DNA of 64,000 nt from a virus (Duplodnaviria > Heunggongvirae > Uroviricota > Caudoviricetes): positions 172,420 through 236,419 of the IMG/VR virus record IMGVR_UViG_3300037418_003161. The stretch is one strand, 5' to 3'. Of this stretch, positions 1-64,000 are shown piece after piece. The notes under the pieces are model-generated. The model was not told the origin of the DNA. It did not search any database and saw nothing but the letters and a program-made list of their open reading frames with translations. The position numbers and the translations under genes were made by a program. How positions within the stretch are numbered: position 1 is the first letter of the stretch; every line of letters starts with the position of its first letter.

Positions 1-1058
1 TGTAGTAGTTTTGAAAATACAAGGTCTTTCTTGAAAACCATTTCGTCTTCAAATATTTGAATGAGATGAATTCCTTGCTCAGCACATTTTTTAGTTTTAT
101 CAAGGTGATACCCCCGCTCTTTTTTTCCGAAATTATGAGTATGATGTTTTAACCCATGGTGTTCAATACCCAATTTTAATATAGGCAAATAAAAATCAAT
201 CTCCTGACCATTGAGAATTTTTCTGTTATTTCGCTCATAAGGTATATTATTTATTTCCAAGAATTCTTTTATTTGGTCTTCGTAAATGGATGTGAAATTT
301 GACGTGATGACATTTGTATTTAAATCAATCATTTTTGCCTGAAGTATTTTTCTTTGTTCTTCAGAAATAATTTTAGTTCCATACAACAACTTATATTCTT
401 CTTGTGTGAGATTATGTTTTTTAAGGTGGGTGTTAGTTATTATCTTACATTTTACACCACATACCTTACATAACACAAAATTATCTTTGTTGTGGAATAA
501 TAATTCTTTTTCAATTTTCTTTTGAGTGTTTGGATGTAGAGAACTTTCTTCGGGGAATTCTTTTATATATTCAACAATATCCTTCTTATGTGCTTCCTTT
601 AAATGTACTTCATAACATCCGGTTTTATTGTTTACATCTGTGGTCTGCCATGAACAATATTTACAGTTTCTTTTGGGAAGCGTTTCTTCTTTTGTGGTGA
701 CGGTAAAAAAATCTAAGTACCAAATTTTCCCAACTTTAAATAACATTCTTCTTTTGTGTTCAGAAGGTAAAACTATGTCCGGGTAATTCGTTTTTATGTG
801 TGTTGTTAAACATCCTGATTTATTAAATACATCTTCAAACTTTTTATCAGTTGTCTTGCAGACCAATATTTTATCAGTTAAAAAAGAATAATCTGCTTTC
901 GTGGTAACATATTTAACTTGTCCTCCACGATTGCGAATTGGTATGTCATTTTCTTTAAGGATAGTCGAGATTTTTTTATGCCCCACCGACATTAGTTTAG
1001 CTATCTTGTGAACCGACAATTTCTTTTTTGTATATAAACTAATTACTTCATCAATCAT
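1..1058 (-). CDS. Homing-endonuclease-like protein, partial; N-terminal HTH, central Cys clusters, C-terminal DUF559/PD-(D/E)XK-like motif; runs off window edge
   Basis: Minus-strand ORF starting at ATG 1058 (MIDEVISLYTKKKLSVHKIAKLM...), no stop inside window so absent from ORF track. CxxC pairs (CKYCSW, CKVCGVKC). C-terminal EIDFYLPILKLGIEHHGLKHH resembles the D...IE.DG..H motif of Vsr/DUF559 endonucleases. Sits next to the capsid gene, as freestanding homing endonucleases do in T4-likes. Confidence 0.4.
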   Translation of the reverse strand, partial: MIDEVISLYTKKKLSVHKIAKLMSVGHKKISTILKENDIPIRNRGGQVKYVTTKADYSFLTDKILVCKTTDKKFEDVFNKSGCLTTHIKTNYPDIVLPSEHKRRMLFKVGKIWYLDFFTVTTKEETLPKRNCKYCSWQTTDVNNKTGCYEVHLKEAHKKDIVEYIKEFPEESSLHPNTQKKIEKELLFHNKDNFVLCKVCGVKCKIITNTHLKKHNLTQEEYKLLYGTKIISEEQRKILQAKMIDLNTNVITSNFTSIYEDQIKEFLEINNIPYERNNRKILNGQEIDFYLPILKLGIEHHGLKHHTHNFGKKERGYHLDKTKKCAEQGIHLIQIFEDEMVFKKDLVFSKLL

Positions 1059-1194
1059 AATTCAATATAAAAAATAAAAATCAAAAAGTCAAATCATAAT
1101 CCGTTCAACCTGACTCCTATAAATAAATATTATGGTATCAATAAAATAAAAAAAGGTGGACAAATGTCCACCTTTTATTTAATTAAAGAACTGA

Positions 1195-2922
1195 TTATCT
1201 CAATTCATTAAGGTCAAATGTTTGAATTCCGAATACATCGATTACCCCGTAAAATCTGTTGTTTACAAGCTTTTTAGCGTAACGTGTCATGATACCTTTA
1301 ATCGGAGTCATGTTAAATGGATTGTACATTGTCGGTGTCAACTGTAAAGGCACATAGGGACTATAGATATAACCCGCATCCAACAGTGAGGTTCCTTTGT
1401 GGCCCATCAAAATCTTACCCGCAGGGAAGTATGGGTCACGGTAAACCTGATAACGTCCGGCCAAAGTACCAATCTTCTCAATACCCATGTTGTATTGGTC
1501 TTGTTCGGGATGGGCATTCGATACGTGGAAATATTCCAAATCGTCAAACACGGCTGAAACTTCAGAAGAAACCACAATCCAGTTTGCACCACCACGAAGG
1601 GTACTCTTATGTATCTGAGCCGAAATCTGATTTATTTTTGTCAAGAGGGTCTGATTCCAGTCCTTTTGTGTATATGGAATCGCAGCACCAGTACCACCCA
1701 AACGTCTCCATTCGTTGTAGTCCCACTTCAATTTCCAAGCAGCACCTTTACGAAGGTCACGTAGAATCTCACGGTCAATCTCAGCCGCAATTTGCTCTGA
1801 CAATAAAGCTGTCAATTCAGCTTCAGCATCGATGTTGTGAAATGCGCTCACGTCTTGAGCCAATTCAGGAGACCAAGAAGCACGAAGCTTTCTGTCGGTT
1901 ACAGAAACCGTTACAGACTGAAGGTCGAAGCTAACTTCACCGATTTCTTCTTCGAACTCTAGGTCTTTGTAGATACGGTGAGTTACAGTGAACCCTGAAC
2001 CATTTTCAGCAGTTAATGTGGTAGCTGTGAAACCACTTGTAGAAGAATAATCCTCCACATCTACTTCGATGTAAACCTTACCATCTGCATCGCAGATTTG
2101 TTCGAATTTACCACCGGGATAGTCAGCGTAGTTTTTAGTACCATACTGAACCAATCCTTTACCATATTTCATGGTAACTGTACGGAAACTTCTTTCAGTA
2201 CCACCCTTAACAACTTTTAAAGAAGCTAAGAATTCTTCGGTATCCATTACGTTACCTGAAGGGCCGATTAATTTGCCCTGACCAACCATATCACCGGGGG
2301 TGTTGGTAAAGCCTGTCAACATCAGGATAACAGAAGATGTAGAACCAGTGTAGGTAGCTGCTACCATTGCACCGTTAACCCATTTAACAGCAGTTGCAGT
2401 CAGAGTAACGGCAGAGTAAGCACCTTTAGAGTAGTCGAAAATACCGCTCTCGGTAGTGCTGTCCTCATAGAAGCTGTCATACAGGTTCTTTGCACCAACA
2501 CCAGTATCATAACCATCTCCGGCAGCAGCAGGAGCGTTGTCGCTATGAGAACCATAAGGTGCGTAGTGACCTGTTGTATTTCTACGGTCTTGGATTTTAG
2601 GTACAAAGAAGAACATTTTTCCGATTGGAAGGTTCATGGCTTGTACAGAAACGATGTCGTTTGCCAACAATTTTGAGAACACTCTACGGATGATTGGAAA
2701 CACAACGGTTTCGAATGAACCTGAAGAGTCAGTTGTTGCGGCTTCGTTAATTAAATAAGAAGCTTGGTTCTCATACAACTGAGCGATGTTTTCTTTAAGA
2801 TGACCTTGAAGTTCATCCAAGAAACCTAATTTTTCCCATTTTTCAATGGTGTCTTCCTTGATAACTTTTAAGTGCTTAAGACCTATGTTACCAACAAGAC
2901 CGCTTTCTAGTAATGCGCCCAT
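1195..2922 (-). CDS. Major capsid protein, T4 gp23-like
   Basis: 575 aa. Recalled T4 gp23 blocks align: SVQAMNLPIGKMFFF vs GVQPMNSPTGQVFAL; ELAQDVSAFHNIDAEAELTALLSEQIAAEIDREIL vs ELAQDLRAVHGMDADAELSGILATEIMLEINREVV; RYQVYRDPYF vs KYRVYIDQYA; YIYSPYVPLQLTP vs IYYAPYVALTPL. Confidence 0.92.
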   Translation of the reverse strand: MGALLESGLVGNIGLKHLKVIKEDTIEKWEKLGFLDELQGHLKENIAQLYENQASYLINEAATTDSSGSFETVVFPIIRRVFSKLLANDIVSVQAMNLPIGKMFFFVPKIQDRRNTTGHYAPYGSHSDNAPAAAGDGYDTGVGAKNLYDSFYEDSTTESGIFDYSKGAYSAVTLTATAVKWVNGAMVAATYTGSTSSVILMLTGFTNTPGDMVGQGKLIGPSGNVMDTEEFLASLKVVKGGTERSFRTVTMKYGKGLVQYGTKNYADYPGGKFEQICDADGKVYIEVDVEDYSSTSGFTATTLTAENGSGFTVTHRIYKDLEFEEEIGEVSFDLQSVTVSVTDRKLRASWSPELAQDVSAFHNIDAEAELTALLSEQIAAEIDREILRDLRKGAAWKLKWDYNEWRRLGGTGAAIPYTQKDWNQTLLTKINQISAQIHKSTLRGGANWIVVSSEVSAVFDDLEYFHVSNAHPEQDQYNMGIEKIGTLAGRYQVYRDPYFPAGKILMGHKGTSLLDAGYIYSPYVPLQLTPTMYNPFNMTPIKGIMTRYAKKLVNNRFYGVIDVFGIQTFDLNELR

Positions 2923-2954
2923 TTTTTTAGATATTGGTTTTTATTGTTTAATTA

Positions 2955-4385
2955 TTATTTCAGCTTAGTGAACAAGTCTTTCATTCTTGCGAATTGAGGA
3001 GATGTATAAGCTTTGGATTCAGCCAAAATTTCTTTTGAGTTGGCTGAAGAACCGTTAGTCGGAGTTTTGACGATTTTGTTGGCTACATTCTCCGAAATGG
3101 AAGCCTTAGAGTTCATTTCACTCTTAATCGTTTTATAAAGGGATTGTGACTCTTTCAGGGTTGATGTGGCATCGAAGCGTTTGAGGATTTCCATTTTCTC
3201 TTGCTTCGTAGTGGAGTGTTCTGTAAACAAGCGGGTTGCATAGGCAAGGTTCGCATTGAATACAGCTACTTCATTCAGCTTGTCACGGAAAAGACTTAAG
3301 GCTTTTTTATATTCCTCAACTTTTTCTTTCAAAATTTTGTTTTGTCTTTTCAGTTCTTTTTGTTCAGCAAGAGCTTCTCTTGAAACCTTGGTTGCTGCTT
3401 TAGCACCCTTTGGCAAAGAATTAGGTCTTGCACCCAAGCCTTTAGTACGAGCGATTTCCATGAATTCTGCTTCAGAATCAAGGCCATCGTCATCAATTAC
3501 AGAGTCGTCTTCGATTGAAAAATCATCGTGTGAAGGAATGTCACTTGGTTCGTCAAGATTAAAACCGTGAGAAGGAACATCGTCGATTGGTTCTTCACCA
3601 CCAGTTAGGTCAATGACATCATCATCGTTGTCAAACTCAGAACCACCATCGAAGTCAGCATGTGAACCCAAACCGAAATCTTCTTCGTCGTCGAATACGA
3701 TTTCATATAATGGCTCATCATCTTCTTCGCACATTTCATCTTCATCACCCTCTTCAACTTCTTCCTGTTCTTCCATTTCAGTCTCGCCGTCAAACTCGTC
3801 CTCTTCATCAAGTTCATCTTCCAGTTCCTCATCTTCGTTGAGCTTTACAAGGAATTCTTCATCGTTAACAGTCAGTTCAACGTCACCGTTGTCTTCTTTT
3901 TTAACAATGATGCCATCGTCTTCGCCCATTTTTTTGAAAATGCGGAGAACTTCATCATCACTTGCACCTGTCATGTCGATGGTGTCATCATCTTCATCAG
4001 AATCATCGTCATCGAAATCTGTGTCGGAGTCGTCATCTGCGGTAGGCAGTTCTGAGAAATCGTCGTCGGGTAAATCAGAATCGTCAGATTCTTCGTCATC
4101 AGACATTTCATCTTCATCGGAGTCTTCATCATCTGAATCAGCATTATCTTCTTCTGCTGAATCAACATCTTGTTCATCGTCAGAATCATCTTCACCCGCA
4201 AACGGGTTTTGTTCTGCGATATCAGTTTCCTCATCTGAGGACATCTCATCTTCCAAAGACTCTTTAACCAAACTGTTGATTTCCTGCTTCATTGTATCGG
4301 CAAGTATTCCTTTAGCGTTGGTCTTAATTGCTTCTTCAAGAACTTTAGCTTGAAGCAAAGCTTTTTCTAAAATTGAATCTTTCAT
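2955..4385 (-). CDS. Prohead scaffold/core protein (gp22-like position); extremely acidic, coiled-coil
   Basis: 476 aa, long Asp/Glu-rich low-complexity core with coiled-coil N and C ends. Lies between the protease-side genes and the capsid gene as T4 gp22 does. Assigned by position and composition only. Confidence 0.5.
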   Translation of the reverse strand: MKDSILEKALLQAKVLEEAIKTNAKGILADTMKQEINSLVKESLEDEMSSDEETDIAEQNPFAGEDDSDDEQDVDSAEEDNADSDDEDSDEDEMSDDEESDDSDLPDDDFSELPTADDDSDTDFDDDDSDEDDDTIDMTGASDDEVLRIFKKMGEDDGIIVKKEDNGDVELTVNDEEFLVKLNEDEELEDELDEEDEFDGETEMEEQEEVEEGDEDEMCEEDDEPLYEIVFDDEEDFGLGSHADFDGGSEFDNDDDVIDLTGGEEPIDDVPSHGFNLDEPSDIPSHDDFSIEDDSVIDDDGLDSEAEFMEIARTKGLGARPNSLPKGAKAATKVSREALAEQKELKRQNKILKEKVEEYKKALSLFRDKLNEVAVFNANLAYATRLFTEHSTTKQEKMEILKRFDATSTLKESQSLYKTIKSEMNSKASISENVANKIVKTPTNGSSANSKEILAESKAYTSPQFARMKDLFTKLK

Positions 4386-4463
4386 TAAGGATTATAGATT
4401 TTGTTCTCTATAAATATGTTTGAGAAAATGAAAAGTTTTGAGAGGAAAAAAATTTTGTAATAT

Positions 4464-5105
4464 TTAGCCACCTATGCCGTGGGCATGTGCTAGTTTATTA
4501 AACTCTCTGCGGGTTTTTTTATATCCATCAATATAGATGAAGTAATCATCGGGTGTAATACCGTAATTGTAGATTTCACTACGTATTTCTTTTTCCAACC
4601 CAATTGCACCCATAACCGGGGCTTCATCATCAACAAGCATTGTGAAATAGCAATCAACAAATATTTCATCTGCATTATGTGATATTTTATAAATAAACGC
4701 TTCAATAATGTCGTTTTTATAAATCTTATACAGTAGCCGTTTATTCATGTGGTTGAAGATTTTTTCTTCAATATTCTCATGAAGCTTACCTTTTTGGTGA
4801 TGCTTATGTTTTTCATACATCCTTTCAACATGTTCATTATCTATGCTAATAACCACATCAGAATGGTTAATTCCAAAAAGTTCGAATTCATCATAAATCT
4901 TTGATTTTATACTAATGAAGGGCGCATTGAATGTATCATTAACATGACCATACATATTAACACAGTACATGTTATAGGTATAAATGATATCGTAAATAAA
5001 TGCCTTTGATTTTTTAGGGGCATCTATATATTCCTTCCCTAATAATCGTTTCTTGATTTTTTCAAGAATGGTATTTTGAAGTTGTTCCCGGATTAAGTGG
5101 CGCAT
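4464..5105 (-). CDS. Hypothetical protein in head module
   Basis: 213 aa ORF; its start ATGA-overlaps the upstream gene (translational coupling at 5105). Confidence 0.5.
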   Translation of the reverse strand: MRHLIREQLQNTILEKIKKRLLGKEYIDAPKKSKAFIYDIIYTYNMYCVNMYGHVNDTFNAPFISIKSKIYDEFELFGINHSDVVISIDNEHVERMYEKHKHHQKGKLHENIEEKIFNHMNKRLLYKIYKNDIIEAFIYKISHNADEIFVDCYFTMLVDDEAPVMGAIGLEKEIRSEIYNYGITPDDYFIYIDGYKKTRREFNKLAHAHGIGG

Positions 5106-6235
5106 TATTTTTTTCTAAGATTTTCTATATAGTCCTCCACTTCTTTAAATAAAGGATTATTATGAATGCTCTTCAAATCCGTTGGTCGCCTAATTGATAT
5201 ATAATAATCTTTGTTGCAGAGATACATTTCATTACCATCCATAACCAATACAAATGGTTTGTGAAATTCATATGCTTGAGCAGTCAAATCCAAAAGCGCA
5301 CCTTCTTTTCTGCCCATGTTTTGTTTAAGGTTCTCAATTTCACTATAACTCTCAATGGGACGAACAGTTAAACGGTATGTTGGAGTTCGGTAAGTATTAA
5401 TGAACTTGTCGACCTTCTTTTTTCTTGACTTTAAATTCTTCTCGTATTTTTTCTGAAACTTTTGTAAGTTATTTTCAATGTGAGATTGAATGATTTGCAT
5501 CACATTTGGATATTTTCTGTTGAAGTCTGATATGTTTACTGAAACATCCATTGCATCCTTGAACTGGCCTTTTTGTAGGTAATTTTCTGCACCCAATTGA
5601 AATTTTTGGGAAGCACTTCCCTTGGTTGCTATGTGGTATTGATACTTTTCGTTTGTCTGTTTATCAATAATCACATATAAGTCCCCCAATACGGCATGGT
5701 TTAGATATTGGTTATATTTGTCATCATATGACGTACACCAACCTGTACCCCGGCCTAATTTAATGGCCGCATCTCTCGTTTTGGGGATTAATATGGATAC
5801 CTTATCATCACTATAAACCTTCTCTATATCTTCTGCTCTTTCTCTCTCACCCCTTAAGTCAGCATTCATCACCAATTTGCGTGTCATTGCAATCAAACTG
5901 TCAGCATCATATTTGTTTATGTCGTTGCTGAAGTTTTTTATAGCCCGGAGGTCAATACTGCGACTTGTAGCCCTATCAAACACAGTTAACGCTTTTTTGA
6001 TTTGGGATGTTTTACTTAAGAAGTAGGAAGTCTTTTCCGTACCCTCCTTGCTTGCTCCCAACGTTCTATTATATTGATTTATCAACCATTGCAGATATTT
6101 CTTGTTTGGTGTCGGGTCAACTGAAAGGAGAATATTAAATCTTCTTTCTGAAATATGTTGATTTTTATTTTTTAAAAATTCTTCACGTCCCTCACTTATA
6201 ATTTCAATAATTGCTTCTTTAATCAGTTGTCTCAT
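5105..6235 (-). CDS. Hypothetical head-module protein
   Basis: 376 aa ORF, ATGA overlaps at both ends (5105, 6235); no recognisable motif. Confidence 0.5.
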   Translation of the reverse strand: MRQLIKEAIIEIISEGREEFLKNKNQHISERRFNILLSVDPTPNKKYLQWLINQYNRTLGASKEGTEKTSYFLSKTSQIKKALTVFDRATSRSIDLRAIKNFSNDINKYDADSLIAMTRKLVMNADLRGERERAEDIEKVYSDDKVSILIPKTRDAAIKLGRGTGWCTSYDDKYNQYLNHAVLGDLYVIIDKQTNEKYQYHIATKGSASQKFQLGAENYLQKGQFKDAMDVSVNISDFNRKYPNVMQIIQSHIENNLQKFQKKYEKNLKSRKKKVDKFINTYRTPTYRLTVRPIESYSEIENLKQNMGRKEGALLDLTAQAYEFHKPFVLVMDGNEMYLCNKDYYISIRRPTDLKSIHNNPLFKEVEDYIENLRKK

Positions 6236-6942
6236 TATTTCTTTAGGAATTTATCCAGTTTGTTAATCAGGTTATTTGCTTTAGACAATTCATGAACAAC
6301 TCTTTTATCATCTCTTGCCATATCGATGTTCTCATCAAATTTGTCCCTATCATCAAGGCTATGAATCAAATAAGCACCGGGGGTAGAAGGAGAAGATACT
6401 AGGTCAAAACACACCAATTCAAAGTCTTCCTGAACAACGTTTTGTCCACCTTCCCTTTTTAGCGAACCCACGCCCCGGCTTGAGATGCCAAGGGTGACAC
6501 CGTTTTGCAAAAGATTGGCAGCTTGGTCTCCCTTGCAGGAAATAATGCCGGATTTTTTCCAACCGGGAGAGGTGATGATTTTCATCTTACCCATCAGCAT
6601 CTTTCCATCCCACCATATTTCGGTAATCATGTGTGATACTCTGTCAAGGTCAATAAGTGAGCTTTCGGGGTGGTTGAGTTCACTAATTGATGAACCCTTG
6701 TCGATTAGCTTTTGATATTTCTCCGCTTCACGCTTTAAAATTTGTTCAGGATAAATCCTTCCATTGCGATTGGGGGTATTATACTTTTGAAGAATGGCAT
6801 ATAAGACCAAATCATCTGCGGTGTCAGATTTGATGGCTTCTCTTATAATTCTTTGGTTGCGTGAATCGGAAGGATTAATCCATCCGGCATCGTACTCTAT
6901 TAATATCCCTCGTTGATTGGTCTCATTAAGTAATATCTTCAT
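6235..6942 (-). CDS. Prohead core protease, T4 gp21-like (U9 family)
   Basis: 235 aa. NRNGRIYPEQIL and SELNHPE motifs and RGVGS (candidate catalytic Ser), typical of T4 gp21-like prohead proteases. Position between portal-side genes and scaffold/capsid matches T4. Confidence 0.78.
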   Translation of the reverse strand: MKILLNETNQRGILIEYDAGWINPSDSRNQRIIREAIKSDTADDLVLYAILQKYNTPNRNGRIYPEQILKREAEKYQKLIDKGSSISELNHPESSLIDLDRVSHMITEIWWDGKMLMGKMKIITSPGWKKSGIISCKGDQAANLLQNGVTLGISSRGVGSLKREGGQNVVQEDFELVCFDLVSSPSTPGAYLIHSLDDRDKFDENIDMARDDKRVVHELSKANNLINKLDKFLKK

Positions 6943-6962
6943 ACCCTATAAATATTTACCGG

Positions 6963-7448
6963 ATGATTAAAATATTTATGGGGATGACCAACCATTTGAT
7001 TGAAAATTTTATAAAGAAATATTTTCAAAAACAGAAAGAAAAAAAACAATCTGTAGAGAAGCTTAATAAGCTTGTTAATATTTTAAATAATAGATTTGGT
7101 AAAACATACGTCTTTTCAACAAAAGACCACTCAAGTCATATTGTTGATGCGGCATTGGAATATTTAGATGATGATAATCCCGGATTTGAAAATTTACTCA
7201 GAGGTATTAACTTTCATGCAGAATATACCCTAGATTTTGTGGCTTTTGAAAATGAATTATACGTTAAATTGGATTACGCTGACGAACTAATTTACAATTG
7301 GAAAGAAGATATAATGAAAAATATTCATAATGATATTATGAGTTTGGTTTCTATTGACAACTTCAAAGTATTGATTGTTCCTTCCAATGAATTATATATC
7401 TACGAAAACAACGGGGGGTTGTGTAATGTTTCTATTTTATATTGGTAG
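6963..7448 (+). CDS. Hypothetical protein
   Basis: 161 aa ORF in the divergent intergenic region. Confidence 0.45.
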   Translation: MIKIFMGMTNHLIENFIKKYFQKQKEKKQSVEKLNKLVNILNNRFGKTYVFSTKDHSSHIVDAALEYLDDDNPGFENLLRGINFHAEYTLDFVAFENELYVKLDYADELIYNWKEDIMKNIHNDIMSLVSIDNFKVLIVPSNELYIYENNGGLCNVSILYW

Positions 7449-7540
7449 CACAACGCTTATTTCCACACCAAATTTCAGTTCCATGAAAGTTGAACTAAAA
7501 AAATAATTTTGATAATTAAAAAAGTTGTTTTATCTTTGTT

Positions 7541-7855
7541 TTGATGACGCAACAAATTACCATACAGAAAGAGTTCAACGGTCAAACTTTGGTAGTCCAT
7601 TGTTTGGCTGATATGCGTACTTTGTCTGTTAGTGGTTTTGGTACAGGCCCACATACAAAAAAGGTTTGTCTTCATATGCTTTGGATAAAGTCTAATGGGG
7701 AGAAACCTTTCTTTTTTAATCACCTTACCCAACAGCAAAAAGGAACTTTTAAGTCAGAACTGATGAATCGGGAGTTCCACTATCAACATGGAAAAACAGG
7801 CCCGTTTGCGGGAAGCAGGGCTGTTATTGTAAAAGAAACCAAATCATTAAGGTAA
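7541..7855 (+). CDS. Hypothetical protein
   Basis: ATG at 7541 immediately follows the conserved promoter motif TTGTTTTATCTTTGTTTTG. Confidence 0.45.
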   Translation: MMTQQITIQKEFNGQTLVVHCLADMRTLSVSGFGTGPHTKKVCLHMLWIKSNGEKPFFFNHLTQQQKGTFKSELMNREFHYQHGKTGPFAGSRAVIVKETKSLR

Positions 7856-7856
7856 T

Positions 7857-8081
7857 ATGGCAAAGAAATACGGAATAGGAGCAACCAATGGTAAGAAAGC
7901 TACCACCTATGTTGCTACAGCCCCGGATGGTACAATTCTAAAAAAGAAAAGCTTTTTCATCCATACGGAAACAGCATTAATTGGTGCATTTCAACATGAA
8001 GGTAAATGGAGGGCATCGGGTGTGACCGAAGAGGTTAGAGATTGGGGCAGTCAAATATTTTTGGAGGCCCAAAAAACTTAA
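7857..8081 (+). CDS. Hypothetical protein
   Basis: 74 aa ORF directly downstream of the previous gene. Confidence 0.4.
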   Translation: MAKKYGIGATNGKKATTYVATAPDGTILKKKSFFIHTETALIGAFQHEGKWRASGVTEEVRDWGSQIFLEAQKT

Positions 8082-8112
8082 TTTATCTTTGTTTTATAAT
8101 ACTTTTAAATCT

Positions 8113-8226
8113 ATGCCAAATTTTAAAATAGAGAATGACGAAATCGGCTGTGGCATCATGATGATATGCTTGGCCATTGCTTTTGCAATCATCATAATTG
8201 CTTGCAAATATGTTGGTTGGATATAA
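8113..8226 (+). CDS. Small hydrophobic peptide, 37 aa (MPNFKIENDEIGCGIMMICLAIAFAIIIIACKYVGWI)
   Basis: Below the ORF-track size cutoff. Preceded by the conserved promoter motif (8085-8105) and followed by a terminator hairpin (8225-8250). Confidence 0.35.
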   Translation: MPNFKIENDEIGCGIMMICLAIAFAIIIIACKYVGWI

Positions 8227-8250
8227 CCCCGGAATTTCCGGGGTTTTTTA
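8225..8250. terminator. Rho-independent terminator, conserved CCCCGGAA/TTCCGGGG hairpin family
   Basis: AACCCCGGAATTTCCGGGGTTTTTT; lies between convergent genes. Confidence 0.6.
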
Positions 8251-8679
8251 TTATCGTTTCCGTTCAAATATGTCAAATTCCCGAAATAAGGTTGGTGTTG
8301 ATTTTATAATCTTATCAGCCAATTCTTTCATTGTATGGGAGAATTCTTCTGCTTTGATATCCATTTGTTGCCGGGTGAACAATGTAACTTCGCAGCTTAA
8401 AAAGGAACGTTTATGAGTAAGGATGCCACTTGACCTCAAGTCCAAATCCACAATGTAATTGTCGTTGAAGTATTGTTTGTTGATGTTGTGGAACGCACAC
8501 ATGCGAACCTCTCTGCGGATTAATGAAATAATGGCGTCCCAATTTTTTTCATCAGTTTTGGGTTCGACCCAACACTGCATTCTCAGATAAACAGATTTTA
8601 GTTGTTTGGTATTGACACTTCCATAACTTAACGCAATATTATCTTGTTTGGGAAGTTTTACATATTTTCCTGATTTCAT
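8251..8679 (-). CDS. Hypothetical protein
   Basis: 142 aa ORF. Confidence 0.45.
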   Translation of the reverse strand: MKSGKYVKLPKQDNIALSYGSVNTKQLKSVYLRMQCWVEPKTDEKNWDAIISLIRREVRMCAFHNINKQYFNDNYIVDLDLRSSGILTHKRSFLSCEVTLFTRQQMDIKAEEFSHTMKELADKIIKSTPTLFREFDIFERKR

Positions 8680-8766
8680 TCGGGTTTTTCATTTTACTTT
8701 TGTTTATTTTTTATAACGGATTAATTATCATAAGAATTATACGAAAAAAAAACCACAATTTCAAGT

Positions 8767-8952
8767 ATGTTGATTATCAATGTTCAAGAGGAAAAAGGTA
8801 TCGATGCTGCACTCAGAACCTATAAAAAGAAAGTGCAAAAGACACGACAAATCCAAGCCCTCCAAGAGCGCAAGGAATTCACAAAACCTTCGGTTAAAAG
8901 ACGAAATGTAATTTTAAAAGCGAAGTACAGTATTTTAAAGGGGCATAATTAA
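8767..8952 (+). CDS. rpsU: Ribosomal protein bS21-like
   Basis: 61 aa, basic. INVQEEKGIDAALRTYKKKVQKTRQIQALQERKEFTKPSVKRR matches the bS21 pattern (ALRRFK...R.R.FY.KPS..RKR). Phage-encoded bS21 is known in Bacteroidetes and pelagic phages. Confidence 0.72.
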   Translation: MLIINVQEEKGIDAALRTYKKKVQKTRQIQALQERKEFTKPSVKRRNVILKAKYSILKGHN

Positions 8953-9212
8953 GCCCCTTCATTATCTAAAAAATCCTGCATTCTTTGGAATAGGTCAGCC
9001 ACACCGTTCATTTGCATTTGCATCAGGTTTACAATTTCTTTGGCTTTTTCTGTATCACCCTCCCGGAACGCTTGTTCCAGTGGCCCAAGGAATTCTTTAA
9101 TGGGGTTGATGTGTGACATGACCTCGTTGCCGATATTGGTAACAATCTCTTCCTCGGTGCTACCCCATGGCGTTGTGGGTTCATCCTGTTCTATGAGCGG
9201 TAAGAGTTTCAT
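8949..9212 (-). CDS. Hypothetical protein
   Basis: 87 aa, overlaps neighbour by 4 nt. Confidence 0.45.
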   Translation of the reverse strand: MKLLPLIEQDEPTTPWGSTEEEIVTNIGNEVMSHINPIKEFLGPLEQAFREGDTEKAKEIVNLMQMQMNGVADLFQRMQDFLDNEGA

Positions 9213-9928
9213 CCCAAATCAGAGAGTAAGTTATCCAATTTATACAAATTCAGACGATTTGTTTCCATTGTTTCCACCTCGTTCAAGGTTTCAATAATTT
9301 TGTCTTTCACATCTTTTTCTGCTTCTTCAGAAAGTGAAGTCAGTTTTTCTCTTGCAGAGAGACGTTTTTCATACATGGCTTTCCTTAGTTCTTCCCCCGA
9401 TAAATTCAGATACCCGGCCAGTTTTGCTCTCTCTGATTCATTGATATCTCCAAAGGTTTCATTGAATTGATTGGTCAATAGGGTAATTAAAACCGCTTCA
9501 TTAACTGGTTCAAATTTGGGAGTTTCAGAAGGTTCACGTCTGAGGTGGTCAACCAAAGTCTTTTTGGCTTGTACACGACCCATTAAATCCTTACCATAAA
9601 TCATAGTATCAATGGCTTCGTATATGGGATTGGGAACGGACAGTGGTAATCTATTGGAAAAAACATTTTGATTGAAAACAACACCTTTGGTGTATATGTT
9701 TCTTTTGATGTCTTCCAAGGCTTCGTTTAAAAACAATTCTGCCATAGCCGTATCGTTGGGGAAAGAAGCTTCTTCAATTTGGGTATACGCATTGAATACC
9801 TCTTTAAATTCCTTGGCTTCGTTTATTTGTTTAAAAACCTTTTTAAAGGAGTCTGCAAAATTTTCTTTCTGATAATTCTCTGTTAGGTAATTTACTATAT
9901 CTTGTTTTACTTGTCCGAATCTTCTCAT
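9209..9928 (-). CDS. Hypothetical head-module protein
   Basis: 239 aa, between portal and protease genes (T4 gp67/68 region by position). Confidence 0.5.
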   Translation of the reverse strand: MRRFGQVKQDIVNYLTENYQKENFADSFKKVFKQINEAKEFKEVFNAYTQIEEASFPNDTAMAELFLNEALEDIKRNIYTKGVVFNQNVFSNRLPLSVPNPIYEAIDTMIYGKDLMGRVQAKKTLVDHLRREPSETPKFEPVNEAVLITLLTNQFNETFGDINESERAKLAGYLNLSGEELRKAMYEKRLSAREKLTSLSEEAEKDVKDKIIETLNEVETMETNRLNLYKLDNLLSDLG

Positions 9929-9951
9929 TATTTGTTTTCTAATAAATATTT

Positions 9952-12900
9952 TTATTCGTTTAATAAATCATCAAGTTCGTCAGCAATCTCATTTAGTTTT
10001 TGTCTGCCCTTGTCCAAATCGAATATGAACCCTTCTTTTTCGTTCTTCATATCCAGTAGTTTTCCCAAACGTTGTTCGCTCAAGGGTGCTGCGGGTTGGG
10101 TTTCTTCTTCTTCCGGTGGAGCTTGCTCACCTCCGGTTGCGGGAGGGGCTGCTGCTCCTGTAGGTGGCGCAGCTTCACCACCACCTGTTTCTTCCGGTGG
10201 AGCTTCTTCTGCACCTCCACCCATATCACCACCCAAGTCAGGTAGGCTCATTGAGCCGCCCCCGCCTCCACCACCACTTGCGCCTCCGGCATCGGCTGAA
10301 TCACCACCCGCTGGATTTTCACCACTGGAATAAAGTTGGTTGATTTTATTAAAGATTCCGGTTTTAATGTCTTTGGAGTTGTTGAGTTCTTCTGCAATTC
10401 CACGCTCCACTTTTTGTTGTTGAAGGTCAAGCTTGACTTCTTCATCACTCATACCCAAGAAGTATTTTTTGGCGAATGTGTGGGACACAGGTGCAATGGA
10501 TTGACCATCGCCCACCGCATCTTTATACAGCAGGATTTTCTCTTTCCATTGTTCAATCTTAAGAAGGTCAGATTGTGTGGAAGGATTGGTAAGACCCAAT
10601 GTGAAATTATCCAACTCATCTTCTAATCCAAGAAGATAAAGGTGGATGATAGCAATTTTATTGAGTTCCTGAATCAGAGATTTTTGAATACGATTGATGG
10701 TACGTGCGAAACGTATATCCATAAGCGATAGACCCTTACCTTCACCAACCACTTCTTCGAAACCCAAGAATGCTTTGGGAATACGAAGTGCAGCCAACAT
10801 CTTCTTTTGGATATACTCAATATCTGCGATTTCTCCCAAATTAGAATTAAAAATATATATACCGCATTGAATACCAAAGGTGTGTGCGTTAGAATAGAGT
10901 TCATTACCATCTACGGTAATAGTTCCGGTATCTTGTTTTTCTTCCAGCCATTCTATCGCAATAATCTTGTGATTAAAGAACTTTCTTCGTTGTGAGATTC
11001 CTTGTTCCTTATCGATATAATATCTCCATGCACGAACATTTTTGTAACCCCTACTTTCAGATTCTTTTACTAACCATTCACGATAGTTTCTAAAGCCACG
11101 TTGTTTCAACATCTTAACAACATGGTTATGCGTAAATTCAGAAAGATTGGAAAGTGGACTACTAATTTCACCATTGATTGTTTTAAACAATTTCAAAAAT
11201 TCCGGGGTATTGTTTAGAACATTTAATGTTAAATCTGCACGTCCGGTCTTCTCAAATTCACGAACGTACCATCGATAAATTTCATCGGAGAAAATGAGCG
11301 TTTGGTTTTTCAGAACCTTTTTTCTGAACTCACTATTTTTCCAATTGTTTTTTGTGCGTTCACTGTGTTGTTGTTTTCTATCGTTAGTAAAAGCTTTTGA
11401 AATCTTTTTGCCTTTTGCCTTCAGATTTTCTTCATTTTTACACCATTCCAACATTGGTTGAATGTTTTCAACGGTTGCATATTGTTTCAATCTTTCAAAG
11501 CTTTCATTGAGTTGTTCTTCATTAAGAGAATTAATGTAATTTTTTAAACCTTCGCTTTGTTTTTTACTGATTTCTTGGTGGAAATTGATATCGGATTTAC
11601 GTTTGTTGTGAAATGTTTCTTGTCCCCTTTTTAGTCTTTCATTTACAGCATTTCTAAAATTTTCGTCATTTGCATATTTTTCTGAATAGGCTTGAGAAGC
11701 AATATGTAAATTATCAGCATGATATTTTAAGTGGTCTGAATAACCCATAAAACATAAATTAGTTGGGTTATTATTAAATCGATTTACATCTTTATGGTGT
11801 ATTACACTAAACGTATTCTCCTCATTCTTTTTGTGAATATATTTCTGTACTAATTTGTGTCTGTAAAATTTAGCAACTTCTTTGTGAACCCATAACCATT
11901 TACCTTTCTCGTTATCCCAAACTTGTTTGTAATCCTTGGAATAATTATTTCTCCTATATAAAACTTCGTTTCTAAGATTTAGTGGCATAAGACTTTCACC
12001 AACAACCAAATCTTTTGCTTCTTTCTTTTCACCTAAACGTGTGAGAAACTTATGGTCGGGTGTTGCGGTCACACTTTCACCATTATCCAAAGTAATTTTA
12101 AGAACTTGCGTATTCTTTCTTGTAACCCCGGCCCAAGTAATCGGCAGAGGAATAAACTTACCCGTTTTTGGGTCACATGAGTAAACCCACAGGTTTCTAT
12201 TTCCTTCGTCCCATTCTTTGATAATATCTTTTAATTCCAATGTCCTTCCATCCAATAGGGGAATTTTGGTATCCAAAGCGATACAAGCTCCCGGCAGTGT
12301 TTCAATCGGAGAAGCCTGAGATGGGTCACGAACCGGGATAAAGAAATCTTGGTCAACCGCCATTTGGTTGTAACGAGTATCCACGTTACCGTTGCGTTGG
12401 TCAGCGATTTGGTCACGCTTAAATCTGTTGGCAACACGCTGAACATATTGTTCCACATCCGAATCATCCATATTTCCAACAAAGACCTTAAACACCCTGC
12501 GCTCCGGCGCACGACTTGTCCGGTAAATCAACATCGCATCTTCGGCCAACAAAAGCTGCTTCCATATCCTGCGGCATTTATCCAACATGGACGTGCCATA
12601 GGGAAGTTTGCGGTCATCCCCCAACAGTCGGAAGTGAGCAATCTCCCAAGGTTGGAAGTCCATGTTTTTATCTTTCCAACGGAATTTGACCTGACGTGCC
12701 GCCAAATCATCCTTGTCTTTGATTTCCACTTTCTGCACCATGTTGGCTGTGGAGTTTTTGTAGGCTTCCCCTTCCAGCCGCTCGATTTCCACGTTGGGGA
12801 GTTGGTAGCAACCAACCACCCCCTTTTCGGGGTCTATTTTTAAATATAAGAAATTATCTCCATATTTGCACATGTTCCGACCCCACATCTGTAAATTGGT

Positions 12901-13335
12901 ATTTACATCCAAGACATTGTTAAACAGGTTAGCAAGTGTATTTTTTATACGTTTTGATTCTGAAAAAATTGAAAGAATGTGTCCCTTCTCACTTGGCGTG
13001 GTGGCTTCCTCTGCATAAATGTCCAAAGCAGCAGAAATTTCCGGGGTATACTCCATTGATTCATAATCGAAATATGCCGATAAACGGGTGGTTTCATAAA
13101 CGGTTGATTTGTTATACAACTCATTATCAATCTTCACCCATTTATCCAGAAGGTATTTGGATTGTTGGAGTTCCAACTTTTTCGTGTCGTACTCCTGTTT
13201 GTTATATGTTCTTAATAATTCCTGTGCATTCAGATTGTACGTGTGTTCAGGCTCTTGGGGTTGCTGTATGGAAGCACCACCCCTCCTCAACATCTTGGTT
13301 AGCTTCTGAAGTACGGTTAAATTGTTTTCAGCCAT
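9952..13335 (-). CDS. Portal protein, T4 gp20-like, interrupted by an intein; Gly/Pro/Ala-rich C-terminal low-complexity segment
   Basis: 1127 aa. N-terminal ~350 aa and the post-insertion segment are portal-like by size and synteny. A ~473 aa insertion begins with Cys in ...SPIETLPGA/CIALDTKIPLLDG (Hint block A). Confidence 0.78.
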   Translation of the reverse strand: MAENNLTVLQKLTKMLRRGGASIQQPQEPEHTYNLNAQELLRTYNKQEYDTKKLELQQSKYLLDKWVKIDNELYNKSTVYETTRLSAYFDYESMEYTPEISAALDIYAEEATTPSEKGHILSIFSESKRIKNTLANLFNNVLDVNTNLQMWGRNMCKYGDNFLYLKIDPEKGVVGCYQLPNVEIERLEGEAYKNSTANMVQKVEIKDKDDLAARQVKFRWKDKNMDFQPWEIAHFRLLGDDRKLPYGTSMLDKCRRIWKQLLLAEDAMLIYRTSRAPERRVFKVFVGNMDDSDVEQYVQRVANRFKRDQIADQRNGNVDTRYNQMAVDQDFFIPVRDPSQASPIETLPGACIALDTKIPLLDGRTLELKDIIKEWDEGNRNLWVYSCDPKTGKFIPLPITWAGVTRKNTQVLKITLDNGESVTATPDHKFLTRLGEKKEAKDLVVGESLMPLNLRNEVLYRRNNYSKDYKQVWDNEKGKWLWVHKEVAKFYRHKLVQKYIHKKNEENTFSVIHHKDVNRFNNNPTNLCFMGYSDHLKYHADNLHIASQAYSEKYANDENFRNAVNERLKRGQETFHNKRKSDINFHQEISKKQSEGLKNYINSLNEEQLNESFERLKQYATVENIQPMLEWCKNEENLKAKGKKISKAFTNDRKQQHSERTKNNWKNSEFRKKVLKNQTLIFSDEIYRWYVREFEKTGRADLTLNVLNNTPEFLKLFKTINGEISSPLSNLSEFTHNHVVKMLKQRGFRNYREWLVKESESRGYKNVRAWRYYIDKEQGISQRRKFFNHKIIAIEWLEEKQDTGTITVDGNELYSNAHTFGIQCGIYIFNSNLGEIADIEYIQKKMLAALRIPKAFLGFEEVVGEGKGLSLMDIRFARTINRIQKSLIQELNKIAIIHLYLLGLEDELDNFTLGLTNPSTQSDLLKIEQWKEKILLYKDAVGDGQSIAPVSHTFAKKYFLGMSDEEVKLDLQQQKVERGIAEELNNSKDIKTGIFNKINQLYSSGENPAGGDSADAGGASGGGGGGGSMSLPDLGGDMGGGAEEAPPEETGGGEAAPPTGAAAPPATGGEQAPPEEEETQPAAPLSEQRLGKLLDMKNEKEGFIFDLDKGRQKLNEIADELDDLLNE
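10867..12285 (-). mobile_element. Intein (Hint domain with embedded HNH endonuclease) within the portal gene
   Basis: N-terminal splice junction Cys codon at 12283-12285 (CIALDTKIPLLDGRT). HNH motif VIHHKDVNRFNNNPTNLCFMGYSDHLKYHADN. C-terminal block ITVDGNELYSNAHTFGIQ/CG resembles Hint block G but ends in Gln (10867-10869) followed by Cys, non-canonical. Boundaries approximate. Confidence 0.6.
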
Positions 13336-13382
13336 AATTTTTTAATATCTAATCATAAATACTTCCATGGAAGAAGTAAACC

Positions 13383-13685
13383 CTATGGTGTGGACGAGTC
13401 TTTAATTATGTGTGGTGAGATGGTATTTATCCTTATTTTGAATTTTCGGGCCAAGTATGTTTCTGTTTTTTCATTAACATAACGTTTAATTGTTTTTTCA
13501 ATCCAAACAGCGTTAACTTCTGCCACATGAAAATGGTAAATACAATCAATGTTGATGACCTCTTTTTGGGAAAGTGTAACTTTTGTAAATTCTATACTGC
13601 CACCATTTTCAAAATGTATTTTGTCGCCAGTGAGAAGTTTCGGAATAACCCCTCTTAAAATTGATTCCTTAATTAAATTTTTCAT
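13383..13685 (-). CDS. Hypothetical protein
   Basis: 100 aa ORF between terminase and portal genes. Confidence 0.4.
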   Translation of the reverse strand: MKNLIKESILRGVIPKLLTGDKIHFENGGSIEFTKVTLSQKEVINIDCIYHFHVAEVNAVWIEKTIKRYVNEKTETYLARKFKIRINTISPHIIKDSSTP

Positions 13686-15457
13686 TATCTTTTTGGTTTA
13701 CCGAACAACCAAGCATATTCAGAATACTGCTGTTTGGTGGGTTGTTGGGACTGTTCCATCAGGCTACTTGGTGATAGTTGAAAAGGATTGAAGGAGTTCG
13801 GATTGTGGGGGTGTCCACTTGGTATCCCGGTGGATGGTTTATTTTCATTGACCGTCCATGAATTAATCATGGCTCTAGCGGTGTCATCAACTTTTTGGAG
13901 TTGAGTAAATGCTATATCACCAACATATATTGGCATGGCGAGTGACATGATGCAGTCATCGTGTTGTCCCTTCATGTGGTCGGCCTTACCGTTGATGTAA
14001 ACAAACGTGTTAAATTCGTTTACCGTTCTAATGGAACGAACAACAAAATCATGACGCAATTGTTCTTCCAAGGCTGCAATGATTTGGGTTCGTTTGCTGT
14101 TGAAGTTAATGCCCGGTATCTTTTCATATATCTTGGGGTCGTACTTCCAATTGTTTTGTACCATTCCATCGATATATAGGTTCTTATAACCCAATTCCTG
14201 AAGCTTTCGGGAGGTGGCAATACCCATACCCCCGGTGATATCCACCACAATAAAAGCGTTGTATCGAGAACCCCATTCAAAGGCGATGTAGGCCAGTTCA
14301 TCGGGTGGCATCTTGCCAAGGTATTCCATCACCTGTTTGCGCTCATCGAAATCAATGATGTTGATGGCAGAATAATCTTCAGAGTCACCCCGGCTAACGT
14401 CCACACCCATGATGTATTTGTGTCCGGGGATGGGTTCTTCCCATTGCCAAAGCTGGCCTGAGAGGTGTTTTTTCTTGGGGTCACAAACATGTTTTTCTTT
14501 TACCTTTTCTACCAGTTCGGGGTCAAACACGTTATCACCCGAACCCAAGAAGGCACAGTTAATCTCCTGATTGATTTTTCGTGCATCGTATTTTAATTTT
14601 TTACACATGGCTTCAAACCATGTGGAGTAGGGTTTGTACCCTTGTTGCAGCAAATCAATAAATTTCGCCCGGTCAAATTCTTCAATGGTAATATCCTCAT
14701 CCTTATATTGCTCCCGGTTGAGCATGTAATGAACAATGTCCTCACACTTAATCCACTTGAGGTCTTTGGTAAATCGAGGGTCGGTGTACCAAAACAAGTA
14801 GGATACCTTGAAGTCGTTGATTCCATCAATGGCTTGTTTGTAGACACCATAATAGATGGGGTCAAAACCATTTGGGGTGGAAACCACAATTACCTTACCG
14901 CCAGTTGAAAGTGAGGCCATACACGCCGCCCAAAAGTCATCCCCGGCCTCAATGTAGGCGGCTTCATCAAAAATGAGAATGGTGGGCGTATAGCCCCGCA
15001 GCGCATCCTTGGATGTACCCACGGCTTTTACCTCACAACCATTGGTTAACTTATAGTGAGAAGTAGCATCTTTTTCTTTGGAAAAGTCAACGTCCAACCA
15101 ATCCGGCCATTGGGTTAGGAAGGAACGAATTTTAATTGCAAACTCTGTGGCTGTATCTAACTTGTTGGCGACAATTAGTATTTTCTCAGGTTTTTTCTTG
15201 GTGGCAAAGGCGAGTTTTTTTGCGGCCCAAGCTGCTGTTACTGTAGAGACACCCGCTTGACGGTATTTGATAACAATGTTTTCGTTTGCGGTGTCATAGT
15301 CTTTAATTAGAGTTTCTTGGTCGGGAAATAAAACAAGGGGTACGTATTTGGATTGAGTGTTGTCGTAGGTCTCCAAATAGGTTCTTAGAGCATAAGATGT
15401 ATCTTTAAAGGCTCTTGTATATTCCTTCAAGAACTCTTGTCTTGATTCGAATGCCAT
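13685..15457 (-). CDS. Terminase large subunit, T4 gp17-like
   Basis: 590 aa. [18 protein letters not shown] vs T4 SRQLGKTTVVAIFLAHF (Walker A); [10 protein letters not shown] vs [34 protein letters not shown] vs IIITTTPNGLNHFYDIWTAAVEG; nuclease block [21 protein letters not shown] vs [32 protein letters not shown] vs GYHDDLVMSLV. Confidence 0.93.
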   Translation of the reverse strand: [590 protein letters not shown]

Positions 15458-15465
15458 AACCTATA

Positions 15466-15507
15466 AATATATTTGGAGGATTAAAAAACCTGTTTTATCT
15501 TTGTTTT
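15466..15507 (+). promoter_or_regulatory. Bacteroidetes-type promoter (TTTG -33, TATCTTTG -7) abutting the start codon; example of the conserved motif TTGTTTTATCTTTGTTTTATG
   Basis: TTTGgaggattaaaaaacctgtttTATCTTTGttttATG. The same architecture occurs at 7504-7540, 8063-8105, 23323-23344, 31548-31580, 35030-35067, 35873-35921, 55262-55291 and on the minus strand at 61110-61137. Confidence 0.6.
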
Positions 15508-16344
15508 ATGAAGCTAAACGAATCATATTTAGGGGTCTATTTTGAGACCAACCGACATTTGAAGGATTTCTTTTTGGGTGAACATTTGCATTCCAAACAC
15601 AAATTTGAGGTGGGTATGATGCCGCTATTGGCTAAACTCAACAATGGGTATTACGATAGGCGCATTGATGACCCATGGGAAGCAAGGGTTAGCATTGCCA
15701 ACAGGCTTTGTGAGTCTCCCCGGAATTTAAAACGGTACTTTATTACCAAGACTGTACAGGAAGGGGCAGACCTTATCAAGTTTGACTTGGACAAGGTTGA
15801 CCTTCGTATGTTCAAGGTGCTACCCAACATGCAATGCCTCTACATTCCCAATAAGGATGAGATGTTTCGTTTTGAAAAGAACGACCACCGCATCAATGTG
15901 TTGTATTATCACCGGGAACATTTGGGTTTGATGGACGACATCAAATACGACAGTTATTCCGTGATATTGGAAGACGAAGAAATCATGCTTGGAATGTTAC
16001 CCGGTCAGGATAAGGACGCAGCCGTTAGGTTGTTGAAATTGATTTTGTTTATTGAGGTAGGTGAGATTTCCTTTACCCATTGCCGGGCGCATGGCGGTAA
16101 GGTGGTATTTGGAAAAGGAGGGGATGATAAATTGAAGAACGAATCCGGCGTTGATGTCACAGTAGTCAACAGCAATTGGAATCGCATGGTTATTGTGCAG
16201 GGTGGTTACGGCGTTCGGGGTCACTTCAAAATGATTTGGTGTGGTGAGGGTCGTAAAAAACTGGAACGCAGATGGTGGTCAGCCCATTCAAGAGGCACAC
16301 ACGTCCGGGTTGCAGGAAGGATTAATGAAGAAAAAAAGCATTAA
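15508..16344 (+). CDS. Hypothetical protein
   Basis: 278 aa; ATG directly after the conserved promoter motif (15488-15507). Confidence 0.5.
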   Translation: MKLNESYLGVYFETNRHLKDFFLGEHLHSKHKFEVGMMPLLAKLNNGYYDRRIDDPWEARVSIANRLCESPRNLKRYFITKTVQEGADLIKFDLDKVDLRMFKVLPNMQCLYIPNKDEMFRFEKNDHRINVLYYHREHLGLMDDIKYDSYSVILEDEEIMLGMLPGQDKDAAVRLLKLILFIEVGEISFTHCRAHGGKVVFGKGGDDKLKNESGVDVTVVNSNWNRMVIVQGGYGVRGHFKMIWCGEGRKKLERRWWSAHSRGTHVRVAGRINEEKKH

Positions 16345-16401
16345 TACCTAACCAACACTGGTTGACCCCATCCCATTCTACATACAATTTTTAAAAAGAT
16401 A

Positions 16402-16779
16402 ATGGAATTATCCCTATTATTACCCACGCTGAAGAAAATCTATACCGGAAAGACTATTAAGTTTGACCGTTGGGGTGAGATGCGTGTGACCAAGGTATTT
16501 GCTATGGGAGACGAAGACAATGCTTTTTATTGTTTTGTTTATGACAACCCAATACAGTATGTCGAAGTGGACGAGGATGGATTATATGTTAACTTCAGGG
16601 GTGTAAGTGAGGAATATGATTTTGATGAAATGATGGAGAAACAACTAGAAAATCATCTCCGAAAATATTATGATGATAAAATTGTGATATCCCTCCAAAA
16701 CCATTACCAATATGAATATTGGCGATACCTATACCCTGTGAACATAAAAAAACAATTTCAATTAACAATCCATGAATAA
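16402..16779 (+). CDS. Hypothetical protein
   Basis: 125 aa ORF. Confidence 0.45.
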   Translation: MELSLLLPTLKKIYTGKTIKFDRWGEMRVTKVFAMGDEDNAFYCFVYDNPIQYVEVDEDGLYVNFRGVSEEYDFDEMMEKQLENHLRKYYDDKIVISLQNHYQYEYWRYLYPVNIKKQFQLTIHE

Positions 16780-16849
16780 AATTGCTCCACACACTATGCT
16801 TCGATTTTAAACACATAATGATTAATCACAAAAACATAAATAACAAGAT

Positions 16850-17980
16850 ATGTTTAATATAGCTCAAGTGCTTATGCTTCCCACTGAAAAAGCATTAACG
16901 GAAGATAGTTTAATAGAGTTTGGCGGTGGGTGGATTCTAGGATGTAGAATATCCATACCAGAAAATACAGTTACGTTCTTAAATCCATTAGACAAAAAGT
17001 TCATTACAATTGCTGGCATAGAGAGAGTGAAAGCATACTGTATGTATTTCACTACAGATGAAGAGATGAGAGAGGATGATTGGTGTTTGTATCAAGATGA
17101 AGAGGACATATTTATTGGACGAATGGGTATTGCTCCAAAGGAAGCACCGTTGCTTATTAATGATGAAGGAACCTTTCTTGTATGTGACGAAGACCGTAAG
17201 AATCTCAAAAAGATAGTAGCTACTACCAATCCTGATTTGTGGACAGTAATGATTCTTCCTTCAGAACAACAGTATGCTAATCAATACATTGCTAAAATCC
17301 CCACAGACTTCATACAATACTATGTACGTGAACAAGGGATGATAACAAAAGTAGAGTTGGAATATGAAGAAGGTGAAGAGTATTTAGCAGGTAGTTCAGG
17401 TGATAATGAGATTTGGGCTAAACACCCTGATAAACTCAAACTCCGTAAAAATGGTGAAGTTATCTGGCTTCCTGTAAAAGAGAAAATGTATAGTAGGTGT
17501 GAAATAAAACAAACATTTGAACAGTTTGAAATGAAATACTTTACTAAATATCTCCCCGTAGAAGGTGAAATAAAAAAGGGTGACTCGTACCAGTGCTTTG
17601 AGGACGGTGAAAGAATCATTATACAAGCAGACTACCCTGTTTCATCGGTTGAGTGTACTAAAGTCAAACTCTTCCTTTGTTCCAAAGACATACAGGTGGG
17701 TGATAAAGTGCAGAGGTTTTTTGAAAATAGATTATGTAATCCTGTCGAGGTATTACAAGATTTTGGAGACAAAATACAATTGGATGGTGGAAGTTTTACA
17801 CCCATCACAGACTCAAAAGAACACTTCTTCAAAGTCATTGGAGAAATATCCCCTGATGCTCTTGGATATGTAACTGAAGGTGATGAGTTTGAGGAAGAAC
17901 AGGTGTTTAAAATAGAAACTATGTGTACAACAAGACCTGATTTTTATCAAATCAAAGGCCCATGTGGTCATTTTCATTAA
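16850..17980 (+). CDS. Hypothetical protein
   Basis: 376 aa ORF; followed by terminator 17988-18011. Confidence 0.5.
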   Translation: MFNIAQVLMLPTEKALTEDSLIEFGGGWILGCRISIPENTVTFLNPLDKKFITIAGIERVKAYCMYFTTDEEMREDDWCLYQDEEDIFIGRMGIAPKEAPLLINDEGTFLVCDEDRKNLKKIVATTNPDLWTVMILPSEQQYANQYIAKIPTDFIQYYVREQGMITKVELEYEEGEEYLAGSSGDNEIWAKHPDKLKLRKNGEVIWLPVKEKMYSRCEIKQTFEQFEMKYFTKYLPVEGEIKKGDSYQCFEDGERIIIQADYPVSSVECTKVKLFLCSKDIQVGDKVQRFFENRLCNPVEVLQDFGDKIQLDGGSFTPITDSKEHFFKVIGEISPDALGYVTEGDEFEEEQVFKIETMCTTRPDFYQIKGPCGHFH

Positions 17981-17987
17981 AAACCAA

Positions 17988-18011
17988 ACCCCGGATTTTG
18001 CCGGGGTTTTC
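17988..18011. terminator. Terminator of the same family
   Basis: ACCCCGGATTTTGCCGGGGTTTTC between convergent genes. Confidence 0.55.
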
Positions 18012-18042
18012 TGTGTGGTTTATCGATAATACTGCACCAAAA

Positions 18043-19593
18043 TTATTCGTCGTCATCACTCCGTGTGATGCCAAGGCTTCCCAACAAATCATCCAGACCA
18101 TCATCATCCATGTCTTTGCTCAAATCATCAAGGTCTCTGCGGAAATTGCTTTGTCCGTAATCATAATCTGCATCATCAGGAGTATTTAATCTTTCCACCA
18201 ACTCATCACACAATTCCTGCATCAGTCGTGCGCCTTTGCGAGAGCCGGAGATAACCTCCCTTGCAAAGACCAAAAATTCTTTGGCCGGAAGAGCGAAGAA
18301 TTCAGCAAACAGGAAGTTTTGTAATTCTTTTTTATTTTCATCGGTCAACAAATCTTCTGGAAGTTGATTGCGGAGACGATTCCAGATGGCCGGGCCTAAA
18401 CGAAAGTCCCAAAATTCCTTTTGGAGAACGTCTTCCAGTTCAATTACCTCATGAGACATTTCCGAATCTTTGGGGATTCCATGGGCTGCAAGAACCTCCA
18501 TTACACCCTTCACCAATTCATGGATAAGTACAGGGAAGCAAAAGCCCCTTGCTTTAACAACTGGTACATCGGACATGGCGTTAACTTCGGATGACCCTGC
18601 GGGAGTATCCATCATACCTCGTCCAAACATGTCACCGACATGTGGCTCAGGACGATAATTATTTCCACCACGCAAATTTTCACGGTCAGGGCCACCAATT
18701 ACATCAACCTGTCCAGCCCCGCCGTCAACACCGTTTCTACCCAATCCCATGTTGTCAACATAGTTGTCGGGAATCATCCAGTATAGAAGGTCGTTCACCG
18801 ACATCATGATTCCATAGCTGTTTAAAAGCCTGTCCGAGCCTGTAATTTGGCGTAATCTTTCACTTACCAAGTGGTACATATAGTGACCACGTTTGGAAGC
18901 ACCTTGAACAATTGCGTTGATGAAACGTCTTTTGGCACGTTCCAAATTAAGGTCTTTCAAACGATTATAAAGCTGACCCTCCACCTTGGCATCTTCATCG
19001 TCAAGGTTGGGTTCATCAGGACTATCTTCCCGGTCATCGTCACCATATTCTTCTTCGTTCTCATCGTCGTTGTCAATATCGGGTTGAACATCGTCGCTAT
19101 CCCGTTGATTTCTGTTAAAATTGGTATCAATTTGATGAACACCTACAATTTTTGCATCGAAGTTGATATCACCTTCATTTACACCCATTTCTTTTTTAAC
19201 CAATTCCAAAGCCAATCTTTCCAATTCGGTCTTGTGTTGGGCCTCAAGCTGCATTACTGTTTGGAAGGCTTGCATCATTTGTTGCATCAACAGAGGTACT
19301 TCCCCTTCCCCTACATTTTGGTAGCCAGTATATGTTTTAACTTTCTCCAAAACTTCCTTGTACCGCTCCGAAGCCAATAGCTCTTGGAAGTTCGAGGGAA
19401 CACCATGAGGGTCAACCTTGGGAAACGGAATTTTTTTCAAGGGGGTATTGTTAGTAGCGAGGTTACGCTGAATACTCGGATGGGGTTTTACATCCCGATT
19501 CGAGTCAAATTGCATTGGCATTTCTTCAAGTTGTTTTTTATTACTTAATAAAATTTTTTTCTCATTCTTTCCCATTTCTAATCTTGGTTTCAC
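18043..19593 (-). CDS. Hypothetical protein with acidic central region
   Basis: 516 aa ORF. Confidence 0.5.
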   Translation of the reverse strand: MKPRLEMGKNEKKILLSNKKQLEEMPMQFDSNRDVKPHPSIQRNLATNNTPLKKIPFPKVDPHGVPSNFQELLASERYKEVLEKVKTYTGYQNVGEGEVPLLMQQMMQAFQTVMQLEAQHKTELERLALELVKKEMGVNEGDINFDAKIVGVHQIDTNFNRNQRDSDDVQPDIDNDDENEEEYGDDDREDSPDEPNLDDEDAKVEGQLYNRLKDLNLERAKRRFINAIVQGASKRGHYMYHLVSERLRQITGSDRLLNSYGIMMSVNDLLYWMIPDNYVDNMGLGRNGVDGGAGQVDVIGGPDRENLRGGNNYRPEPHVGDMFGRGMMDTPAGSSEVNAMSDVPVVKARGFCFPVLIHELVKGVMEVLAAHGIPKDSEMSHEVIELEDVLQKEFWDFRLGPAIWNRLRNQLPEDLLTDENKKELQNFLFAEFFALPAKEFLVFAREVISGSRKGARLMQELCDELVERLNTPDDADYDYGQSNFRRDLDDLSKDMDDDGLDDLLGSLGITRSDDDE

Positions 19594-19601
19594 AATCGGG
19601 C

Positions 19602-20690
19602 TTATTTCTTTTCATTTCGAATCCCGGCTTTTGGTTTAGGATTGCTTCCGGGCTGAGGACGAAATGGAGTTTTGGGCTTAGACGGCTTTATGTCAGGCCG
19701 GGTGGTTGGTTTGGTTGTGGGTTTGGTAGGGGCAATGGCCGGGTCAGCACTATCCTGAAACTCTTTGTGTTTTCCAAAGATTTTGTCAAAAGTCATAAAG
19801 TCCGGCAGACCCTCAACACCCGCTTTTGGTTTAGGATTGCTTCCGGGCTGAGGACGAAATGGAGTTTTGGGCTTAATTGGAGCAGTATGTGGTTTGGTTT
19901 CAGGCCGTGTTTGAGGTTTGGTTGGCGCAGTGGTTGGGGCTGCGACTTGTTCTCCAAGCTTGATGCGAATCATTTCCATGATATCTTTCTTTTTTGCTAA
20001 TGATAAGAAATTATTTTCAGAAAGTCCAGTGCCCTTCTTTTTTGTCTTATCTTTGTTTTTGCAAATATCGCACTTTCCACACGTACAACCAAGTTTTTCT
20101 GCCAATTCTTTTTCATTTTTAAAAACGGGCTTGTGGAACTTACCAATGTTGCTTTCATAGACCTTATCATTGGCTTTTTTCTTGGCTTCCCGCTCTTTTT
20201 TACGGTCTTCATCAGACATCCAGTGGTCGGTATATTTGGCCGTTTGAGCGGCTTTGAATTTATTGAAGGAAGATTTTACCATCTTGTGCTTTTGAGTCAC
20301 GTTCTTGGTATCCCACCCTTCTTTGGTCTCTTCCTTTTTCTTTTTTTCTACTTCTAAACCACGTTTTTGAGCATCGGGTGTATTCCTCGGAGGCTGTCCC
20401 CCGCCAATGATTTTGGCATCGGGATTGGATTTCTTTTTTTTCTTTTTAAAAATCTCACTCATCTCCTGCTCTTTCTCCTGTTGGTCTTCCCCCTTGATTT
20501 CAATGGAATCCTTATCCGGGTCAATGTCTTTTTTTACGTCCTTCAGTTGGTCGGGGTCGTTGATAACCACATTGGTTTCAGTAACCATTTTTTGATAGAG
20601 GGAAGATAGCTGCCTGTCATTCAAAACCGATAGGGTTTTCACCGAAAACCCCTCTTTCATTAGTCCCTCAATTAGACTTTTTCTATTCAT
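19602..20690 (-). CDS. Lys/Pro-rich basic protein with an internal duplicated segment and a CxxC...CxxC motif
   Basis: 362 aa. Peptide KPKTPFRPQPGSNPKPKAG occurs twice, encoded by a ~56 bp direct repeat (19624-19680 and 19820-19875). CTCGKCDICK cluster present. Confidence 0.5.
   Translation of the reverse strand: MNRKSLIEGLMKEGFSVKTLSVLNDRQLSSLYQKMVTETNVVINDPDQLKDVKKDIDPDKDSIEIKGEDQQEKEQEMSEIFKKKKKKSNPDAKIIGGGQPPRNTPDAQKRGLEVEKKKKEETKEGWDTKNVTQKHKMVKSSFNKFKAAQTAKYTDHWMSDEDRKKEREAKKKANDKVYESNIGKFHKPVFKNEKELAEKLGCTCGKCDICKNKDKTKKKGTGLSENNFLSLAKKKDIMEMIRIKLGEQVAAPTTAPTKPQTRPETKPHTAPIKPKTPFRPQPGSNPKPKAGVEGLPDFMTFDKIFGKHKEFQDSADPAIAPTKPTTKPTTRPDIKPSKPKTPFRPQPGSNPKPKAGIRNEKK
19624..19875. repeat. 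Two near-identical ~56 bp direct repeats inside the Lys/Pro-rich protein gene
   Basis: ccg(g)cttttggtttaggattgcttccgggctgaggacgaaatggagttttgggctta at 19624-19680 and 19820-19875. Confidence 0.8.
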
Positions 20691-21079
20691 TTTATGTTAG
20701 TCATTTTTATTTTTAAATCTCGTTCGCCAAGTTTGGTTTTGACCTCTTCTAAGGTTTCTCCATACTTAAACACTAAGCGTTTATTGGTGTCACTATCACC
20801 GCTTTCGTAACTTTCCCAACCAAGGGCAATCACACCATCAACAGCATCTAAAACAGAAAAGTAGTCGGAGTTTTGTACCAGTTCCAATTTTAGTTCTGTG
20901 TCACAAAGTGTTCCAACTACTTTTATAAATCTCATTTCCGGGGGAGTGGGTCTGCCGCTTGCAGGGGTCAAGTCCCAATCCTCACCAACCACATCGGTTA
21001 CTGTATCATTAAAAATGAATTCATATATTCTTTCATTCTTATAATCCGGGCCGAGTTCATTAACGTAAATCAGTTTCAT
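20687..21079 (-). CDS. Hypothetical protein
   Basis: 130 aa; 4-nt overlap with the downstream gene. Confidence 0.45.
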   Translation of the reverse strand: MKLIYVNELGPDYKNERIYEFIFNDTVTDVVGEDWDLTPASGRPTPPEMRFIKVVGTLCDTELKLELVQNSDYFSVLDAVDGVIALGWESYESGDSDTNKRLVFKYGETLEEVKTKLGERDLKIKMTNIK

Positions 21080-22149
21080 TATCCTTTAAGAATTCTTTGA
21101 AGACGTTGAAAATTTTCATAAATGTCATCATAGTCTTCAGTTTCTTTCTTCTTCTCATTGCCTTCTTCTTTCTTTTTCTTCCTATTAGGAACATCCCAAT
21201 CGGTATCAATTTCTTCATCACCACTTGGCTCTATATCATCATCAAAATCGAAGTAGAAACCTTCACCCATTTCTTGGTCGTCATCAGAAGGTGGTGGCAC
21301 ATCTTCATCATCACTACCATAATCCTCATCACCACCTTCGGTGTCGGCAGGAACGTCTTCGTCGTCACCACCTACATCACCAAAATCTCCGGTATCGTCC
21401 ACGGAATCCAACGGCTCTGAATTGTCGTATTCAGAATCTTCGAAACGGGAAGCAATTTCTTCCTTATCTGAATCATCCAGTTTGGACAAATCAATGGCAG
21501 AAAGAATTGAGTTAATAACATATTTGTAATCATCACTCTTCAGTTCATCTTCATGTTGACGCAACCGTTGACCCAACTTGCCAGTTAATTTTTGAATGGC
21601 TTTCATATGTTCAGGAGCATCAGGATTAACACCCTGTACGTCTTCACCACCCTCATCGCCTACAGGGGGTGCATCGTCCGTTGGAGCAGCATCATCATCT
21701 GCGGGAACATCGCTATCCACATCGTCATCCGAAGGGGCAGCATCAGCAGCCGGGGGCGCATCATTCATGGAAGGAGCGGCATCCGGGTCTTCATCAACAG
21801 AAGGTTTATCTAAAACAAATTTCTTCTCCTGCTCATTCAAGGGTTTGGCAATAAGTTCCATGCGCTTGTAGGCTTCAGCATAAGAGTTGAAACGGTTTTT
21901 ATTTTTCATTTTCAGGCCCCCGATATAATCAAGGGTATTTTCTGTTAGTCCGAACTTAACATAGTAACCATCTTTTTCCTTAACCACACCATAGAACCCA
22001 TCTACGGATTCTTTCACCAAGTGGGTTGTATTGGTTGTATTGGTTGTTTGTTTTTTTGGTGCTTCGTTGTAACGAGCAATTTCCATTATTCTTCTAATTT
22101 TGTCGTCTAATGGTAATTTTTCGCTACCAAGTGGTCTTAAGTCTGCCAT
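21079..22149 (-). CDS. Highly acidic low-complexity protein
   Basis: 356 aa, long D/E/P/A-rich stretches; ATGA overlap with the next gene. Confidence 0.5.
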   Translation of the reverse strand: MADLRPLGSEKLPLDDKIRRIMEIARYNEAPKKQTTNTTNTTHLVKESVDGFYGVVKEKDGYYVKFGLTENTLDYIGGLKMKNKNRFNSYAEAYKRMELIAKPLNEQEKKFVLDKPSVDEDPDAAPSMNDAPPAADAAPSDDDVDSDVPADDDAAPTDDAPPVGDEGGEDVQGVNPDAPEHMKAIQKLTGKLGQRLRQHEDELKSDDYKYVINSILSAIDLSKLDDSDKEEIASRFEDSEYDNSEPLDSVDDTGDFGDVGGDDEDVPADTEGGDEDYGSDDEDVPPPSDDDQEMGEGFYFDFDDDIEPSGDEEIDTDWDVPNRKKKKEEGNEKKKETEDYDDIYENFQRLQRILKG

Positions 22150-22179
22150 AATTATAAGTTATTTTCCTATAAATATTTG

Positions 22180-22920
22180 CTATTGTTCCAAAGACAATTG
22201 CTTATCAAGAATTTCGTTCTTTAAATCCAATAGCTTTTTTATGTATTCGTTTCTGCGTAAATACTTAAAGACCAAGTTTTCGTAGGAAAATTCCCCACCT
22301 TCGTCCAATCCGCATTGCCGAAACTTCTTGAGGCGTTCCCGCACTCTTTCCACTCTTGCCAAAATCCCCTCATCGTTTTTGTGTTTAATGAGTTCATCAA
22401 TTACATCCATCCACGAATCCACCTTGTCTTTGATTTGCTTTTTATCGATTTTTACCCGGTGTTTTTCCGGCTCAATAATCCACTTGTTGTTGAGAACTGA
22501 ATAGACCCCGGAAGAATCGTGTTTCTCATGTATGTCCTGTACATAGATTTCACAATCATACCCTTTGATTTTAATGGCATGTTGGGAATTCCATATCACC
22601 TTTTTGGCATCAAAGAATTCTTTTAAAAGAGTTAGGTCGTGTTTGGATTCAGCAAAATCGATTACCACATGCAAGTCCACATCCGAGTACTTTGACCAGT
22701 TGTAATTGGCAAGACTGCCAGTTAGGATAATGTCGTGGATAAAAAATTTCACTCCCATGAATTCAATGAACTTATCGGCCACATGCAGCAGGGCGTTGCG
22801 AACATCTTTTTTGAGAACGTGGGTATCTCCCTCGGTATCAAAGATTTCGGGGTTCATTTCACTTTTTACCTTGAAGGAATCCAAAATGGTATCTTCATTA
22901 ATCTGTTGGAGTGTTATCAT
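22180..22920 (-). CDS. Nucleotidyltransferase-fold protein (pol-beta superfamily, KNTase-like size)
   Basis: 246 aa. LTGSLANYNWSKYSDVDLHVVIDF matches the minimal NTase signature hG[GS]-x(9-13)-DhD; a later acidic residue sits in KGYDCEIYVQD. Confidence 0.55.
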   Translation of the reverse strand: MITLQQINEDTILDSFKVKSEMNPEIFDTEGDTHVLKKDVRNALLHVADKFIEFMGVKFFIHDIILTGSLANYNWSKYSDVDLHVVIDFAESKHDLTLLKEFFDAKKVIWNSQHAIKIKGYDCEIYVQDIHEKHDSSGVYSVLNNKWIIEPEKHRVKIDKKQIKDKVDSWMDVIDELIKHKNDEGILARVERVRERLKKFRQCGLDEGGEFSYENLVFKYLRRNEYIKKLLDLKNEILDKQLSLEQ

Positions 22921-23167
22921 CTTGCTCTTTGATTTCTTTAAAAGAATATTTTTTTATTATCTCAGACGAGAAATACTTTCCTTGGGATTCTGCCATTCTG
23001 AATTTGGTAAAAATCTCCCACGGAACATCCACGTATTCGTATTTGCGGTTGTTCTTAAATGTCACCGTTAACGCCTTGGACATGGTATCGTAAGACGCTT
23101 CTTTCAGATTGGAGGATTCCACAATTACAGAAATAACTGTTCCAACAATTTTTTCAGAAATTATCAT
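22898..23167 (-). CDS. Hypothetical protein
   Basis: 89 aa ORF. Confidence 0.35.
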   Translation of the reverse strand: MIISEKIVGTVISVIVESSNLKEASYDTMSKALTVTFKNNRKYEYVDVPWEIFTKFRMAESQGKYFSSEIIKKYSFKEIKEQDDNTPTD

Positions 23168-23344
23168 ATCAATAAATATTGATAGGACTTGACTTTGTAA
23201 AAAATTTTTTATATAGTTATATATAACCCTATGAATTATATAATACTAATACTATTAATAATCATCTGTATAAGATTAAATTATATTAAAGGGAAGAATA
23301 AATATTAATTGGTTAAACCTAATACTTTATTTATCTTTGTTTTT

Positions 23345-23611
23345 ATGAAAAAGAATAAGATTAAAATTAGCAATACACAAAAAGAAATTATTACTCTTAT
23401 GCGGGAAGGATGGGAGATGGCTAAGTCAAATACTATGAATGCCCGTTCATGGATACAAAAAAATGGTATTGGAAAAGGAGGAGAAACTAAAAATTTAACT
23501 GTAAGTACTTTTATCTCCTTGTGTGAAAAAGGAATTATTGAACAAAAAGAATATGGATTTCCATCTTCGACATTTAAATTAACTGAATTGGGTATGACAA
23601 TTGAGTTGTAA
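23345..23611 (+). CDS. Hypothetical protein
   Basis: ATG at 23345 directly follows the conserved promoter motif (TTATTTATCTTTGTTTTT); ORF-track start at 23309 is upstream inside the motif. Followed by terminator 23639-23664. Confidence 0.4.
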   Translation: MKKNKIKISNTQKEIITLMREGWEMAKSNTMNARSWIQKNGIGKGGETKNLTVSTFISLCEKGIIEQKEYGFPSSTFKLTELGMTIEL

Positions 23612-23638
23612 ATAATTGTTGGACGCTTATATATTGAA

Positions 23639-23664
23639 AAACCCCGGAACGTTCCGGGGTTTTG
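23639..23664. terminator. Terminator of the same family
   Basis: AAACCCCGGAACGTTCCGGGGTTTTG between convergent genes. Confidence 0.6.
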
Positions 23665-23665
23665 C

Positions 23666-24058
23666 TTATTTAATGATGATTTTGTTTCTTTTCTCTTTGA
23701 GTGGGACATCAATGAAAAGAATTCCATTTCTCAATTCTGCTTCAATGTTTTCTGTATCAATATCTCCCCCCACCAAAATACTTTTACTAAGACTTTTATG
23801 GATAAGACCATCAAAGGTGTTGCCGTCTGTTTTTTCACCCCGTATGGTGATGTATGAACCTTCTGATAGGATGGTCAATTCATTTTTTTCAAAGCCAACG
23901 GCAAGTACCTGTAACTGGTAGCCATTATCTCTTTTTTCAAGGTTGTAATCTTTTGCTTGTGTCAGGGGCTTCAGGAGTTCAGTTCCCCAATGGTTCCAAT
24001 CGTTGTTGATGCATTTGTTGATGTACCCAAACGTGTTGTCAAAATTGCTAATTTTCAT
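23666..24058 (-). CDS. Small heat-shock protein (Hsp20/alpha-crystallin family)
   Basis: 130 aa. LAVGFEKNELTI...ITIRGEK...NGILFIDVPLKEK resembles the alpha-crystallin domain and the conserved GILTI.LPK-type C-terminal strand. Confidence 0.72.
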   Translation of the reverse strand: MKISNFDNTFGYINKCINNDWNHWGTELLKPLTQAKDYNLEKRDNGYQLQVLAVGFEKNELTILSEGSYITIRGEKTDGNTFDGLIHKSLSKSILVGGDIDTENIEAELRNGILFIDVPLKEKRNKIIIK

Positions 24059-24199
24059 AGGATATAAATTGTTTTAACTTTGTTTTACAAATTAAATACC
24101 ACAGCAAGATATTCCGACAAATTGTCATTGTAAATAAAATTTTGTCATGGGTGTTGACTTCAAGAATTTTTTTTCTTATTGTTTTGAAAACTTCACCTT

Positions 24200-26227
24200 A
24201 TGCCCGAATTTGATTTTGAAGACAAAGGGGATTCAAAAGGCCCTCAGAAAACTAAAGTAAAAAATTCTCCCACTCCCGTATTGGACAATTTCTCAAGGGA
24301 TTTAATCCGTTTGGCTGAACAAGGGAAATTAGACCCGGTAATTGGTCGGGATAAAGAAATTAACCGTATTGCCCAAATTCTTTCTCGAAGAAAAAAAAAC
24401 AATCCTATTATTTTGGGAGACCCCGGCATTGGAAAAACCGCAATTGTAGAAGGTTTGGCGATGAAAATCTTCCAAGGGGATTGTCCCAAAAATCTGCTGG
24501 AAAAACGCATTGTGGCTCTTGACCTGACAGCGGTGGTGGCCGGGACAAAATACCGGGGCCAGTTCGAAGAACGCATGAAAGCCATTTTGCAGGAACTCAA
24601 TGAAGTGGACAATGTGATTGTCTTCATTGATGAAATCCACACCATTTTGGGTACGGGTAACGCCTCCGGTTCATTGGACGCTTCCAATATCATGAAACCC
24701 GCATTGGCAAGGGGAGAAATCCAATGCATCGGTGCAACCACCTTGGATGAATATAGAGAAAATATTGAAAAGGATGGGGCTTTGGAAAGACGTTTTTTAA
24801 AGGTCATGGTAGATGCCCCAAGCAAGGAAGAAACGCTTCAGATTCTTCACATGCTGAAGGATAAGTATGAAAACTTCCACAAGGTTAGCTATACCGATGA
24901 AGCCCTGCAAGCCACGGTGGTATTGGCCGACCGCTACATCACCGATAAGGAGTTCCCGGACAAGGCATTTGACATCATTGATGAAGTGGGGGCGAAAAAA
25001 CAAATCAACACCAAATTTCCCAAAGAAATTGAAGACCTGAAAATGGAACTTCAGGAAATCAAGGATAGGAAGTTGGAGGTGGTGAAAAGCCAGAAATATG
25101 AAGAAGCGGCCCAACTGCGTGACCAAGAAAAGAAGGTTAAAGAGCGGCTGCAAGCTGAAAAAGACCGTTGGGAAAATGAACAAAAAGCCAACCGTTTACC
25201 TGTAACAGAAGATGACATTTACACCATTATTTCAGAAATTACCAAAATCCCGGTAGCCCGGATGAACAAGGATGAACAAAAATCCCTGCTACACTTGGAA
25301 GGTGATATGAAGGCTGAAGTAATTGGACAGGACGAGGCGGTGAATAAAATTGCCAAAGCCATCCGCAGAAACCGGGTGGGTATCAAAGACCATAACCGAC
25401 CCATTGGCTCGTTCATCTTTTTGGGGTCAACGGGGGTTGGTAAAACCCATATTGCCCGGACTCTCGCCAAGCTGAATTTTGGGTCGCCCGATGCCATGAT
25501 TCGGGTGGACATGAGTGAATACATGGAGAAACATGCGGTCTCCAAAATGATTGGTTCACCACCCGGTTATGTGGGTCACGATGAAGGTGGTCAGTTAACC
25601 GAACAAGTTAAAAACAAGCCCTATTCGGTTATCCTATTTGATGAGATTGAAAAAGCCCACCGGGACACTTTCAACATTCTGTTGCAAGTTCTGGACGAAG
25701 GTCATCTGACGGATTCCAGAGGGCGCAAGGTGAATTTTAAAAACACCATCATCATCATGACTTCCAATGTGGGAGCAAGAAAGGTGGAAGACTTTGGTAA
25801 CGGCATCGGATTTCAAAGCCAAGCCAAATTGGGACAGAGCAAGGAAATTGCCAAAACCATCATCAACAAGGAACTGAAAAATAAATTCGCCCCTGAATTT
25901 TTGAACCGGGTGGACGACATTGTGATGTTCAATTCTCTTTCTGAAGATAACATTAAGCAGATTGTAACCATTGAACTCAATAAGCTGAACAAACGCCTTA
26001 AAGAGAAGAATTACAACATCCATATGGATGATTCCGTGACAACCTATATTGCCAAAAATGGGTATGATGCCAAGTTTGGCGCACGTCCCATCAAACGTGC
26101 CATTCAGGATACCATTGAAGATTATTTGTCAGAAGAAATTCTAAAGGACAATATTAAAGAAGGTGTTGGGTACAACCTATCCATATCCGTAGAAGGTGAA
26201 GTAAAAATCAAAAAAGCCGGGAAATAA
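24200..26227 (+). CDS. ClpB/ClpC-like AAA+ chaperone ATPase lacking the N-terminal domain
   Basis: 675 aa. NBD1 Walker A GDPGIGKTAIVEGLA, Walker B VIVFIDEIH. Coiled-coil middle region (KEIEDLKMELQEIKDRK...QLRDQEKKVKERLQ). NBD2 Walker A LGSTGVGKTHIARTLA, Walker B ILFDEIEKAH, sensor TIIIMTSN, and the Clp C-terminal ARPIKRAIQ motif. The protein starts directly at QGKLDPVIGRDKEI (start of NBD1). Confidence 0.9.
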   Translation: MPEFDFEDKGDSKGPQKTKVKNSPTPVLDNFSRDLIRLAEQGKLDPVIGRDKEINRIAQILSRRKKNNPIILGDPGIGKTAIVEGLAMKIFQGDCPKNLLEKRIVALDLTAVVAGTKYRGQFEERMKAILQELNEVDNVIVFIDEIHTILGTGNASGSLDASNIMKPALARGEIQCIGATTLDEYRENIEKDGALERRFLKVMVDAPSKEETLQILHMLKDKYENFHKVSYTDEALQATVVLADRYITDKEFPDKAFDIIDEVGAKKQINTKFPKEIEDLKMELQEIKDRKLEVVKSQKYEEAAQLRDQEKKVKERLQAEKDRWENEQKANRLPVTEDDIYTIISEITKIPVARMNKDEQKSLLHLEGDMKAEVIGQDEAVNKIAKAIRRNRVGIKDHNRPIGSFIFLGSTGVGKTHIARTLAKLNFGSPDAMIRVDMSEYMEKHAVSKMIGSPPGYVGHDEGGQLTEQVKNKPYSVILFDEIEKAHRDTFNILLQVLDEGHLTDSRGRKVNFKNTIIIMTSNVGARKVEDFGNGIGFQSQAKLGQSKEIAKTIINKELKNKFAPEFLNRVDDIVMFNSLSEDNIKQIVTIELNKLNKRLKEKNYNIHMDDSVTTYIAKNGYDAKFGARPIKRAIQDTIEDYLSEEILKDNIKEGVGYNLSISVEGEVKIKKAGK

Positions 26228-26241
26228 CCCGGCTTTTTTTA
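26216..26241. terminator. Terminator hairpin after the ClpB-like gene
   Basis: AGCCGGG-AAATAA-CCCGGCT then T7. Confidence 0.6.
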
Positions 26242-26505
26242 ATTGATTAACCAATTCTCCATTTCAGTTGGATTGAAATAGTCCGGTTTTTGTAGTTTGT
26301 GTTTGTCACGGTTGGTAAAATAAGGGAGATTTTCACTATTCAGAAACGCCTTGATGGTATCCACACTTCGATTCAACTCTCTTTGCATTTGTTCAAGGGT
26401 GGCTGATTTGTGCATGTCCCTCATTTTTTGTTTTTCGGATTGGGAAAGTTTAGAAAGGTCAGCAGCATTGCCTTTCTTGGGTTGCGGTTTACACTGTGTT
26501 TCCAT
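26239..26505 (-). CDS. Hypothetical protein
   Basis: 88 aa ORF. Confidence 0.4.
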   Translation of the reverse strand: METQCKPQPKKGNAADLSKLSQSEKQKMRDMHKSATLEQMQRELNRSVDTIKAFLNSENLPYFTNRDKHKLQKPDYFNPTEMENWLIN

Positions 26506-26517
26506 GTATAATTGAAT

Positions 26518-27579
26518 TTAATTAAGGAACAGACTAGGGTCTCCATCCTCCGCATCAATTTCCTCATCAATCATCCGTTGGAGTTCGGGTGGGAGTTTAC
26601 CGTATTTTTCCCGGATGTACTCTCGCATTTCTTTTTTCCATTTCTGACTATTCTTTTGCCATTCTTTTCTTCGCTTTTCTTCTTCGGCCACATAATCGAA
26701 GAAGTAGTCATACTTCTGATATCCCAAATTATTAATAAGGGCCGTACCAACAGTAACGGTGTTTTCCACATCTTCTACATCCACGTATTCGGTATCTGAA
26801 TGCATGTTGTAGTACCCACAGGAAAGATTCAAACAGGCATGGTCAAACTTTTTCTTAATTTGACTGATATCAGTATATGGGTGTGATTGGTAGTCGTATT
26901 CACCGAACTGCCCAAGTGTGGCGTCCACGATTTCAAAAAAACGGCTGTTTCTATCGAATAGGCGCACAAAAGAACAGACTTCAGTTACCAAGGCATTGCC
27001 GGGGGCATCAAATTGAATGGTGTAACCCACATTGTTAAAAAAATTGGGGTCGGCTTCTCGGCTACCATGGCAACCAGTTTCCTCGCTGACAAAAAAGGCG
27101 GCTTTCAAATTATCGAAGACTTCCAACAGTCGCAAACAGGTATAGACACCACATTTATCGTCACCCCCGATTCCTGAAGGTCGGCCCCGTTCATCAACAC
27201 CAGTTAAAAACAAGCGGTCTTCCGTATCATTAAAGGGAAGGTGGCCGTAGGTTGGGCCTCTTCTGCCCATTCTTTCCACCACAAACATTGGTTTGATGTT
27301 GTGTACAGTATCGGTATGAGCAATGACGCATGGAAATACCTCAGCTTCTCCCTTGGTCACATATACGTTATTTTTATGGTCGAGGTAGAATGGATAACCC
27401 TTTTCGGTAAAGTAGTTGGTTAAATACTCAACCATCAAACCTTCCCGGTAGGTTTTGGTTTTAACAGATAAAACCTCTTTTAATAAATCTAAATCAGATT
27501 GTAACATACAACAAACATAAAACAAATTTTTGAGATAATCAACTATTAACGTTTTTTGATATAAACCCGCATCCACCAA
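26518..27579 (-). CDS. M42/M20-family metallopeptidase-like protein
   Basis: 353 aa. Metal-ligand-like motifs in the order typical of M20/M42 peptidases: VIAHTDTV, GIGGDDKCGV, VSEETGCHG, YYNMHSDTEY. Confidence 0.55.
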   Translation of the reverse strand: MVDAGLYQKTLIVDYLKNLFYVCCMLQSDLDLLKEVLSVKTKTYREGLMVEYLTNYFTEKGYPFYLDHKNNVYVTKGEAEVFPCVIAHTDTVHNIKPMFVVERMGRRGPTYGHLPFNDTEDRLFLTGVDERGRPSGIGGDDKCGVYTCLRLLEVFDNLKAAFFVSEETGCHGSREADPNFFNNVGYTIQFDAPGNALVTEVCSFVRLFDRNSRFFEIVDATLGQFGEYDYQSHPYTDISQIKKKFDHACLNLSCGYYNMHSDTEYVDVEDVENTVTVGTALINNLGYQKYDYFFDYVAEEEKRRKEWQKNSQKWKKEMREYIREKYGKLPPELQRMIDEEIDAEDGDPSLFLN

Positions 27580-29081
27580 TCATAATCCAAGTCGTTGTTT
27601 TCAACGGGTTCAACCGAATAGTCCAATATCTCACAGAAAAGCATATTCAGGCTTTTCCCCAAACGTTCGTGAATGAATTGCTCAAAGAGTTCTTTGGTGG
27701 GAAGGGCGGCAAATTCCGCTTGGGAGCGCAGAGCGGAAATATCCTTGGGTGTCCATAGCTCGTTGTATTCCACCACCTTTGGACTCCTGCGGTAAGCAAC
27801 CGGGGTTTCCTGAAGCTGCTGCACCTGAACTGCTACCTTACAAGATTTTTCCAGAAACGCTCCTTCCAAAAGGGTTAGGCGCATTCTATCGGGTAAGGGT
27901 AAGGTGTCGCCATAAAGGGCTTCGTTGAGCATTTCTTCTGCATCAAACAGGGTGGGAACGGAGGCAAGGGCCTTCACCCCATCGAGGGACATGTACCCGG
28001 CAACAGATTTGTGTCGATTGATATCCCACAGCCGGACATGAAATTTACCGTTTTCCTTGTCAATATCTGTAATACAGAATTTAAATTTTTTATCCGGGGT
28101 CACGTTGTTATCCACCCATTCCCCAAATTCAACCCCCATCTTCTCCAATTCCTTCACCGCATTGTCCATTGCTGCGGCTCGTTCAGGTTCCTCTTCTTCA
28201 TCCCGAAAAGCACTGAACCGCTCATCGATTATACTAAAGGCAGTTGTTTGAAAGCCTGAATTGTTAAATTCCTCTCGGTCAAAGTGTTCAAATACTCCTT
28301 CTCTGATTTCTCCACCCCAACGTGTGTCTTTAAGCTCGTAGAGGTATTTAAGAAATCCACCAAAGGTGATGTCTTTGGGGAGGTTGTTTGTCCAGATTAA
28401 ATAGACCATATTTCCAAAATCGGTTACTCGAAAACGCTCCATACAGACCCGCACCTCAATCCCGTAATCGCTAAGGTCACAATACTCTTCGGTTATGGCA
28501 TTTCTAAAGCCAGTGTGATAGGCATTATCCATAGCCAAACAGTATTCATTAATAAGGTCTTCAATCATCTTTTTATCATACTTGTTCTTTTTTCTGTCAA
28601 AAAACCCCAACAAGGCTCGAACTTGGGCTTCCTTGGGCTGTCGCTTCACCTTTTGATAACCAAAGAAATTCCGGGCGGCATAATACGCCAAAAGTGCTGC
28701 AAACGCCGTCTCATCCAGAGAGTTGATTATATGACCACTATCCCAATCCTCATCACCATTCTCTCCACTGTAGGCAAAATAATCCCCACCCCAATATGAA
28801 CCTAAACTATGTTCCAAGTCTGAAACGAAATGTTTATCATAGAATTCCTCAATCGCACTAAAGAAGTTTTTGGGTTGGTGGTAGTCAAACTCCATCCAAC
28901 CAATTTCATCTCCCCACGAAGCAACCCCGTAAAAGTATTCGTCCTTGACGGTAAATTCAGACGAGTTCCATTCTCTACGAAGGATTAGGATACAGGCTTC
29001 AAAAAAGGTGAATTCGGTTCTACCCTCTGTATCAATTTTATAGGCTTCAGTAATTGTGCTTTTTTTAATTACAGTACTCAT
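27546..29081 (-). CDS. Hypothetical protein
   Basis: 511 aa ORF, no recognisable motif. Confidence 0.5.
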   Translation of the reverse strand: MSTVIKKSTITEAYKIDTEGRTEFTFFEACILILRREWNSSEFTVKDEYFYGVASWGDEIGWMEFDYHQPKNFFSAIEEFYDKHFVSDLEHSLGSYWGGDYFAYSGENGDEDWDSGHIINSLDETAFAALLAYYAARNFFGYQKVKRQPKEAQVRALLGFFDRKKNKYDKKMIEDLINEYCLAMDNAYHTGFRNAITEEYCDLSDYGIEVRVCMERFRVTDFGNMVYLIWTNNLPKDITFGGFLKYLYELKDTRWGGEIREGVFEHFDREEFNNSGFQTTAFSIIDERFSAFRDEEEEPERAAAMDNAVKELEKMGVEFGEWVDNNVTPDKKFKFCITDIDKENGKFHVRLWDINRHKSVAGYMSLDGVKALASVPTLFDAEEMLNEALYGDTLPLPDRMRLTLLEGAFLEKSCKVAVQVQQLQETPVAYRRSPKVVEYNELWTPKDISALRSQAEFAALPTKELFEQFIHERLGKSLNMLFCEILDYSVEPVENNDLDYDWWMRVYIKKR

Positions 29082-29388
29082 TACAGATAAATACCGTTAT
29101 GGAAGATGGAGATATTTATAAAAGCGGATATTTTTTTCGCACCAGTGAAGATTTTCTACCTTTTTGCTATATTTATTTTACACGTAACACATTCTTTGTC
29201 GAATTGTTACCCCTTTTCTCACTCAAATAAAAAACAGGGTTGAACCTGTTTTGAAACTTTTAACCCCATCACAGCACGTTGTGGGGTTTTTTGTTTTCGG
29301 TCAATATATATATTTTTCACAATTTGTCAACATTTTTTGGAATTATTTTTTATTAATTTATCTTTGTATCAAACTTGACATAAATTTT

Positions 29389-29856
29389 ATGGTTACTGAT
29401 AAAGAAAAAGAAACTTCCTTCAAGGAAAAATTGAGGGAAAAACTCTTAAGTAAGATAAACGAAATCCTTGAGAGTAAAGAGAGTGAATATCTCCATGTTG
29501 AGTATTTTGACCATAAGACAGCCAAAAAAGCCTACATCAAAAAAGCCTTTCAGGTACTTGGTCAGCTATTCAGTATTGAAATGGTCTTCACCCAAAAATT
29601 AAGAATTGAAGGTGGTCAGTTCTTTATTCCCAAAGAACACTACCTGATTCGGTACAACAGTCGGTCATTTGAAGGTGGGTATCAGTATAACAAATATGAA
29701 GATATTGCAAACGCCTTGGGATTGACGATTGAAGACGTTGTGGAGATTTATAAAAAACTGGAAGAGCTTTCCAAGTTGACAAAAAAAGATATTGCCGCAG
29801 GACGAGCCTTTTATATGCGACAGATTGAAAAATCCTCCAAAAAAATTCTTATTTAA
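29389..29856 (+). CDS. Hypothetical protein
   Basis: ATG 29389 (MVTDKEKE...) lies just downstream of a TTGACA element (29374-29379) and a partial conserved motif; ORF-track start 29251 is probably too far upstream. Confidence 0.45.
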   Translation: MVTDKEKETSFKEKLREKLLSKINEILESKESEYLHVEYFDHKTAKKAYIKKAFQVLGQLFSIEMVFTQKLRIEGGQFFIPKEHYLIRYNSRSFEGGYQYNKYEDIANALGLTIEDVVEIYKKLEELSKLTKKDIAAGRAFYMRQIEKSSKKILI

Positions 29857-29869
29857 AAAAAATTTACAA

Positions 29870-29925
29870 AAATACTTGACATCTTGGGTTACTTTTCTTA
29901 TATTTTGGTATAATTATTATGAAAC
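29870..29925 (+). promoter_or_regulatory. Sigma70-like promoter (TTGACA-N17-TATATT, then TATAAT) upstream of tRNA island 1
   Basis: acTTGACAtcttgggttacttttctTATATTttggTATAATtatt; the same architecture occurs at 50815-50850 upstream of tRNA-Leu(CAA). Confidence 0.4.
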
Positions 29926-30123
29926 TTATTTGGGAGAAGTCCCAAAGCAAAAATTAAAAAATGAGAGTTCAATTAACACATAACCATATTAATCGCAACT
30001 GGCAACGCAATTGTCAGATTAGTAATGGTATGTCTAATTGGATTCCACGGAAATAACTTTTTGGTGTAAAGTAGGAGTAAAGCCCTTGGAATTCGAAAGT
30101 TTTTCAGGGGTTTTTTATTTTTA

Positions 30124-30195
30124 TGCCCTGTGGTGTAACGGCAAGCATGTAACACTCTGAATGTTACGGAACAAGTTCGAATCTTGTCAGGGCGA
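30124..30195 (+). tRNA. tRNA-Gln (anticodon CTG)
   Basis: Hand-folded cloverleaf: acceptor TGCCCTG/CAGGGCG, anticodon stem TAACA/TGTTA, loop CTCTGAA, T-arm ACAAG-TTCGAAT-CTTGT. Confidence 0.7.
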
Positions 30196-30200
30196 CACAA

Positions 30201-30272
30201 TCCCATGTGGTGTAACGCTAACATCCCACCCTTTGAAGGTGCGAGTTTCAAGTTCGAGTCTTGACATGGGAA
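30201..30272 (+). tRNA. tRNA-Gln (anticodon TTG)
   Basis: Acceptor TCCCATG/CATGGGA (7 bp), anticodon loop CTTTGAA on a 4-bp stem plus one C-C mismatch, T-arm TCAAG-TTCGAGT-CTTGA. Confidence 0.6.
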
Positions 30273-30282
30273 CAAAAAAAAT

Positions 30283-30368
30283 GGTGGATTACTCAAGCGG
30301 TTAAGAGAGCGGTTTGCTAAACCGTACAGGGTTAAAATCCTGCGTGAGTTCGATTCTCACATCCACCG
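30283..30368 (+). tRNA. tRNA-Ser (anticodon GCT), class II
   Basis: Acceptor GGTGGAT/ATCCACC, D-arm CTC...GAG with long loop, anticodon stem GCGGT/ACCGT, loop TTGCTAA, long variable arm CAGGG...CCTG, T-arm GTGAG-TTCGATT-CTCAC. Confidence 0.7.
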
Positions 30369-30373
30369 CATAC

Positions 30374-30444
30374 GTAGGTTTGGTGTAACGGTAGCATGAC
30401 GCTCTCCAAAAGCGTTGGCGGGAGTTCGAATCTCTCAATCTGCG
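30374..30444 (+). tRNA. tRNA-Trp (anticodon CCA)
   Basis: Anticodon stem ACGCT/AGCGT, loop CTCCAAA, T-arm GGGAG-TTCGAAT-CTCTC; acceptor GTAGGTT/AATCTGC with two G-U pairs. Confidence 0.65.
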
Positions 30445-30448
30445 CAAT

Positions 30449-30706
30449 ATGAAAGGACAATTTGAAGAAATTATCAAGAAGCTCAAACTCAGAAGTGAGT
30501 TGATGAGCAAACGATATTCAAACATTGTTACTCCAAGCGGAATTAAGATTATACGGATTGTTCAGAGTCTTATTGACGAAGATGTTGTTCTAATTCATAT
30601 TAAATGGAGTTACAAAGACGGTATTCCCAATTTTGAGGAATTGCAGAAATACCAAAACGAATGTTTGAAATATTGGAATGTGAAGACTGAAATAAGACGA
30701 GTATAA
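30449..30706 (+). CDS. Hypothetical protein
   Basis: 85 aa ORF directly after the tRNA cluster. Confidence 0.35.
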   Translation: MKGQFEEIIKKLKLRSELMSKRYSNIVTPSGIKIIRIVQSLIDEDVVLIHIKWSYKDGIPNFEELQKYQNECLKYWNVKTEIRRV

Positions 30707-30743
30707 TACATTGGGGATGTAGCTCAAAGGAAGAGCGGCACTT

Positions 30744-30815
30744 TGTTAAAGTGAAGGTTGAGATATCGTAATTCTCCATCCCCGCAAACCCGAAACTTTT
30801 TCCCTATAGGGCAGT
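30744..30815 (+). tRNA. tRNA-Asn-like (anticodon GTT) with atypical T-arm; possible pseudogene
   Basis: Perfect acceptor GGGGATG/CATCCCC, D-arm GCTC/GAGC, anticodon loop TTGTTAA on a 4-bp stem. T-loop reads ATCGTAA and the T-stem has a T-T mismatch. Confidence 0.45.
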
Positions 30816-30869
30816 ATAGGGATAGATGCTGCCACATCGAAAAGAGGGAGTAGGGAAAGTTATTAACAT

Positions 30870-30941
30870 GGTGTATGAAGCTTTAAGGTGAAGCACTTGG
30901 TTGTGGGCCAAGGGAAGTCGGTTCGATACCGTCCTTACACC
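30870..30941 (+). tRNA. tRNA-His (anticodon GTG) with G-1
   Basis: Extra 5' G at 30870 opposite discriminator C (His hallmark). Acceptor GTGTATG/CTTACAC, anticodon stem CTTGG/CCAAG, loop TTGTGGG, T-loop TTCGATA. Confidence 0.7.
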
Positions 30942-30953
30942 CAAATTATTTTT

Positions 30954-31241
30954 ATGAATAAGGAACAGAAAATTAGATTGGCTGACATGCTTTTGGAATT
31001 TGTAAGCAACAATCAGGAAGACAGGGTGAATCTGCCCCGGATGGTTGGAACACTTACAAAGGCCCAAGGTCTGAACGGCTTTAAACGTGCTGAAATTGGA
31101 ACACCCGTTTTTGATATTGGTGACAAATATATGATAATGATTGAAAGCCTTGATGGTAATAGAAATGTTGAGGTAACTTATTATAAAGATACATTGAAAC
31201 CTGTCATTGAGTTTGATGGTGAAGCAAAAGTTATTTCATAA
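30954..31241 (+). CDS. Hypothetical protein
   Basis: ATG 30954 (MNKEQKIRLADML...) just after tRNA-His; ORF-track start 30888 lies inside the tRNA. Confidence 0.35.
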   Translation: MNKEQKIRLADMLLEFVSNNQEDRVNLPRMVGTLTKAQGLNGFKRAEIGTPVFDIGDKYMIMIESLDGNRNVEVTYYKDTLKPVIEFDGEAKVIS

Positions 31242-31278
31242 AAGGTAGACTTTCAACTTTGGAAGAACTTAATAATAA

Positions 31279-31357
31279 TGGCGTGTATAGAGCCATCCTG
31301 ATGAGATGGATATTCTTAGCGGTATTGAAAACGTGGGTTCGAATCCCACCACGCCAA
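31279..31357 (+). tRNA. Non-canonical tRNA-like gene (hairpin loop CTGATGA would give anticodon GAT, Ile)
   Basis: Perfect acceptor TGGCGTG/CACGCCA and T-arm GTGGG-TTCGAAT-CCCAC. The body has only one clean hairpin (CCATC-CTGATGA-GATGG) plus 5 nt before and 23 nt after it; no standard D-arm. Confidence 0.35.
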
Positions 31358-31371
31358 CCAAGGGAACAGGT

Positions 31372-31396
31372 AGTGGTTCGACTCCACTCAGGCATA
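31372..31396 (+). ncRNA. Isolated tRNA 3'-half-like element (T-arm AGTGG-TTCGACT-CCACT plus 7 nt)
   Basis: Canonical T-arm with no matching 5' acceptor half within 90 nt upstream. Confidence 0.3.
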
Positions 31397-31444
31397 GATT
31401 CTACGTTTGTAGCATTTGATGGTAGTGCAGTTCCCGCCTTTTAT

Positions 31445-31526
31445 GGCCCCGTAACAGCACCGTCTTCGAAACGGTACGCATTGTAATGGAAGGAAGATGT
31501 GAGTTCGACCCTCACCGGGGCTTCCA
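31445..31526 (+). tRNA. Non-canonical tRNA-like gene with encoded CCA (hairpin loop CTTCGAA would give anticodon TCG, Arg)
   Basis: Acceptor GGCCCCG/CGGGGCT, discriminator T, then CCA. T-arm GTGAG-TTCGACC-CTCAC. Body architecture mirrors 31279-31357: 5 nt, then hairpin ACCGT-CTTCGAA-ACGGT, then 23 nt. Confidence 0.35.
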
Positions 31527-31531
31527 AAGTT

Positions 31532-31556
31532 GTAGGTTCGAGTCCTACTCAGTCTG
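31532..31556 (+). ncRNA. Isolated tRNA 3'-half-like element (T-arm GTAGG-TTCGAGT-CCTAC plus 7 nt)
   Basis: Second T-arm-only element, immediately after the preceding tRNA-like gene and before a T-run. Confidence 0.3.
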
Positions 31557-31580
31557 CGATTTTTTATTTATCTTTGTTCC

Positions 31581-31940
31581 ATGAAAACCATTGTTGAACA
31601 AATGATTGAGGCCGGGTATAGGAAATTTACACCATCCTCATATTATCACGCCAAAGAAGCGTATCAGGCTCGCATCAGGGATGAAGTTGGAACTCGGTAT
31701 TTTATAACTTGTTACATTTACAATTTCAGTGATTTAGCACAGGAGCCACAAGAGGATAGTTACAGCTTTGAGGTTCAGTATGATAGTCACGGAAATCAAA
31801 CATTTGATGTGAGAAGGGGTGGGTGGTTTGGGCCGAATAAGTGGAACCATCCATATTTAACACTCCGGGAAATTGAAGATTTTTTCGGTCTCATTTGGGA
31901 AACAACTGGACGATTGTATTATGAAAAAGATGAATATTAA
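31581..31940 (+). CDS. Hypothetical protein
   Basis: 119 aa; ATG follows the promoter motif TTATTTATCTTTGTTCC. Confidence 0.45.
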   Translation: MKTIVEQMIEAGYRKFTPSSYYHAKEAYQARIRDEVGTRYFITCYIYNFSDLAQEPQEDSYSFEVQYDSHGNQTFDVRRGGWFGPNKWNHPYLTLREIEDFFGLIWETTGRLYYEKDEY

Positions 31941-31950
31941 ATTTATAAAG

Positions 31951-32035
31951 GGGTAGTTGGTCGAGTGGTCGATGGCGGCAGTCTGCAAAACTGTTGGGAG
32001 CAATCCCCGCACAGGTTCGAATCCTGTACTACCCT
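31951..32035 (+). tRNA. tRNA with Cys anticodon GCA and U73 but a class II (long variable arm) body
   Basis: Perfect acceptor GGGTAGT/ACTACCC, Ser-like D-arm GTC-GAGTGGTCGAT-GGC, anticodon stem GCAGT/ACTGT, loop CTGCAAA. 16-nt variable arm GGGA-GCAA-TCCC (GNRA loop). T-arm ACAGG-TTCGAAT-CCTGT, discriminator T. Confidence 0.6.
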
Positions 32036-32036
32036 C

Positions 32037-32456
32037 ATGGATTATTTCACATTAGAATATGCAAACCGACATATTCCCCGGAATCGGCAACGGGGAATAC
32101 GGCATTATTTTAAAGGGAAAAGTTATTTTGATTTTGTTGGAAATGAATATAAAATCAAAGATGTGATATTTTTTGAAAGAACATCAATCGTGTGTCCACA
32201 TACTGATATCATTTTTGATTATGAATATATTCAACATAGTTTTAAGATTTCTACCTATACGCCCATCGTTGAGCGGATAAAATACATCATAAAGACATAT
32301 TCATTTTGGGAAGTTCCCAACTGCACCATTTACTTCGGAATTGACACCCTTTCCTTACACCATCAAAAACGTGCCGTTGAAAATTATTATATTGATGAAC
32401 AATTAAAAAAAGAAAAATTTATTTCAGGACTCCCAAATCTTTTTTATCGTGGATAA
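32037..32456 (+). CDS. Hypothetical protein
   Basis: First ATG after the tRNA (MDYFTLEYANRH...); ORF-track start 31965 lies inside the tRNA. Confidence 0.4.
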   Translation: MDYFTLEYANRHIPRNRQRGIRHYFKGKSYFDFVGNEYKIKDVIFFERTSIVCPHTDIIFDYEYIQHSFKISTYTPIVERIKYIIKTYSFWEVPNCTIYFGIDTLSLHHQKRAVENYYIDEQLKKEKFISGLPNLFYRG

Positions 32457-32748
32457 AATGGTAGAAATATTAAGAACTTTGTATCAGGGCAAGTGGGTTA
32501 AGGGACATTATATTGAGGCGATTGCAAGAGAGAAAGTTATTAACAGAAATTATATTTATATTCTTTCCCAAAGAATTTCAACACTGACTATAAGCGGGGA
32601 TGAGGAAACTGTGAGATATTTTGAACACGTCATTGTAAAATATTTTGATGAAAGAAATTTGGTTTGGTTGGTTTTTGATGCTGATTATTTCAATCAAATT
32701 GCAAACCACCCCCCGGTTAAACGAAATGATGGAATTTATAGTTGTTAA
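32449..32748 (+). CDS. Hypothetical protein
   Basis: 99 aa ORF. Confidence 0.35.
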   Translation: MDKMVEILRTLYQGKWVKGHYIEAIAREKVINRNYIYILSQRISTLTISGDEETVRYFEHVIVKYFDERNLVWLVFDADYFNQIANHPPVKRNDGIYSC

Positions 32749-33593
32749 ATAATTCCCATCTTATCTAATAGTTCTCCCAAATTCTTTGAATCCGTTCTCC
32801 CTGATTTTGAGGCAATGAAATAAGATTTATAATCTTTTGCGCTATCAAACAGTAAATCTTCATATTTTTCAAATTTCTCATGCTTCATACTGTAATTAAC
32901 CTGATATTCGCATTCCACCCCAAAATATGAATTAAGACTGTCCACGCTAGTGATAAAACCTTCATCCCTGTTTTTAAATAATACTACCCTGATATTACTA
33001 TTTATCTCAATAATCAAAATAATCGCCGGAGAAAAATGTTTAAATGCTGTTTCAATGAATTTAAGAAATATGGATTTATTCAATTTAAAATTTTCTTCCT
33101 GTTCCTGCAACTGGTCGGTCTTATCGTTGTGATGGAGGTATTTGATTGAAACAAGAACATCATATGAGGGAATTCCAAGTTTCTGACAGATGTCCTCTGC
33201 TTTCTCTTGTGTGGTTTCTCTGATTATTCTTACCCAAGGAGTATTGGGTTCTATATACGAATAGAATTCCCCAAATTCTTTGAGGTCGATATTGGGTTCG
33301 TATTCAATCTCACCATAAACATTTAAAAATTTAGCAGTAACAACTCCCTTTACTTCTACCTCGAAAATAACCACATGGCCATCTGTGTGAACGTCTACGT
33401 ACTCAAAAACAATTTTATATTTTTCATCATCAAAAGCATCACTCTCCCACATATACACTTCATCAGCTATAAACTTCTTCAGGTAATTAATTTTTTTATC
33501 ATTAACACCTTTATCCATTTCAATCAGGAGACGGTCATAATAATTTAATTCCATTCCCATAAATATCTCAATTTTTGACGTACCACCAAGCAA
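32745..33593 (-). CDS. Hypothetical protein
   Basis: 282 aa ORF. Confidence 0.45.
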   Translation of the reverse strand: MLGGTSKIEIFMGMELNYYDRLLIEMDKGVNDKKINYLKKFIADEVYMWESDAFDDEKYKIVFEYVDVHTDGHVVIFEVEVKGVVTAKFLNVYGEIEYEPNIDLKEFGEFYSYIEPNTPWVRIIRETTQEKAEDICQKLGIPSYDVLVSIKYLHHNDKTDQLQEQEENFKLNKSIFLKFIETAFKHFSPAIILIIEINSNIRVVLFKNRDEGFITSVDSLNSYFGVECEYQVNYSMKHEKFEKYEDLLFDSAKDYKSYFIASKSGRTDSKNLGELLDKMGII

Positions 33594-34284
33594 TCAATTC
33601 TTCCATCCGTTGAGTGGAGTAATCTTTTGGGAGAGCCAAGGGTTGACCCACTAAATATGCTGGAATTCCCATACTCTGTGATGCCAGTTGTTTTGTCCAC
33701 GCTATCAATGCTTGCAGAGCCGCATATTTGCTTTCCAGATGGGGTTTATACCTGTTTTTTGTAAAACTAATGGTATAATCGCTATAAAAGACCATATCTG
33801 TTGGCAACCCCATAGGTTGAACACCCACCAAATTAGCGTCTATCACTTGGGCCTTAACTCTTCGAATAGATGGATACACCACATCCTCAAACACAAAAGG
33901 ATTAACGTAAGCGATTTTCCAGTTGTCAAAGTAAAATATGGATGAGCCATTTCGCAGATAAAACGTATGATAACCGAAGTATTGAATAAGCCGGGCTACA
34001 AACTTTGCTTCCTCAACATGGTCAAAACTTGAATTACCACAAAACACCACCAATTTTCCTTCGTTATCAATGGAAAATTCTTTTATCGTTGTATAAAAAA
34101 CAAGACCATGATAGGTTTTTTCAATGGAATAGGTTCTACCTTCAAACCGCTTTTTGATTTCCAAAAATCTTTTTTCACTACGGAATCTTGTAGTACTTTC
34201 AGGTAGGAGTAACATAGCTGAATTGTAAAAAAAATATTTTATAAAGTCAAACTGCTTTAGCTTTGTTTCATATACTAAAACCAA
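33568..34284 (-). CDS. Hypothetical protein
   Basis: 238 aa ORF. Confidence 0.45.
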   Translation of the reverse strand: MVLVYETKLKQFDFIKYFFYNSAMLLLPESTTRFRSEKRFLEIKKRFEGRTYSIEKTYHGLVFYTTIKEFSIDNEGKLVVFCGNSSFDHVEEAKFVARLIQYFGYHTFYLRNGSSIFYFDNWKIAYVNPFVFEDVVYPSIRRVKAQVIDANLVGVQPMGLPTDMVFYSDYTISFTKNRYKPHLESKYAALQALIAWTKQLASQSMGIPAYLVGQPLALPKDYSTQRMEELIAWWYVKN

Positions 34285-34289
34285 TACAT

Positions 34290-35006
34290 ATGGCTACAAC
34301 TTCTTTTTTTAAAAACTTAGAGAAAAACGCCCTTACCAAAGCCAAAACCAAAGAAAGTCCCCACAAAGTCATTGAGGTGGTGGACGATGGTGTTTTCGAG
34401 TTGGTGCGCCAACTGGTAAAGAAACAAAACGAGGCCAAAAACCTCAAGGCTGAAATTGACTCCTTGGATGATGATGTTCGCACTACCGCCTTTAATAAGT
34501 TTACAGCGTTGTATGAGTCTGAACGGGAAAATCCCGGAACGGTCACGGTAGATTTTAAAAACCAAAAAGGGGAAGAAGCCTCTCTTCAGTTCATTCCTAC
34601 CGATAATTATTGCAAAATTGATGAAGGCAAAGCGCAAAGACTGATTGTAGAATTTGGAAGGAGTGTGGTCAAAGAAGAAGACCTAATTGTGGTGGACAAC
34701 AAAATGTTTAAGAAATATGAGAAGGTGTTGGATGAATTCATTCGGAACACCGATAAAATCCCGGAGGAAGACAAAATGAAACTCTTCGAATGGGAAAAGG
34801 TTTATTGTGTTGCCCCCGGAACGCACAACCGTCTTTCCGAACTGGCAACCAAGGTGAAAGCCACGGTAAAGGAGATATTTGTCAAAATCGGGGTGATATA
34901 TCAAATTAAAAATGTCAAAATGGTCAACGAGATTAGCACCCCAATTGCTCCTGCTACCATAACGCCAAGTAGCAGACCAAAGAAACGAATTGCCGCCGCA
35001 CAATGA
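34290..35006 (+). CDS. Hypothetical protein
   Basis: ATG 34290 (MATTSFFKNL...). Confidence 0.45.
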   Translation: MATTSFFKNLEKNALTKAKTKESPHKVIEVVDDGVFELVRQLVKKQNEAKNLKAEIDSLDDDVRTTAFNKFTALYESERENPGTVTVDFKNQKGEEASLQFIPTDNYCKIDEGKAQRLIVEFGRSVVKEEDLIVVDNKMFKKYEKVLDEFIRNTDKIPEEDKMKLFEWEKVYCVAPGTHNRLSELATKVKATVKEIFVKIGVIYQIKNVKMVNEISTPIAPATITPSSRPKKRIAAAQ

Positions 35007-35067
35007 AAATCGGGGAGTTCCCCGATTTTTTTTTTGATGGCAATTTAAAGTGTTTTATCTTTGTTTT

Positions 35068-35517
35068 ATGAGTTTAATCCTACAACAACAACAAATTCTT
35101 GAGGGTAATAACCTTATTGCAAAATTATTGGGGTGGTATCAGCAAGAAGGAGAGGAAGGGACATGGTTTGTCAGGTCGGAATTTACCATAGATGTCGCCT
35201 ACTCCATCCACAACAATTATCCGTGGCGTGACCTTCCCTTCTTTCGTTCATGGGAATGGTTACACAAGGCCATTGACAAAGTGGAAGAAATTGGTTATAA
35301 TGTGGTTATCAGCCGGGATGCAATCCAAGTGCGGAAAAAGCGCATTACCGATTTTACAATTGATTTGATTATAGATGAAGATTTTTCTCCTGATTATGTA
35401 GGGGAAATAAAAAGGGAGGGAACGTGGAGTGCAATTGTGAGTTTTTGCGAATGGTATTTTAAAAATTATCCGAATGGAGAAGGAACAAATAACAGCAGGA
35501 AACAAACTGATAGCTAA
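35068..35517 (+). CDS. Hypothetical protein, paralog of the next gene
   Basis: ATG 35068 directly after the promoter motif. N-terminus ILEGNNLIAKLLGWYQ resembles ITAGNKLIAKFMGYAY of the downstream ORF. Confidence 0.4.
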   Translation: MSLILQQQQILEGNNLIAKLLGWYQQEGEEGTWFVRSEFTIDVAYSIHNNYPWRDLPFFRSWEWLHKAIDKVEEIGYNVVISRDAIQVRKKRITDFTIDLIIDEDFSPDYVGEIKREGTWSAIVSFCEWYFKNYPNGEGTNNSRKQTDS

Positions 35518-35902
35518 ATTCATGGGGTATGCCTACTACCCTTCAAACCATATTCCCTCTTCACCCCGGAGAGGGATTTTTGTGCCGGGCTGGAAAACAC
35601 ATGAATGGGCATCAGATGTCTCGAAATTTAATTTGGGTAAAATGCATTATCTGTGCAGAAGTCATAACGGGCTACAGTATTACGAGAACTGGAACTGGCT
35701 CATGAAAGTTGTGGAAAAAATTGAAAAACTAACAGGTAATTTCAGATTGGTGAACAATATTGCCATTATTGATGAGAATGATGAAAAAGGAACAGTCAGG
35801 GACTTTGTTCATGACCGGGTTGTTGGTAACAATAAAAAGGAAGCCGCTTGGCTCATGTGTGTGGCGTTTATATCATGGTATTTGGAAAAACAAAAAACTT
35901 GA
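35474..35902 (+). CDS. Hypothetical protein, paralog of the previous gene
   Basis: 142 aa; shares N-terminal and C-terminal sequence similarity with 35068-35517. Confidence 0.4.
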   Translation: MEKEQITAGNKLIAKFMGYAYYPSNHIPSSPRRGIFVPGWKTHEWASDVSKFNLGKMHYLCRSHNGLQYYENWNWLMKVVEKIEKLTGNFRLVNNIAIIDENDEKGTVRDFVHDRVVGNNKKEAAWLMCVAFISWYLEKQKT

Positions 35903-35930
35903 TTTATCTTTGTTTTATAAAACAAACGCC

Positions 35931-36221
35931 ATGGAAAGGAAACCTAGAAAAAAATACGAAAAGCGTGTCCCAACGGATGAAAAACTGTACCGCTTTTCCA
36001 AGCGGCACGTTCCCCTTAAAGGCTCAGATGGTCAAATGCATTACGTCTATTCGCTGAACGTGCCGCAGGACATTGTGGAAAGGTTTCAGGAAGGGATAGC
36101 CTTTCAAGTTAAGCTGACAGAGGATGGGATTTTGTTTGTACCAGTAGTGGTGCAGGAAGTGTCCAAAACCATCACGGTCAAAGAGTATGCGCCAGTAAAA
36201 ATAAACGAGGTCTTAAAATGA
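35931..36221 (+). CDS. Hypothetical protein
   Basis: ATG 35931 (MERKPRKKYEKR...) follows the promoter motif at 35903-35921; ORF-track start 35760 is upstream of the motif. Confidence 0.4.
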   Translation: MERKPRKKYEKRVPTDEKLYRFSKRHVPLKGSDGQMHYVYSLNVPQDIVERFQEGIAFQVKLTEDGILFVPVVVQEVSKTITVKEYAPVKINEVLK

Positions 36222-36856
36222 GGTATACGAAATACCATTTCATTTATCCACCATACATTGAAAAAGAAATCAAAACAACCGAATTGGGTCGCTTCGATAC
36301 AGGATGGATGTACCAACCCAAACTCAATGGGTCGTGTTGTGTGGTTTTTATCAACGGTGAGGACATTCGTATTCTAAACCGACACGATAAGCCCCTACAG
36401 GATTTTACAATCCCAATAAGTGAAATCAAGGCTCTTTACAACATGCCGAGCAAGCGCAAGGGTTGGTTGGTACTGGTGGGGGAGTACATGAATAAATCTC
36501 AAAAAGATGAAAACAATTTACTTTTCAACCATAAATTGGTATTGTTTGACATCTTGGTGTTTGATTGTCAGTACTTGGTAGCTACTACCTTTCAAGAACG
36601 CTATTTGATGATGACGGCCTTGTATGGGAAAGAGCGGCACGATAAACCATACCTGACTCAAATCACCGACAATATTTACAAAGTGGTGAGTTTTGAGGGA
36701 AGCGTGAAGGGAACCTACGACTTCCTGACCATGTTTCAAATCTATGACGGCGTGGTAGGAAAGAAGAAGAACGGAGTATTAGAATTTGGAGATAAGGAAA
36801 AGAATACCATTAAAACACAAATAAAAGTTTGTAAATCTATGAAAAACTATGAATAG
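36218..36856 (+). CDS. ATP-dependent nucleic-acid ligase, minimal nucleotidyltransferase domain
   Basis: 212 aa. Ligase motifs in order: motif I KLNGSC (KxDG-type), motif III LVLVGEY, motif IV LVLFDILVFD, motif V DGVVGKKKNG. Confidence 0.68.
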   Translation: MRYTKYHFIYPPYIEKEIKTTELGRFDTGWMYQPKLNGSCCVVFINGEDIRILNRHDKPLQDFTIPISEIKALYNMPSKRKGWLVLVGEYMNKSQKDENNLLFNHKLVLFDILVFDCQYLVATTFQERYLMMTALYGKERHDKPYLTQITDNIYKVVSFEGSVKGTYDFLTMFQIYDGVVGKKKNGVLEFGDKEKNTIKTQIKVCKSMKNYE

Positions 36857-37070
36857 TGAAATAAACAAATCCATTCTTTGGTTGGCGGTAATGACCATTA
36901 TTATATTGGGGGGGATTGCCTATTTTGCTTACAGCCCCAAACTAAAGAAAAGGGACTACACCTACTCAATAAACGGAGGCAATGTTGATACCTTTTTACT
37001 GGATAAAAATGAATGTGCCACTCTGATTATTAATAAAGACACAATACGAATTTGTAATGGAAAACACTAA
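36849..37070 (+). CDS. Small membrane protein
   Basis: 73 aa with one hydrophobic helix. Confidence 0.3.
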   Translation: MNSEINKSILWLAVMTIIILGGIAYFAYSPKLKKRDYTYSINGGNVDTFLLDKNECATLIINKDTIRICNGKH

Positions 37071-37251
37071 TACATTGGGAATCAGCCAAGGCTTATACAA
37101 CTACGGTATAATGGTTTTTGGGGAAGAAGAAAAATTCATCAAATGGTGGAATTCACCCATTCGGGCTTTGGGGAATAAAAAACCTTCAGAAGTTAGCGAA
37201 CTGGAAGCAAGAACAATCCTTACCCGGATTGAATACGGCATCTACTCTTGA
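37057..37251 (+). CDS. DUF2384 (Xre/MbcA/ParS antitoxin C-terminal domain)-like small protein
   Basis: 64 aa. KFIKWWNSPIRALGNKKPSEVSELEARTILTRIEYGIYS matches the W..P...LGG..P.ELL.T..G...V...L.RIEYG.Y consensus of that domain. Terminator follows at 37278-37304. Confidence 0.6.
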   Translation: MENTNTLGISQGLYNYGIMVFGEEEKFIKWWNSPIRALGNKKPSEVSELEARTILTRIEYGIYS

Positions 37252-37277
37252 TTTTGTCATTATATGTTGTATGTTTC

Positions 37278-37304
37278 ACCCCGGATGTTGTTCCGGGGTT
37301 TTTG
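37278..37304 (+). terminator. Terminator of the CCCCGGA family
   Basis: CACCCCGGA-TGTTGT-TCCGGGGTTTTTG after the DUF2384-like gene. Confidence 0.55.
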
Positions 37305-37339
37305 TTTGACTTTGTAAAATAAATTTTATATTATTTAAC

Positions 37340-37864
37340 ATGTCAATATCTGTTATCAAAGGGGATTTAATTGCGCTTGCCCAAGCCGGAGAGTTTGAGG
37401 TTATTGGGCATGGGTGTAACTGTTTTTGTACTATGAAACGTGGCATTGCTCCGCTGATGGACAAAGCTTTTGGATGCAACAACCCACAAATCTTCTTTAA
37501 TGAAAATAAGTATTATTCGGGGGATATTCGAAAATTGGGTCAAATCGAAGCCAAAGGCAGACCCCGGATTATAGGCAACCCCGACAACCTTGTGACCGTA
37601 GTGAACATGTACACCCAATACCACTGGAATGACCCCTCACCTAAATATGGTGTTCCCTTGGATGAAGATGCCATGCGCCTTTGTTTGCGCAAGATGGGTC
37701 GCCTCTATAAAGATAAAACCATTGCCCTGCCCGGACTTATTGGTTGCGGTCTTGCCGGAGGCAATCCCAAGCACATTGTGGAGATGATTGAAGAAGAACT
37801 CGAAAATTGCGATGTAAAAATTGTTTTTATCGATGAATCCAAAATTCCAGATTTTTTAAAATAA
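37340..37864 (+). CDS. Macro domain protein (ADP-ribose binding or hydrolase)
   Basis: 174 aa. GDLIAL...VIGHGCNCFCTMKRGIAPLM and ALPGLIGCGLAGGNPKHI resemble the macro-domain Gly-rich loops. Confidence 0.7.
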   Translation: MSISVIKGDLIALAQAGEFEVIGHGCNCFCTMKRGIAPLMDKAFGCNNPQIFFNENKYYSGDIRKLGQIEAKGRPRIIGNPDNLVTVVNMYTQYHWNDPSPKYGVPLDEDAMRLCLRKMGRLYKDKTIALPGLIGCGLAGGNPKHIVEMIEEELENCDVKIVFIDESKIPDFLK

Positions 37865-38010
37865 CCTATGGAACCTCAATCGCTAATAACTGGTGTACAA
37901 CAGCTTATTAGGAGACCTCTGTCAATAGCGGCATGTCGTTAATGCATAGGTAAAATCCCCATCAAAAGGTGGGGATTTGACTTTGTAAATTATTTTTTCT
38001 ATGTTTTTCT

Positions 38011-38205
38011 ATGGAAAGAAATTTATACAACCACATATTTTGGTACAACGAGTACACGGAATTGTGGTACGCCATTCCAAGAGACCATCAAATGGATTTT
38101 TTTGGTCTAAACAATCAGGCCGTTGCTATTTCAGGGAAAGACATCACAGTTCTTGTCGAACTAATTCGTAAACCACACCTTTTAGAAAAACTACAAAATC
38201 AATAA
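38011..38205 (+). CDS. Hypothetical protein
   Basis: 64 aa ORF, preceded by a TTGACTTTGTAAA promoter-like element. Confidence 0.3.
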   Translation: MERNLYNHIFWYNEYTELWYAIPRDHQMDFFGLNNQAVAISGKDITVLVELIRKPHLLEKLQNQ

Positions 38206-38207
38206 TT

Positions 38208-39164
38208 ATGTCAATTACATCCATCGTTGTTCTGGCAATAAGCGGAATAGTGGGCCTTGCGCTTATCGTTAGCTTATTTCAATCATTCTTCACTGTAAAA
38301 CAGGGAACTGTAGCTGTTGTTACACGGCTTGGCAAGTTTCATAAAATTTGTACTACCGGGCTGAATTTCAAAGTCCCTTATATTGATAGCCTCCTTGGGG
38401 TTATTTCCTTACAAAACAGGTCGGCCTCGGTTGCGTTTCAGTCCATAACTTCTGACCAAGCCAACGTGTATTTCAACGCTATGTTGTTGTATTCAGCCAC
38501 AAATAGTGACGAGGATACCATTAAAAACATCGCCTTCAAATTCCGCACTGAACAGGAGTTCGCCTCTACTCTGCAAAGAACCATTGAAGGAGCGGTACGG
38601 GCATACGTGGCAACCAAAAAACAAGCGGAGGTGCTTACCCTCAGACGAGAAATTGTTGACCATGTAAAGGCCGAATTGGATGGTACACTACACAGTTGGG
38701 GCTATCATCTGTCGGATTTACAAATCAATGATATCACATTTGACAAGGCTATCATGGATTCGATGAGCAAAGTAGTAGCCTCCAATAATCTAAAAGCCGC
38801 CGCAGAAAATGAAGGTCAGGCGTTGTATATTCAAAAGACCAAGGCTGCGGAAGCGGAAGGGCAAGCCATTAAAATTCAAGCCGAAGCCGAGGCTACTGCC
38901 GCCCAACTACGGGGACAAGGGGTTGCCAAGTTCCGGGAAGAAGTGGCGAAGGGCCTAACCCAATCGGCTGAAATGTTGCATTCCGCTAATATGGATACCA
39001 ACGTTATCATGTTCAGCATGTGGACGGAAGCCATCAAAAACTTTGCGGAATACGGTAAGGGGAATGTTATCTTTTTGGATGGTTCAGCCCAAGGGATGGA
39101 CAATACCCTAAAGCAAATCCAAGCCATGATACAATCAAAACAGGCCGACTATGTTAATAACTGA
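38208..39164 (+). CDS. SPFH/band-7 (stomatin/prohibitin/HflKC-like) membrane protein
   Basis: 318 aa. N-terminal TM helix, FTVKQGTVAVVTRLGKF core, and an Ala/Glu-rich coiled-coil tail (AEAEGQAIKIQAEAEATAAQLRGQG) typical of the family. Confidence 0.82.
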   Translation: MSITSIVVLAISGIVGLALIVSLFQSFFTVKQGTVAVVTRLGKFHKICTTGLNFKVPYIDSLLGVISLQNRSASVAFQSITSDQANVYFNAMLLYSATNSDEDTIKNIAFKFRTEQEFASTLQRTIEGAVRAYVATKKQAEVLTLRREIVDHVKAELDGTLHSWGYHLSDLQINDITFDKAIMDSMSKVVASNNLKAAAENEGQALYIQKTKAAEAEGQAIKIQAEAEATAAQLRGQGVAKFREEVAKGLTQSAEMLHSANMDTNVIMFSMWTEAIKNFAEYGKGNVIFLDGSAQGMDNTLKQIQAMIQSKQADYVNN

Positions 39165-39636
39165 TGATTTTGTTTTCTTCTATAAATCATTCTATTCGCA
39201 ATGGAAAATTGCGCCAGTAAGAATTGATGGAAGAACCTACAACTGCTCTGAACAATACATGATGCATAGGAAAGCCACTTTGTTTGAGGATTGGGAAACC
39301 GCAGATAAAATCATGAAAGCAGAACACCCAAGAGACCATCAGTCTCTTGGGCGTACTGTTAAAAATTTTAATCAGGAAGTATGGAACGCCAATGCAAGGG
39401 AAATTGTGTATCAGGCAAACCTAGCCAAGTATATGCAGCACGAAGATATGCGAAAAGAAATGCTGGCAACCGGGAATAGAAAATTTGTTGAAGCTTCCCC
39501 CACTGATATCATATGGGGTGTTGGTCTTGGTGAAAAAGACCCTTTAATCGTTGACCCCAAAAATTGGAGAGGAACAAACTGGTTGGGACAAGCATTGGAT
39601 AGAGTGAAAGCAACTTTGTTACAGACCAAGAATTAA
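39151..39636 (+). CDS. NADAR (YbiA/DUF1768) domain protein
   Basis: 161 aa. FFYKSFYSQW...IDGRTYNCSEQYMMHRKA...KFVEASPTDIIWGVGLG matches the YbiA/NADAR hallmarks (F.Y.S..SNF, SEQ(Y/F), E.SP.D..WG.G). Confidence 0.78.
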   Translation: MLITDDFVFFYKSFYSQWKIAPVRIDGRTYNCSEQYMMHRKATLFEDWETADKIMKAEHPRDHQSLGRTVKNFNQEVWNANAREIVYQANLAKYMQHEDMRKEMLATGNRKFVEASPTDIIWGVGLGEKDPLIVDPKNWRGTNWLGQALDRVKATLLQTKN

Positions 39637-39711
39637 AACAAAGAAAAAACAAAAAAAATTTGGAGTTGTAAATTTTAATAGTAATTTTACACCACTAAAC
39701 ACAAAAAACAC

Positions 39712-40398
39712 ATGTCCGAAAACTTTTTCTCTAAGTACATTTGGAAAAGTACTGATGATGAATCTGAAAGTAAAGAAACTAAACTCCAACCGCCAAGTTT
39801 CTCCAAATCTCCGACAACCCAAGCTACCCCCGCAACCGTTGATTTTGTTCAACCCAAAACAGAGGTAGAACAACAGGCGTCAGCCGATATTCAAAAATAT
39901 AGACAACACATTAAAGACGTGTTGCGGCAAGCCAATCAAGACGGCCCGGATTATTTTGAATTTTCAGAAGCCCTTGAACGCAATCAGGCAATGAAGTTGG
40001 AGCGGCCTTTGACCTTCCAAATGACCTTCAATTCTCTTTTGGCCCTTGGTTTGACCAAGACAAAACTGGTGGATACAGCTAAGTATTACATCACCAAGCT
40101 GAGTGACGAACTGGCCAACTTCAAGGCTGACCGAGAAAGCCGCAAACAAAAAGAAGTAAGCGGAAGGGAAGCGGAAATTCAACAACTTCAACAAGCCAAT
40201 CAGCAAAAAGCAGAAGCCATCAAAAAGCTTACGGAAGAAATGAATGCCAACAACCAACGCATTGCCCAACTGACCAGTGAAAAGGCCACGGCTGAGCAAA
40301 AGATTGCCAATTCCACGGTTGTAATGGAAAGTGAAATCAACAACGAAATTAGTCGTATCAACGACGACATTCAGACTATTCAAACCTACATTCAATAA
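39712..40398 (+). CDS. Coiled-coil protein
   Basis: 228 aa, Gln/Glu/Lys-rich heptad repeats. Confidence 0.45.
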   Translation: MSENFFSKYIWKSTDDESESKETKLQPPSFSKSPTTQATPATVDFVQPKTEVEQQASADIQKYRQHIKDVLRQANQDGPDYFEFSEALERNQAMKLERPLTFQMTFNSLLALGLTKTKLVDTAKYYITKLSDELANFKADRESRKQKEVSGREAEIQQLQQANQQKAEAIKKLTEEMNANNQRIAQLTSEKATAEQKIANSTVVMESEINNEISRINDDIQTIQTYIQ

Positions 40399-40422
40399 TT
40401 TTTCTAACACAAAACAAAGAAA

Positions 40423-41466
40423 ATGTCACAAGTAGATTTAACCTCCTTAGAGGGGAAAGCCCTTGGTCTATGGAATAGGCCGGGGGGTAAATTAAAAGGT
40501 ATCGTCCTATGCCTTTTGGTGCTATTCGCCTTATATAAGGTAGGCCCAATGGCTTTGGATGCCATTGACAACGGAACTGATATCGTTTGGGGACTCACCA
40601 AATTTACATGGGCCTGTGTTGGTTTGGGAGCAACCCTGTTGGTTTTTTACCTATTGTTTTTCAGCCAAACCGTTCGTTCGATTGGGCTTGCACTGTGGGA
40701 TTTATTTATTGATTCCACTCTTGGCCAAATTGTCAAATATAAGCCGGAAGTACTCGCCAGAAGTGAAGTAAAGGCCAATTTTAAAGAAGTTGAAAAACTG
40801 GAAGCCTGTGTTGATGATGTTGCGGCCCAAGAGGAAAATATAAAAACCAAAAAAGCCGAACTGGAAAGCGAGATAAAGAATATTCAGGAAGAAAATGCAG
40901 CCTTTAGGAGACTAACTCCACAAGCTTTGGCCAATCGGCAACAAACCAAGGAAACCGTGGCAAGCAAGCTTGCCATTAATGAAAACAAGTTGGCGAACCT
41001 GAACCGATTTTTGGCTAAGTTGGTAAACATGGATAACATTATTACCGATGCCCGGATGAAATTAAATAAGCTTGCCACCTACGCCCGGACACAGGCAGAA
41101 ATTCACCGGGACAATGTGGAAATGGAAATCACGGAGTATAAATATACCGCAGCCGCCTCAAGTGCCATGCAGCGGTTTGCCAACGTTCTTGCCGGAAAAA
41201 ACGACAAATCCATGGTAGGTCAACTGGCTTTGATGCATATGCGTGATACCGCAGCAAAGAATTCTGCCGAGGTAAAACAAATTGTAAGACGAAGCAAAGA
41301 CCTTATTTCTTCTATTGACTTACAACAGGCCGTATATGATGCCAAAGCCTTTGAATATTTGGCTGAATACGACCAAAAATATCTTGGCACGTCAACGACA
41401 AAAGCCACCCCTGTAACCTTTACAAGTGTTGAGGAACGTCAGGCCAGCAACTACGATAATCTATAA
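40423..41466 (+). CDS. Membrane-anchored coiled-coil protein
   Basis: 347 aa, two N-terminal TM helices then an extended coiled coil. Confidence 0.5.
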   Translation: MSQVDLTSLEGKALGLWNRPGGKLKGIVLCLLVLFALYKVGPMALDAIDNGTDIVWGLTKFTWACVGLGATLLVFYLLFFSQTVRSIGLALWDLFIDSTLGQIVKYKPEVLARSEVKANFKEVEKLEACVDDVAAQEENIKTKKAELESEIKNIQEENAAFRRLTPQALANRQQTKETVASKLAINENKLANLNRFLAKLVNMDNIITDARMKLNKLATYARTQAEIHRDNVEMEITEYKYTAAASSAMQRFANVLAGKNDKSMVGQLALMHMRDTAAKNSAEVKQIVRRSKDLISSIDLQQAVYDAKAFEYLAEYDQKYLGTSTTKATPVTFTSVEERQASNYDNL

Positions 41467-41496
41467 TTTTTCTAACCAAAAAACAAATAAACAATT

Positions 41497-43293
41497 ATGC
41501 CTCTACAAACCCCCGCTAAAAATGCCTTAAAATTCATAGGCTTTATAGCACTGTTAGCAATCGTTGGCTTCGGAGTAGTAAAATACCGCAGCCGCCCAAG
41601 AGATGTAAAAGCCGCCATGGAAATTGGCTCGGTTCAACTCCCTGATGCCCCGGAAGCCTCCTTAAGCGGTGCATCTGCTGTCAAATTAAACTTCCCTTCT
41701 ACGGATGTATCTGTAAATGGGGGAACACGACTTACATGGTTTCAAATGGCGTGGAACAGCCAGTTGGCGACCCACTATGCCAACGGTGGTGTGAAAACTA
41801 CCAAAGGGTCGCTCTATGATAAGTATAAACTTCAGGTGGAAATCAAACGTCAGGATGATTGTAATAAATCCATTGCTGATTTGATTAAATTCGCTCAGGA
41901 TGTCAAAGAACGTGGAACGGATATTCCCGGTGTACTTTGCTCTTATATGGGAGATGGGATGCCAGCGTTCTTTGCTACCCTTCAAAAAGAACTCAGCAAA
42001 CTTGGCCCCGAATACCAAGCCATTGCTTTTGGGTTTACGCCCGGAAAATCTGATGGGGAAGACCAAGTGTTGGCCCCGGTGGAATGGAAGCGTGACCCCA
42101 AGGCTGCATTGGGTAAAACTGTTGCTTGTTACTTAAGGGATGGGGATATGAACATCCTTTTAAAATGGGCCGGAGACAATAACCTCAAGGTCAACCCCAA
42201 TGAAACCACGTATGATAGTTCAGCTATCAACCTTGTTGCCGCCAATGATTTCTTGGATGCTGCCAACAAATATATTACTGGCTACCGGGAAACAAGAAAG
42301 GTTGCAAGAAATGGAAAAACCACTGGTGAAACCATTGAAGTAGGGGTGGACGCTGTGGCAACATGGACTCCCGGCGATGTGAATGTTGCCAAAAAGAAAG
42401 GTGGGTTGATAACCCTTGTTTCTACCAAACAGTATTCCCAACAAATGCCCAACATTACCATCACCATAAAAAAATGGGCCGAGGCACACCGCAAAGACCT
42501 TCAAAATTTGATTTTGGCAACTGCACAGGCAGGAGACCAAGTGCGCTCTTATAATGACGCCAAGGAATTTGCAACCAACGTCTCTGCTAAAATATGGCAA
42601 GAACAGGATGGTGCGTATTGGTTAAAATATTACAACGGGGCGACTGAAAAAGATGCGCAAGGGTTAAATGTAAATTTGGGTGGTTCAAAAGTATTCAACC
42701 TAACCGATATGGCGAATGTCTTTGGCTTGGGTGCAGATGGAATTGACCGCTATAAGGCTGTATATACCACGTTTGGTGACATTCTTTCCAAAATGTATCC
42801 AGATATCATGCCCAAATATCCAAACTATGAATCAGTGGTGGATAAAAGCTACTTAGCGGCTGTCTTGGAAAGCGATGAAGGTAAAGCCTTGTTACAGGGT
42901 AAAGCACTCAATGATACCAAGACCTATTCTACCGATATCGTTGAAGAAACATCCAATAAATCCTACGCTATTCAGTTTGAAACGGGCAGTGCCAAGATTA
43001 AACCTGAATCCTATGCTCTGTTAAATGAAATCTTCAATTCGGCTGTGGTGGCTGAAAGTCTGAGTCTTGGAGTGTATGGTCATACCGACAACACTGGTAC
43101 GGATGAACAAAACCAAGCATTATCAGAAGCAAGGGCCGAGGCCGTTAAAACCTATCTCACCAAAAAGGGTATTGCCGAAAAGCGCATTATTACCAAGGGG
43201 TATGGTAGTTCACAACCTGTAGTGGGGGTTGATGTCAACAGCACATCGGGCCGGGCGCAGAACCGCAGGGTACAAATTGTATTGGGTGAATAA
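41497..43293 (+). CDS. Periplasmic substrate-binding-like protein fused to a C-terminal OmpA/MotB peptidoglycan-binding domain
   Basis: 598 aa. N-terminal signal/TM. C-terminus YGHTDNTGTDEQNQALSEARAEAVKTYLTKKGI...NRRVQIV is a clear OmpA_C motif. The central ~400 aa are assigned as binding-protein-like only from operon context with the permease and ATPase genes. Confidence 0.6.
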   Translation: MPLQTPAKNALKFIGFIALLAIVGFGVVKYRSRPRDVKAAMEIGSVQLPDAPEASLSGASAVKLNFPSTDVSVNGGTRLTWFQMAWNSQLATHYANGGVKTTKGSLYDKYKLQVEIKRQDDCNKSIADLIKFAQDVKERGTDIPGVLCSYMGDGMPAFFATLQKELSKLGPEYQAIAFGFTPGKSDGEDQVLAPVEWKRDPKAALGKTVACYLRDGDMNILLKWAGDNNLKVNPNETTYDSSAINLVAANDFLDAANKYITGYRETRKVARNGKTTGETIEVGVDAVATWTPGDVNVAKKKGGLITLVSTKQYSQQMPNITITIKKWAEAHRKDLQNLILATAQAGDQVRSYNDAKEFATNVSAKIWQEQDGAYWLKYYNGATEKDAQGLNVNLGGSKVFNLTDMANVFGLGADGIDRYKAVYTTFGDILSKMYPDIMPKYPNYESVVDKSYLAAVLESDEGKALLQGKALNDTKTYSTDIVEETSNKSYAIQFETGSAKIKPESYALLNEIFNSAVVAESLSLGVYGHTDNTGTDEQNQALSEARAEAVKTYLTKKGIAEKRIITKGYGSSQPVVGVDVNSTSGRAQNRRVQIVLGE

Positions 43294-43368
43294 GTCGTTT
43301 TTTGTGCTTAGAAAAGAGGGTCATCGGGGGGATAGTAAATATTCCCCCCACTCTCTAACTTAAAAAAC

Positions 43369-43599
43369 ATGAATCATTATTTTACATTCGGACAAGCCCA
43401 CATTAGCACCAAGGGTGTCAGCATGAAAGATTATTGGGTTCGGGTCATCGCCAGTAATGCGGAGGAAGCCAGAGAAAAATTTATAAAAAATTTTACTTCA
43501 ATTTACATGCGTAACGAAAACCAATGGTCTTTTCAATATGCGGAGAAGGCGTTCAACCCCTCTTTTTTCCCCAAAGGCGAATACCGTTTAATTGAGTAA
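43369..43599 (+). CDS. Hypothetical protein
   Basis: 76 aa ORF. Confidence 0.3.
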   Translation: MNHYFTFGQAHISTKGVSMKDYWVRVIASNAEEAREKFIKNFTSIYMRNENQWSFQYAEKAFNPSFFPKGEYRLIE

Positions 43600-44401
43600 A
43601 ATGAAACAACAAGCAATCGCAATCAGCCGGGGTCTCGTTACCCCTTTTGATAAAATCAACAAACAGGTCTTCTTGATGACTTTGTTGATTGAATGGTTTT
43701 TAATCCTAACGGTGTGGCAAATCAACGGGGGTGCTTTGATTCCAAAGCCACTGGCAATCTTGGAGAAACTCTTCAACGTATTTCAGACCGAAGATTTCAT
43801 CCAGAATTTGCTTACCAGTTTAATTTTGACGTTAAAGGCCATTTTCTTTGGTACAATCATATCCTTGGTTTTTGCCTATGGGTATAAAATCGGCGTATTA
43901 AAGCCTTTTGTGCAGTTCATAATTGTTTTAAGATATCTTCCCCTCACTGGAATCATTTTCATATTTACCCTGTTGACCAGTAATGGGGGAAACTTAAAAC
44001 TCATTCTTTTGTTATTTGGAATTGTTCCCTTTTTTGTTACTTCCATGGTATCGTTAATTGATGACATCAACCCGCAATTATACGACCTGTGTAAGACCCT
44101 GCGCATGAATCGGTGGCAAACCCTTAGAAGGGTGGTAATTGTCGGCCAATTCAATTATGTGTTTGAAGTGATGCGGCAGAACTTTGCCATTTGTTGGTTG
44201 ATGATAACCATGGTGGAAGGACTCTCCATGTCGGAAGGGGGAATTGGAACAATGCTGATTAAGCAAAATAAAACCTTGGAACTGGAATATGTTTTTGCCA
44301 TTCAAGTGACCCTGTTTTTGTTGGGTTTGGCCTTTGATGCCGGACTAAAGGCTCTGAGAAATTACCTGTTCAAATTTGTTCCACTTCAAAAAGCCAAATA
44401 A
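43592..44401 (+). CDS. ABC transporter permease (NitT/TauT-type, six TM)
   Basis: 269 aa, six hydrophobic helices; EAA-like cytoplasmic loop LRMNRWQTLRRVVIVGQ; ATGA overlap with the ATPase gene. Confidence 0.78.
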   Translation: MSKMKQQAIAISRGLVTPFDKINKQVFLMTLLIEWFLILTVWQINGGALIPKPLAILEKLFNVFQTEDFIQNLLTSLILTLKAIFFGTIISLVFAYGYKIGVLKPFVQFIIVLRYLPLTGIIFIFTLLTSNGGNLKLILLLFGIVPFFVTSMVSLIDDINPQLYDLCKTLRMNRWQTLRRVVIVGQFNYVFEVMRQNFAICWLMITMVEGLSMSEGGIGTMLIKQNKTLELEYVFAIQVTLFLLGLAFDAGLKALRNYLFKFVPLQKAK

Positions 44402-45210
44402 TGCCTTACGAAATAGCAGAAACACTTTTGAAAGCCGAGAACCTTTCAAAAACCTATGGCAACAAGCTTGTCATCCGGGATGTGTCTTTTGAAATCAAAA
44501 ACGTTACAAGACCGGGCCTGACCCAAGGTCAAATCCTGTCCCTTATCGGGGCATCGGGTGTGGGGAAATCCACTATCTTTCGGATGCTGGCCGGGCTGGA
44601 AACACCCACAAGCGGTCAAATAAAAGTGTGTATGGGACAAGGACAGGAGCTAAAACCTGTTCGTGAGGGAGATATGGGCGTGGTGTTTCAAAACTACATC
44701 ATGTTTGATGACCTGACCATCCGGGAGAACTTCAAGGTGGCATTGAAATATCGGCCCAACGCCAAAAACATTGATGCCAAAGCCTTTATTGATGCGTACT
44801 CAACGGAATTCAATCTGAGCCAACATTTGGATAAATACCCTTGTCAGCTTTCGGGGGGTCAACGCCAACGAGCGGCCATCATTGTTCAACTCTTAAATGG
44901 GTCTCCGTTTCTGCTGTTGGATGAACCCCTCTCCGGCTTGGATGTTCTGATGATTGATAAAATCACATCGCTTCTTGTCAAAATATCATTGGCCGACGAA
45001 TACCAAACCATCATCATTGTTTCCCACGATTTGGAGAACTGCCTTGCCATTTCTGATACGGCTTTCATCATTGGATTGGAAGCAGGGAAAGAAGGTGCAA
45101 TTCTGAAGGGAACAATTGACCTGATGCAAAGAGACTTGGCATGGCATCCTGATATTAAAGACCTTCCTCGTTTTAGGGATACACTAAAGGAAGTGAAGGC
45201 GATGCTATAA
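44401..45210 (+). CDS. ABC transporter ATP-binding protein
   Basis: 269 aa. Walker A GASGVGKST, signature LSGGQRQRAAI, Walker B LLLDEPLSGLD, H-loop IIVSHD. Confidence 0.9.
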   Translation: MPYEIAETLLKAENLSKTYGNKLVIRDVSFEIKNVTRPGLTQGQILSLIGASGVGKSTIFRMLAGLETPTSGQIKVCMGQGQELKPVREGDMGVVFQNYIMFDDLTIRENFKVALKYRPNAKNIDAKAFIDAYSTEFNLSQHLDKYPCQLSGGQRQRAAIIVQLLNGSPFLLLDEPLSGLDVLMIDKITSLLVKISLADEYQTIIIVSHDLENCLAISDTAFIIGLEAGKEGAILKGTIDLMQRDLAWHPDIKDLPRFRDTLKEVKAML

Positions 45211-45237
45211 ATAAATTTTTTAAAATAAAAAAATCAA

Positions 45238-45630
45238 ATGGAAAACGAAAAATTAGAAAATCAATCCACCGTTAGCCCTTACGATGTTGAAAGTCAACTC
45301 AATGAAATGAACGGAAGATTTGTTGAATCTCTTCGTAGAAACAACAAACAAATCCGCAGTGACCGGGCTTTGTCTATTGCTGAAGATGCTCAAATGATTT
45401 ACAAAAGGGAAATTGAAGACATTGCCGCCAATCTGAAAAAAATGAGAAGAGATAGGGAAAACATGTTGGATTTGGCCCCGGAAAATACAATCAGTTTAAA
45501 ATTAGCGTCTGATTTCGATGCCAAAGCCTTTGTCACCAAAGACATTGAATTGGGCCTAAGAATTCGCAACGAAGAGATTAAGCTTGGGGTTGCTACCGAG
45601 CGTTACGAAATCCTATTTGGAAAACTTTAA
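45238..45630 (+). CDS. Hypothetical protein
   Basis: 130 aa ORF. Confidence 0.4.
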   Translation: MENEKLENQSTVSPYDVESQLNEMNGRFVESLRRNNKQIRSDRALSIAEDAQMIYKREIEDIAANLKKMRRDRENMLDLAPENTISLKLASDFDAKAFVTKDIELGLRIRNEEIKLGVATERYEILFGKL

Positions 45631-45641
45631 ATTAATATTCT

Positions 45642-46532
45642 ATGGGTGGAACTTTTTACAACCACGAAAGCAGAACAGTTCGAGCCTCTTCGTTGGGCTA
45701 TGCTACAAAGTCTGCAAGTGAAATATTCACACAGCAAAAAGAGCGCAAGATTCATGAAAGCATGAATCCAAAAGGTGTAAGAATCAGGGAATGTCGGGAT
45801 TCTGAAGCACATCCAAATGCTACACCAATCATGTTTTGGTTGGATGTTACAGGCTCAATGGGACATATTCCCCATCAACTGATAAAAGAAGGGCTTCCAA
45901 AATTAATGGGCAACCTCATTCAAAAAGGTATTCCTGATGCAGCCCTTTGTTTTGGTGCTGTTGGAGACCATGAGGTTGATAACTACCCTCTTCAAATCGG
46001 CCAGTTTGAAAGCGGGGATGAAGAGTTGGATATGTGGTTGACCCGTACCTATCTGGAAGGTGGTGGTGGAGGTAATGAAGGGGAAAGCTATTTGTTGGCG
46101 TACTACTTCGCAGCCTACCACACCGAAATGGATTCCTTAATTAAAAGAGGTAAGAAAGGGTTTCTCTTCACTGTTGGTGATGAGCCTTGTTTGAAAAGCC
46201 TCTCAATGAGTGCCGTTCGGGAAATCATGGGTGATACGGCGGTGGGTCAAACAACCTATTCTGTTGAAGAATTGCTTGCTGCTGCACAACAAAAATTCCA
46301 TGTTTATCATATCAATTTGATTCACGGCCACCGGGATGCCTCCGCAGATTGGATGCAGCGGTTGGGTCAAAACTGTATCAATGTCACCGAATACACCACC
46401 ATTCCTGATATGATAGCCAAAACTATCTTAAAGGAATTGGGTCGGGAAGAGCATGTGAGCCAACCATACACAGAGCAACCTTCTACCGGGACTGATACAA
46501 CTGGTGATTCACCATTAGAAATTTATCTGTAA
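45642..46532 (+). CDS. von Willebrand factor A (vWA) domain protein
   Basis: 296 aa. MIDAS-like FWLDVTGSMG (DxTGS); the GGGGGNEG loop follows. Confidence 0.65.
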   Translation: MGGTFYNHESRTVRASSLGYATKSASEIFTQQKERKIHESMNPKGVRIRECRDSEAHPNATPIMFWLDVTGSMGHIPHQLIKEGLPKLMGNLIQKGIPDAALCFGAVGDHEVDNYPLQIGQFESGDEELDMWLTRTYLEGGGGGNEGESYLLAYYFAAYHTEMDSLIKRGKKGFLFTVGDEPCLKSLSMSAVREIMGDTAVGQTTYSVEELLAAAQQKFHVYHINLIHGHRDASADWMQRLGQNCINVTEYTTIPDMIAKTILKELGREEHVSQPYTEQPSTGTDTTGDSPLEIYL

Positions 46533-46534
46533 GC

Positions 46535-47656
46535 ATGAAAGCAAGCATCGTTTTGGGACTTGGATTTGGAGACGAGGGAAAGGGTATAACAACCGACTTC
46601 CTCTGCTCCAATTCCGATAATCCCATTGTTGTAAGATTTTCAGGTGGACAACAAGCCGGACACACCGTTGTAAAAAATGGTGTCCGGCATATTCATTCCA
46701 GTTATGGAAGCGGCACTCTCCGGGGTGTTCCTTCTTATTTTAGTGAACACACCACTATGTATTTGAACAGCCTTGTTAATGAACGAGAAGTTCTTTTACA
46801 AAAAGGGATTACCCCGGAACTGTACCTACATCCGCTTACCATGGTAACAACACCTTATGATGTTGCGTATAACAGGCTGATGGAAGAGAAAATAAAGCAT
46901 GGGTCATGCGGGTTAGGTATTGCGGCCACCATGAAGCGCAACTTGGAAACCGGGTATAAATTGTATGCGGTGGATTTGAAATATCCGTCTGTTTATAAGC
47001 AAAAAATTGAAGCTATAAAAAAATACTATAGCGGTAAGGTAATGCTTCACGACCAACTGGACTATATTCGCTTGTATGATTATGCGGAAGATTATTTCTT
47101 TGAAAACCTTGAGCGAAAAGACCTTTTCCAAGTTGAGGACTATTCATGTTTGTATGGATATGACCACATCATTTTTGAAGGGTCGCAGGGAATATTATTG
47201 GATATGAATCATGGTTTTTTCCCCAATGTAACCTACGCCAACACCACAAGTAAAAATGTTTTGGAAATTTACAATAAGCTTTCAGGTCACAAAATACCAC
47301 CTCAAATCTATTATGTCACCCGGTGTTACCAAACACGGCATGGCCGGGGGTGGATGAGTAATGAACAGAACTTGGGCCTCGTCAACAATAAAAAGGAAAC
47401 CAATGTCACCAACAACTGGCAGGAGAATTTCCGGGTAGGAGAAATCGACTACGACCTGATTAATTATGCCTTGGACGTGGACAGTATTTATTCCAAGAAT
47501 CTTGTTAAAAAACTGGTGGTAACATGTCTTGACCAACGCCCCGGATTTCAGTTTGACTACACGAAACTCAAATACAGTTTCAAAAGGTATTTGGAATCCC
47601 GCTCAGATGAAACAAAATTAGTCCCTAATAAAAACCAGTATGCTGCAAGCCATTAA
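46535..47656 (+). CDS. purA: Adenylosuccinate synthetase-like protein (PurA family; short, archaeal/PurZ-sized)
   Basis: 373 aa. P-loop GLGFGDEGKGITTD and GGQQAGHTV match the PurA GDEGKGK and GNNAGHT motifs. Shorter than the ~430 aa bacterial PurA. Confidence 0.82.
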   Translation: MKASIVLGLGFGDEGKGITTDFLCSNSDNPIVVRFSGGQQAGHTVVKNGVRHIHSSYGSGTLRGVPSYFSEHTTMYLNSLVNEREVLLQKGITPELYLHPLTMVTTPYDVAYNRLMEEKIKHGSCGLGIAATMKRNLETGYKLYAVDLKYPSVYKQKIEAIKKYYSGKVMLHDQLDYIRLYDYAEDYFFENLERKDLFQVEDYSCLYGYDHIIFEGSQGILLDMNHGFFPNVTYANTTSKNVLEIYNKLSGHKIPPQIYYVTRCYQTRHGRGWMSNEQNLGLVNNKKETNVTNNWQENFRVGEIDYDLINYALDVDSIYSKNLVKKLVVTCLDQRPGFQFDYTKLKYSFKRYLESRSDETKLVPNKNQYAASH

Positions 47657-48857
47657 GAATTTGTTTGGTGGAAACAAATATAAAAACCACCCCGAAGCAA
47701 TCATTATTAGCTGCTTTTACAACCCCACCAATTCTCCCTACCGCCTCAAAGCTTTTCAGGAGTACCATAAAACCATCAAACACCTCAACCACTACATCAT
47801 TGAGTGTGTGATTGGTGAGGGTGACAATCAATTGTCGGGGATTGCCCATGAAACGGTGAAAACCGATTCCCTTCTTTGGCACAAGGAGGGGTTAATCAAT
47901 TTGGTGGTTTCAAGACTACCCAAGAAGTTTAAATACGTGTATTGGGTTGATGCCGATGTTCTATTTCAAAATAAAAACTGGATGGTTGATGGGGTTGAAG
48001 AGTTGAAAAAGGGGGCTAAAATCATCCAACCATTTGATGTGTGCATTCATTTGAATAAAGACCAAATGAAGCCGGATTTTGATGTTGAAGCAAAGAAAAA
48101 ACATTTGGATTCCCTGCCTGTCCGACACAAGCAGATGTGGAGAAGCTTTGCTTACAATAATGCTTTAAAAAGACTTGAGGGTGTTTCCACCAATTATGAC
48201 CTTCACGGGCATGTGGGGTTTGCATGGGGGGCGCAGCGTGAGGTACTGGAAGCCGTTCCCTTATACGACAAGGCTCTGATAGGTGGGGCTGACCACATCA
48301 TTGCTCATGCTGCCATGGGACAAATTCCACATAGCTGTATAACGAAATCTTTTGCCGATAATTTGGATGAGGTTGTAAAATGGTCTCAGAGGTTCTACCA
48401 AGTGGTGGAGGGCCGTATTGGGTACGTATCGGGCGATTTGTGGCACATTTGGCATGGGGAGATTCAAAAACGCCAATACTTAAAGCGTATTCAGGATTTT
48501 ACCAAGAAAACCACCGTTATCCAAAAAAGAGACGACAATGGTTTGTACGTTAACGAGGATGGTGAAACCGACGATTACATCCGAAGGTATTTCAACCATA
48601 GGGAAACCGTAACCGACCCGTATAATGTATTATACAATGAATCCAACCCCATTCACGTAGCGATTGATGCTGCCGACCCTTCTGTTTTCCATCCACAGTT
48701 GGATGATTTTGGGGGTGGCAGCGGGGGTGGTGCGGGAGCCGGGGGTTCATGGGACACACCACAAGCGGATGTAGGTAATACACCGGATAGCGGCCCAACA
48801 GATTTCATACAAGGGGGTGATATCGAAGCAGCAATAGAAAGTCAAAATTTTTCATAA
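47640..48857 (+). CDS. Glycosyltransferase-like protein
   Basis: 405 aa. YWVDADVLF (DxD-type motif); Gly-rich C-terminal tail. Overlaps the purA-like gene by 17 nt. Confidence 0.45.
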   Translation: MLQAIKNLFGGNKYKNHPEAIIISCFYNPTNSPYRLKAFQEYHKTIKHLNHYIIECVIGEGDNQLSGIAHETVKTDSLLWHKEGLINLVVSRLPKKFKYVYWVDADVLFQNKNWMVDGVEELKKGAKIIQPFDVCIHLNKDQMKPDFDVEAKKKHLDSLPVRHKQMWRSFAYNNALKRLEGVSTNYDLHGHVGFAWGAQREVLEAVPLYDKALIGGADHIIAHAAMGQIPHSCITKSFADNLDEVVKWSQRFYQVVEGRIGYVSGDLWHIWHGEIQKRQYLKRIQDFTKKTTVIQKRDDNGLYVNEDGETDDYIRRYFNHRETVTDPYNVLYNESNPIHVAIDAADPSVFHPQLDDFGGGSGGGAGAGGSWDTPQADVGNTPDSGPTDFIQGGDIEAAIESQNFS

Positions 48858-49006
48858 TGAAAACAATCATACTAATACTAACAATTGGCTTGTTTGCGGG
48901 ATGCAAGGCGAGTCATTCACCCAAAAGCGAGGTGACAACCGTTAAAGAAAAGAAAAAACACGGCAAGGTGGTTCGCAGAACGACTACCACCACCGTAAAT
49001 TACTAA
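48857..49006 (+). CDS. Small lipoprotein (49 aa)
   Basis: MKTIILILTIGLFAGCKASH... has a lipobox LFAGC; start overlaps the previous stop (TAATG). Below the ORF-track cutoff. Confidence 0.4.
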   Translation: MKTIILILTIGLFAGCKASHSPKSEVTTVKEKKKHGKVVRRTTTTTVNY

Positions 49007-49210
49007 TGTTATATCCGAGGTGGAGTGCCGTAAGACCATCGAAAACATTGCGTAATCGGAGGTGGACTAAAAAAGCCATAGGACTAAGTGACGGAGGATG
49101 TCTGCTTAACTGATTGTAAATACATTTAATCGTGTGTAAAAATGCATGACAGATAGACTTGTTTGGTCTACCTATAGGAAATTAAATACCACTATAACAT
49201 TTTAGTAGTC

Positions 49211-49233
49211 AACCCCGGAACTTCCGGGGTTTA
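49211..49233. terminator. Terminator of the CCCCGGAA family
   Basis: AACCCCGGAACTTCCGGGGTTTAATTT. Confidence 0.5.
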
Positions 49234-50133
49234 ATTTCTTAAGCCCAAAGGAAAATCATTTTCATTAATGGGTTCTGAACTACCGCAAATTCCTACTGAG
49301 TTTTCATGACCATAAACATTTGTAGACATCAGGATTTTACAACCCTGTTTGTTCCACACTTCCATTGGAGAAAACACACCGTTGATATGAACCAAATATG
49401 GTTTTTTAAGAAGAGAAACGAGGCGATTAAAGATACCCTTACCCCGCATTTTTTCATCCACTGCAATCATTAGTACCACGTCCTTGTCCCGATTGTTATC
49501 TTCACTATCGGGTAGGTCAACTGTTTTTTTAGATATACGACTCATAAGATATCTTTCCCGACTAATGGAAGTTGTCCCTTTGATGAGAAATCCCACTACT
49601 TCATCCTCACTATAAGCATAATACGCCTGAATATTATAGGTATTAATAATATAATTGAGCATGTACATGAATACCATATCATTCATGACCGATTGATTGT
49701 ATAACTTATTTAACTTGTAGGCATCCTTGAATAATTGCTCATTGCTCACCTCCTCAACCCTGACCTCACTATTGACGACTTCACTGATAAAGTCTTTTTT
49801 TTGTTTTATAGCCGCTCCAATCCTAATTCCCTGCCATGACCGGGTATCGATTCCAAAATATTCTTCCACCATCTCATTCATGGTGGGCAGAAGTTGCCGA
49901 TTTCCTTTATATATAATTTCACCATCGGGAGGCAGTTGATTTACATCTTCAAAAACAAAGAAGAGACTATAAATGTCACTCATATCAAATTCCACGGAAC
50001 TGATTTTATAGACGTATTCATTATTTAAGAAACTAATGTAAATATAATATTTTCCCAAAAAGAATTTTTTCAATTTGGGTCTAATTTTTTCAGGTATTGG
50101 GTCATAAATCATACTTATAAATATAGTTGACAA
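49231..50133 (-). CDS. Hypothetical protein, possible GNAT acetyltransferase C-terminal domain
   Basis: 300 aa. IAVDEKMRGKGIFNRLV resembles GNAT motif A (R/Q..G.G). Confidence 0.4.
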   Translation of the reverse strand: MSTIFISMIYDPIPEKIRPKLKKFFLGKYYIYISFLNNEYVYKISSVEFDMSDIYSLFFVFEDVNQLPPDGEIIYKGNRQLLPTMNEMVEEYFGIDTRSWQGIRIGAAIKQKKDFISEVVNSEVRVEEVSNEQLFKDAYKLNKLYNQSVMNDMVFMYMLNYIINTYNIQAYYAYSEDEVVGFLIKGTTSISRERYLMSRISKKTVDLPDSEDNNRDKDVVLMIAVDEKMRGKGIFNRLVSLLKKPYLVHINGVFSPMEVWNKQGCKILMSTNVYGHENSVGICGSSEPINENDFPLGLRN

Positions 50134-50160
50134 GATTGAGATGTTTGGTTATCATTCTAC

Positions 50161-50514
50161 ATGAGACATAAAATAAAATCACCCATACCCTCTGTAAGTG
50201 AATTCAAAAGAAGATTGAAATTCATTGAACGGTATTGTGAAAATCGAACCCTATCATTTAACGGCGTCGAAGTAACAATCAAAAAGGTTTATTATGATTA
50301 CCCTACCGTATGGCTGAAATATGAAGACAAAACTTACCATTCTTATCATCAGCGAAAAATAGGAGAACACCTTGGAGTATATTTTGGGGTGGATATTAAA
50401 CTGGCTGAAGAAACCTCAAGAGTTTTTGCAGTTCTTCGGGTAAAAAAACAAATTGAAGAGCATCGGAAAGAACGAAGTGGAGTTACAAAGATTTTTAAAA
50501 ATCGAAATTTTTAA
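50161..50514 (+). CDS. Hypothetical protein
   Basis: 117 aa ORF. Confidence 0.35.
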   Translation: MRHKIKSPIPSVSEFKRRLKFIERYCENRTLSFNGVEVTIKKVYYDYPTVWLKYEDKTYHSYHQRKIGEHLGVYFGVDIKLAEETSRVFAVLRVKKQIEEHRKERSGVTKIFKNRNF

Positions 50515-50988
50515 AAACAAAGAAAAGAGTATTTTTGGGACAAATCGAAATACTATGATACCTGATTTCACTCCAATTGAATTAGTTAATGGAATGGTCT
50601 ACATTCAACAAAGGGGGGTTCCTCCGGCAAGAGAAGACCGGGGCTACCGGGGAAAAATTCTCAACATGACCGCACCTGTAAAATACCTGATAAGTGTGGT
50701 CACAGGACTTGAACCGCATGAATTTAATTCGGTTGAGGCCCGGAATAAATTATCACAAATGGGTGTAGAAATCATCTCACCCAAAACAAAGAAAAAAAAT
50801 ATTTCTGAAAAAAGTTGACATTTTCAAAATCCTTTTCTATATTTGCGTATAATTATAAAACAATGAACGCAATTTGCAACATATTACCACTCTTTAAAAG
50901 CCCGAAGGTAAAACCCTTGTTTTATCTAGTGCCAAAGGTATGTGTTGTGAGTTCGTAACGATATTGACTTCTTTTTGAAGTTTAATGA

Positions 50989-51021
50989 AACCTCGGAACT
51001 CACAAGTTTCCGGGGTTTTTT
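50989..51021 (+). terminator. Imperfect member of the terminator family upstream of tRNA-Leu
   Basis: CCTCGGAA-CTCACAAGT-TTCCGGGG then T7. Confidence 0.45.
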
Positions 51022-51028
51022 GTTTTAT

Positions 51029-51110
51029 GTCGGTGTGGTGAAATTGGTAGACACACTACGCTCAAAACGTAACGGCATTGGCCATGTCAGTTCGAGTCTG
51101 ACCACCGACA
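51029..51110 (+). tRNA. tRNA-Leu (anticodon CAA), class II
   Basis: Acceptor GTCGGTG/CACCGAC, D-arm GTG/CAC, anticodon loop CTCAAAA, variable arm GGC-ATTG-GCC, T-arm GTCAG-TTCGAGT-CTGAC. Preceded by a terminator and a TTGACA-N17-TATATT element. Confidence 0.7.
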
Positions 51111-51111
51111 C

Positions 51112-51513
51112 ATGGATGACAATTTTGAAAAACTTCTGGAAGAGAAATTAAAAAAGAAAGGGCCTTTTTTAAGAATTGCTGTGGAGAGGCAATTAGCTTG
51201 GGAACTCTATTGTTCTTTATGCAATCAGGTGTGGATTGCCAAAGAATATGATGAAGCGGAGTTTAAGCAATGGCATGATGAATATTATGCTTTCAACAGC
51301 TTACTTGAACTTAAATTTCCCAAATATCTTTCCTATAGTTGGAGGGGTGCGGGAGCATTACTATCACGTTGTGTAGAAGGAACGAATGATTATATGAGTT
51401 TTTATTGTTGTAGGGACGAAGGAGGCATCGCTGAAGGAAAGATAACTGATAGAGCCAAACAATTGTGGGAAAGCATGGGATATAAATTGTTTGTAGATTT
51501 TTATAAAGATTAG
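51112..51513 (+). CDS. Hypothetical protein
   Basis: 133 aa ORF starting 1 nt after the tRNA. Confidence 0.4.
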   Translation: MDDNFEKLLEEKLKKKGPFLRIAVERQLAWELYCSLCNQVWIAKEYDEAEFKQWHDEYYAFNSLLELKFPKYLSYSWRGAGALLSRCVEGTNDYMSFYCCRDEGGIAEGKITDRAKQLWESMGYKLFVDFYKD

Positions 51514-51602
51514 AGAAGGGGTATTGTAATAATCAGGATGTCTCGTAAAAAGCGGGTCGTACAGGGCCATTGAAGTCCGAGTCAACCGCCATCCTGATAT
51601 AT

Positions 51603-51689
51603 GCGCTTGTGGTGTAACTGGAAGCCACGACAGGTTTAAGCCCTGTTCCGACATTGCATCGGGTGAAGGTTCGAGTCCTTTCAGGCGCA
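51603..51689 (+). tRNA. tRNA-Leu (anticodon TAA), class II
   Basis: Acceptor GCGCTTG/CAGGCGC, anticodon stem ACAGG/CCTGT, loop TTTAAGC, variable arm CCGA...TCGG, T-arm GAAGG-TTCGAGT-CCTTT. Confidence 0.7.
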
Positions 51690-51770
51690 CAAAAAGAGAG
51701 ATTTGGCGAGATATAAGAAGATTATATCCGGCCAAAAGTGGTAAAAAAAAAGTGAGTTTTGGCGAAATAT

Positions 51771-51852
51771 GGACACGTAGCAAAGCGGCAAAGTCGGAAG
51801 ACTGTAAATCTTCTCCCTCCGGGGTTCGTAGGTTCGAGTCCTACCGTGTCCA
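51771..51852 (+). tRNA. tRNA-Tyr (anticodon GTA), class II
   Basis: Acceptor GGACACG/CGTGTCC, anticodon stem GAAGA/TCTTC, loop CTGTAAA, variable arm CCC...GGG, T-arm GTAGG-TTCGAGT-CCTAC. Confidence 0.72.
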
Positions 51853-51863
51853 CTTATTATTAT

Positions 51864-51945
51864 GCCCTGATGGTGTAACTGGAAGCCACGTATGTCTTAG
51901 GAACATATGCCGTAAGGCGTGTCGGTTCGACCCCGACTCAGGGTA
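51864..51945 (+). tRNA. tRNA-Leu (anticodon TAG), class II
   Basis: Acceptor GCCCTGA/TCAGGGT, anticodon stem TATGT/ACATA, loop CTTAGGA, variable arm GCC-GTAA-GGC, T-arm GTCGG-TTCGACC-CCGAC. Confidence 0.72.
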
Positions 51946-51950
51946 CAAAT

Positions 51951-52038
51951 GGGGCTATGGTGTAACTGGCTAAACATCCCATCCTTACAAGATGGAGACG
52001 AGAAGTATTTAATCCCGGTTCGAGTCCGGGTGGCCCTA
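51951..52038 (+). tRNA. tRNA with Val anticodon TAC and an unusually long (18 nt) variable region
   Basis: Acceptor GGGGCTA/TGGCCCT, anticodon stem CCATC/GATGG (perfect), loop CTTACAA, T-arm CCCGG-TTCGAGT-CCGGG. 18 nt (AGACGAGAAGTATTTAAT) lie between the anticodon stem and T-stem with no clear helix. Confidence 0.5.
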
Positions 52039-52085
52039 CGATTGGTTTTTGCACGTTTTAAACTTAATGGAAAAATGTGTTTTAT

Positions 52086-52169
52086 AGGGTAGTAATCGGT
52101 AAATGGAAGCCGTCCACATTTGGGATGTGGGGTCATAGTACGCTGCAAGTTCGAGTCTTGTCTACCCTA
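52086..52169 (+). tRNA. tRNA-Pro (anticodon TGG) with extended 14-nt variable region
   Basis: Acceptor AGGGTAG/CTACCCT, anticodon stem CCACA/TGTGG, loop TTTGGGA, T-arm GCAAG-TTCGAGT-CTTGT, variable GGTCATAGTACGCT. Confidence 0.55.
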
Positions 52170-52248
52170 CGAAAGTGAACTTAAACAGTCAATCGAAGTT
52201 CTCATGGCCTACAGGGTGCGCTATAGATTGACGAACGAGGTGATGTAG

Positions 52249-52312
52249 CTCCAAAAGCGTAGAGCAGTCGGTTGAAGCCCGATGGTTGTTGGTTCGAGTC
52301 CAATCATCACCA
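52249..52312 (+). tRNA. tRNA-Phe (anticodon GAA)
   Basis: Acceptor GGTGATG/CATCACC, D-arm GCTC/GAGC, anticodon stem GTCGG/CCGAT, loop TTGAAGC, T-arm GTTGG-TTCGAGT-CCAAT. Confidence 0.72.
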
Positions 52313-52350
52313 CTAGTTGACAATATGATTTTTTTTGTGTATCATTTTAT

Positions 52351-52500
52351 ATGAAAAATTCATTATTGATTTTATTAAGTGTGATTATCGCTATCGTTTT
52401 GGTTGTGGTAGTTGTTATATTAAAAATCATGTTCCATTTTTTAGTACCGCTTATTTTAATTGGTGCTATGAGTGTGCTGATTTACTACTTAATAAAATAA
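52351..52500 (+). CDS. Small hydrophobic membrane peptide (49 aa)
   Basis: MKNSLLILLSVIIAIVLVVVVVILKIMFHFLVPLILIGAMSVLIYYLIK; below the ORF-track cutoff. Confidence 0.3.
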   Translation: MKNSLLILLSVIIAIVLVVVVVILKIMFHFLVPLILIGAMSVLIYYLIK

Positions 52501-52620
52501 ACTACTTATGAGGAAGATTAAAGAATTTCTAAATGAGCCGTTCATGGAGGTAACAATTGGCGATGGGTATGATGAAGACAATGACCATAAAATTATCTTA
52601 TTAAGAAACATTGATTTTAT

Positions 52621-52998
52621 GTGTATCGCATTAATCATTTGTTTGATAATAGAAACCTTCCAATGACGGATATTATTAAATGGGATGAGTCGTTTGAAAG
52701 ACTGAAAAGATTACATGAGTTCTTTTACCCAAACATAAAAGAAGGGTATTGTAATTTTCGTAGTAGTGGTGGGGAAAATTTAGAGGTTTATAATAGTGTC
52801 ACATTGTTTGTGCCGAATAATGTTTCGGTAAGGAAATATATACAACATGTGGCAAAAACATATTTTAATCTTCTTCCGGCTGTTTGCACTCCAAGTCAAG
52901 GAAATATTTGGTGGTTATTTAAAAACATTCGTAACCCAAACCATGAATTAGTAATTGGGAGGGTGACTCATGAAGATTTTGGTCGCAATAAATTTTAA
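52621..52998 (+). CDS. Hypothetical protein
   Basis: 125 aa ORF (start may be the internal ATG at 52665). Confidence 0.35.
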   Translation: MYRINHLFDNRNLPMTDIIKWDESFERLKRLHEFFYPNIKEGYCNFRSSGGENLEVYNSVTLFVPNNVSVRKYIQHVAKTYFNLLPAVCTPSQGNIWWLFKNIRNPNHELVIGRVTHEDFGRNKF

Positions 52999-53002
52999 AA
53001 TT

Positions 53003-53689
53003 ATGAGAAAGAAATTAGTTGTATTAACCGGGGCAGGAATAAGTGCTGAAAGCGGTCTGAAAACCTTCCGGGACTCCGATGGCCTGTGGGAACAATATAA
53101 TGTGGAAGATGTGGCAACTGCAACAGCATGGAGGAAAAACCCCGGATTGGTTTTGGAGTTTTACAATATGCGCAGGAAGGATGCGGCACAAGCCAACCCA
53201 AATGCCGCCCATATTGGTCTTGCAGAATTGGAAAAGGATTTTGATGTAACCATTCTTACAACCAATGTGGATGACCTTCATGAAAGGGCCGGGTCAACGA
53301 ACGTGGTTCATATTCATGGGGAGTTGACCAAAATGAGAAGTGAAAGGGATGATGATAGAACATATTCTTATGTAAAAGATATTCATTTGGGAGACCTTGC
53401 ACCCGATGGGGGGCAACTCAGACCCCACATTGTATGGTTTGAAGAAGCTGTTCCCATGATACCCATGGCAGAATCCATTGCACGACAGGCAGATATTTTT
53501 GTTATCATTGGAACATCCCTTCAGGTATACCCGGCAGCTAATTTGGTTAACCATGTTGGATACGATGTTCCCAAATACATCATAGATAAGAACATTCCAA
53601 TGTTGTCATGGATTGACAACTTAACAAGAATTCAGAAACCCGCAACAGAAGGTGTTGTGGAATTAAAAGAATTATTAAAGGAGGTTTAA
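53003..53689 (+). CDS. Sir2-family NAD-dependent deacylase (sirtuin), lacking the Zn-ribbon cysteines
   Basis: Start MRKKLVVLTGAGISAESGLKTFR (GAGIS motif). QANPNAAHIGLAELEK, TTNVDDLHERAGS (TQNID-type), HGEL (catalytic His). No CxxC pairs in the small-domain region. Confidence 0.85.
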   Translation: MRKKLVVLTGAGISAESGLKTFRDSDGLWEQYNVEDVATATAWRKNPGLVLEFYNMRRKDAAQANPNAAHIGLAELEKDFDVTILTTNVDDLHERAGSTNVVHIHGELTKMRSERDDDRTYSYVKDIHLGDLAPDGGQLRPHIVWFEEAVPMIPMAESIARQADIFVIIGTSLQVYPAANLVNHVGYDVPKYIIDKNIPMLSWIDNLTRIQKPATEGVVELKELLKEV

Positions 53690-53691
53690 TA

Positions 53692-53832
53692 TGACACCCG
53701 AACAAAAAGAACATATAATGGAAGACATACTTAATGAGTTTGAAAGTAAAAAACCAAAATTTGATTGGTTTTTACTTGGGCTTACTATTGCATGTATACT
53801 CGGTTTTTTATATGGTGTCTTTATTGCTTAAT
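53692..53832 (+). CDS. Small membrane peptide (46 aa)
   Basis: MTPEQKEHIMEDILNEFESKKPKFDWFLLGLTIACILGFLYGVFIA; preceded by AAAGGAGG 8 nt upstream, an SD-like sequence otherwise rare in this window. Confidence 0.3.
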
Positions 53833-53956
53833 TGTAGGGCTGAGGGTGGCACTCTCAGGGTAGATGCACAACTACCTGAACAAGTGAGTAGTTTAATCGA
53901 TTGCAAGCGATAAATGAGGGGCTTGTTCTGTGGCGGTTCGAATCCGTCCCCTACAA
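53833..53956 (+). ncRNA. 124-nt tRNA-like RNA gene with four hairpins and an 8-nt anticodon-position loop
   Basis: tRNA-like acceptor TGTAGGG/CCCTACA plus discriminator A. T-arm GGCGG-TTCGAAT-CCGTC. Hairpins CTGAG-GGTGGCACT-CTCAG (D position), GGTAG-ATGCACAA-CTACC (anticodon position, would read GCA or a 4-base GCAC), and a ~50-nt extra arm closed by GAACAAG/CTTGTTC at the variable-arm position. Confidence 0.45.
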
Positions 53957-53973
53957 CTTTTAAATCCATTCCT

Positions 53974-54321
53974 ATGAATACAAATGAAGTAAAAAAGGAT
54001 TTGTATAAATCCAAGGCTATCGCCAAGCTGAGTCATTATGATGGTGATAGTGGTGAATTGGTATATATTGTGGACATTTTTGGAATTCCACATCAATTCC
54101 CGTTAAAGGTTTTTGATGTTGAACCAGTAGTCAAACAGACCGTTATTATACAGCTTGACGAATGGACAACAAAAGAGCAAACCATTGCCATATCATCAGG
54201 TGTGAAAATGGCAGCAGACCTCAAAGGGGCAAAGTTTTCTTCTGAAATAAAAGGAAGCGACCTAAATCGGTGGATTGTTAAGGCAATCAACAACAACGAA
54301 CTTGTGAAATTGGGAATATGA
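53974..54321 (+). CDS. Hypothetical protein
   Basis: ATG 53974 (MNTNEVKKDLYK...) after the tRNA-like gene. Confidence 0.4.
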   Translation: MNTNEVKKDLYKSKAIAKLSHYDGDSGELVYIVDIFGIPHQFPLKVFDVEPVVKQTVIIQLDEWTTKEQTIAISSGVKMAADLKGAKFSSEIKGSDLNRWIVKAINNNELVKLGI

Positions 54322-54554
54322 CAGCAGCCGAATTGATTATCCTTTTGGAACAACTGCCTCCCGACACAAGAATATTCACCAGTGGATATGAAGGGGGATT
54401 CGATGATGCACTCAAACCAGTTAAAATAGAGGAGTTTGCCTTAAACTATTATACCGCATGGTATTATGGTGAACATGAATTGTTAAACGGGGAAGAGGAC
54501 AAAGCGGAGGCGATTAATAGACGATGTGAAATTGTAAAAGGAGTGGTGATATGA
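54318..54554 (+). CDS. Hypothetical protein
   Basis: 78 aa, ATGA-coupled to neighbours. Confidence 0.35.
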   Translation: MTAAELIILLEQLPPDTRIFTSGYEGGFDDALKPVKIEEFALNYYTAWYYGEHELLNGEEDKAEAINRRCEIVKGVVI

Positions 54555-55273
54555 CCTATAAGGCGTATATACAGGCACAAAATAATTTCCCAATCGCAGA
54601 TTGGGCTGTATCAGCTTATTTGGGGTTTCGGGAAAAACAGACAGATATTGTATTCTTTGAAGATATCAAAGACGTACCAACGTCAAGCTGGAATATTGTG
54701 GTGGCTGAAATCATTCCCACCAATCACTACTTGCAGCGATTGGGGATTGAACCCAAACGTGCATTGAATATCCCGGATGAATTGATGAAATACACCGGGC
54801 GAAAAATTGACTATATGACAATGGGGGAGTTTAAGATGGATACCCGGCTTCCCGTTTTTGTAAAACCCAATCGATATTCCAAGGAATTTGTAGCCGGGGT
54901 GATAAGTGAACCACAAAGCCGCAGCTTTTTCTTCAATAATGTTGAAGACGACTGCCCGGTACTGGTATCAGAAGTGGTGGATTTTGTGAGTGAATACCGT
55001 TGTTATGTGATTAACGGTGTATTGAAGGGGATTAAGCATTATTTAGGAGATATCCGCATTTTCCCCGATGTAAAGGTAATTGATGCGGCCATTGCAGATT
55101 ACAAAATCGCTCCGGTAGGATACGCCATCGACTTTGGTGTGACAAGTGATGGCCGGACGCTTCTTGTGGAGTGTAACGATGGATGGTCATTGGGTAATTA
55201 CGGATTGGATAATTTGGTATATACAAACTTATTATGTAGACGGTGGGTAGAACTATTAAAAAATAGAAAATAA
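54551..55273 (+). CDS. ATP-grasp fold protein
   Basis: 240 aa. LPVFVKPNRYSKEF, EYRCYVINGVL, GYAIDFGVTSDGRTLLVECNDGWSLG resemble ATP-grasp ATP-binding and Mg-binding segments. Confidence 0.55.
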   Translation: MTYKAYIQAQNNFPIADWAVSAYLGFREKQTDIVFFEDIKDVPTSSWNIVVAEIIPTNHYLQRLGIEPKRALNIPDELMKYTGRKIDYMTMGEFKMDTRLPVFVKPNRYSKEFVAGVISEPQSRSFFFNNVEDDCPVLVSEVVDFVSEYRCYVINGVLKGIKHYLGDIRIFPDVKVIDAAIADYKIAPVGYAIDFGVTSDGRTLLVECNDGWSLGNYGLDNLVYTNLLCRRWVELLKNRK

Positions 55274-55291
55274 TTGTTTTATCTTTGTTGT

Positions 55292-55495
55292 ATGAATATT
55301 GTTGGAAATATAGTAAAATGCATTTCAAATCCAGATTATGGAGAAGGTCTTTGTACTCTTTATTCTGTGGAACATGGAGCATTTATCTGTTACAACAATA
55401 AAAATATTAGATATCATAAATGCGACCTTACAGACGTTGAGTTTGTAAGAGAAGCAACCGAAAACGATATAAAAATATATGGTACACCTAGATAA
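55292..55495 (+). CDS. Hypothetical small protein
   Basis: ATG 55292 directly after the promoter motif TTGTTTTATCTTTGTTGT. Confidence 0.35.
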   Translation: MNIVGNIVKCISNPDYGEGLCTLYSVEHGAFICYNNKNIRYHKCDLTDVEFVREATENDIKIYGTPR

Positions 55496-55671
55496 TGTCT
55501 GTAAAATTTGGATTCAGCAAGGCATCAAAATGGGTAAGACTTGCTACCTTGTAACCGTTTGGTATTATGAGGGCCGAGAACGCCTCTATACTATGATAAC
55601 ATTTGGAGGTGATAAGAAGCTTGTTCCCGGAAGTTATTCTGAAAACGTGAAAGACCTTTATCAAAATATAT

Positions 55672-55980
55672 TTGAAGGTGAAAAAGAGGGATAAGATATC
55701 GTTTTTATATGAGATTTTAAAACCCATGGGCGTTATAGAGTTGTTTCAAAGTCCTAACAGACCGGAAGTAGTTTGTGTTAGGTTATCAAACGATGCTTAT
55801 GGTTATAAGATAATCCAACTTGTAAAAAATTATTTTGGAATGAAGGTTTGGGTCTCAATTCGAAATGACCATTGGGAAAATATAAAAGATTTATCTATGG
55901 TTGACCCCCGGACAATTTATGGCCGGACAGTTAAGGTCAAACAAAACGGAAAAGAAAAAAAATTGAAAAAACTTAGATGA
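55672..55980 (+). CDS. Hypothetical small basic protein
   Basis: 102 aa ORF. Confidence 0.3.
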   Translation: MKVKKRDKISFLYEILKPMGVIELFQSPNRPEVVCVRLSNDAYGYKIIQLVKNYFGMKVWVSIRNDHWENIKDLSMVDPRTIYGRTVKVKQNGKEKKLKKLR

Positions 55981-56051
55981 AAAAGATTAACAACATAAAA
56001 CGAAAGCGTAAACAGTAAGCATCCCTTATGCTGAGGGATGCAGGATATGTA

Positions 56052-56124
56052 TTCCCCTCATGGCGTAATGGTAGCGTTGCAGATTCTTACTCTGAAGGTC
56101 ATAGTTCGATTCTATGTGGGGGAA
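56052..56124 (+). tRNA. tRNA-Lys-like (anticodon CTT), weak D-arm, possible pseudogene; followed by a terminator hairpin
   Basis: Perfect T-arm CATAG-TTCGATT-CTATG. Acceptor TTCCCCT/TGGGGGA has 6 of 7 pairs. Anticodon stem CAGA/TCTG with loop TTCTTAC. The D-stem pairs poorly. Hairpin GGAACATA-aaa-TATGTTCC plus T7 at 56120-56147. Confidence 0.4.
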
Positions 56125-56159
56125 CATAAAATATGTTCCTTTTTTTATTGGAACAATAT

Positions 56160-56247
56160 GGGCGTATGGCGCAAAAGGTAGCGCATCTCACTTTTAATGA
56201 GAGGGGTAGACGTAAGTCCGTTCAGGGTTCGAATCCCTGTGCGCCCA
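56160..56247 (+). tRNA. tRNA-Lys (anticodon TTT) with a 20-nt variable arm
   Basis: Acceptor GGGCGTA/TGCGCCC, D-arm GCGC/GCGC, anticodon stem TCTCA/TGAGA (perfect), loop CTTTTAA, variable GGGGTAGACGTAAGTCCGTT (GAC-GTAA-GTC mini-helix), T-arm CAGGG-TTCGAAT-CCCTG. Confidence 0.6.
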
Positions 56248-56252
56248 CAACA

Positions 56253-56327
56253 GCCGTCTTAGCAAAATTTGGTATTGCTTCTGACTCTTAATCAGGAAAA
56301 AAATGAGTTCGATTCCCATAGGCGGCA
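56253..56327 (+). tRNA. tRNA-Lys (anticodon CTT)
   Basis: Acceptor GCCGTCT/AGGCGGC, D-arm GCAA/TTGC, anticodon stem TCTGA/TCAGG, loop CTCTTAA, T-arm ATGAG-TTCGATT-CCCAT (one mismatch). Confidence 0.65.
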
Positions 56328-56362
56328 CTTGACTTTATCGATTTACTTTCTTATAATTCTGC

Positions 56363-56737
56363 ATGATTGAATACATCTTCCAAGGCTTTTTTGCAGGATT
56401 TGGCTTCTGCATGTTTTTTATCTTCTTTTTGATTTTTGTGCTTGTACTTCTAAAAAAGGCCAATAAAAAGGCCGAGCGCACCTATGATGAACACAAACTC
56501 TCTAAGGCGTTTGAAAATTATTCAGGTAAGCTTTATAATGAAGAGCGGTATTCAGAAATCCCGGAGGTAAAATACATCATCCAAGAACTCAAGGAGGGGC
56601 ATATACCCGAAGAAGTATATGGCTACAACATTAAGCGTAAAAACGATATTGCCCTCAAGGAAGGGGAAAATGAAACTCAACTCATTCGCCTCGTTGAACG
56701 TTACATAGTCTTAAACAAAAAAACAGAAAAGAAATGA
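56363..56737 (+). CDS. Membrane protein
   Basis: 124 aa with an N-terminal hydrophobic helix. Confidence 0.4.
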   Translation: MIEYIFQGFFAGFGFCMFFIFFLIFVLVLLKKANKKAERTYDEHKLSKAFENYSGKLYNEERYSEIPEVKYIIQELKEGHIPEEVYGYNIKRKNDIALKEGENETQLIRLVERYIVLNKKTEKK

Positions 56738-57144
56738 AATTCGAGAACGTCAATTTTACTGTTGTCGTATTGGGAGTTATCACCATTTTTGATATTATGT
56801 TTTCAAAAGAAATAGGAGGGTCATTTGGCCTTTGGTTTTTATATGGCCTGTATAAACTTTTAACAACTGATTAAGTATGACGATTTTGGAAGCCAAAGAC
56901 AAGTTGTATTCAGAACTCCGAAGTGTGGACACTAACGTGGTGGGAGCAGGAATTCAGGAAGAGAATGGGGAAGAAGTAATTGCCTTGTATTACGCCACCG
57001 AACCCGATATGGTATTGGCCGACTACGAGGGTTACAGGATAATTTGGGAAGTTACCGGAGAATTCTACGCTTTCTAACAAAAATATCTATATTTATTTTT
57101 TTAAATAGATATTTTTGTTCTAACTTTGTTGTAGAATAGCCGCC

Positions 57145-57582
57145 ATGAAGTCAACGCTTAAAATTGGTATTGTCGGGTCAAGAGATTTCGACAATTATGA
57201 GATGCTTTTAAAAACTATGGATTGGGTAATCGAAACCTTTGGTGAACCTTCCTTGGTAATTTCAGGAGGGTCGGGAAGACATTATCCAGAAAATAGGGTG
57301 GAAAAAACTAAATCAGCAGATATGCTTGCAGAAAGATTTGCTGATGAATGTGGAATTGAAAAGTTGGTTCATGAAGCCGATTGGGGCAAATACAATGCGT
57401 CTGCCGGGCCGATTCGAAACACCAAAATTGTTGCGGATTCAGACATAATTGTGGTGTTTTGGGATACGGATTTTAACAAGAAGCGTTCCGGGTCAAAAGA
57501 TACGGTTCAAAAAGCCCTTGCCAAAAAAATGAAGGTGGTTTCGGTAAATATGTTTAACGGACACATTCAAGTATTTAATTAA
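57145..57582 (+). CDS. SLOG/DUF2493-like (LOG-family Rossmann) protein
   Basis: 145 aa. KIGIVGSRDF...VISGGSGRHYPENRVEKTKSADMLAERFA resembles the I.GSR...SGGA.GAD..A..WA pattern of YpsA/DUF2493 SLOG proteins. Confidence 0.45.
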   Translation: MKSTLKIGIVGSRDFDNYEMLLKTMDWVIETFGEPSLVISGGSGRHYPENRVEKTKSADMLAERFADECGIEKLVHEADWGKYNASAGPIRNTKIVADSDIIVVFWDTDFNKKRSGSKDTVQKALAKKMKVVSVNMFNGHIQVFN

Positions 57583-57832
57583 CCATCATGGATAAAATCA
57601 ACTACGAAATAGTATTCGGGGCAGACAATGGTGCTGCCGCCCGGTTTGAATTCCATGGGGACAATCTTGGACAGGCAAGAAACCACGCCTCCTCACTGCT
57701 GCGAGATGCCAAGAATGACGTTAAATCCAACCCCCCCAATTTTAATTGGAATAAAATCCCGCAAGGGGTGGTTAATGCCCATTTCCGTAAAATCGGCACA
57801 ACTATTTGGAGACAAGTTCCTAACCCCCGGTA

Positions 57833-58159
57833 ATGAACTACAATAAAGAAATACGAAAATACAGATGTGCAATCCTCGCTTATATCCTCATCATTATTTC
57901 AAACGTTGTATTTGATGTCTTACGTAGTTTATATGTAGGATTGGGGTGGGTTAATGTTATTTATGGTCTACTATATATTTGGTGGATATATTCGATAATA
58001 AAACTCTATAATGTAATTCTAGCATTAAAAGAGAAACGCTTTCTTGAAAAACACTTCTTATATACAGAAAACTTACCATTACCAAATACCAATAAAGATG
58101 AATCTGATAATCAACGAACAGGGACTCCTGAAAGACCCCAATCAGGACAAATTCGCTGA
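57833..58159 (+). CDS. Small membrane protein
   Basis: 108 aa, two hydrophobic helices. Confidence 0.35.
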   Translation: MNYNKEIRKYRCAILAYILIIISNVVFDVLRSLYVGLGWVNVIYGLLYIWWIYSIIKLYNVILALKEKRFLEKHFLYTENLPLPNTNKDESDNQRTGTPERPQSGQIR

Positions 58160-59275
58160 CGACAATATTGTTCATTCTTTTAAAGGGAGAACAATAAACA
58201 AATTGTTACCTATAATTGTTTATCGTAACCTTACCAAAAAAGGTCGGTGGTACTCCATTAAACAAAAAGGTCAGGTGGTGGCACACGCTCAGGCTCTTTG
58301 CATCCGGGATTGTGAATTCATTGTCAACGAAAAAGGTCGGTTGCGGATTATCAAAAGAAAACAAAAAGAAGTTCATGCCTACATAAAAGGCTTATATGCC
58401 ACAAGTGGTATGGGTTCTACAGCAAAGAAAAATGACCTACCAGTACCCATCTTTTATGACCCATATTCTGTGGATTCCTTCATCACGCACAATTTTACAC
58501 CCACACATAAAGTAAAAGCAGCAAGGTTCTGTATTTGCAATCAGGATGGTGTTCGGGCTGCTTACACCGAAAGAAAATGAATATAATTGACCATATCCGT
58601 AAACGGTATTTGGGTAAAAAATTGGGGTATAATAAGTCTTATGTGTTTGTTAGTAAGATTTATACAACCGACCTCAACACACATATCATTTTGGAAATTG
58701 AGCGGGTAAAGGGTCGTATAAAAAAAATATCACAGACCATATGGTTATCTATGGTTCTTACATTGGAAGAAGAAATAACCAATGAAATTCTTACATATTA
58801 TAAAGGACTGAATATTCGATTCGGTTTTGTAATTCAATTCAGCATCAATGACCCGAAGTGAACGCAAAAAACTAAAAATACTTCTCTGGAAAGAATTCTC
58901 TTTTGAAGTTATGAGTGGGCCATATAGTGGATATCGGGGTAAGGCCAAGATTACCAAAATCACCTTCTTTAAAGAATTGAAATTTGATGTCATGGTATGT
59001 GCTATATATGAGGATGTTACCAAACTTAATCTTAGCAAACATATTGCGGAGGAAAAATTTGGATATCGAGGAATGCGCTATAGGTTCAATATGCAGTTTA
59101 GAAACAATTACAAAGTGAATTATAAAATATATTCACTTTTAAGATATATCGATATGCATTATTATTACATCGTTATTGGAAGAATCAAACACGTTGCCGA
59201 ATGGTAGAGATTGGTTTTGTTTTATCTTTTTTTTAAGTTCAACCACATTGGTTTAATATTTGTAATATGTAAAAA

Positions 59276-59485
59276 ATGAAACCAATTGTCTATACTGACA
59301 TCATCAACAAAAACGAAAAACACGCCATAGTAAAAGGCTGCAAGTATAAAGTAAGGGGTTTAAATGAAGCAGTGGACAGTTGGTTTACCCTCTATTATAA
59401 AAGCGAGGAAATGGCACAAAAGGAGCGTTCGAGGATGATGAAAATTGGTGGTTGGAAACACGTCTCCGAGGTGATTCCTCTGTAG
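59276..59485 (+). CDS. Hypothetical small protein
   Basis: ATG after a partial promoter motif (TTGTTTTATCTTTTTTTT). Confidence 0.35.
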   Translation: MKPIVYTDIINKNEKHAIVKGCKYKVRGLNEAVDSWFTLYYKSEEMAQKERSRMMKIGGWKHVSEVIPL

Positions 59486-59743
59486 GTTATGAGAAACCAA
59501 TAAAAGGGTAAGGTACTTGACTTTACCCTTTTTTTTATTTATATTTTTTCATGAAGTTTCTCATCAACCATGATATCCAATGGCAAGTTGGAGCAAGTGA
59601 CTACCAAGAACGAAATGTCAATAGAAGTGTTGAAGCCAATAGTGAAGAAGAGGCTGTTGAAAAATTAAAATTCAATTATCAATCAATCACTTCCAAAGAG
59701 TTTATTGATATTACCATCCATTCCATAATAAAACAAAACAAAT

Positions 59744-60304
59744 ATGGTACTCAGACCGAAATCTAAGAGCTTTCATGCAAAGGTTTACAAATCCACCTAT
59801 GGATGTGACCGACTGCCCAATAATTTGTGTGGGTATTTTTGGGCCAACGTGCTTGCCTTTCTCTTGTTGATTCCTTCTTTCCCCGGCCACATCATCAATA
59901 TGATACGCAGGAATAATGACGTGCAGTCCATTTGGACAGCCATTCATTTCCCTCTCGCACTTCTAATTGGGTCGCTTTTGGTGGATGAAAAAAAGATGAA
60001 GGCCGGAACAACCTCACTATGGACTCTTTATGGGTGGGGAATGCTTTTAATACTGTCTATGGTGGTTGGTATCTTTTTGACTGCCTTGGTTGTTTTTTGG
60101 GTAAATGAAATGCAAGAAAAACGAATGTGGAAAAAATACTACAAACTTCAGAAAGAATACCCGGAAATGCACTCAGGACAAATATGGGAAATGATTGAAG
60201 CCGATAAATACAGAAAATTAGAACGCCGGAAAAAACGCTTCCTGATTATCGAATGGTTCAAAGCCTTTAAGGGAAAATATTGTCCCAAACTGGAATGGGA
60301 TTAA
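59744..60304 (+). CDS. Membrane protein
   Basis: 186 aa, multiple hydrophobic helices; true start may be internal. Confidence 0.35.
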   Translation: MVLRPKSKSFHAKVYKSTYGCDRLPNNLCGYFWANVLAFLLLIPSFPGHIINMIRRNNDVQSIWTAIHFPLALLIGSLLVDEKKMKAGTTSLWTLYGWGMLLILSMVVGIFLTALVVFWVNEMQEKRMWKKYYKLQKEYPEMHSGQIWEMIEADKYRKLERRKKRFLIIEWFKAFKGKYCPKLEWD

Positions 60305-60915
60305 CTGTGTCTGTTTAAAGCCCGAATGATGTTTTCTTCTAAATTCGGGTTTTCTCTCGCTCCCTGTAAACTAACAACCGCAATTGCGCTTTTAGAGGGG
60401 TCTGTTGCAATTTTGTACCGATTGACACTAAACATACTTCGAGCGATAAGTTCATAAAGTTTGAACCGCTTGGTGTTATTCACATCTACTTTTTGAAAGG
60501 TAGGGTCGTTGGGGTCTTTTTTTATTGTACCAGTTTGGGGGTCGATATCCGGCGCACCAAAGAATATGAATGAAAAATTGGGGTTCTCATTTGCTATGGT
60601 GAGCATCTGATGAAAAACGGTATTTAATACTTTTAATCTTTCTTTATCATTGGTGAGATAGGCATATTTATTCCCCCCGAATTTTTGATTACTTTTAAAA
60701 TTATGGGGAAGTCGGGCATAAAAAGAAACCGCTATGATATCGTCAAAAATCGCTTCAAACTCAGAGAAGTAACGGTAGCTGGCGGTTTGAAAAGCGTACT
60801 GTTTAAAGAGGTTGAAATTGTTGGTCTGACGAGACGGTAAGCGGAAGTGGGGATTATTGTAATTATCAGGGTCTAAACTATCAAACACTTCCTGAAGTAA
60901 TGGGCTTATTTCCAA
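60301..60915 (-). CDS. Hypothetical protein
   Basis: 204 aa ORF. Confidence 0.45.
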   Translation of the reverse strand: MEISPLLQEVFDSLDPDNYNNPHFRLPSRQTNNFNLFKQYAFQTASYRYFSEFEAIFDDIIAVSFYARLPHNFKSNQKFGGNKYAYLTNDKERLKVLNTVFHQMLTIANENPNFSFIFFGAPDIDPQTGTIKKDPNDPTFQKVDVNNTKRFKLYELIARSMFSVNRYKIATDPSKSAIAVVSLQGARENPNLEENIIRALNRHS

Positions 60916-61109
60916 AATTTTTCAACGAATTTCTTGCGGTTATCATCACTTTTAAAGAATTTAAGTGAATCTTCGGTCAAATAATCTTGGGGTTTTCTAA
61001 AACGAACGTAATCAGGAAGGTCGGCTTCAATTTCATCCCTTGTTAAAGTCACCAAATTCAACCCCAACTTGTTTTCTTCTACTTTGATATTAAAATTGAT
61101 TGTGTTCAT
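60906..61109 (-). CDS. Hypothetical small protein
   Basis: ATG 61109 (MNTINFNIKVEE...) preceded by GGGAGG 7 nt upstream and by the promoter motif (minus strand, 61117-61137). Confidence 0.4.
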   Translation of the reverse strand: MNTINFNIKVEENKLGLNLVTLTRDEIEADLPDYVRFRKPQDYLTEDSLKFFKSDDNRKKFVEKFWK

Positions 61110-61232
61110 GATTACCTCCCTTTGTTTGTAAAACAAAGATAAAACAAAAAAATAAACCTACAAAATATTTTTTTATAAATATCGTTTTAAAATAGAAAAA
61201 AATTGTTTTAATTTTGTTTTAAAATAATTGTT

Positions 61233-61568
61233 ATGAACATTTTGTTCCTATTTTTAATACAGTTCTTTACCCTTACCCCTCACAGCGACCCCTTCATGTA
61301 CGAATACAAAGGTACAAAAATCACGGTCATCCCAAAGAGTGGGTATTGGGAAGCCACGGCTTCAGTCCCCAAGAGCCAAAAGCTTCAGAAATACACAATT
61401 TTTATTGATTTTAACAAATACCCCGACATCCACCGACTCCAATGGAATGTGGATTTTAAACCAAATCAAACGAAAGCCAAAATCTTATTACATGTCCGGG
61501 TGAAGGATTACCCAATTATAAGCGGTTCAAATTACGTAATATGGGAAGATTACCCACCAAAAGAATAA
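61233..61568 (+). CDS. Secreted small protein (signal peptide)
   Basis: 111 aa with an N-terminal hydrophobic signal; terminator follows at 61568-61592. Confidence 0.4.
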   Translation: MNILFLFLIQFFTLTPHSDPFMYEYKGTKITVIPKSGYWEATASVPKSQKLQKYTIFIDFNKYPDIHRLQWNVDFKPNQTKAKILLHVRVKDYPIISGSNYVIWEDYPPKE

Positions 61569-61592
61569 AGCCCCGATTTCGGGGCTTTCTTG
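61568..61592. terminator. Terminator hairpin between convergent genes
   Basis: AAGCCCCGATTTCGGGGCTTTCTT. Confidence 0.55.
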
Positions 61593-62255
61593 TTATTTAC
61601 CAGTTAGAGGTTTGATTAATTCATTTGCTGCGGTATCCGCACCTTCAATGGACTTGGTTTGTGGATTGGAATGAACTGCCTGAAGAAAACCTTGGGAAGA
61701 ACCAAAGTTTTTAATCACTGTTTTTAAGTACGTTACTGTTTTGTTCTTCTGACAATCTGTATCATTTAAGACAGAAAGTAGGGTTTGAAAATCCACGCCG
61801 GGAGTGATAAGAAAACTTAATGTAGTTGGGTCGGCCTTACCGTTGGCCGCATTAAACGAAACGCTTTGTTGCCCTTCTGCTCTGTTAGCACCATTAAACT
61901 GTGAATAAGAGGGGTTGTTTGCGTCCAGTTGCAAATATGAACCATTACCAAGAGAGATTCCTATTTCACCATTTCCACCGACAATTACTAAGCCCGGTTC
62001 TGCTTTAGCGTATCTTTTGGTACAATTTTTAATAAAATTTCCCTTTCTCACGCACTCGCCTGTGGCTTGTTGGGGTGCGGGTTGTTGTGCCTGTGGCTGC
62101 GCTTCTTGCTCTTTGATGACCCTTGAAACAATTTTTATAAGGTCGGATTCAGTCAGGCGAATTGGCTTTCTTTTCATGTTCAACAAGATATTTTTCAATA
62201 AATATTCATTTTTAAAGCTAAAGACCTTGATTATGACAAATATTTTTCTTATCAT
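61593..62255 (-). CDS. Hypothetical protein with Gln/Pro-rich linker
   Basis: 220 aa ORF. Confidence 0.45.
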   Translation of the reverse strand: MIRKIFVIIKVFSFKNEYLLKNILLNMKRKPIRLTESDLIKIVSRVIKEQEAQPQAQQPAPQQATGECVRKGNFIKNCTKRYAKAEPGLVIVGGNGEIGISLGNGSYLQLDANNPSYSQFNGANRAEGQQSVSFNAANGKADPTTLSFLITPGVDFQTLLSVLNDTDCQKNKTVTYLKTVIKNFGSSQGFLQAVHSNPQTKSIEGADTAANELIKPLTGK

Positions 62256-62264
62256 TTTACAGTT

Positions 62265-63398
62265 ATGATAAAGGAATCCGTACTCTATGATTTCGATGAC
62301 CTACTGATTGAACCGGATGTGGTATCAAACATCAAATCACGCAGTGAAATCAAAATCTATGACTCCATTGGTTATCTGCCACTTTTTACCGCACCCATGG
62401 ATACGGTAGTAAGTTCGGAGAATGGTAATATTGAAGAATTCACAAACCGAAAGATTAGGGTAACGCTACCACGTACTTCCACCACTAAAAAAATAAGCCT
62501 TGACCCTACGGTATGGAGTTCTTATAGTTTACAGGAATTTGAAGAGGTCTATTTGAACGATGAAGAGGGGAGAGAAGAGTATAAAGAACTTCCAGTATTT
62601 TTTGTTTTGATTGACATTGCCAACGGACATATGGTGCGTTTATTAGAAGCCGTTGAAAAAGCTAAAGACCTCTACGGGAAAACTATAAAACTTATGGTTG
62701 GTAATGTTGCGAACCCCGAAACTTTTGCTATTCTCGCAAAAGCGGGTGCAGATTGTGTCCGGGTGGGTATCGGCAATGGTGGAGGATGCCTCACAACGGT
62801 TCAAACGGGTGTTGGCTATCCCATGGCGTCATTAATCGATAAATGTGTAACAATAAAAAGAAATGAAGGCTTGACAACAAAAATTGTGGCTGACGGTGGG
62901 ATGAAAAATTATGACGACATTATAAAGGCGTTGGCACTTGGAGCAGATTATGTGATGTTGGGAAGCCTCTTCAACAAGGCATTGGAGTCTGCCGCCCCCA
63001 ACTTAGTAGATGTTGGGAGTCGGCATTATATTTCCTATGAAAGATATGTTGAACAAAACTCCACAGCAATCAGCAAAGAGACACTTGCAAAATTTAAAAT
63101 GAAAGAAATGCGGCCACTTTCCTTGGAAGAATTAATGAAGCAAAATTCACTTTACAAACAATTCCGGGGAATGTCCACCAAAGAAGCCCAACAAGCCCTT
63201 GGAGTAAAAAAATTAAAGACAAGTGAGGGTATTGTAAAATACCAAAAGGTTGAATACACGCTTGATTCGTGGATTGAAAATTTTTCTCATTATCTGCGGT
63301 CAGCCATGAGTTATACAAACTCATTAAACTTAGATGAATTTAAAAACACAACATTAAATGTTGTATCACAAAATGCAAAAAACAGATTTAAAAAATGA
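62265..63398 (+). CDS. IMP dehydrogenase/GMP reductase-family (TIM-barrel) enzyme, GuaC-like
   Basis: 377 aa, no CBS insert. FTAPMDTV, LIDIANGH, MVGNVANPETFAILAKAGADCVRVGIGNGGGCLTTVQTGVGYPMAS (catalytic Cys loop), ADGG. Confidence 0.78.
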   Translation: MIKESVLYDFDDLLIEPDVVSNIKSRSEIKIYDSIGYLPLFTAPMDTVVSSENGNIEEFTNRKIRVTLPRTSTTKKISLDPTVWSSYSLQEFEEVYLNDEEGREEYKELPVFFVLIDIANGHMVRLLEAVEKAKDLYGKTIKLMVGNVANPETFAILAKAGADCVRVGIGNGGGCLTTVQTGVGYPMASLIDKCVTIKRNEGLTTKIVADGGMKNYDDIIKALALGADYVMLGSLFNKALESAAPNLVDVGSRHYISYERYVEQNSTAISKETLAKFKMKEMRPLSLEELMKQNSLYKQFRGMSTKEAQQALGVKKLKTSEGIVKYQKVEYTLDSWIENFSHYLRSAMSYTNSLNLDEFKNTTLNVVSQNAKNRFKK

Positions 63399-64000
63399 TT
63401 TCAGTTGTAATATCCACCCGAAAAACCGATGACGCTTATTTAAAAAGAATAAAAGAAACTGCCGGAACTGAGGTAGAAATACTGTGTTATGAAAACAACA
63501 ACCAGTACTCCCTTACCGAAATCTACAACCGGGGACTCAAGGAAAGCCAAAACGAGGTGGTGGTCTTCATGCACGATGACCTTCTGTTTGAAAAGGAGGC
63601 CAAATGGGGTATAAAACTCTATGAGGCTCTGATGACCACCGATTATGGCATTTTGGGAAAAGCCGGAACAACCCATATGATGGAAACTGCCAAATGGTGG
63701 GAAGACCACATGACCATGGTAGGCCGGGTATGGCATCAACAACTTCACCCTAAGACCGGAAAGCTTGTCAAGTGGCCGTCTGAATATTCAGGGTATTTCA
63801 CCAACCGGATAACCCCGGTGGTGGCTGTGGACGGATTAATATTTGCGGTACATAAGGGTCGTATCAAAGCGTCTTTTGACGAATCCATCAAGGGGTTTCA
63901 CCTCTATGAGATTGATTTTTGTCTTGCAAACTTTCTGGAAGGCGTTAAAATTGGGGTAGTTTTCAATTTTGATGTGACCCATAAATCCATTGGACAAACC
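63395..64000 (+). CDS. Glycosyltransferase family 2-like protein, partial at window end
   Basis: MISVVISTRKTDD (GT2-type start) and VVFMHDDL (DxD); ATGA-coupled to the previous gene. Confidence 0.5.
   Translation, partial: MISVVISTRKTDDAYLKRIKETAGTEVEILCYENNNQYSLTEIYNRGLKESQNEVVVFMHDDLLFEKEAKWGIKLYEALMTTDYGILGKAGTTHMMETAKWWEDHMTMVGRVWHQQLHPKTGKLVKWPSEYSGYFTNRITPVVAVDGLIFAVHKGRIKASFDESIKGFHLYEIDFCLANFLEGVKIGVVFNFDVTHKSIGQT

Follow-up and report, generated by a model that had tools for sequence, protein, structure and literature searches.

Promoters of the sigma-ABfr type combine a −33 TTTG with a −7 TAnnTTTG box; in F. johnsoniae the box runs from T-12 to G-5, and transcription starts, which are predictions from RNA-seq, lie 4 or 5 nt past it (PMC6847099). 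Only a minority of mRNAs lack a leader in the Bacteroidota hosts studied: 5′ UTRs below 10 nt make up 3.7% in B. thetaiotaomicron, leaderless mRNAs account for 5.5% in F. psychrophilum, and the leader is at most 10 nt in about 13% in F. johnsoniae. Among jumbo phages with mapped starts, no leaderless transcript was detected in phiKZ, and the 5′ UTRs of AR9 span 26–491 nt. In metatranscriptomes of phages related to the one described here, bS21 is co-expressed with late structural genes; promoters, motifs, UTRs and leaderless mRNAs are not mentioned in that study (PMC9723584).

The window analyzed here, a 64-kb stretch (64,000 nt) of a contig of about 236 kb from a large uncultured phage, carries a repeated motif. 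With up to three mismatches allowed, the 21-mer TTGTTTTATCTTTGTTTTATG has 11 copies where 0.02 would be expected. The octamer TATCTTTG has 12 where 3.3 would be expected, a count reached in none of 100 shuffles, which exclude a chance origin; for TANNTTTGNNNNATG the figures are eight and 1.5, with five copies at intergenic gene starts. The initial annotation had described such a repeated motif, and both its reality and its span are borne out, with sites at 7504–61216. Nine of the 12 TATCTTTG copies are intergenic, in a window of which 9.1% is intergenic DNA, and two copies (482 and 20048) lie antisense within genes. An unbiased 7-mer analysis likewise returned ATCTTTG and TTTATCT as enriched 9–10 fold upstream of genes.

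About 17 promoter-like sites (n = 17) share the arrangement TT(T/G)G, 19–20 nt, TTGTTT-TATCTTTG-TTTT-A. All are intergenic and co-oriented with a downstream gene, and all keep the six invariant positions of the host consensus (T-12, A-11, T-8, T-7, T-6 and G-5; PMC6847099), which supports the promoter type first proposed, Bacteroidetes sigma-AB. The −7 box reads TATCTTTG at 11 of the 17 sites; T occupies −35 in 16, C occupies −9 in 13, TTGTTT stands at −18 to −13 and TTTT at −4 to −1, and A is found at +1 in 13, leadered promoters included. TTTG precedes the box by a 19–20 nt spacer at seven sites (7531, 8084, 15496, 29359, 35056, 35905 and 61141 on the minus strand), and TTG without the full TTTG is present at three more. 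These figures replace the earlier count of six genes with TTTG 20–21 nt upstream. An exact −33 TTTG occurs in only three of the seven promoters that abut an ATG; nothing recognizable was found at −33 for boxes 31569 and 55280. These seven promoters, with predicted leaderless starts, are:

7504..7546, plus strand: TAATTTTG box at 7504–7511, including the −33 TTTG (7508–7511); 19-nt spacer; TATCTTTG at 7531–7538; gap TTTTG; ATG at 7544 (103 aa).
15468..15510, plus strand: TATATTTG at 15468–15475, including the −33 TTTG; 20-nt spacer; TATCTTTG at 15496–15503; gap TTTT; ATG at 15508 (278 aa); divergent from the large terminase gene.
23308..23347, plus strand: TTG at 23309; TATCTTTG at 23332–23339; gap TTTTT; ATG at 23345 (88 aa).
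27505..27543, minus strand: TTGA at 27542–27539; TATGTTTG at 27519–27512; gap TTGT; ATG at 27507 (329-aa peptidase-like protein).
31545..31583, plus strand: no −33 TTTG; TATCTTTG at 31569–31576; gap TTCC; ATG at 31581 (119 aa); immediately 3′ of a tRNA-like 3′ end.
35032..35070, plus strand: TTTG at 35033–35036; 19-nt spacer; TATCTTTG at 35056–35063; gap TTTT; ATG at 35068 (149 aa); preceded by a terminator hairpin (35005–35030).
55256..55294, plus strand: no −33 TTTG; TATCTTTG at 55280–55287; gap TTGT; ATG at 55292 (67 aa).

The distance from box to ATG is exactly 4 nt in five of these genes (boxes 15496, 27519 on the minus strand, 31569, 35056 and 55280) and 5 nt in two (boxes 7531 and 23332), so that the proposal of at least nine genes with the ATG 4 nt past the element stands in kind but not in number. 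The start codon is ATG in all seven, and in six the next in-frame ATG, GTG or TTG lies 15–25 codons downstream. Open reading frames called from within the motif are artifacts, as had been suspected: ORF 35050 (GTG) begins VFYLCF-M and ORF 55274 (TTG) begins LFYLCC-M. Two further promoter-like classes adjoining ATG, TATTTATA and TTGACT-N17-TAnnnT, show the same abutting design and were absent from the initial annotation.

The remaining 10 genes start 16–117 nt past the box, seven of them at 16–24 nt:

8056..8115, plus strand: promoter with leader; TATTTTTG at 8056–8063, including the −33 TTTG; 20-nt spacer; TATCTTTG at 8084–8091; 21-nt gap; ATG at 8113 (hydrophobic ORF of 37 aa that ends at 8226, with a terminator hairpin behind it at 8228–8250).
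8671..8769, plus strand: weaker promoter-like site; TACTTTTG at 8695–8702; 64 nt to ATG 8767 of the phage bS21 gene.
24051..24202, plus strand: promoter with long leader; TAACTTTG at 24075–24082; 117 nt to ATG 24200 of a ClpB-like AAA+ gene; a TTGACT-N17-TATTGT site at 24154 lies between box and ATG.
29335..29391, plus strand: promoter with leader; TTTG at 29336–29339; 19-nt spacer; TATCTTTG at 29359–29366; 22-nt gap; ATG at 29389 (155 aa; weak helix-turn-helix hits).
34234..34292, plus strand: promoter with leader; TAGCTTTG at 34258–34265; 24-nt gap; ATG at 34290 (238 aa); back to back with a TTGACT-N17-TACAAT site facing a minus-strand gene that starts at 34215.
35880..35933, plus strand: promoter with leader; TTTG at 35881–35884; 20-nt spacer; TATCTTTG at 35905–35912; 18-nt gap; ATG at 35931 (96 aa).
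50814..50865, plus strand: lower-confidence hybrid site; TTGACA at 50815; TATATTTG at 50838–50845; 31-aa ORF from 50863, instead of which the site may drive the tRNA array at 51029–52313.
57097..57147, plus strand: promoter with leader; TAACTTTG at 57121–57128; 16-nt gap; ATG at 57145 (145 aa, SLOG/YspA-like).
61107..61165, minus strand: promoter with leader; TTTG at 61164–61161; 19-nt spacer; TATCTTTG at 61141–61134; 24-nt gap, which holds a rare GGGAGG; ATG at 61109 (67 aa).
61185..61235, plus strand: promoter with leader, divergent from the preceding one; TAATTTTG at 61209–61216; 16-nt gap; ATG at 61233 (111 aa).

We consider it probable that the primary sigma factor of a Bacteroidota host (sigma-ABfr type) recognizes these sites as promoters, and that seven of the units they head give leaderless mRNAs. 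The predicted grammar comprises TT(T/G)G at −33, a 19–20 nt spacer that is A-rich from −25 to −20, the phage-specific TTGTTT, the −7 box TATCTTTG (TAnnTTTG), TTTT and then an initiating A. Each of the approximately 17 promoters would head a short transcription unit; the products are mostly small proteins of unknown function, together with the ClpB-like chaperone, the peptidase-like protein and bS21. Because the published distance from box to transcription start, 4–5 nt, equals the gaps found here, the A of the ATG is predicted to stand at +1 in seven genes. Their transcripts would then begin with AUG and have no 5′ UTR, and the ribosome would have to bind the 5′-terminal AUG directly, whereas the seven gaps of 16–24 nt would give leaders of approximately 12–20 nt. 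What the sequences show directly is the motif with its statistics, gene association, spacing, conservation and phyletic distribution; the polymerase, the exact start, leaderless translation and the timing of expression are inferred.

Comparison with related phages bears on the leaderless prediction. The major capsid protein of the relatives is 86–87% identical to that of the window phage, and the neighboring 511-aa protein just 39–46%. At orthologous genes the box and the 4-nt gap persist amid diverged flanks and altered gap bases, and leadered promoters stay leadered (those orthologous to the promoter of 29389 keep an 18–19-nt gap). For the 27507 gene, alignment of three orthologous promoters shows the 4-nt gap kept with different bases (GTCT, TCGC and TCGT); the 15508 ortholog, at (−)500 in L102, keeps both the 4-nt gap and the MKLNES N-terminus; and in L183, L184 and L185 a tRNA is followed directly by TATCTTTG, 4 nt and ATG, as at 31569. 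Together with the 4–5 nt distance and the +1 A, this conservation makes the seven leaderless mRNAs, which had been proposed at the outset, plausible.

An alternative, which we regard as unlikely, is that the host-read promoters are real and the ATG beside the box is incidental, the mRNAs having leaders through a start at an upstream tandem box, read-through, a start a few nucleotides off or a downstream start codon. A second TAnnTTTG box lies 27–28 nt upstream at 7504, 8056 and 15468, from which leadered transcripts are possible; codon 8 of gene 31581 is an in-frame ATG; for the 7544 gene, the ortholog in L100 lies 7 nt past its box and that in L102 opens with GTG or TTG, and one ortholog group alternates between 4-nt and 6-nt gaps; and mRNAs lacking a leader are rare among the Bacteroidota studied. 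However, in a histogram of distances from box to ATG codons opening ORFs of at least 40 aa, in the window and five relatives, 17 ATGs fall at 4 nt, with a second mode at 16–22 nt and 0–3 at nearly every other distance (4 at 6 nt, 5 at 17 nt); such a spike can hardly be accounted for unless position is constrained. The gap is also constant in length but not in bases. Coding similarity, e.g. MKLNES, starts at the ATG, and the T-rich TTTGTTTT-ATG context differs from the A-rich upstream context of other window genes. Nor is the ATG part of the promoter itself, because leadered promoters have the +1 A without ATG there: the near-identical copies at 8084, 24075, 35905, 61141 (minus strand) and 61209 read TTTTATA, TTTTACA or TTTTAAA, with genes starting 16–117 nt downstream. 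These observations favor leaderless initiation at the seven host-type promoters.

Gene content around the motif varies among relatives, and small genes with their own copy are affected: the 88-aa gene at 23345 is missing between the HSP20 and KTSC genes in L183–L185, and in L102 the terminase gene is separated from the 278-aa gene's ortholog by an additional gene of 53 aa. Terminator hairpins lie directly 5′ of some sites, e.g. 35005–35030. In T4-type phages, promoter-early stem-loop modules flank shuffled small genes, and the cassettes here may be likened to them. The repeats could accordingly be viewed as recombination or mobility modules (promoter plus hairpin cassettes), or as chance AT-rich similarity, with promoter function secondary or absent, a view to which we give very little probability: the shuffles exclude chance, and recombination alone leaves co-orientation, the fixed ATG distance and the match to a known consensus unexplained. 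Mobility is, moreover, compatible with promoter function and not an alternative to it.

The distribution of the composite motif points to the host. When representative genomes of GTDB species were searched for TTTG-N19/20-TATCTTTGTTTTATG, 51 of the first 80 matches listed fell in Bacteroidota and 4 in Chlorobiota or Ignavibacteriota. In the Bacteroidota matches the ATG mostly opens a long ORF, whereas in other phyla the ORF is mostly shorter than 35 aa; the same arrangement is found on a 597-aa gene in approximately 30 Chryseobacterium species. A Shine-Dalgarno core precedes 4 genes out of 93 (the frequency in random 14-nt stretches of the same sequence is 7%), bS21 lies on the opposite strand within the terminase, portal, protease and capsid block, and the closest cultured terminase homolog is from a Flavobacterium phage, at only 28% identity. 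Motif distribution, lack of Shine-Dalgarno signals, bS21 gene order and terminase relative independently support the Bacteroidota host that had been suggested. The cultured Flavobacterium phage immuto shows no such sites in its first 50 kb, so the design is not general among T4-like Bacteroidota phages.

It is also conceivable, although we think it distinctly improbable, that a phage-encoded or phage-modified factor (its own sigma or an appropriator) recognizes the motif instead of unmodified host sigma-A, in which case the motif would mark a phage-specific temporal class and be uninformative on the host. The consensus exceeds the host motif in TTGTTT, C-9 (13 of 17) and TTTT, and given this conservation an additional phage factor could act. 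The genome has two other promoter-like classes, and therefore some transcription reprogramming must occur; and bS21, late-coexpressed in related phages (PMC9723584), sits here behind a box of this class. At the syntenic position in L102, a TATCTTTG box lies 45 nt upstream of a 61-aa ORF, which we take, judging by size and position only, to be the bS21 ortholog. Against a phage factor, every invariant host-consensus position is invariant in the sites, in many Bacteroidota this composite motif plus ATG stands in front of ordinary chromosomal genes, and a Pfam search of 40 proteins from the window, 64 kb of about 236 kb, revealed none that is sigma-like. Recognition by the host primary sigma factor thus remains our preferred reading.

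Compared with sigma-ABfr promoters, the phage sites have the same −7 octamer with all six invariant positions, TTTG or TTG 19–20 nt upstream, an A-rich tract near −20, a purine 5 nt past the box at the F. johnsoniae start position (PMC6847099), and an identical motif with ATG at chromosomal Bacteroidota genes. They differ in being far more uniform (TATCTTTG in 11 of 17), in adding the conserved TTGTTT upstream and TTTT downstream, and in being fused to the start codon in 41% of cases, against the host values of 3.7% (<10 nt), 5.5% (leaderless) and about 13% (≤10 nt). As in the leaderless lambda cI (pRM) type, the predicted transcription start is the A of an AUG, in seven of seven genes; unlike it, the design here is repeated across several promoter-like classes and not confined to one regulatory gene, in a phylum without Shine-Dalgarno initiation in which leaderless genes are reported to be rare. 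In the mapped jumbo phages phiKZ and AR9 leaderless transcripts are lacking. The T4 early/middle/late cascade is paralleled by T4-like structural genes and three promoter-like motifs, one of them host-type, and TATTTATA, the motif before structural genes here, equals the T4 late box TATAAATA in reverse complement; however, the reading direction of this late-like box is opposite to that in T4, and the host-type class follows Bacteroidota and not sigma-70 grammar. Gene order matches that of the bS21 Bacteroidetes phages of Chen et al. (2022), which share an opposite-strand bS21 in a block of large terminase, T4-type portal, prohead protease and Gp23-type capsid genes, a large genome (236 kb for the contig of the window) and a predicted Bacteroidetes host (PMC9723584).

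The octamer TATCTTTG, a form of the −7 element TAnnTTTG (hereafter the box), is present in 12 copies in the window (3.3 expected), a count matched in 0 of 100 dinucleotide-preserving shuffles, and the 21-mer proposed in the initial annotation is found 11 times with ≤3 mismatches against 0.02 expected; on the shuffle counts, a chance origin of the copies is excluded. On a rough map of 93 ORFs, from which tRNA-overlapping ORFs were taken out, the intergenic share of the window is 9.1%, and it contains nine of the 12 TATCTTTG copies. An unbiased count over the 60 nt upstream of all genes places ATCTTTG and TTTATCT among the top-enriched 7-mers (9–10 fold). There are 17 intergenic TAnnTTTG sites, each co-directional with a gene 4–117 nt downstream, which bears out the association of the motif with genes. 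Two TATCTTTG copies are antisense within genes (482–489(+) and 20048–20055(+)), the latter conserved with its flanks in a close relative (locus L183, 18374(−)); these may reflect coding constraint on the opposite strand or an antisense promoter.

Aligned on the octamer, the 17 sites have T at −35 (16 of 17) and at −34 (13 of 17), either T or G at −33, G in roughly half at −32, a stretch rich in A from −25 to −20, TTGTTT at −18 to −13, TATCTTTG at −12 to −5 (T, A, T, T, T and G being invariant) and TTTT at −4 to −1; the fifth position after the box is A in 13 of 17. The Bacteroidota consensus consists of TTTG at −33 and TAnnTTTG at −7 (PMC7366714, PMC6847099), and all positions invariant in the hosts are invariant in the phage sites, in agreement with the promoter type originally assigned. 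TAHHTTTG, the F. johnsoniae form, fits 15 of the 17, the exceptions being TATGTTTG at 27519 and TAGCTTTG at 34258. An exact TTTG lies 19–20 nt upstream of the octamer in seven of the 17 sites, and TTG alone in three more; the −33 element is likewise weak genome-wide in F. johnsoniae (PMC6847099). At three sites the −33 TTTG forms the last four bases of a second, complete TAnnTTTG octamer located 27–28 nt upstream of the main box (boxes 7504–7511, 8056–8063 and 15468–15475), and these double boxes may be tandem promoters giving an additional leadered transcript.

The gene order of the window is that which defines the bS21-encoding Bacteroidetes phages (Chen et al., 2022; PMC9723584), with the bS21 gene facing the opposite way to the structural genes around it.

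Marker genes of the window
1195–2922 (−), Gp23 major capsid protein
6235–6942 (−), Peptidase_S77 prohead protease
8767–8952 (+), bS21, 61 aa (PF01165, 43 bits against a cut-off of 27)
9952–13335 (−), Portal_T4
13685–15457 (−), large terminase

The capsid protein has an identical counterpart on record, on a 236,419-bp JGI contig, and relatives with 83–87% capsid identity lie on contigs of 216–390 kb. No match to 24 kb of the window was found in a cultured-phage collection by megablast, and a search with the exact terminase sequence found no identical record. The T4-type portal gene encodes 1127 aa, as against 655–656 aa in close relatives, and holds an intein splicing domain and an HNH endonuclease match. 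Auxiliary genes are dense at 22898–26227, 38208–48857, 52970–55273 and 62265–63398, and include those for an SPFH protein, a NADAR protein, an OmpA-domain protein, an ABC transporter permease and ATPase, SIR2, an R2K ATP-grasp protein, an IMPDH/GMP-reductase-like protein and a short (373 aa) adenylosuccinate-synthetase homologue, which is PurA-like or possibly PurZ-like. A ClpB-like double AAA+ protein adjoins a 130-aa ORF (23666–24058(−)) and an 89-aa ORF (22898–23167(−)), which occupy positions syntenic with HSP20 and KTSC genes of relatives.

A scan across phyla of one genome per GTDB species, with TTTG-N19/20-TATCTTTGTTTTATG as query, gave at least 120 stretches and, among the 80 titled matches listed, 51 in Bacteroidota, four in Chlorobiota or Ignavibacteriota, 20 in other phyla and five unnamed. 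About 30 of the listed Bacteroidota matches are one orthologous Chryseobacterium locus, so the independent Bacteroidota loci number nearer 19; at 16 of these ~19 the ATG opens an ORF of 72–706 aa. The listed matches in other phyla have ORFs mostly of <35 aa, or lie inside a conserved coding region. The long ORFs indicate that Bacteroidota chromosomes use the composite, abutting ATG included, as a genuine gene start, and among the matches listed the motif is characteristic of Bacteroidota genomes. The extra conserved bases of the phage sites suggest that a phage-specific factor might read the motif; however, the identical motif is a gene start in cellular genomes, and we favor the assignment of the sites, on their sequence, as Bacteroidota-type promoters in a bS21-encoding T4-like jumbo phage.

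Shine-Dalgarno cores are found upstream of four of the 93 genes, compared with 7% of random 14-nt windows of the same sequence; Bacteroidota are a phylum without Shine-Dalgarno initiation (PMC6847099), and the scarcity fits a Bacteroidota-type host. The four starts with such a core (36218, 52970, 54551 and 61109(−); e.g. AAGGGAGGTAATC-ATG at 61109 and GGGAGGGTGACTC-ATG upstream of the SIR2 gene) stand out in a genome that otherwise avoids these sequences and encodes its own bS21. The closest cultured homologue of the terminase, at only 28% identity, is from a Flavobacterium phage. The Bacteroidetes host first proposed is thus supported by the phylum distribution of the motif, the rarity of Shine-Dalgarno cores, the bS21 gene order and the terminase homologue, and is a sound prediction, albeit not a new one, since it agrees with that published at clade level for the bS21 phages, which was made via a CRISPR spacer in a Flavobacterium genome, gene-content taxonomy and bS21 similarity (PMC9723584). 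Promoters, motifs, UTRs and leaderless mRNAs are unmentioned in that study.

The initial annotation had counted at least nine genes with the ATG abutting the box; the count is seven, with a gap (nucleotides between box and ATG) of exactly 4 nt in five and 5 nt in two. Other near-identical copies read TTTTATA, TTTTACA or TTTTAAA.

Genes with an ATG-abutting box (boxes are given by their start coordinate)
7544 (+), box 7531, 5-nt gap
15508 (+), 278-aa gene, box 15496, 4-nt gap
23345 (+), box 23332, 5-nt gap
27507 (−), 329-aa gene, box 27519(−), 4-nt gap
31581 (+), box 31569, 4-nt gap
35068 (+), box 35056, 4-nt gap
55292 (+), box 55280, 4-nt gap

The leadered sites have gaps of 16–24 nt in seven cases, 64 nt at bS21 and 117 nt at the ClpB-like gene; a tenth (box 50838) is of low confidence and may drive a tRNA array. 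The window contains at least 18 tRNA genes. The two tRNA finders disagree in places: a tRNA at 31279–31357(+) was called by Rfam and missed by ARAGORN, and a tRNA-Pro (52086–52170) was called by ARAGORN alone; a sub-threshold Rfam tRNA lies at 31445–31523(+) (28.5 bits against 29), and T-arm-like stretches (31376–31390 and 31537–31552) end just before promoter 31569. A miniature transcription unit at 8113–8250(+) comprises promoter 8084, a 21-nt gap, a 37-aa hydrophobic ORF (8113–8226, peptide MPNFKIENDEIGCGIMMICLAIAFAIIIIACKYVGWI) and a GC-rich hairpin, potentially a terminator for transcription arriving from either side.

In F. johnsoniae, Baez et al. place the octamer at T−12 to G−5, followed by 4 or 5 nt to the transcription start (PMC6847099); by this distance the A of the ATG would be +1 in TATCTTTG-TTTT-ATG, and the 5-nt gaps of two genes are also inside the published range. 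The start codon is ATG in all seven abutting genes, and in six of them the next in-frame candidate start is 15–25 codons off. The seven promoters appear positioned for mRNAs that begin with AUG, and these are predicted to be leaderless. The possibility that the ATG is itself a piece of the promoter consensus was rejected, since the leadered promoters have ATA, ACA or AAA at this position, keeping the A without the following TG. In a distance histogram pooled over the window and five loci of close relatives (L100, L102, L183, L184 and L185), in which ATGs opening ORFs of ≥40 aa after TAHHTTTG were counted, 17 ATGs lie at 4 nt (partly dependent cases, from ~ten promoter families), two at 5 nt and four at 6 nt, with 0–3 at nearly every distance elsewhere and a second broad mode at 16–22 nt. 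The suspicion that some ORF starts, recognizable by the peptide MFYLCF, had been placed inside the motif by artefact proved correct: ORFs 35050 and 55274 begin inside it and translate as VFYLCF-M and LFYLCC-M, and a JGI gene call in the relative L100 starts seven codons upstream of the ATG, within the motif. As callers extend genes into the promoter, the motif provides a simple rule for correcting gene starts in this phage group.

Comparisons of orthologous promoters constitute the strongest evidence for the predicted leaderless spacing. At the 329-aa gene, TTGTTTTAT(C/G)TTTG and the 4-nt gap are kept in four genomes, with TTGT, GTCT, TCGC or TCGT as gap bases and with divergent flanks; the 511-aa protein beside it is 39–46% identical to the versions in relatives. 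For the 278-aa gene, the ortholog retains box and 4-nt gap and likewise begins with MKLNES, and in four genomes the end of a tRNA cluster is followed by box, 4 nt and ATG. Leadered promoters remain leadered in orthologs (22 versus 18–19 nt, and 24 versus 16–17 nt). The retention of the 4-nt gap in orthologs despite differing bases, together with the histogram spike of 17, argues that promoter-to-start spacing is under selection. Leadered transcripts from some sites are possible, as suggested by the tandem boxes and by 6–7-nt gaps and a GTG start among orthologs: for gene 7544, the L100 ortholog sits 7 nt behind the box and the L102 ortholog begins with GTG or TTG, and one ortholog group switches between 4-nt and 6-nt gaps. 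Small genes with their own motif copy vary among relatives, which is compatible with the motif being a shuffling module, a reading that agrees with promoter function.

The ATG-fused design is not unique to this phage, since 18 other IMG/VR contigs carry the exact 18-mer TTTTATCTTTGTTTTATG, which in 12 cases opens an ORF of ≥119 aa, often directly after a terminator hairpin. IMG/VR scans with the 278-aa and 329-aa genes gave no relatives, and a metagenome scan with the ClpB-like protein gave matches of ≤59% identity and unclear origin, whose neighborhoods are without a 4-nt spike. The best 80 IMG/VR terminase relatives (L001–L080) show 61–64% identity, and the gene upstream of their terminase is a different one; they are unusable for orthologous promoter comparison and informative for the TATTTATA motif.

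This second upstream motif, TATTTAT(A), often followed by GG, was identified by k-mer analysis.

TATTTAT(A) sites
6947–6954 (−)
15462–15469 (−)
50116–50123 (−)
33558–33565 (−)
29086–29093 (−)
23171–23178 (−)
4409–4416 (−)
22168–22175 (−)
13354–13361 (−)

At the prohead protease (6942), the terminase (15457) and the genes starting at 50112, 33560, 29081 and 23167, it precedes the ATG by 3–4 nt; at several other structural genes the distance is 12–23 nt. The pooled histogram (window and five relatives) has 12 cases at 3 nt and seven at 4 nt, and distinct contexts in the best 80 IMG/VR terminase neighborhoods give 25 at 3 nt and 40 at 4 nt; in 23 of these 80 distant relatives the motif lies 3–4 nt before the terminase ATG itself. 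Reverse-complemented, TATTTAT(A) gives the T4 late box TATAAATA; here it is read in gene sense. A reading of TATTTATA as a T4-type TATAAATA box of the opposite strand was rejected on account of the co-directional intergenic sites 4416, 22175 and 13361 and of the terminator-box-ATG order in the terminase relatives. TATTTAT(A) is a candidate late promoter, which would also give leaderless mRNAs.

A third arrangement, TTGACW-N17-TAnnnT-N5-ATG, occurs seven times in the window against 0.03 expected; an eighth TTGACW-N17-TAnnnT copy has a 6-nt gap to the gene starting at 34215(−).

TTGAC(T/A)-N17-TAnnnT sites
1056–1092 (−)
34215–34250 (−)
37306–37342
37977–38013
50127–50163
52317–52353
56329–56365
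59517–59553

Several copies directly follow a terminator hairpin or tRNA, and the 28–29 nt distance is kept in relatives. The class resembles the canonical sigma-70 promoter, a grammar unexpected for the Bacteroidota primary sigma, so that it may be read by a factor which the phage encodes or modifies; Pfam searches with 40 window proteins gave none that resembles a sigma factor. The distance from the last element to the ATG is 4–5 nt for TAnnTTTG, 3–4 nt for TATTTATA and 5 nt for TTGACT-N17-TAnnnT, and the three ATG-abutting classes together account for roughly a fifth of the window genes. That three unrelated motifs end 3–5 nt before the ATG argues that the constraint would be on where transcription starts with respect to the start codon, rather than on an upstream translation signal.

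The promoter, leaderless and host readings are all drawn from sequence. We consider it a rather unlikely, though consequential, extension of them that leaderless initiation is a programmed genome-wide strategy of a jumbo Bacteroidota phage clade, perhaps tied to the phage bS21. In Bacteroidota ribosomes bS21 adjoins the sequestered anti-Shine-Dalgarno sequence; if the proposal is true, phage bS21 could shift the preference of ribosomes between leadered and leaderless mRNAs during infection. With ~40% of its host-type promoters and two promoter-like classes fused to ATG, and with an encoded bS21, the phage represents a concrete, testable system, which could show how Bacteroidota ribosomes select start sites and what role phage bS21 has. 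The putative fusion of promoter and ATG, along with its conservation and its reappearance in two more classes, appears to have no description in the literature searched.

Leaderless mRNAs are reportedly rare in Bacteroidota. In the first 50 kb of Flavobacterium phage immuto, used as a positive control, no box has an ATG 4–5 nt downstream, and phiKZ and AR9, jumbo phages with mapped transcription starts, differ from the design predicted here in being without leaderless transcripts. Among the hosts, B. thetaiotaomicron has 3.7% of its 5′ UTRs below 10 nt, F. psychrophilum has 5.5% leaderless mRNAs, and in F. johnsoniae the leader is ≤10 nt in ~13% of transcripts. In contrast to these 3.7–13% of short or absent leaders, seven of the 17 host-type promoters of this phage (41%), as known from sequence, are ATG-fused.

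Follow-up and report, generated by a model that had tools for sequence, protein, structure and literature searches.

The 64,000-nt stretch of viral DNA analysed here (IMGVR_UViG_3300037418_003161:172420-236419; hereafter the window) belongs to a large T4-like phage and encodes an Hsp100 ATPase which, judged from its sequence and structural model, is a ClpC-type unfoldase without the N-terminal domain of cellular ClpC, which retains a conserved ClpP-docking loop and whose gene is paired divergently with that of a small heat-shock protein (sHSP). We consider it somewhat more probable than its negation (roughly 0.55) that this ATPase and its partner represent a phage-controlled, adaptor-independent ClpC that uses the ClpP of the host and is accompanied by a co-regulated chaperone. 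The sHSP of the Hsp20/alpha-crystallin family (130 aa; recognised from its ORF, Pfam, PHROG and solved sHSPs) is encoded on the minus strand (23666..24058), and the N-domain-less ClpC-type class I Hsp100/AAA+ unfoldase (675 aa; recognised from its ORF, Pfam, phmmer and the model) on the plus strand (24200..26227). The spacer between them (24059..24199) measures 141 bp and would act as a divergent control region common to both genes. An earlier sequence-only reading had already described this back-to-back pair as carried by a phage, and both the arrangement and the phage context hold; its classification of the ATPase does not.

The ATPase is composed of a disordered N-terminal tail of 21-24 residues, the D1 ring, a short middle (M-) domain, the D2 ring and a C-terminal D2-small domain. 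Pfam detected AAA (D1, PF00004), AAA_lid_9, UVR, AAA_2 (D2, PF07724, E 7e-65) and ClpB_D2-small (E 8e-27), so that the two-ring Clp ATPase with a coiled-coil M-domain noted earlier was recovered, the M-domain bearing a UVR motif. Among the profiles suggested at that time as a check, PF00011 was matched by the sHSP and PF00004 by D1, with D2 matching PF07724. In phmmer searches the best match was ClpC of Staphylococcus aureus (E 1e-233), which aligned in one stretch (query residues 13-656 with ClpC residues 150-790), followed by ClpC of Bacillus subtilis (E 3e-225), whereas ClpB and Hsp104 chains aligned in two separate stretches only and broke at the M-domain. The score against the ClpB equivalog model TIGR03346 was 838 bits at a cut-off of 1232, and sub-cut-off scores were likewise obtained with NF008118 (705 bits, cut-off 1417) and with the NCBIfam models for ClpG/ClpK (679 and 643 bits, cut-offs 1900), where the match began at model position 228-260 and the N-terminal region was absent. 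A Foldseek search with the model of the ATPase placed ClpC-ClpP and MecA/ClpC/ClpP complexes on top.

The M-domain itself (residues 275-330; 25022..25189, plus strand; delimited by Pfam, alignment and model) is modelled as a two-helix coiled-coil hairpin of 56 residues, with helices at 275-297 and 300-330 and pLDDT values of 80-88. Its UVR motif (PF02151, residues 283-315) scored E 3e-4 and 20.9 bits, just below the cut-off of 21.5, and the alignment with the M-domain of ClpC is near-gapless, with one single-residue gap. At the tip (SQKY300EEAAQLRD), Y300 is aligned to F436 of S. aureus ClpC. The long Hsp70-binding M-domain of ClpB and Hsp104, which comprises about 120 aa in four helices, is absent from the phage ATPase in both alignment and model. 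The unbroken alignment with ClpC, the short two-helix M-domain, the sub-cut-off ClpB score and the [LIV]GF loop described below thus place the ATPase with ClpC and not with ClpB, and the idea of a ClpB-like disaggregase class, put forward in the sequence-only reading, is not supported.

No ClpP-binding loop had been obvious to the earlier reader. However, such a loop is present (GNGIGFQSQ, residues 533-541; 25796..25822, plus strand), as is apparent from alignment, conservation and model. Its IGF tripeptide (residues 536-538; nt 25805-25813) is aligned exactly with the VGF of B. subtilis ClpC (NKYVGFNVQ) and is part of a flexible loop in the model. Among 201 family members with 57-100% identity, the docking tripeptide reads VGF in 93, LGF in 54, IGF in 46, MGF in 7 and VGY in one, so that [LIVM]GF is kept in 200 of them; the motif DFGxGxGF is invariant in an alignment of 32 sequences, and cellular Bacteroidota ClpC proteins have the same docking loop. 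From the conservation of this tripeptide at the homologous position we infer that the phage ATPase docks on ClpP. A search of the 64-kb window by tblastn, using approximate E. coli and B. subtilis ClpP queries, yielded no ClpP (best E 1.4), and none was found by phmmer within +/-6 kb in 80 related loci. As the phage region encodes no ClpP, the ATPase most likely uses that of the host. It had been proposed that a ClpP-docking loop together with the lack of a middle domain would mark a protease-coupled unfoldase; the first part of this combination was found and the second was not, since a middle domain exists, though a short one of the ClpC type.

The small protein is a member of the Hsp20/alpha-crystallin family by its sequence features, and a holdase role is predicted for it. 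In agreement with the original identification it matched the Pfam profile HSP20 (PF00011; E 2e-12, 47.6 bits, cut-off 20.8) and phrog_432 Hsp20 (E 1.4e-7), and solved sHSPs align with it over the alpha-crystallin domain (about residues 40-125; E 2e-5). The strand motif A-x-x-x-N-G-[VI]-L is present as AELRNGILFIDVP, and the tail contains the C-terminal I-x-I anchoring motif (KIIIK). Overall the sHSP of the window is poorly conserved, showing 21-34% identity to other sHSPs of the lineage, and a word-indexed homologue search retrieved only the protein itself. VENG[IV]L..LP is a conserved motif of the sHSPs found at the equivalent position in related phages, 48 of 49 of which also carry [IVL]x[IVL] at the C terminus.

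This position, the divergent slot beside the ATPase gene, was compared in the 76 N-less loci for which upstream DNA was available. Hsp20 occupies it in 49 loci (two of which also have Hsp70), Hsp70 alone in 6, and proteins with two copies of the tip motif of the ClpC M-domain (double-UVR proteins) in 9, while 12 of the 76 slots have no recognisable partner; at one locus (L071) the slot holds an ArdC-N/M78-like gene. The slot ORFs of sHSP-less loci are not cryptic sHSPs, the best E value with a relaxed profile being 0.08 and their Pfam matches being UVR or Hsp70, and the UVR proteins are not McsA orthologues, as the CxxC zinc-finger motifs are absent. Partner type follows the subclades of the ATPase, which means that part of the association is due to shared ancestry and not to repeated independent selection. 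A partner-class-specific signature in the M-domain was also considered and rejected; the differences seen there follow the ATPase subclades as well and hence provide no independent partner signal. Slot sHSPs are found in more than one ATPase subclade, namely in the window and in L044 besides the main sHSP group. As far as gene order can tell, the adjacency of Hsp20 and ATPase is not a product of chance.

The pairing of an sHSP with an Hsp100 is the classical disaggregation pair known for IbpA/B with ClpB-DnaK, and it could be argued that the phage ATPase is a ClpP-independent, ClpB-like disaggregase which extracts and refolds sHSP-held proteins, makes up a self-contained pair with the sHSP and thereby aids folding or assembly of phage proteins. 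The module adjoins morphogenesis genes, and MecA-ClpC can disaggregate and refold proteins without ClpP. Moreover, the slot of some sister loci contains Hsp70, or Hsp70 together with Hsp20, and because Hsp70 is the classical partner in ClpB-type disaggregation, a refolding activity without proteolysis may exist by analogy. We nevertheless regard a ClpP-independent disaggregase as unlikely, given that the ATPase is of the ClpC type and that the retention of [LIVM]GF in 200 of 201 relatives down to 57% identity is hard to explain without a role of ClpP. The stand-alone disaggregases ClpB, ClpL and ClpG/K are not known to have a ClpP-docking loop; its absence is characteristic of the ClpP-independent ClpB/Hsp104 class, from which the phage ATPase is set apart by its IGF loop. 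In addition, neither a DnaJ/J-domain protein nor an Hsp70 was found in the window. The two readings, disaggregation and ClpP-coupled unfolding, are mutually compatible.

The missing N-terminal domain had been pointed out before, and several observations bear this out. The ATPase starts 24 residues before TPVLDNFSRDL, the conserved opening of D1; an in-frame stop is located just 5' of the gene, the stop-to-stop ORF beginning at 24188; and the DNA further upstream is taken up by the sHSP gene on the opposite strand. Pfam gave no Clp_N match, and the alignment with ClpC begins only at ClpC residue ~150. All 120 homologues listed measure 660-686 aa. The nearest cellular relatives are ClpC proteins of Bacteroidota (56-59% identity), and an N-extension of 156-195 aa is present in 67 of the 68 cellular relatives evaluated, the remaining one ending at a contig end. 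A neighbour-joining tree groups the 78 N-less phage sequences in a single clade of their own, and N-less phage ATPases were found on at least 599 viral contigs. The loss of the N-domain is, in the sequences compared, specific to this lineage. A supply of the domain in trans can be discarded: phmmer searches of the window and the 80 loci with the N-domain of B. subtilis ClpC and the N-extensions of loci L072, L074 and L080 detected no separate Clp_N and matched only the three full-length genes of these same loci. N-less ClpC is known here as a natural, widespread and monophyletic phage version of the protein, and the literature searched contained no functional description of a phage-encoded N-less ClpC.

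We propose that the phage lineage captured ClpC from Bacteroidota and subsequently removed the N-terminal domain, which normally binds adaptors and represses ClpC. What is needed to feed ClpP would have been retained: the two ATPase rings with their two pore loops, the short M-domain bearing an aromatic tip, and the [LIV]-G-F loop. The Walker motifs of both rings (GDPGIGKT/FIDEIH and GSTGVGKT/LFDEIEKAH) are conserved across the 201 relatives, and the pore loops KYRG and GYVG are found in 200 and 189 of the 201 family members, respectively. During infection the ATPase would most likely assemble on host ClpP, resulting in a protease that is free of the substrate choice imposed by host adaptors. 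The divergent partner, which is Hsp20 in this phage and Hsp70 or a double M-domain-tip protein in sister phages, would be co-regulated with the unfoldase; Hsp20 would keep non-native proteins extractable and either supply them to the unfoldase or gate it. Transcription of the two genes would start from the single 141-bp control region with its palindrome, and terminators would insulate them. Conceivable purposes are the turnover of host proteins, the recycling of amino acids and the quality control of phage proteins. Capsid assembly or host takeover had been suggested in the sequence-only reading as possible roles; a role of the module in scaffold removal is not required, as the phage has a gp21-type head protease.

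The strong conservation of both pore loops and both Walker B motifs is also of importance for another, improbable explanation, according to which the N-less ClpC is a decoy that sequesters host ClpP, for example in rods of head-to-head ring dimers and ClpP, and thus blocks ClpP-dependent processes of the host such as antitoxin degradation in abortive infection or the turnover of phage proteins. Engineered delta-N ClpC does form proteolytically silent rods with ClpP through head-to-head contacts of the M-domain (PMC12583610), the equivalent aromatic tip (Y300) is kept in the phage family, and related moraphages were reported to possess antitoxin-like counter-defence genes. A decoy, however, needs neither pore loops nor Walker B motifs, and chaperone partners would have no obvious role in it.

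The adaptor-independent, ClpP-coupled ClpC favoured here includes a partner under common control, and several features of the flanking DNA are in line with this. Within the spacer we noted an operator-like palindrome, GACAAATTGTC (24116..24126), found by motif search, which is the only exact copy of GACA-N3-TGTC in the 64-kb window. In 74 loci, the 200-nt stretches preceding the orthologous ATPase genes contain 49 copies of this motif (3.3/kb), compared with 6 in the remaining ~957 kb (0.006/kb), an approximately 500-fold enrichment. With one copy per 64 kb the palindrome is not a general promoter element of the phage, nor is it an operator inherited from host clpC, as none of 67 cellular clpC genes has it within 300 nt upstream. 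A sigma-70-like promoter match with weak consensus (TTGACT-17-TATTGT; 24154..24182, plus strand) precedes the start codon of the ATPase gene by 18 nt; since the scan returned 13 such sites in the region where 8.1 +/- 2.8 are expected, this match is insignificant on its own. The module is closed on its left side, beyond the sHSP stop, by a G+C-rich, terminator-like palindromic hairpin with A-/T-run flanks (AAAACCCCGGAACGTTCCGGGGTTTT; 23638..23663) and on its right side by a hairpin resembling a bidirectional terminator (AAAAAAGCCGGG-AAATAA-CCCGGCTTTTTT; 26210..26239), which overlaps the ATPase stop. In an Rfam scan covering 23200-26700 all matches were sub-threshold and located on the terminator hairpins, so that an RNA thermometer or leader of a known type was rejected for the spacer. 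The module-specific palindrome and the flanking terminators suggest that the Hsp20 and ATPase genes are co-regulated from the common spacer through a candidate operator; together with the slot contents (Hsp20 in 49, Hsp70 alone in 6 and double-UVR proteins in 9 of 76 loci) they also lend support to the sequence-only reading's idea of a protein-quality-control module. The view that the adjacency is incidental and the sHSP an independent auxiliary gene, comparable to hsp20 of T4-like cyanophages, at the end of the leftward gene block is the least probable of those considered, for although it would fit the poor conservation of the sHSP, the slots that are empty or contain other genes and the agreement of partner type with ATPase subclade, occupied slots contain almost exclusively chaperone-system proteins (Hsp20, Hsp70 and M-domain-tip mimics), the palindrome is specific to the spacer position, the terminators isolate the pair, and sHSPs occur in more than one ATPase subclade.

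The phage itself is recognisable by a T4-type large terminase, a T4-like portal protein, a major head protein and a gp21-type head protease encoded in the window. No nucleotide similarity of the window to deposited phages was found, and its terminase shows at most 28% identity to that of any isolate. The host is probably a member of the Bacteroidota, as indicated by the nearest cellular homologues, by upstream TAnnTTTG boxes in many sister loci and by the likeness to the moraphage lineage; over the whole window these boxes are not enriched (72 found, 77.7 expected). Downstream of the ATPase and convergent with it lies a possible accessory gene for an M20/M42-clan di/tripeptidase-like aminopeptidase (26518..27579, minus strand; PHROG, Pfam and source names), which had no match among PDB sequences; an M20/M42-clan peptidase gene directly follows the 3' end of the ATPase gene in 21 of 80 related loci. 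Elsewhere in the window, a gene of the PurZ or PurA type was observed at 46535-47656.

The protease ClpC-ClpP is of central importance, kept under tight repression and a target for antibiotics, and a phage lineage abundant in aquatic metagenomes seems to have made the N-terminal truncation once, with the ClpP-docking loop and the motor elements maintained by strong selection. It offers a natural system in which to study the control of ClpC without its N-domain, the redirection of host ClpP by phages, and sHSPs, Hsp70 and M-domain mimics as partners of ClpC. More tentatively, this ClpC might be a device for hijacking host ClpP, in which deletion of the N-domain releases the motor from control by host adaptors and from the helical resting state, the M-domain is left as the only gate, and the slot gene encodes the gate-opener or feeder. 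If this were true, the sHSP would be dedicated to ClpC-ClpP as its adaptor or delivery factor and the double-UVR proteins would be new, M-domain-directed regulators of ClpC; Hsp20, Hsp70 and double-UVR proteins would be interchangeable, all of them expressed from one operator-controlled spacer.

Compared with ClpC of Bacillota and Bacteroidota, the phage protein is alike in its two AAA+ rings, the UVR-type M-domain and the [LIV]GF loop (51-59% identity), with a continuous alignment and a matching fold, but it is shorter by the ~150-residue N-domain. In cellular ClpC this domain binds MecA, McsB-phosphoarginine and substrates and stabilises the resting state. The phage gene also adjoins that of a chaperone partner and is not part of a ctsR-mcsAB-type operon. 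ClpB with IbpA/IbpB and DnaK resembles the phage system in the sHSP-Hsp100 pair and, considering the sister slots, in the Hsp70; unlike the phage ATPase, ClpB has a long four-helix M-domain and an N-domain and lacks a ClpP loop. Mobile elements with ClpG/ClpK show a similar pairing, sHSP genes adjoining that of an Hsp100 whose M-domain is short as in ClpC; ClpG and ClpK, however, are disaggregases that act alone, bind aggregates through an extended N-terminal domain and are not known to have a ClpP loop. An sHSP gene beside an Hsp100 gene is by itself no sign of ClpB-type disaggregation.

The architecture of the phage protein, a linker stub followed by D1, the M-domain and D2 with its ClpP loop, is shared by a delta-N version of S. 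aureus ClpC made by engineering (PMC12583610, EMBO J 2025), to whose retained linker the N-tail of the phage protein is aligned. In the truncated protein the resting state is lost and MecA is dispensable for ClpP binding, while head-to-head contacts of the M-domain still gate it via F436; with the additional exchange F436A it becomes hyperactive, less selective and toxic (PMC12583610). These findings are in keeping with the reading favoured here. It is a laboratory truncation, in contrast to the phage family, which is natural, widespread and monophyletic and is associated with candidate partners of the M-domain. With respect to phages, the moraphages, known from 25 published genomes, are T4-related phages of large size from aquatic habitats; Flavobacteriia are their predicted hosts, and they carry Hsp20, DnaK and DnaJ (PMC12619734). 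They probably represent the same or a sister lineage, the likeness being a qualitative one in structural genes of the T4 type, the Clp ATPase and peptidase of the core, Hsp20/DnaK and Bacteroidota signals. The Clp ATPase is listed among their core genes as 'ClpA', along with a 'putative peptidase' (PMC12619734); it appears there in a table only, and subfamily, loss of the N-domain, ClpP loop, slot and operator are absent from that paper. Our analysis corrects this annotation as well as the ClpB-like one. A direct link between an sHSP, ClpC and ClpP is known from Mycobacterium tuberculosis, whose ClpC1P1P2 degrades Hsp20 in vitro (PMC12913811). In that species the ClpC1 is full-length and has the sHSP as its substrate, and the two genes do not form a divergent pair as they do in the phage.

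The two ORFs of the pair, encoding 130 aa (23666..24058, minus strand) and 675 aa (24200..26227, plus strand), diverge from a spacer of 141 bp, and their coordinates agree exactly with those of the sequence-only reading, which had described them as a small heat-shock protein (sHSP) and a ClpB-like disaggregase without N-terminal domain. The smaller protein is matched by Pfam PF00011 (E 2e-12; 47.6 bits, cut-off 20.8) and by PHROG 432 'Hsp20'; its alignment with solved sHSPs covers the entire alpha-crystallin domain, including the 'AELRNGILFIDVP' strand, and an I-x-I tail (KIIIK) is located at its C-terminal end. Judged by these features it is a bona fide Hsp20, as had been proposed. The larger protein is indeed a two-ring Clp ATPase with a middle domain: Pfam recognises D1 (PF00004), AAA_lid_9, a UVR motif at residues 283-315, D2 (PF07724, E 7e-65) and ClpB_D2-small. 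However, the assignment as ClpB-like had to be abandoned. Among all PDB sequences the protein is matched best by S. aureus ClpC (E 1e-233) and B. subtilis ClpC (E 3e-225), both aligned in one unbroken stretch from ClpC residue ~150-156, directly past the N-domain and linker, whereas ClpB and Hsp104 align in two stretches only, broken at the middle domain. The protein remains under every NCBIfam equivalog threshold (ClpB 838 vs 1232 bits, ClpA 745 vs 993, ClpG 679 vs 1900). In an AlphaFold2 model (mean pLDDT 74.7) residues 1-21 form a disordered N-tail, the loop at 530-546 is flexible and of low confidence, and the M-domain is a two-helix hairpin (275-297 and 300-330, pLDDT 80-88, checked against the sequence); the closest structures are ClpC-ClpP and MecA/ClpC/ClpP complexes. 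Because of this hairpin and these structural matches, the predicted middle domain is of the short ClpC type and not of the long ClpB type.

A ClpP loop had been considered not obvious by eye, but a candidate docking loop, 'GNGIGFQSQ' (residues 533-541, nt 25796-25822, plus strand), aligns with the B. subtilis ClpC segment 'NKYVGFNVQ', which is its ClpP-binding VGF loop. Equivalent ClpP loops are IGF in ClpX, IGL in ClpA and LGF in ClpC1; ClpB lacks such a loop and binds ClpP only when it is given that of ClpA; the BAP chimera, an example of this graft, is among the PDB matches of the phage ATPase. A ClpP-docking loop combined with the absence of a middle domain had been named as the mark of a protease-coupled unfoldase; the loop is present, and so is a middle domain, the short ClpC-type one. 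In a family sample of 201 members (the window protein, those of 80 related viral loci and 120 database proteins; 57-100% identity) the loop tripeptide is VGF in 93, LGF in 54, IGF in 46, MGF in seven and VGY in one, and in an alignment of 32 sequences D531, F532, G533, G535, G537 and F538 are invariant. Cellular ClpC relatives share the same 'DFGxGVGF' loop. The pore loops are likewise retained (KYRG in 200/201 members, GYVG in 189/201), and Walker A and B motifs are conserved in both rings. Such a combination of conserved loop and motor is what an active ClpP-docking translocase would show.

The lack of the N-domain is a property of the whole family. All 120 homologues listed are 660-686 aa long, relatives are encoded on at least 599 IMG/VR contigs, and about 22-25 residues precede the D1-opening 'TPxLD' in the phage proteins versus 156-195 in 67 of 68 evaluable cellular genes, the 68th being cut off at a contig end. 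This bears out the missing N-domain of the sequence-only reading. Among cellular proteins, ClpC of Bacteroidota comes closest (56-59% identity; Maribacter, Flavobacterium, Crocinitomicaceae, Chitinophagaceae, Saprospiraceae, Pedobacter), and that of Bacillota next. A neighbour-joining tree groups all 78 N-domain-less phage sequences, and no others, in a single clade. A related ClpC that has the N-domain is encoded on three viral contigs (L072:5539-8019, L074:5527-8016, L080:695-3220; E 6e-11 to 6.5e-7 for the B. subtilis N-domain); these proteins fall outside the clade, and sHSP, Hsp70 and UVR partners are absent at their loci. No stand-alone N-domain was found in the window or any of the 80 loci, and no ClpP in the window or within 6 kb to either side in these loci. 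The simplest history suggested by these sequences would be that a clpC of Bacteroidota type was captured and then lost its N-domain once.

The 80 viral loci represent one syntenic lineage. To the left of the sHSP gene lies a minus-strand block of four genes without assigned function (20687-23167), found in 70-77/80 loci. Three of them, each present in 74-77/80 loci, encode a protein with a KTSC domain (22898-23167), one resembling nucleotidyltransferases (22180-22920) and one of 356 aa that is very acidic (21079-22149); the fourth encodes a 130-aa protein (20687-21079). The divergent position next to the ATPase gene, at about 5350-5950 in the sister loci (e.g. L001:3849-5726, L053:5456-5818, L002:5368-5844), is a slot with exchangeable occupants. 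In the 76 N-domain-less loci for which upstream DNA is available, the window among them, it holds an Hsp20 in 49 (two of them also with a tandem Hsp70), a full-length Hsp70/DnaK alone in six (PF00012, E 1.5e-251), a 120-151-aa protein with two UVR motifs in nine (E 1e-14 to 1e-20) and no recognisable partner in 12. Slot sHSPs diverge fast (21-34% identity between that of the window and the others, and a word-indexed search with the window sHSP matched only itself) and retain VENG[IV]L..LP and a C-terminal I-x-[IL] (48/49). The double-UVR proteins repeat 'Q-[DE]-[FY]-E-x-A-[IV]-x-[LY]-R-D', which is the M-domain tip motif of the phage ClpC ('SQKYEEAAQLRD'), and are candidate M-domain-directed regulators. 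An assignment to the McsA type was rejected, as they have no McsA-type zinc fingers. The partner type tracks ATPase subclades, yet the window and one sister locus (L044) have sHSPs while their ATPases cluster with the Hsp70/UVR subclade.

The spacer contains the palindrome GACAAATTGTC (24116-24126), the sole exact GACA-N3-TGTC in the 64-kb window. In orthologous spacers, between one and three copies of the palindrome and its TTAGACA/TTGACA variants are located around -100 and -70. Across 74 loci, 49 exact copies lie within 200 nt upstream of the ATPase gene (3.3 per kb) and only six in all other sequence, ~957 kb (0.006 per kb), an enrichment of about 500-fold, and none was found upstream of 67 cellular clpC genes. 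This uniqueness, enrichment and absence at cellular clpC indicate an operator-like element specific to the phage module. Many sister spacers also contain a TAnnTTTG box, the Bacteroidota -7 element; the window spacer has no clear copy, the motif is not enriched across the window, and Rfam recognised no known RNA elements. Terminator-like palindromic hairpins follow just beyond the stop codons of the sHSP and ATPase genes (23638-23663 and 26210-26239). Past these, two ORFs of 88 aa each (23355-23611, plus strand; 26239-26505, minus strand) flank the module, and neither has a relative in the 80 sister loci; the latter (…ATLEQMQRELNRSVDTIKAFL…) looks by eye like a helix-turn-helix protein. Further downstream, an M20/M42-clan di/tripeptidase-like gene (26518-27579, minus strand) is convergent with the ATPase gene and adjoins it in 21/80 loci. 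Its relatives are named tripeptide aminopeptidase or FrvX, and its product has a Lys/Glu-rich C-terminal extension missing in most of the ~270-aa relatives. A 'putative peptidase' is a moraphage core gene (PMC12619734).

That the window is phage DNA is clear from four genes: its large terminase is of the T4 type and its portal T4-like, and it also encodes a major head protein along with a head maturation protease of the gp21 type. The window has no nucleotide match among deposited phages, and its terminase shares at most 28% identity with those of isolates. The portal (gp20) gene (9952-13335, minus strand; 1127 aa) is interrupted by an intein (PF14890, E 1.1e-9), with a weak sub-threshold HNH endonuclease signal (phrog_7545, E 1.5e-6; HNH_3, 16.6 vs 24.8 bits). 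Seventeen tRNA genes (Gln x2, Ser, Trp, Asn, His, Cys, Leu x3, Tyr, Val, Pro, Phe, Lys x3) form three clusters (30124-32036, 51029-52313, 56054-56328), as is typical of large phages. In a plus-strand block of apparently metabolic or host-interaction genes (38208-48857), the products include one resembling lipoproteins (38208-39164), one resembling ABC-transporter ATPases (44401-45210) and a 373-aa member of the adenylosuccinate synthetase family (46535-47656; PF00709, E 1.3e-42). The phrog_1211 label of the last points to a PurZ-type enzyme, and among solved proteins bacterial PurA matches it best, at only about 1e-20; it could be PurZ of the 2-aminoadenine 'Z-base' pathway or a divergent PurA. 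A Bacteroidota host fits the nearest cellular source of the ATPase, the Bacteroidota-type promoter boxes in sister loci, the lack of an obvious Shine-Dalgarno sequence at the start codon and a Flavobacterium phage among the best, weak terminase matches. A paper of 2025 (PMC12619734) describes moraphages as large T4-related phages of aquatic origin, with Flavobacteriia as predicted hosts and with genes for DnaK, DnaJ and HSP20, and lists the ATPase gene among their core genes; the window probably belongs to them or a sister lineage.

The best-supported model is an N-domain-less phage ClpC acting on host ClpP, gated by its M-domain and accompanied by a co-regulated partner. A ClpP-independent disaggregase working with the sHSP, as first proposed, is made somewhat more plausible by the Hsp70 genes of sister slots, but is less probable given the near-universal ClpP loop and an architecture of ClpC rather than ClpB type; both activities could coexist. 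Still less probable is a pure ClpP decoy, which would agree with rod formation by ClpC lacking its N-domain but would not account for the conservation of pore loops and Walker B motifs. Incidental adjacency of the two genes is unlikely considering the slot occupants, the position-specific palindrome and the bracketing terminators. According to the ClpP-coupled model, the phage protein would dock onto host ClpP via its IGF loops and, without N-domain, escape host adaptor control, leaving the M-domain as the only gate; the slot neighbour, in the window the sHSP holdase, would supply or gate substrates, and the downstream peptidase might turn ClpP products into amino acids. A direct encounter of sHSP and ClpC-ClpP is possible, since ClpC1P1P2 of M. 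tuberculosis degrades the Hsp20 of this species in vitro (PMC12913811).

Members of the ATPase family are already present in databases, labelled 'ClpC' by JGI; searches of open-access papers and bioRxiv brought up no account of a ClpC-type unfoldase encoded by a phage, of a ClpC naturally lacking its N-domain or of the partner slot. The preferred model draws on an engineered precedent and on an aromatic residue shared with it. Removal of the N-domain from S. aureus ClpC destabilises the helical resting state and yields planar hexamers that bind ClpP without MecA; this variant is proteolytically silent because its M-domain tips (F436) pair head to head, giving ring-dimer/ClpP rods, and with the F436 contact broken it becomes a hyperactive, less selective and toxic protease (PMC12583610). 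The phage family, like S. aureus ClpC, has an aromatic at the F436 position, a nearly invariant Y300 or else F. The phage ClpC would be of moderate to high interest as a natural counterpart to the recently engineered ClpC without N-domain, for which concrete and testable predictions can be made.
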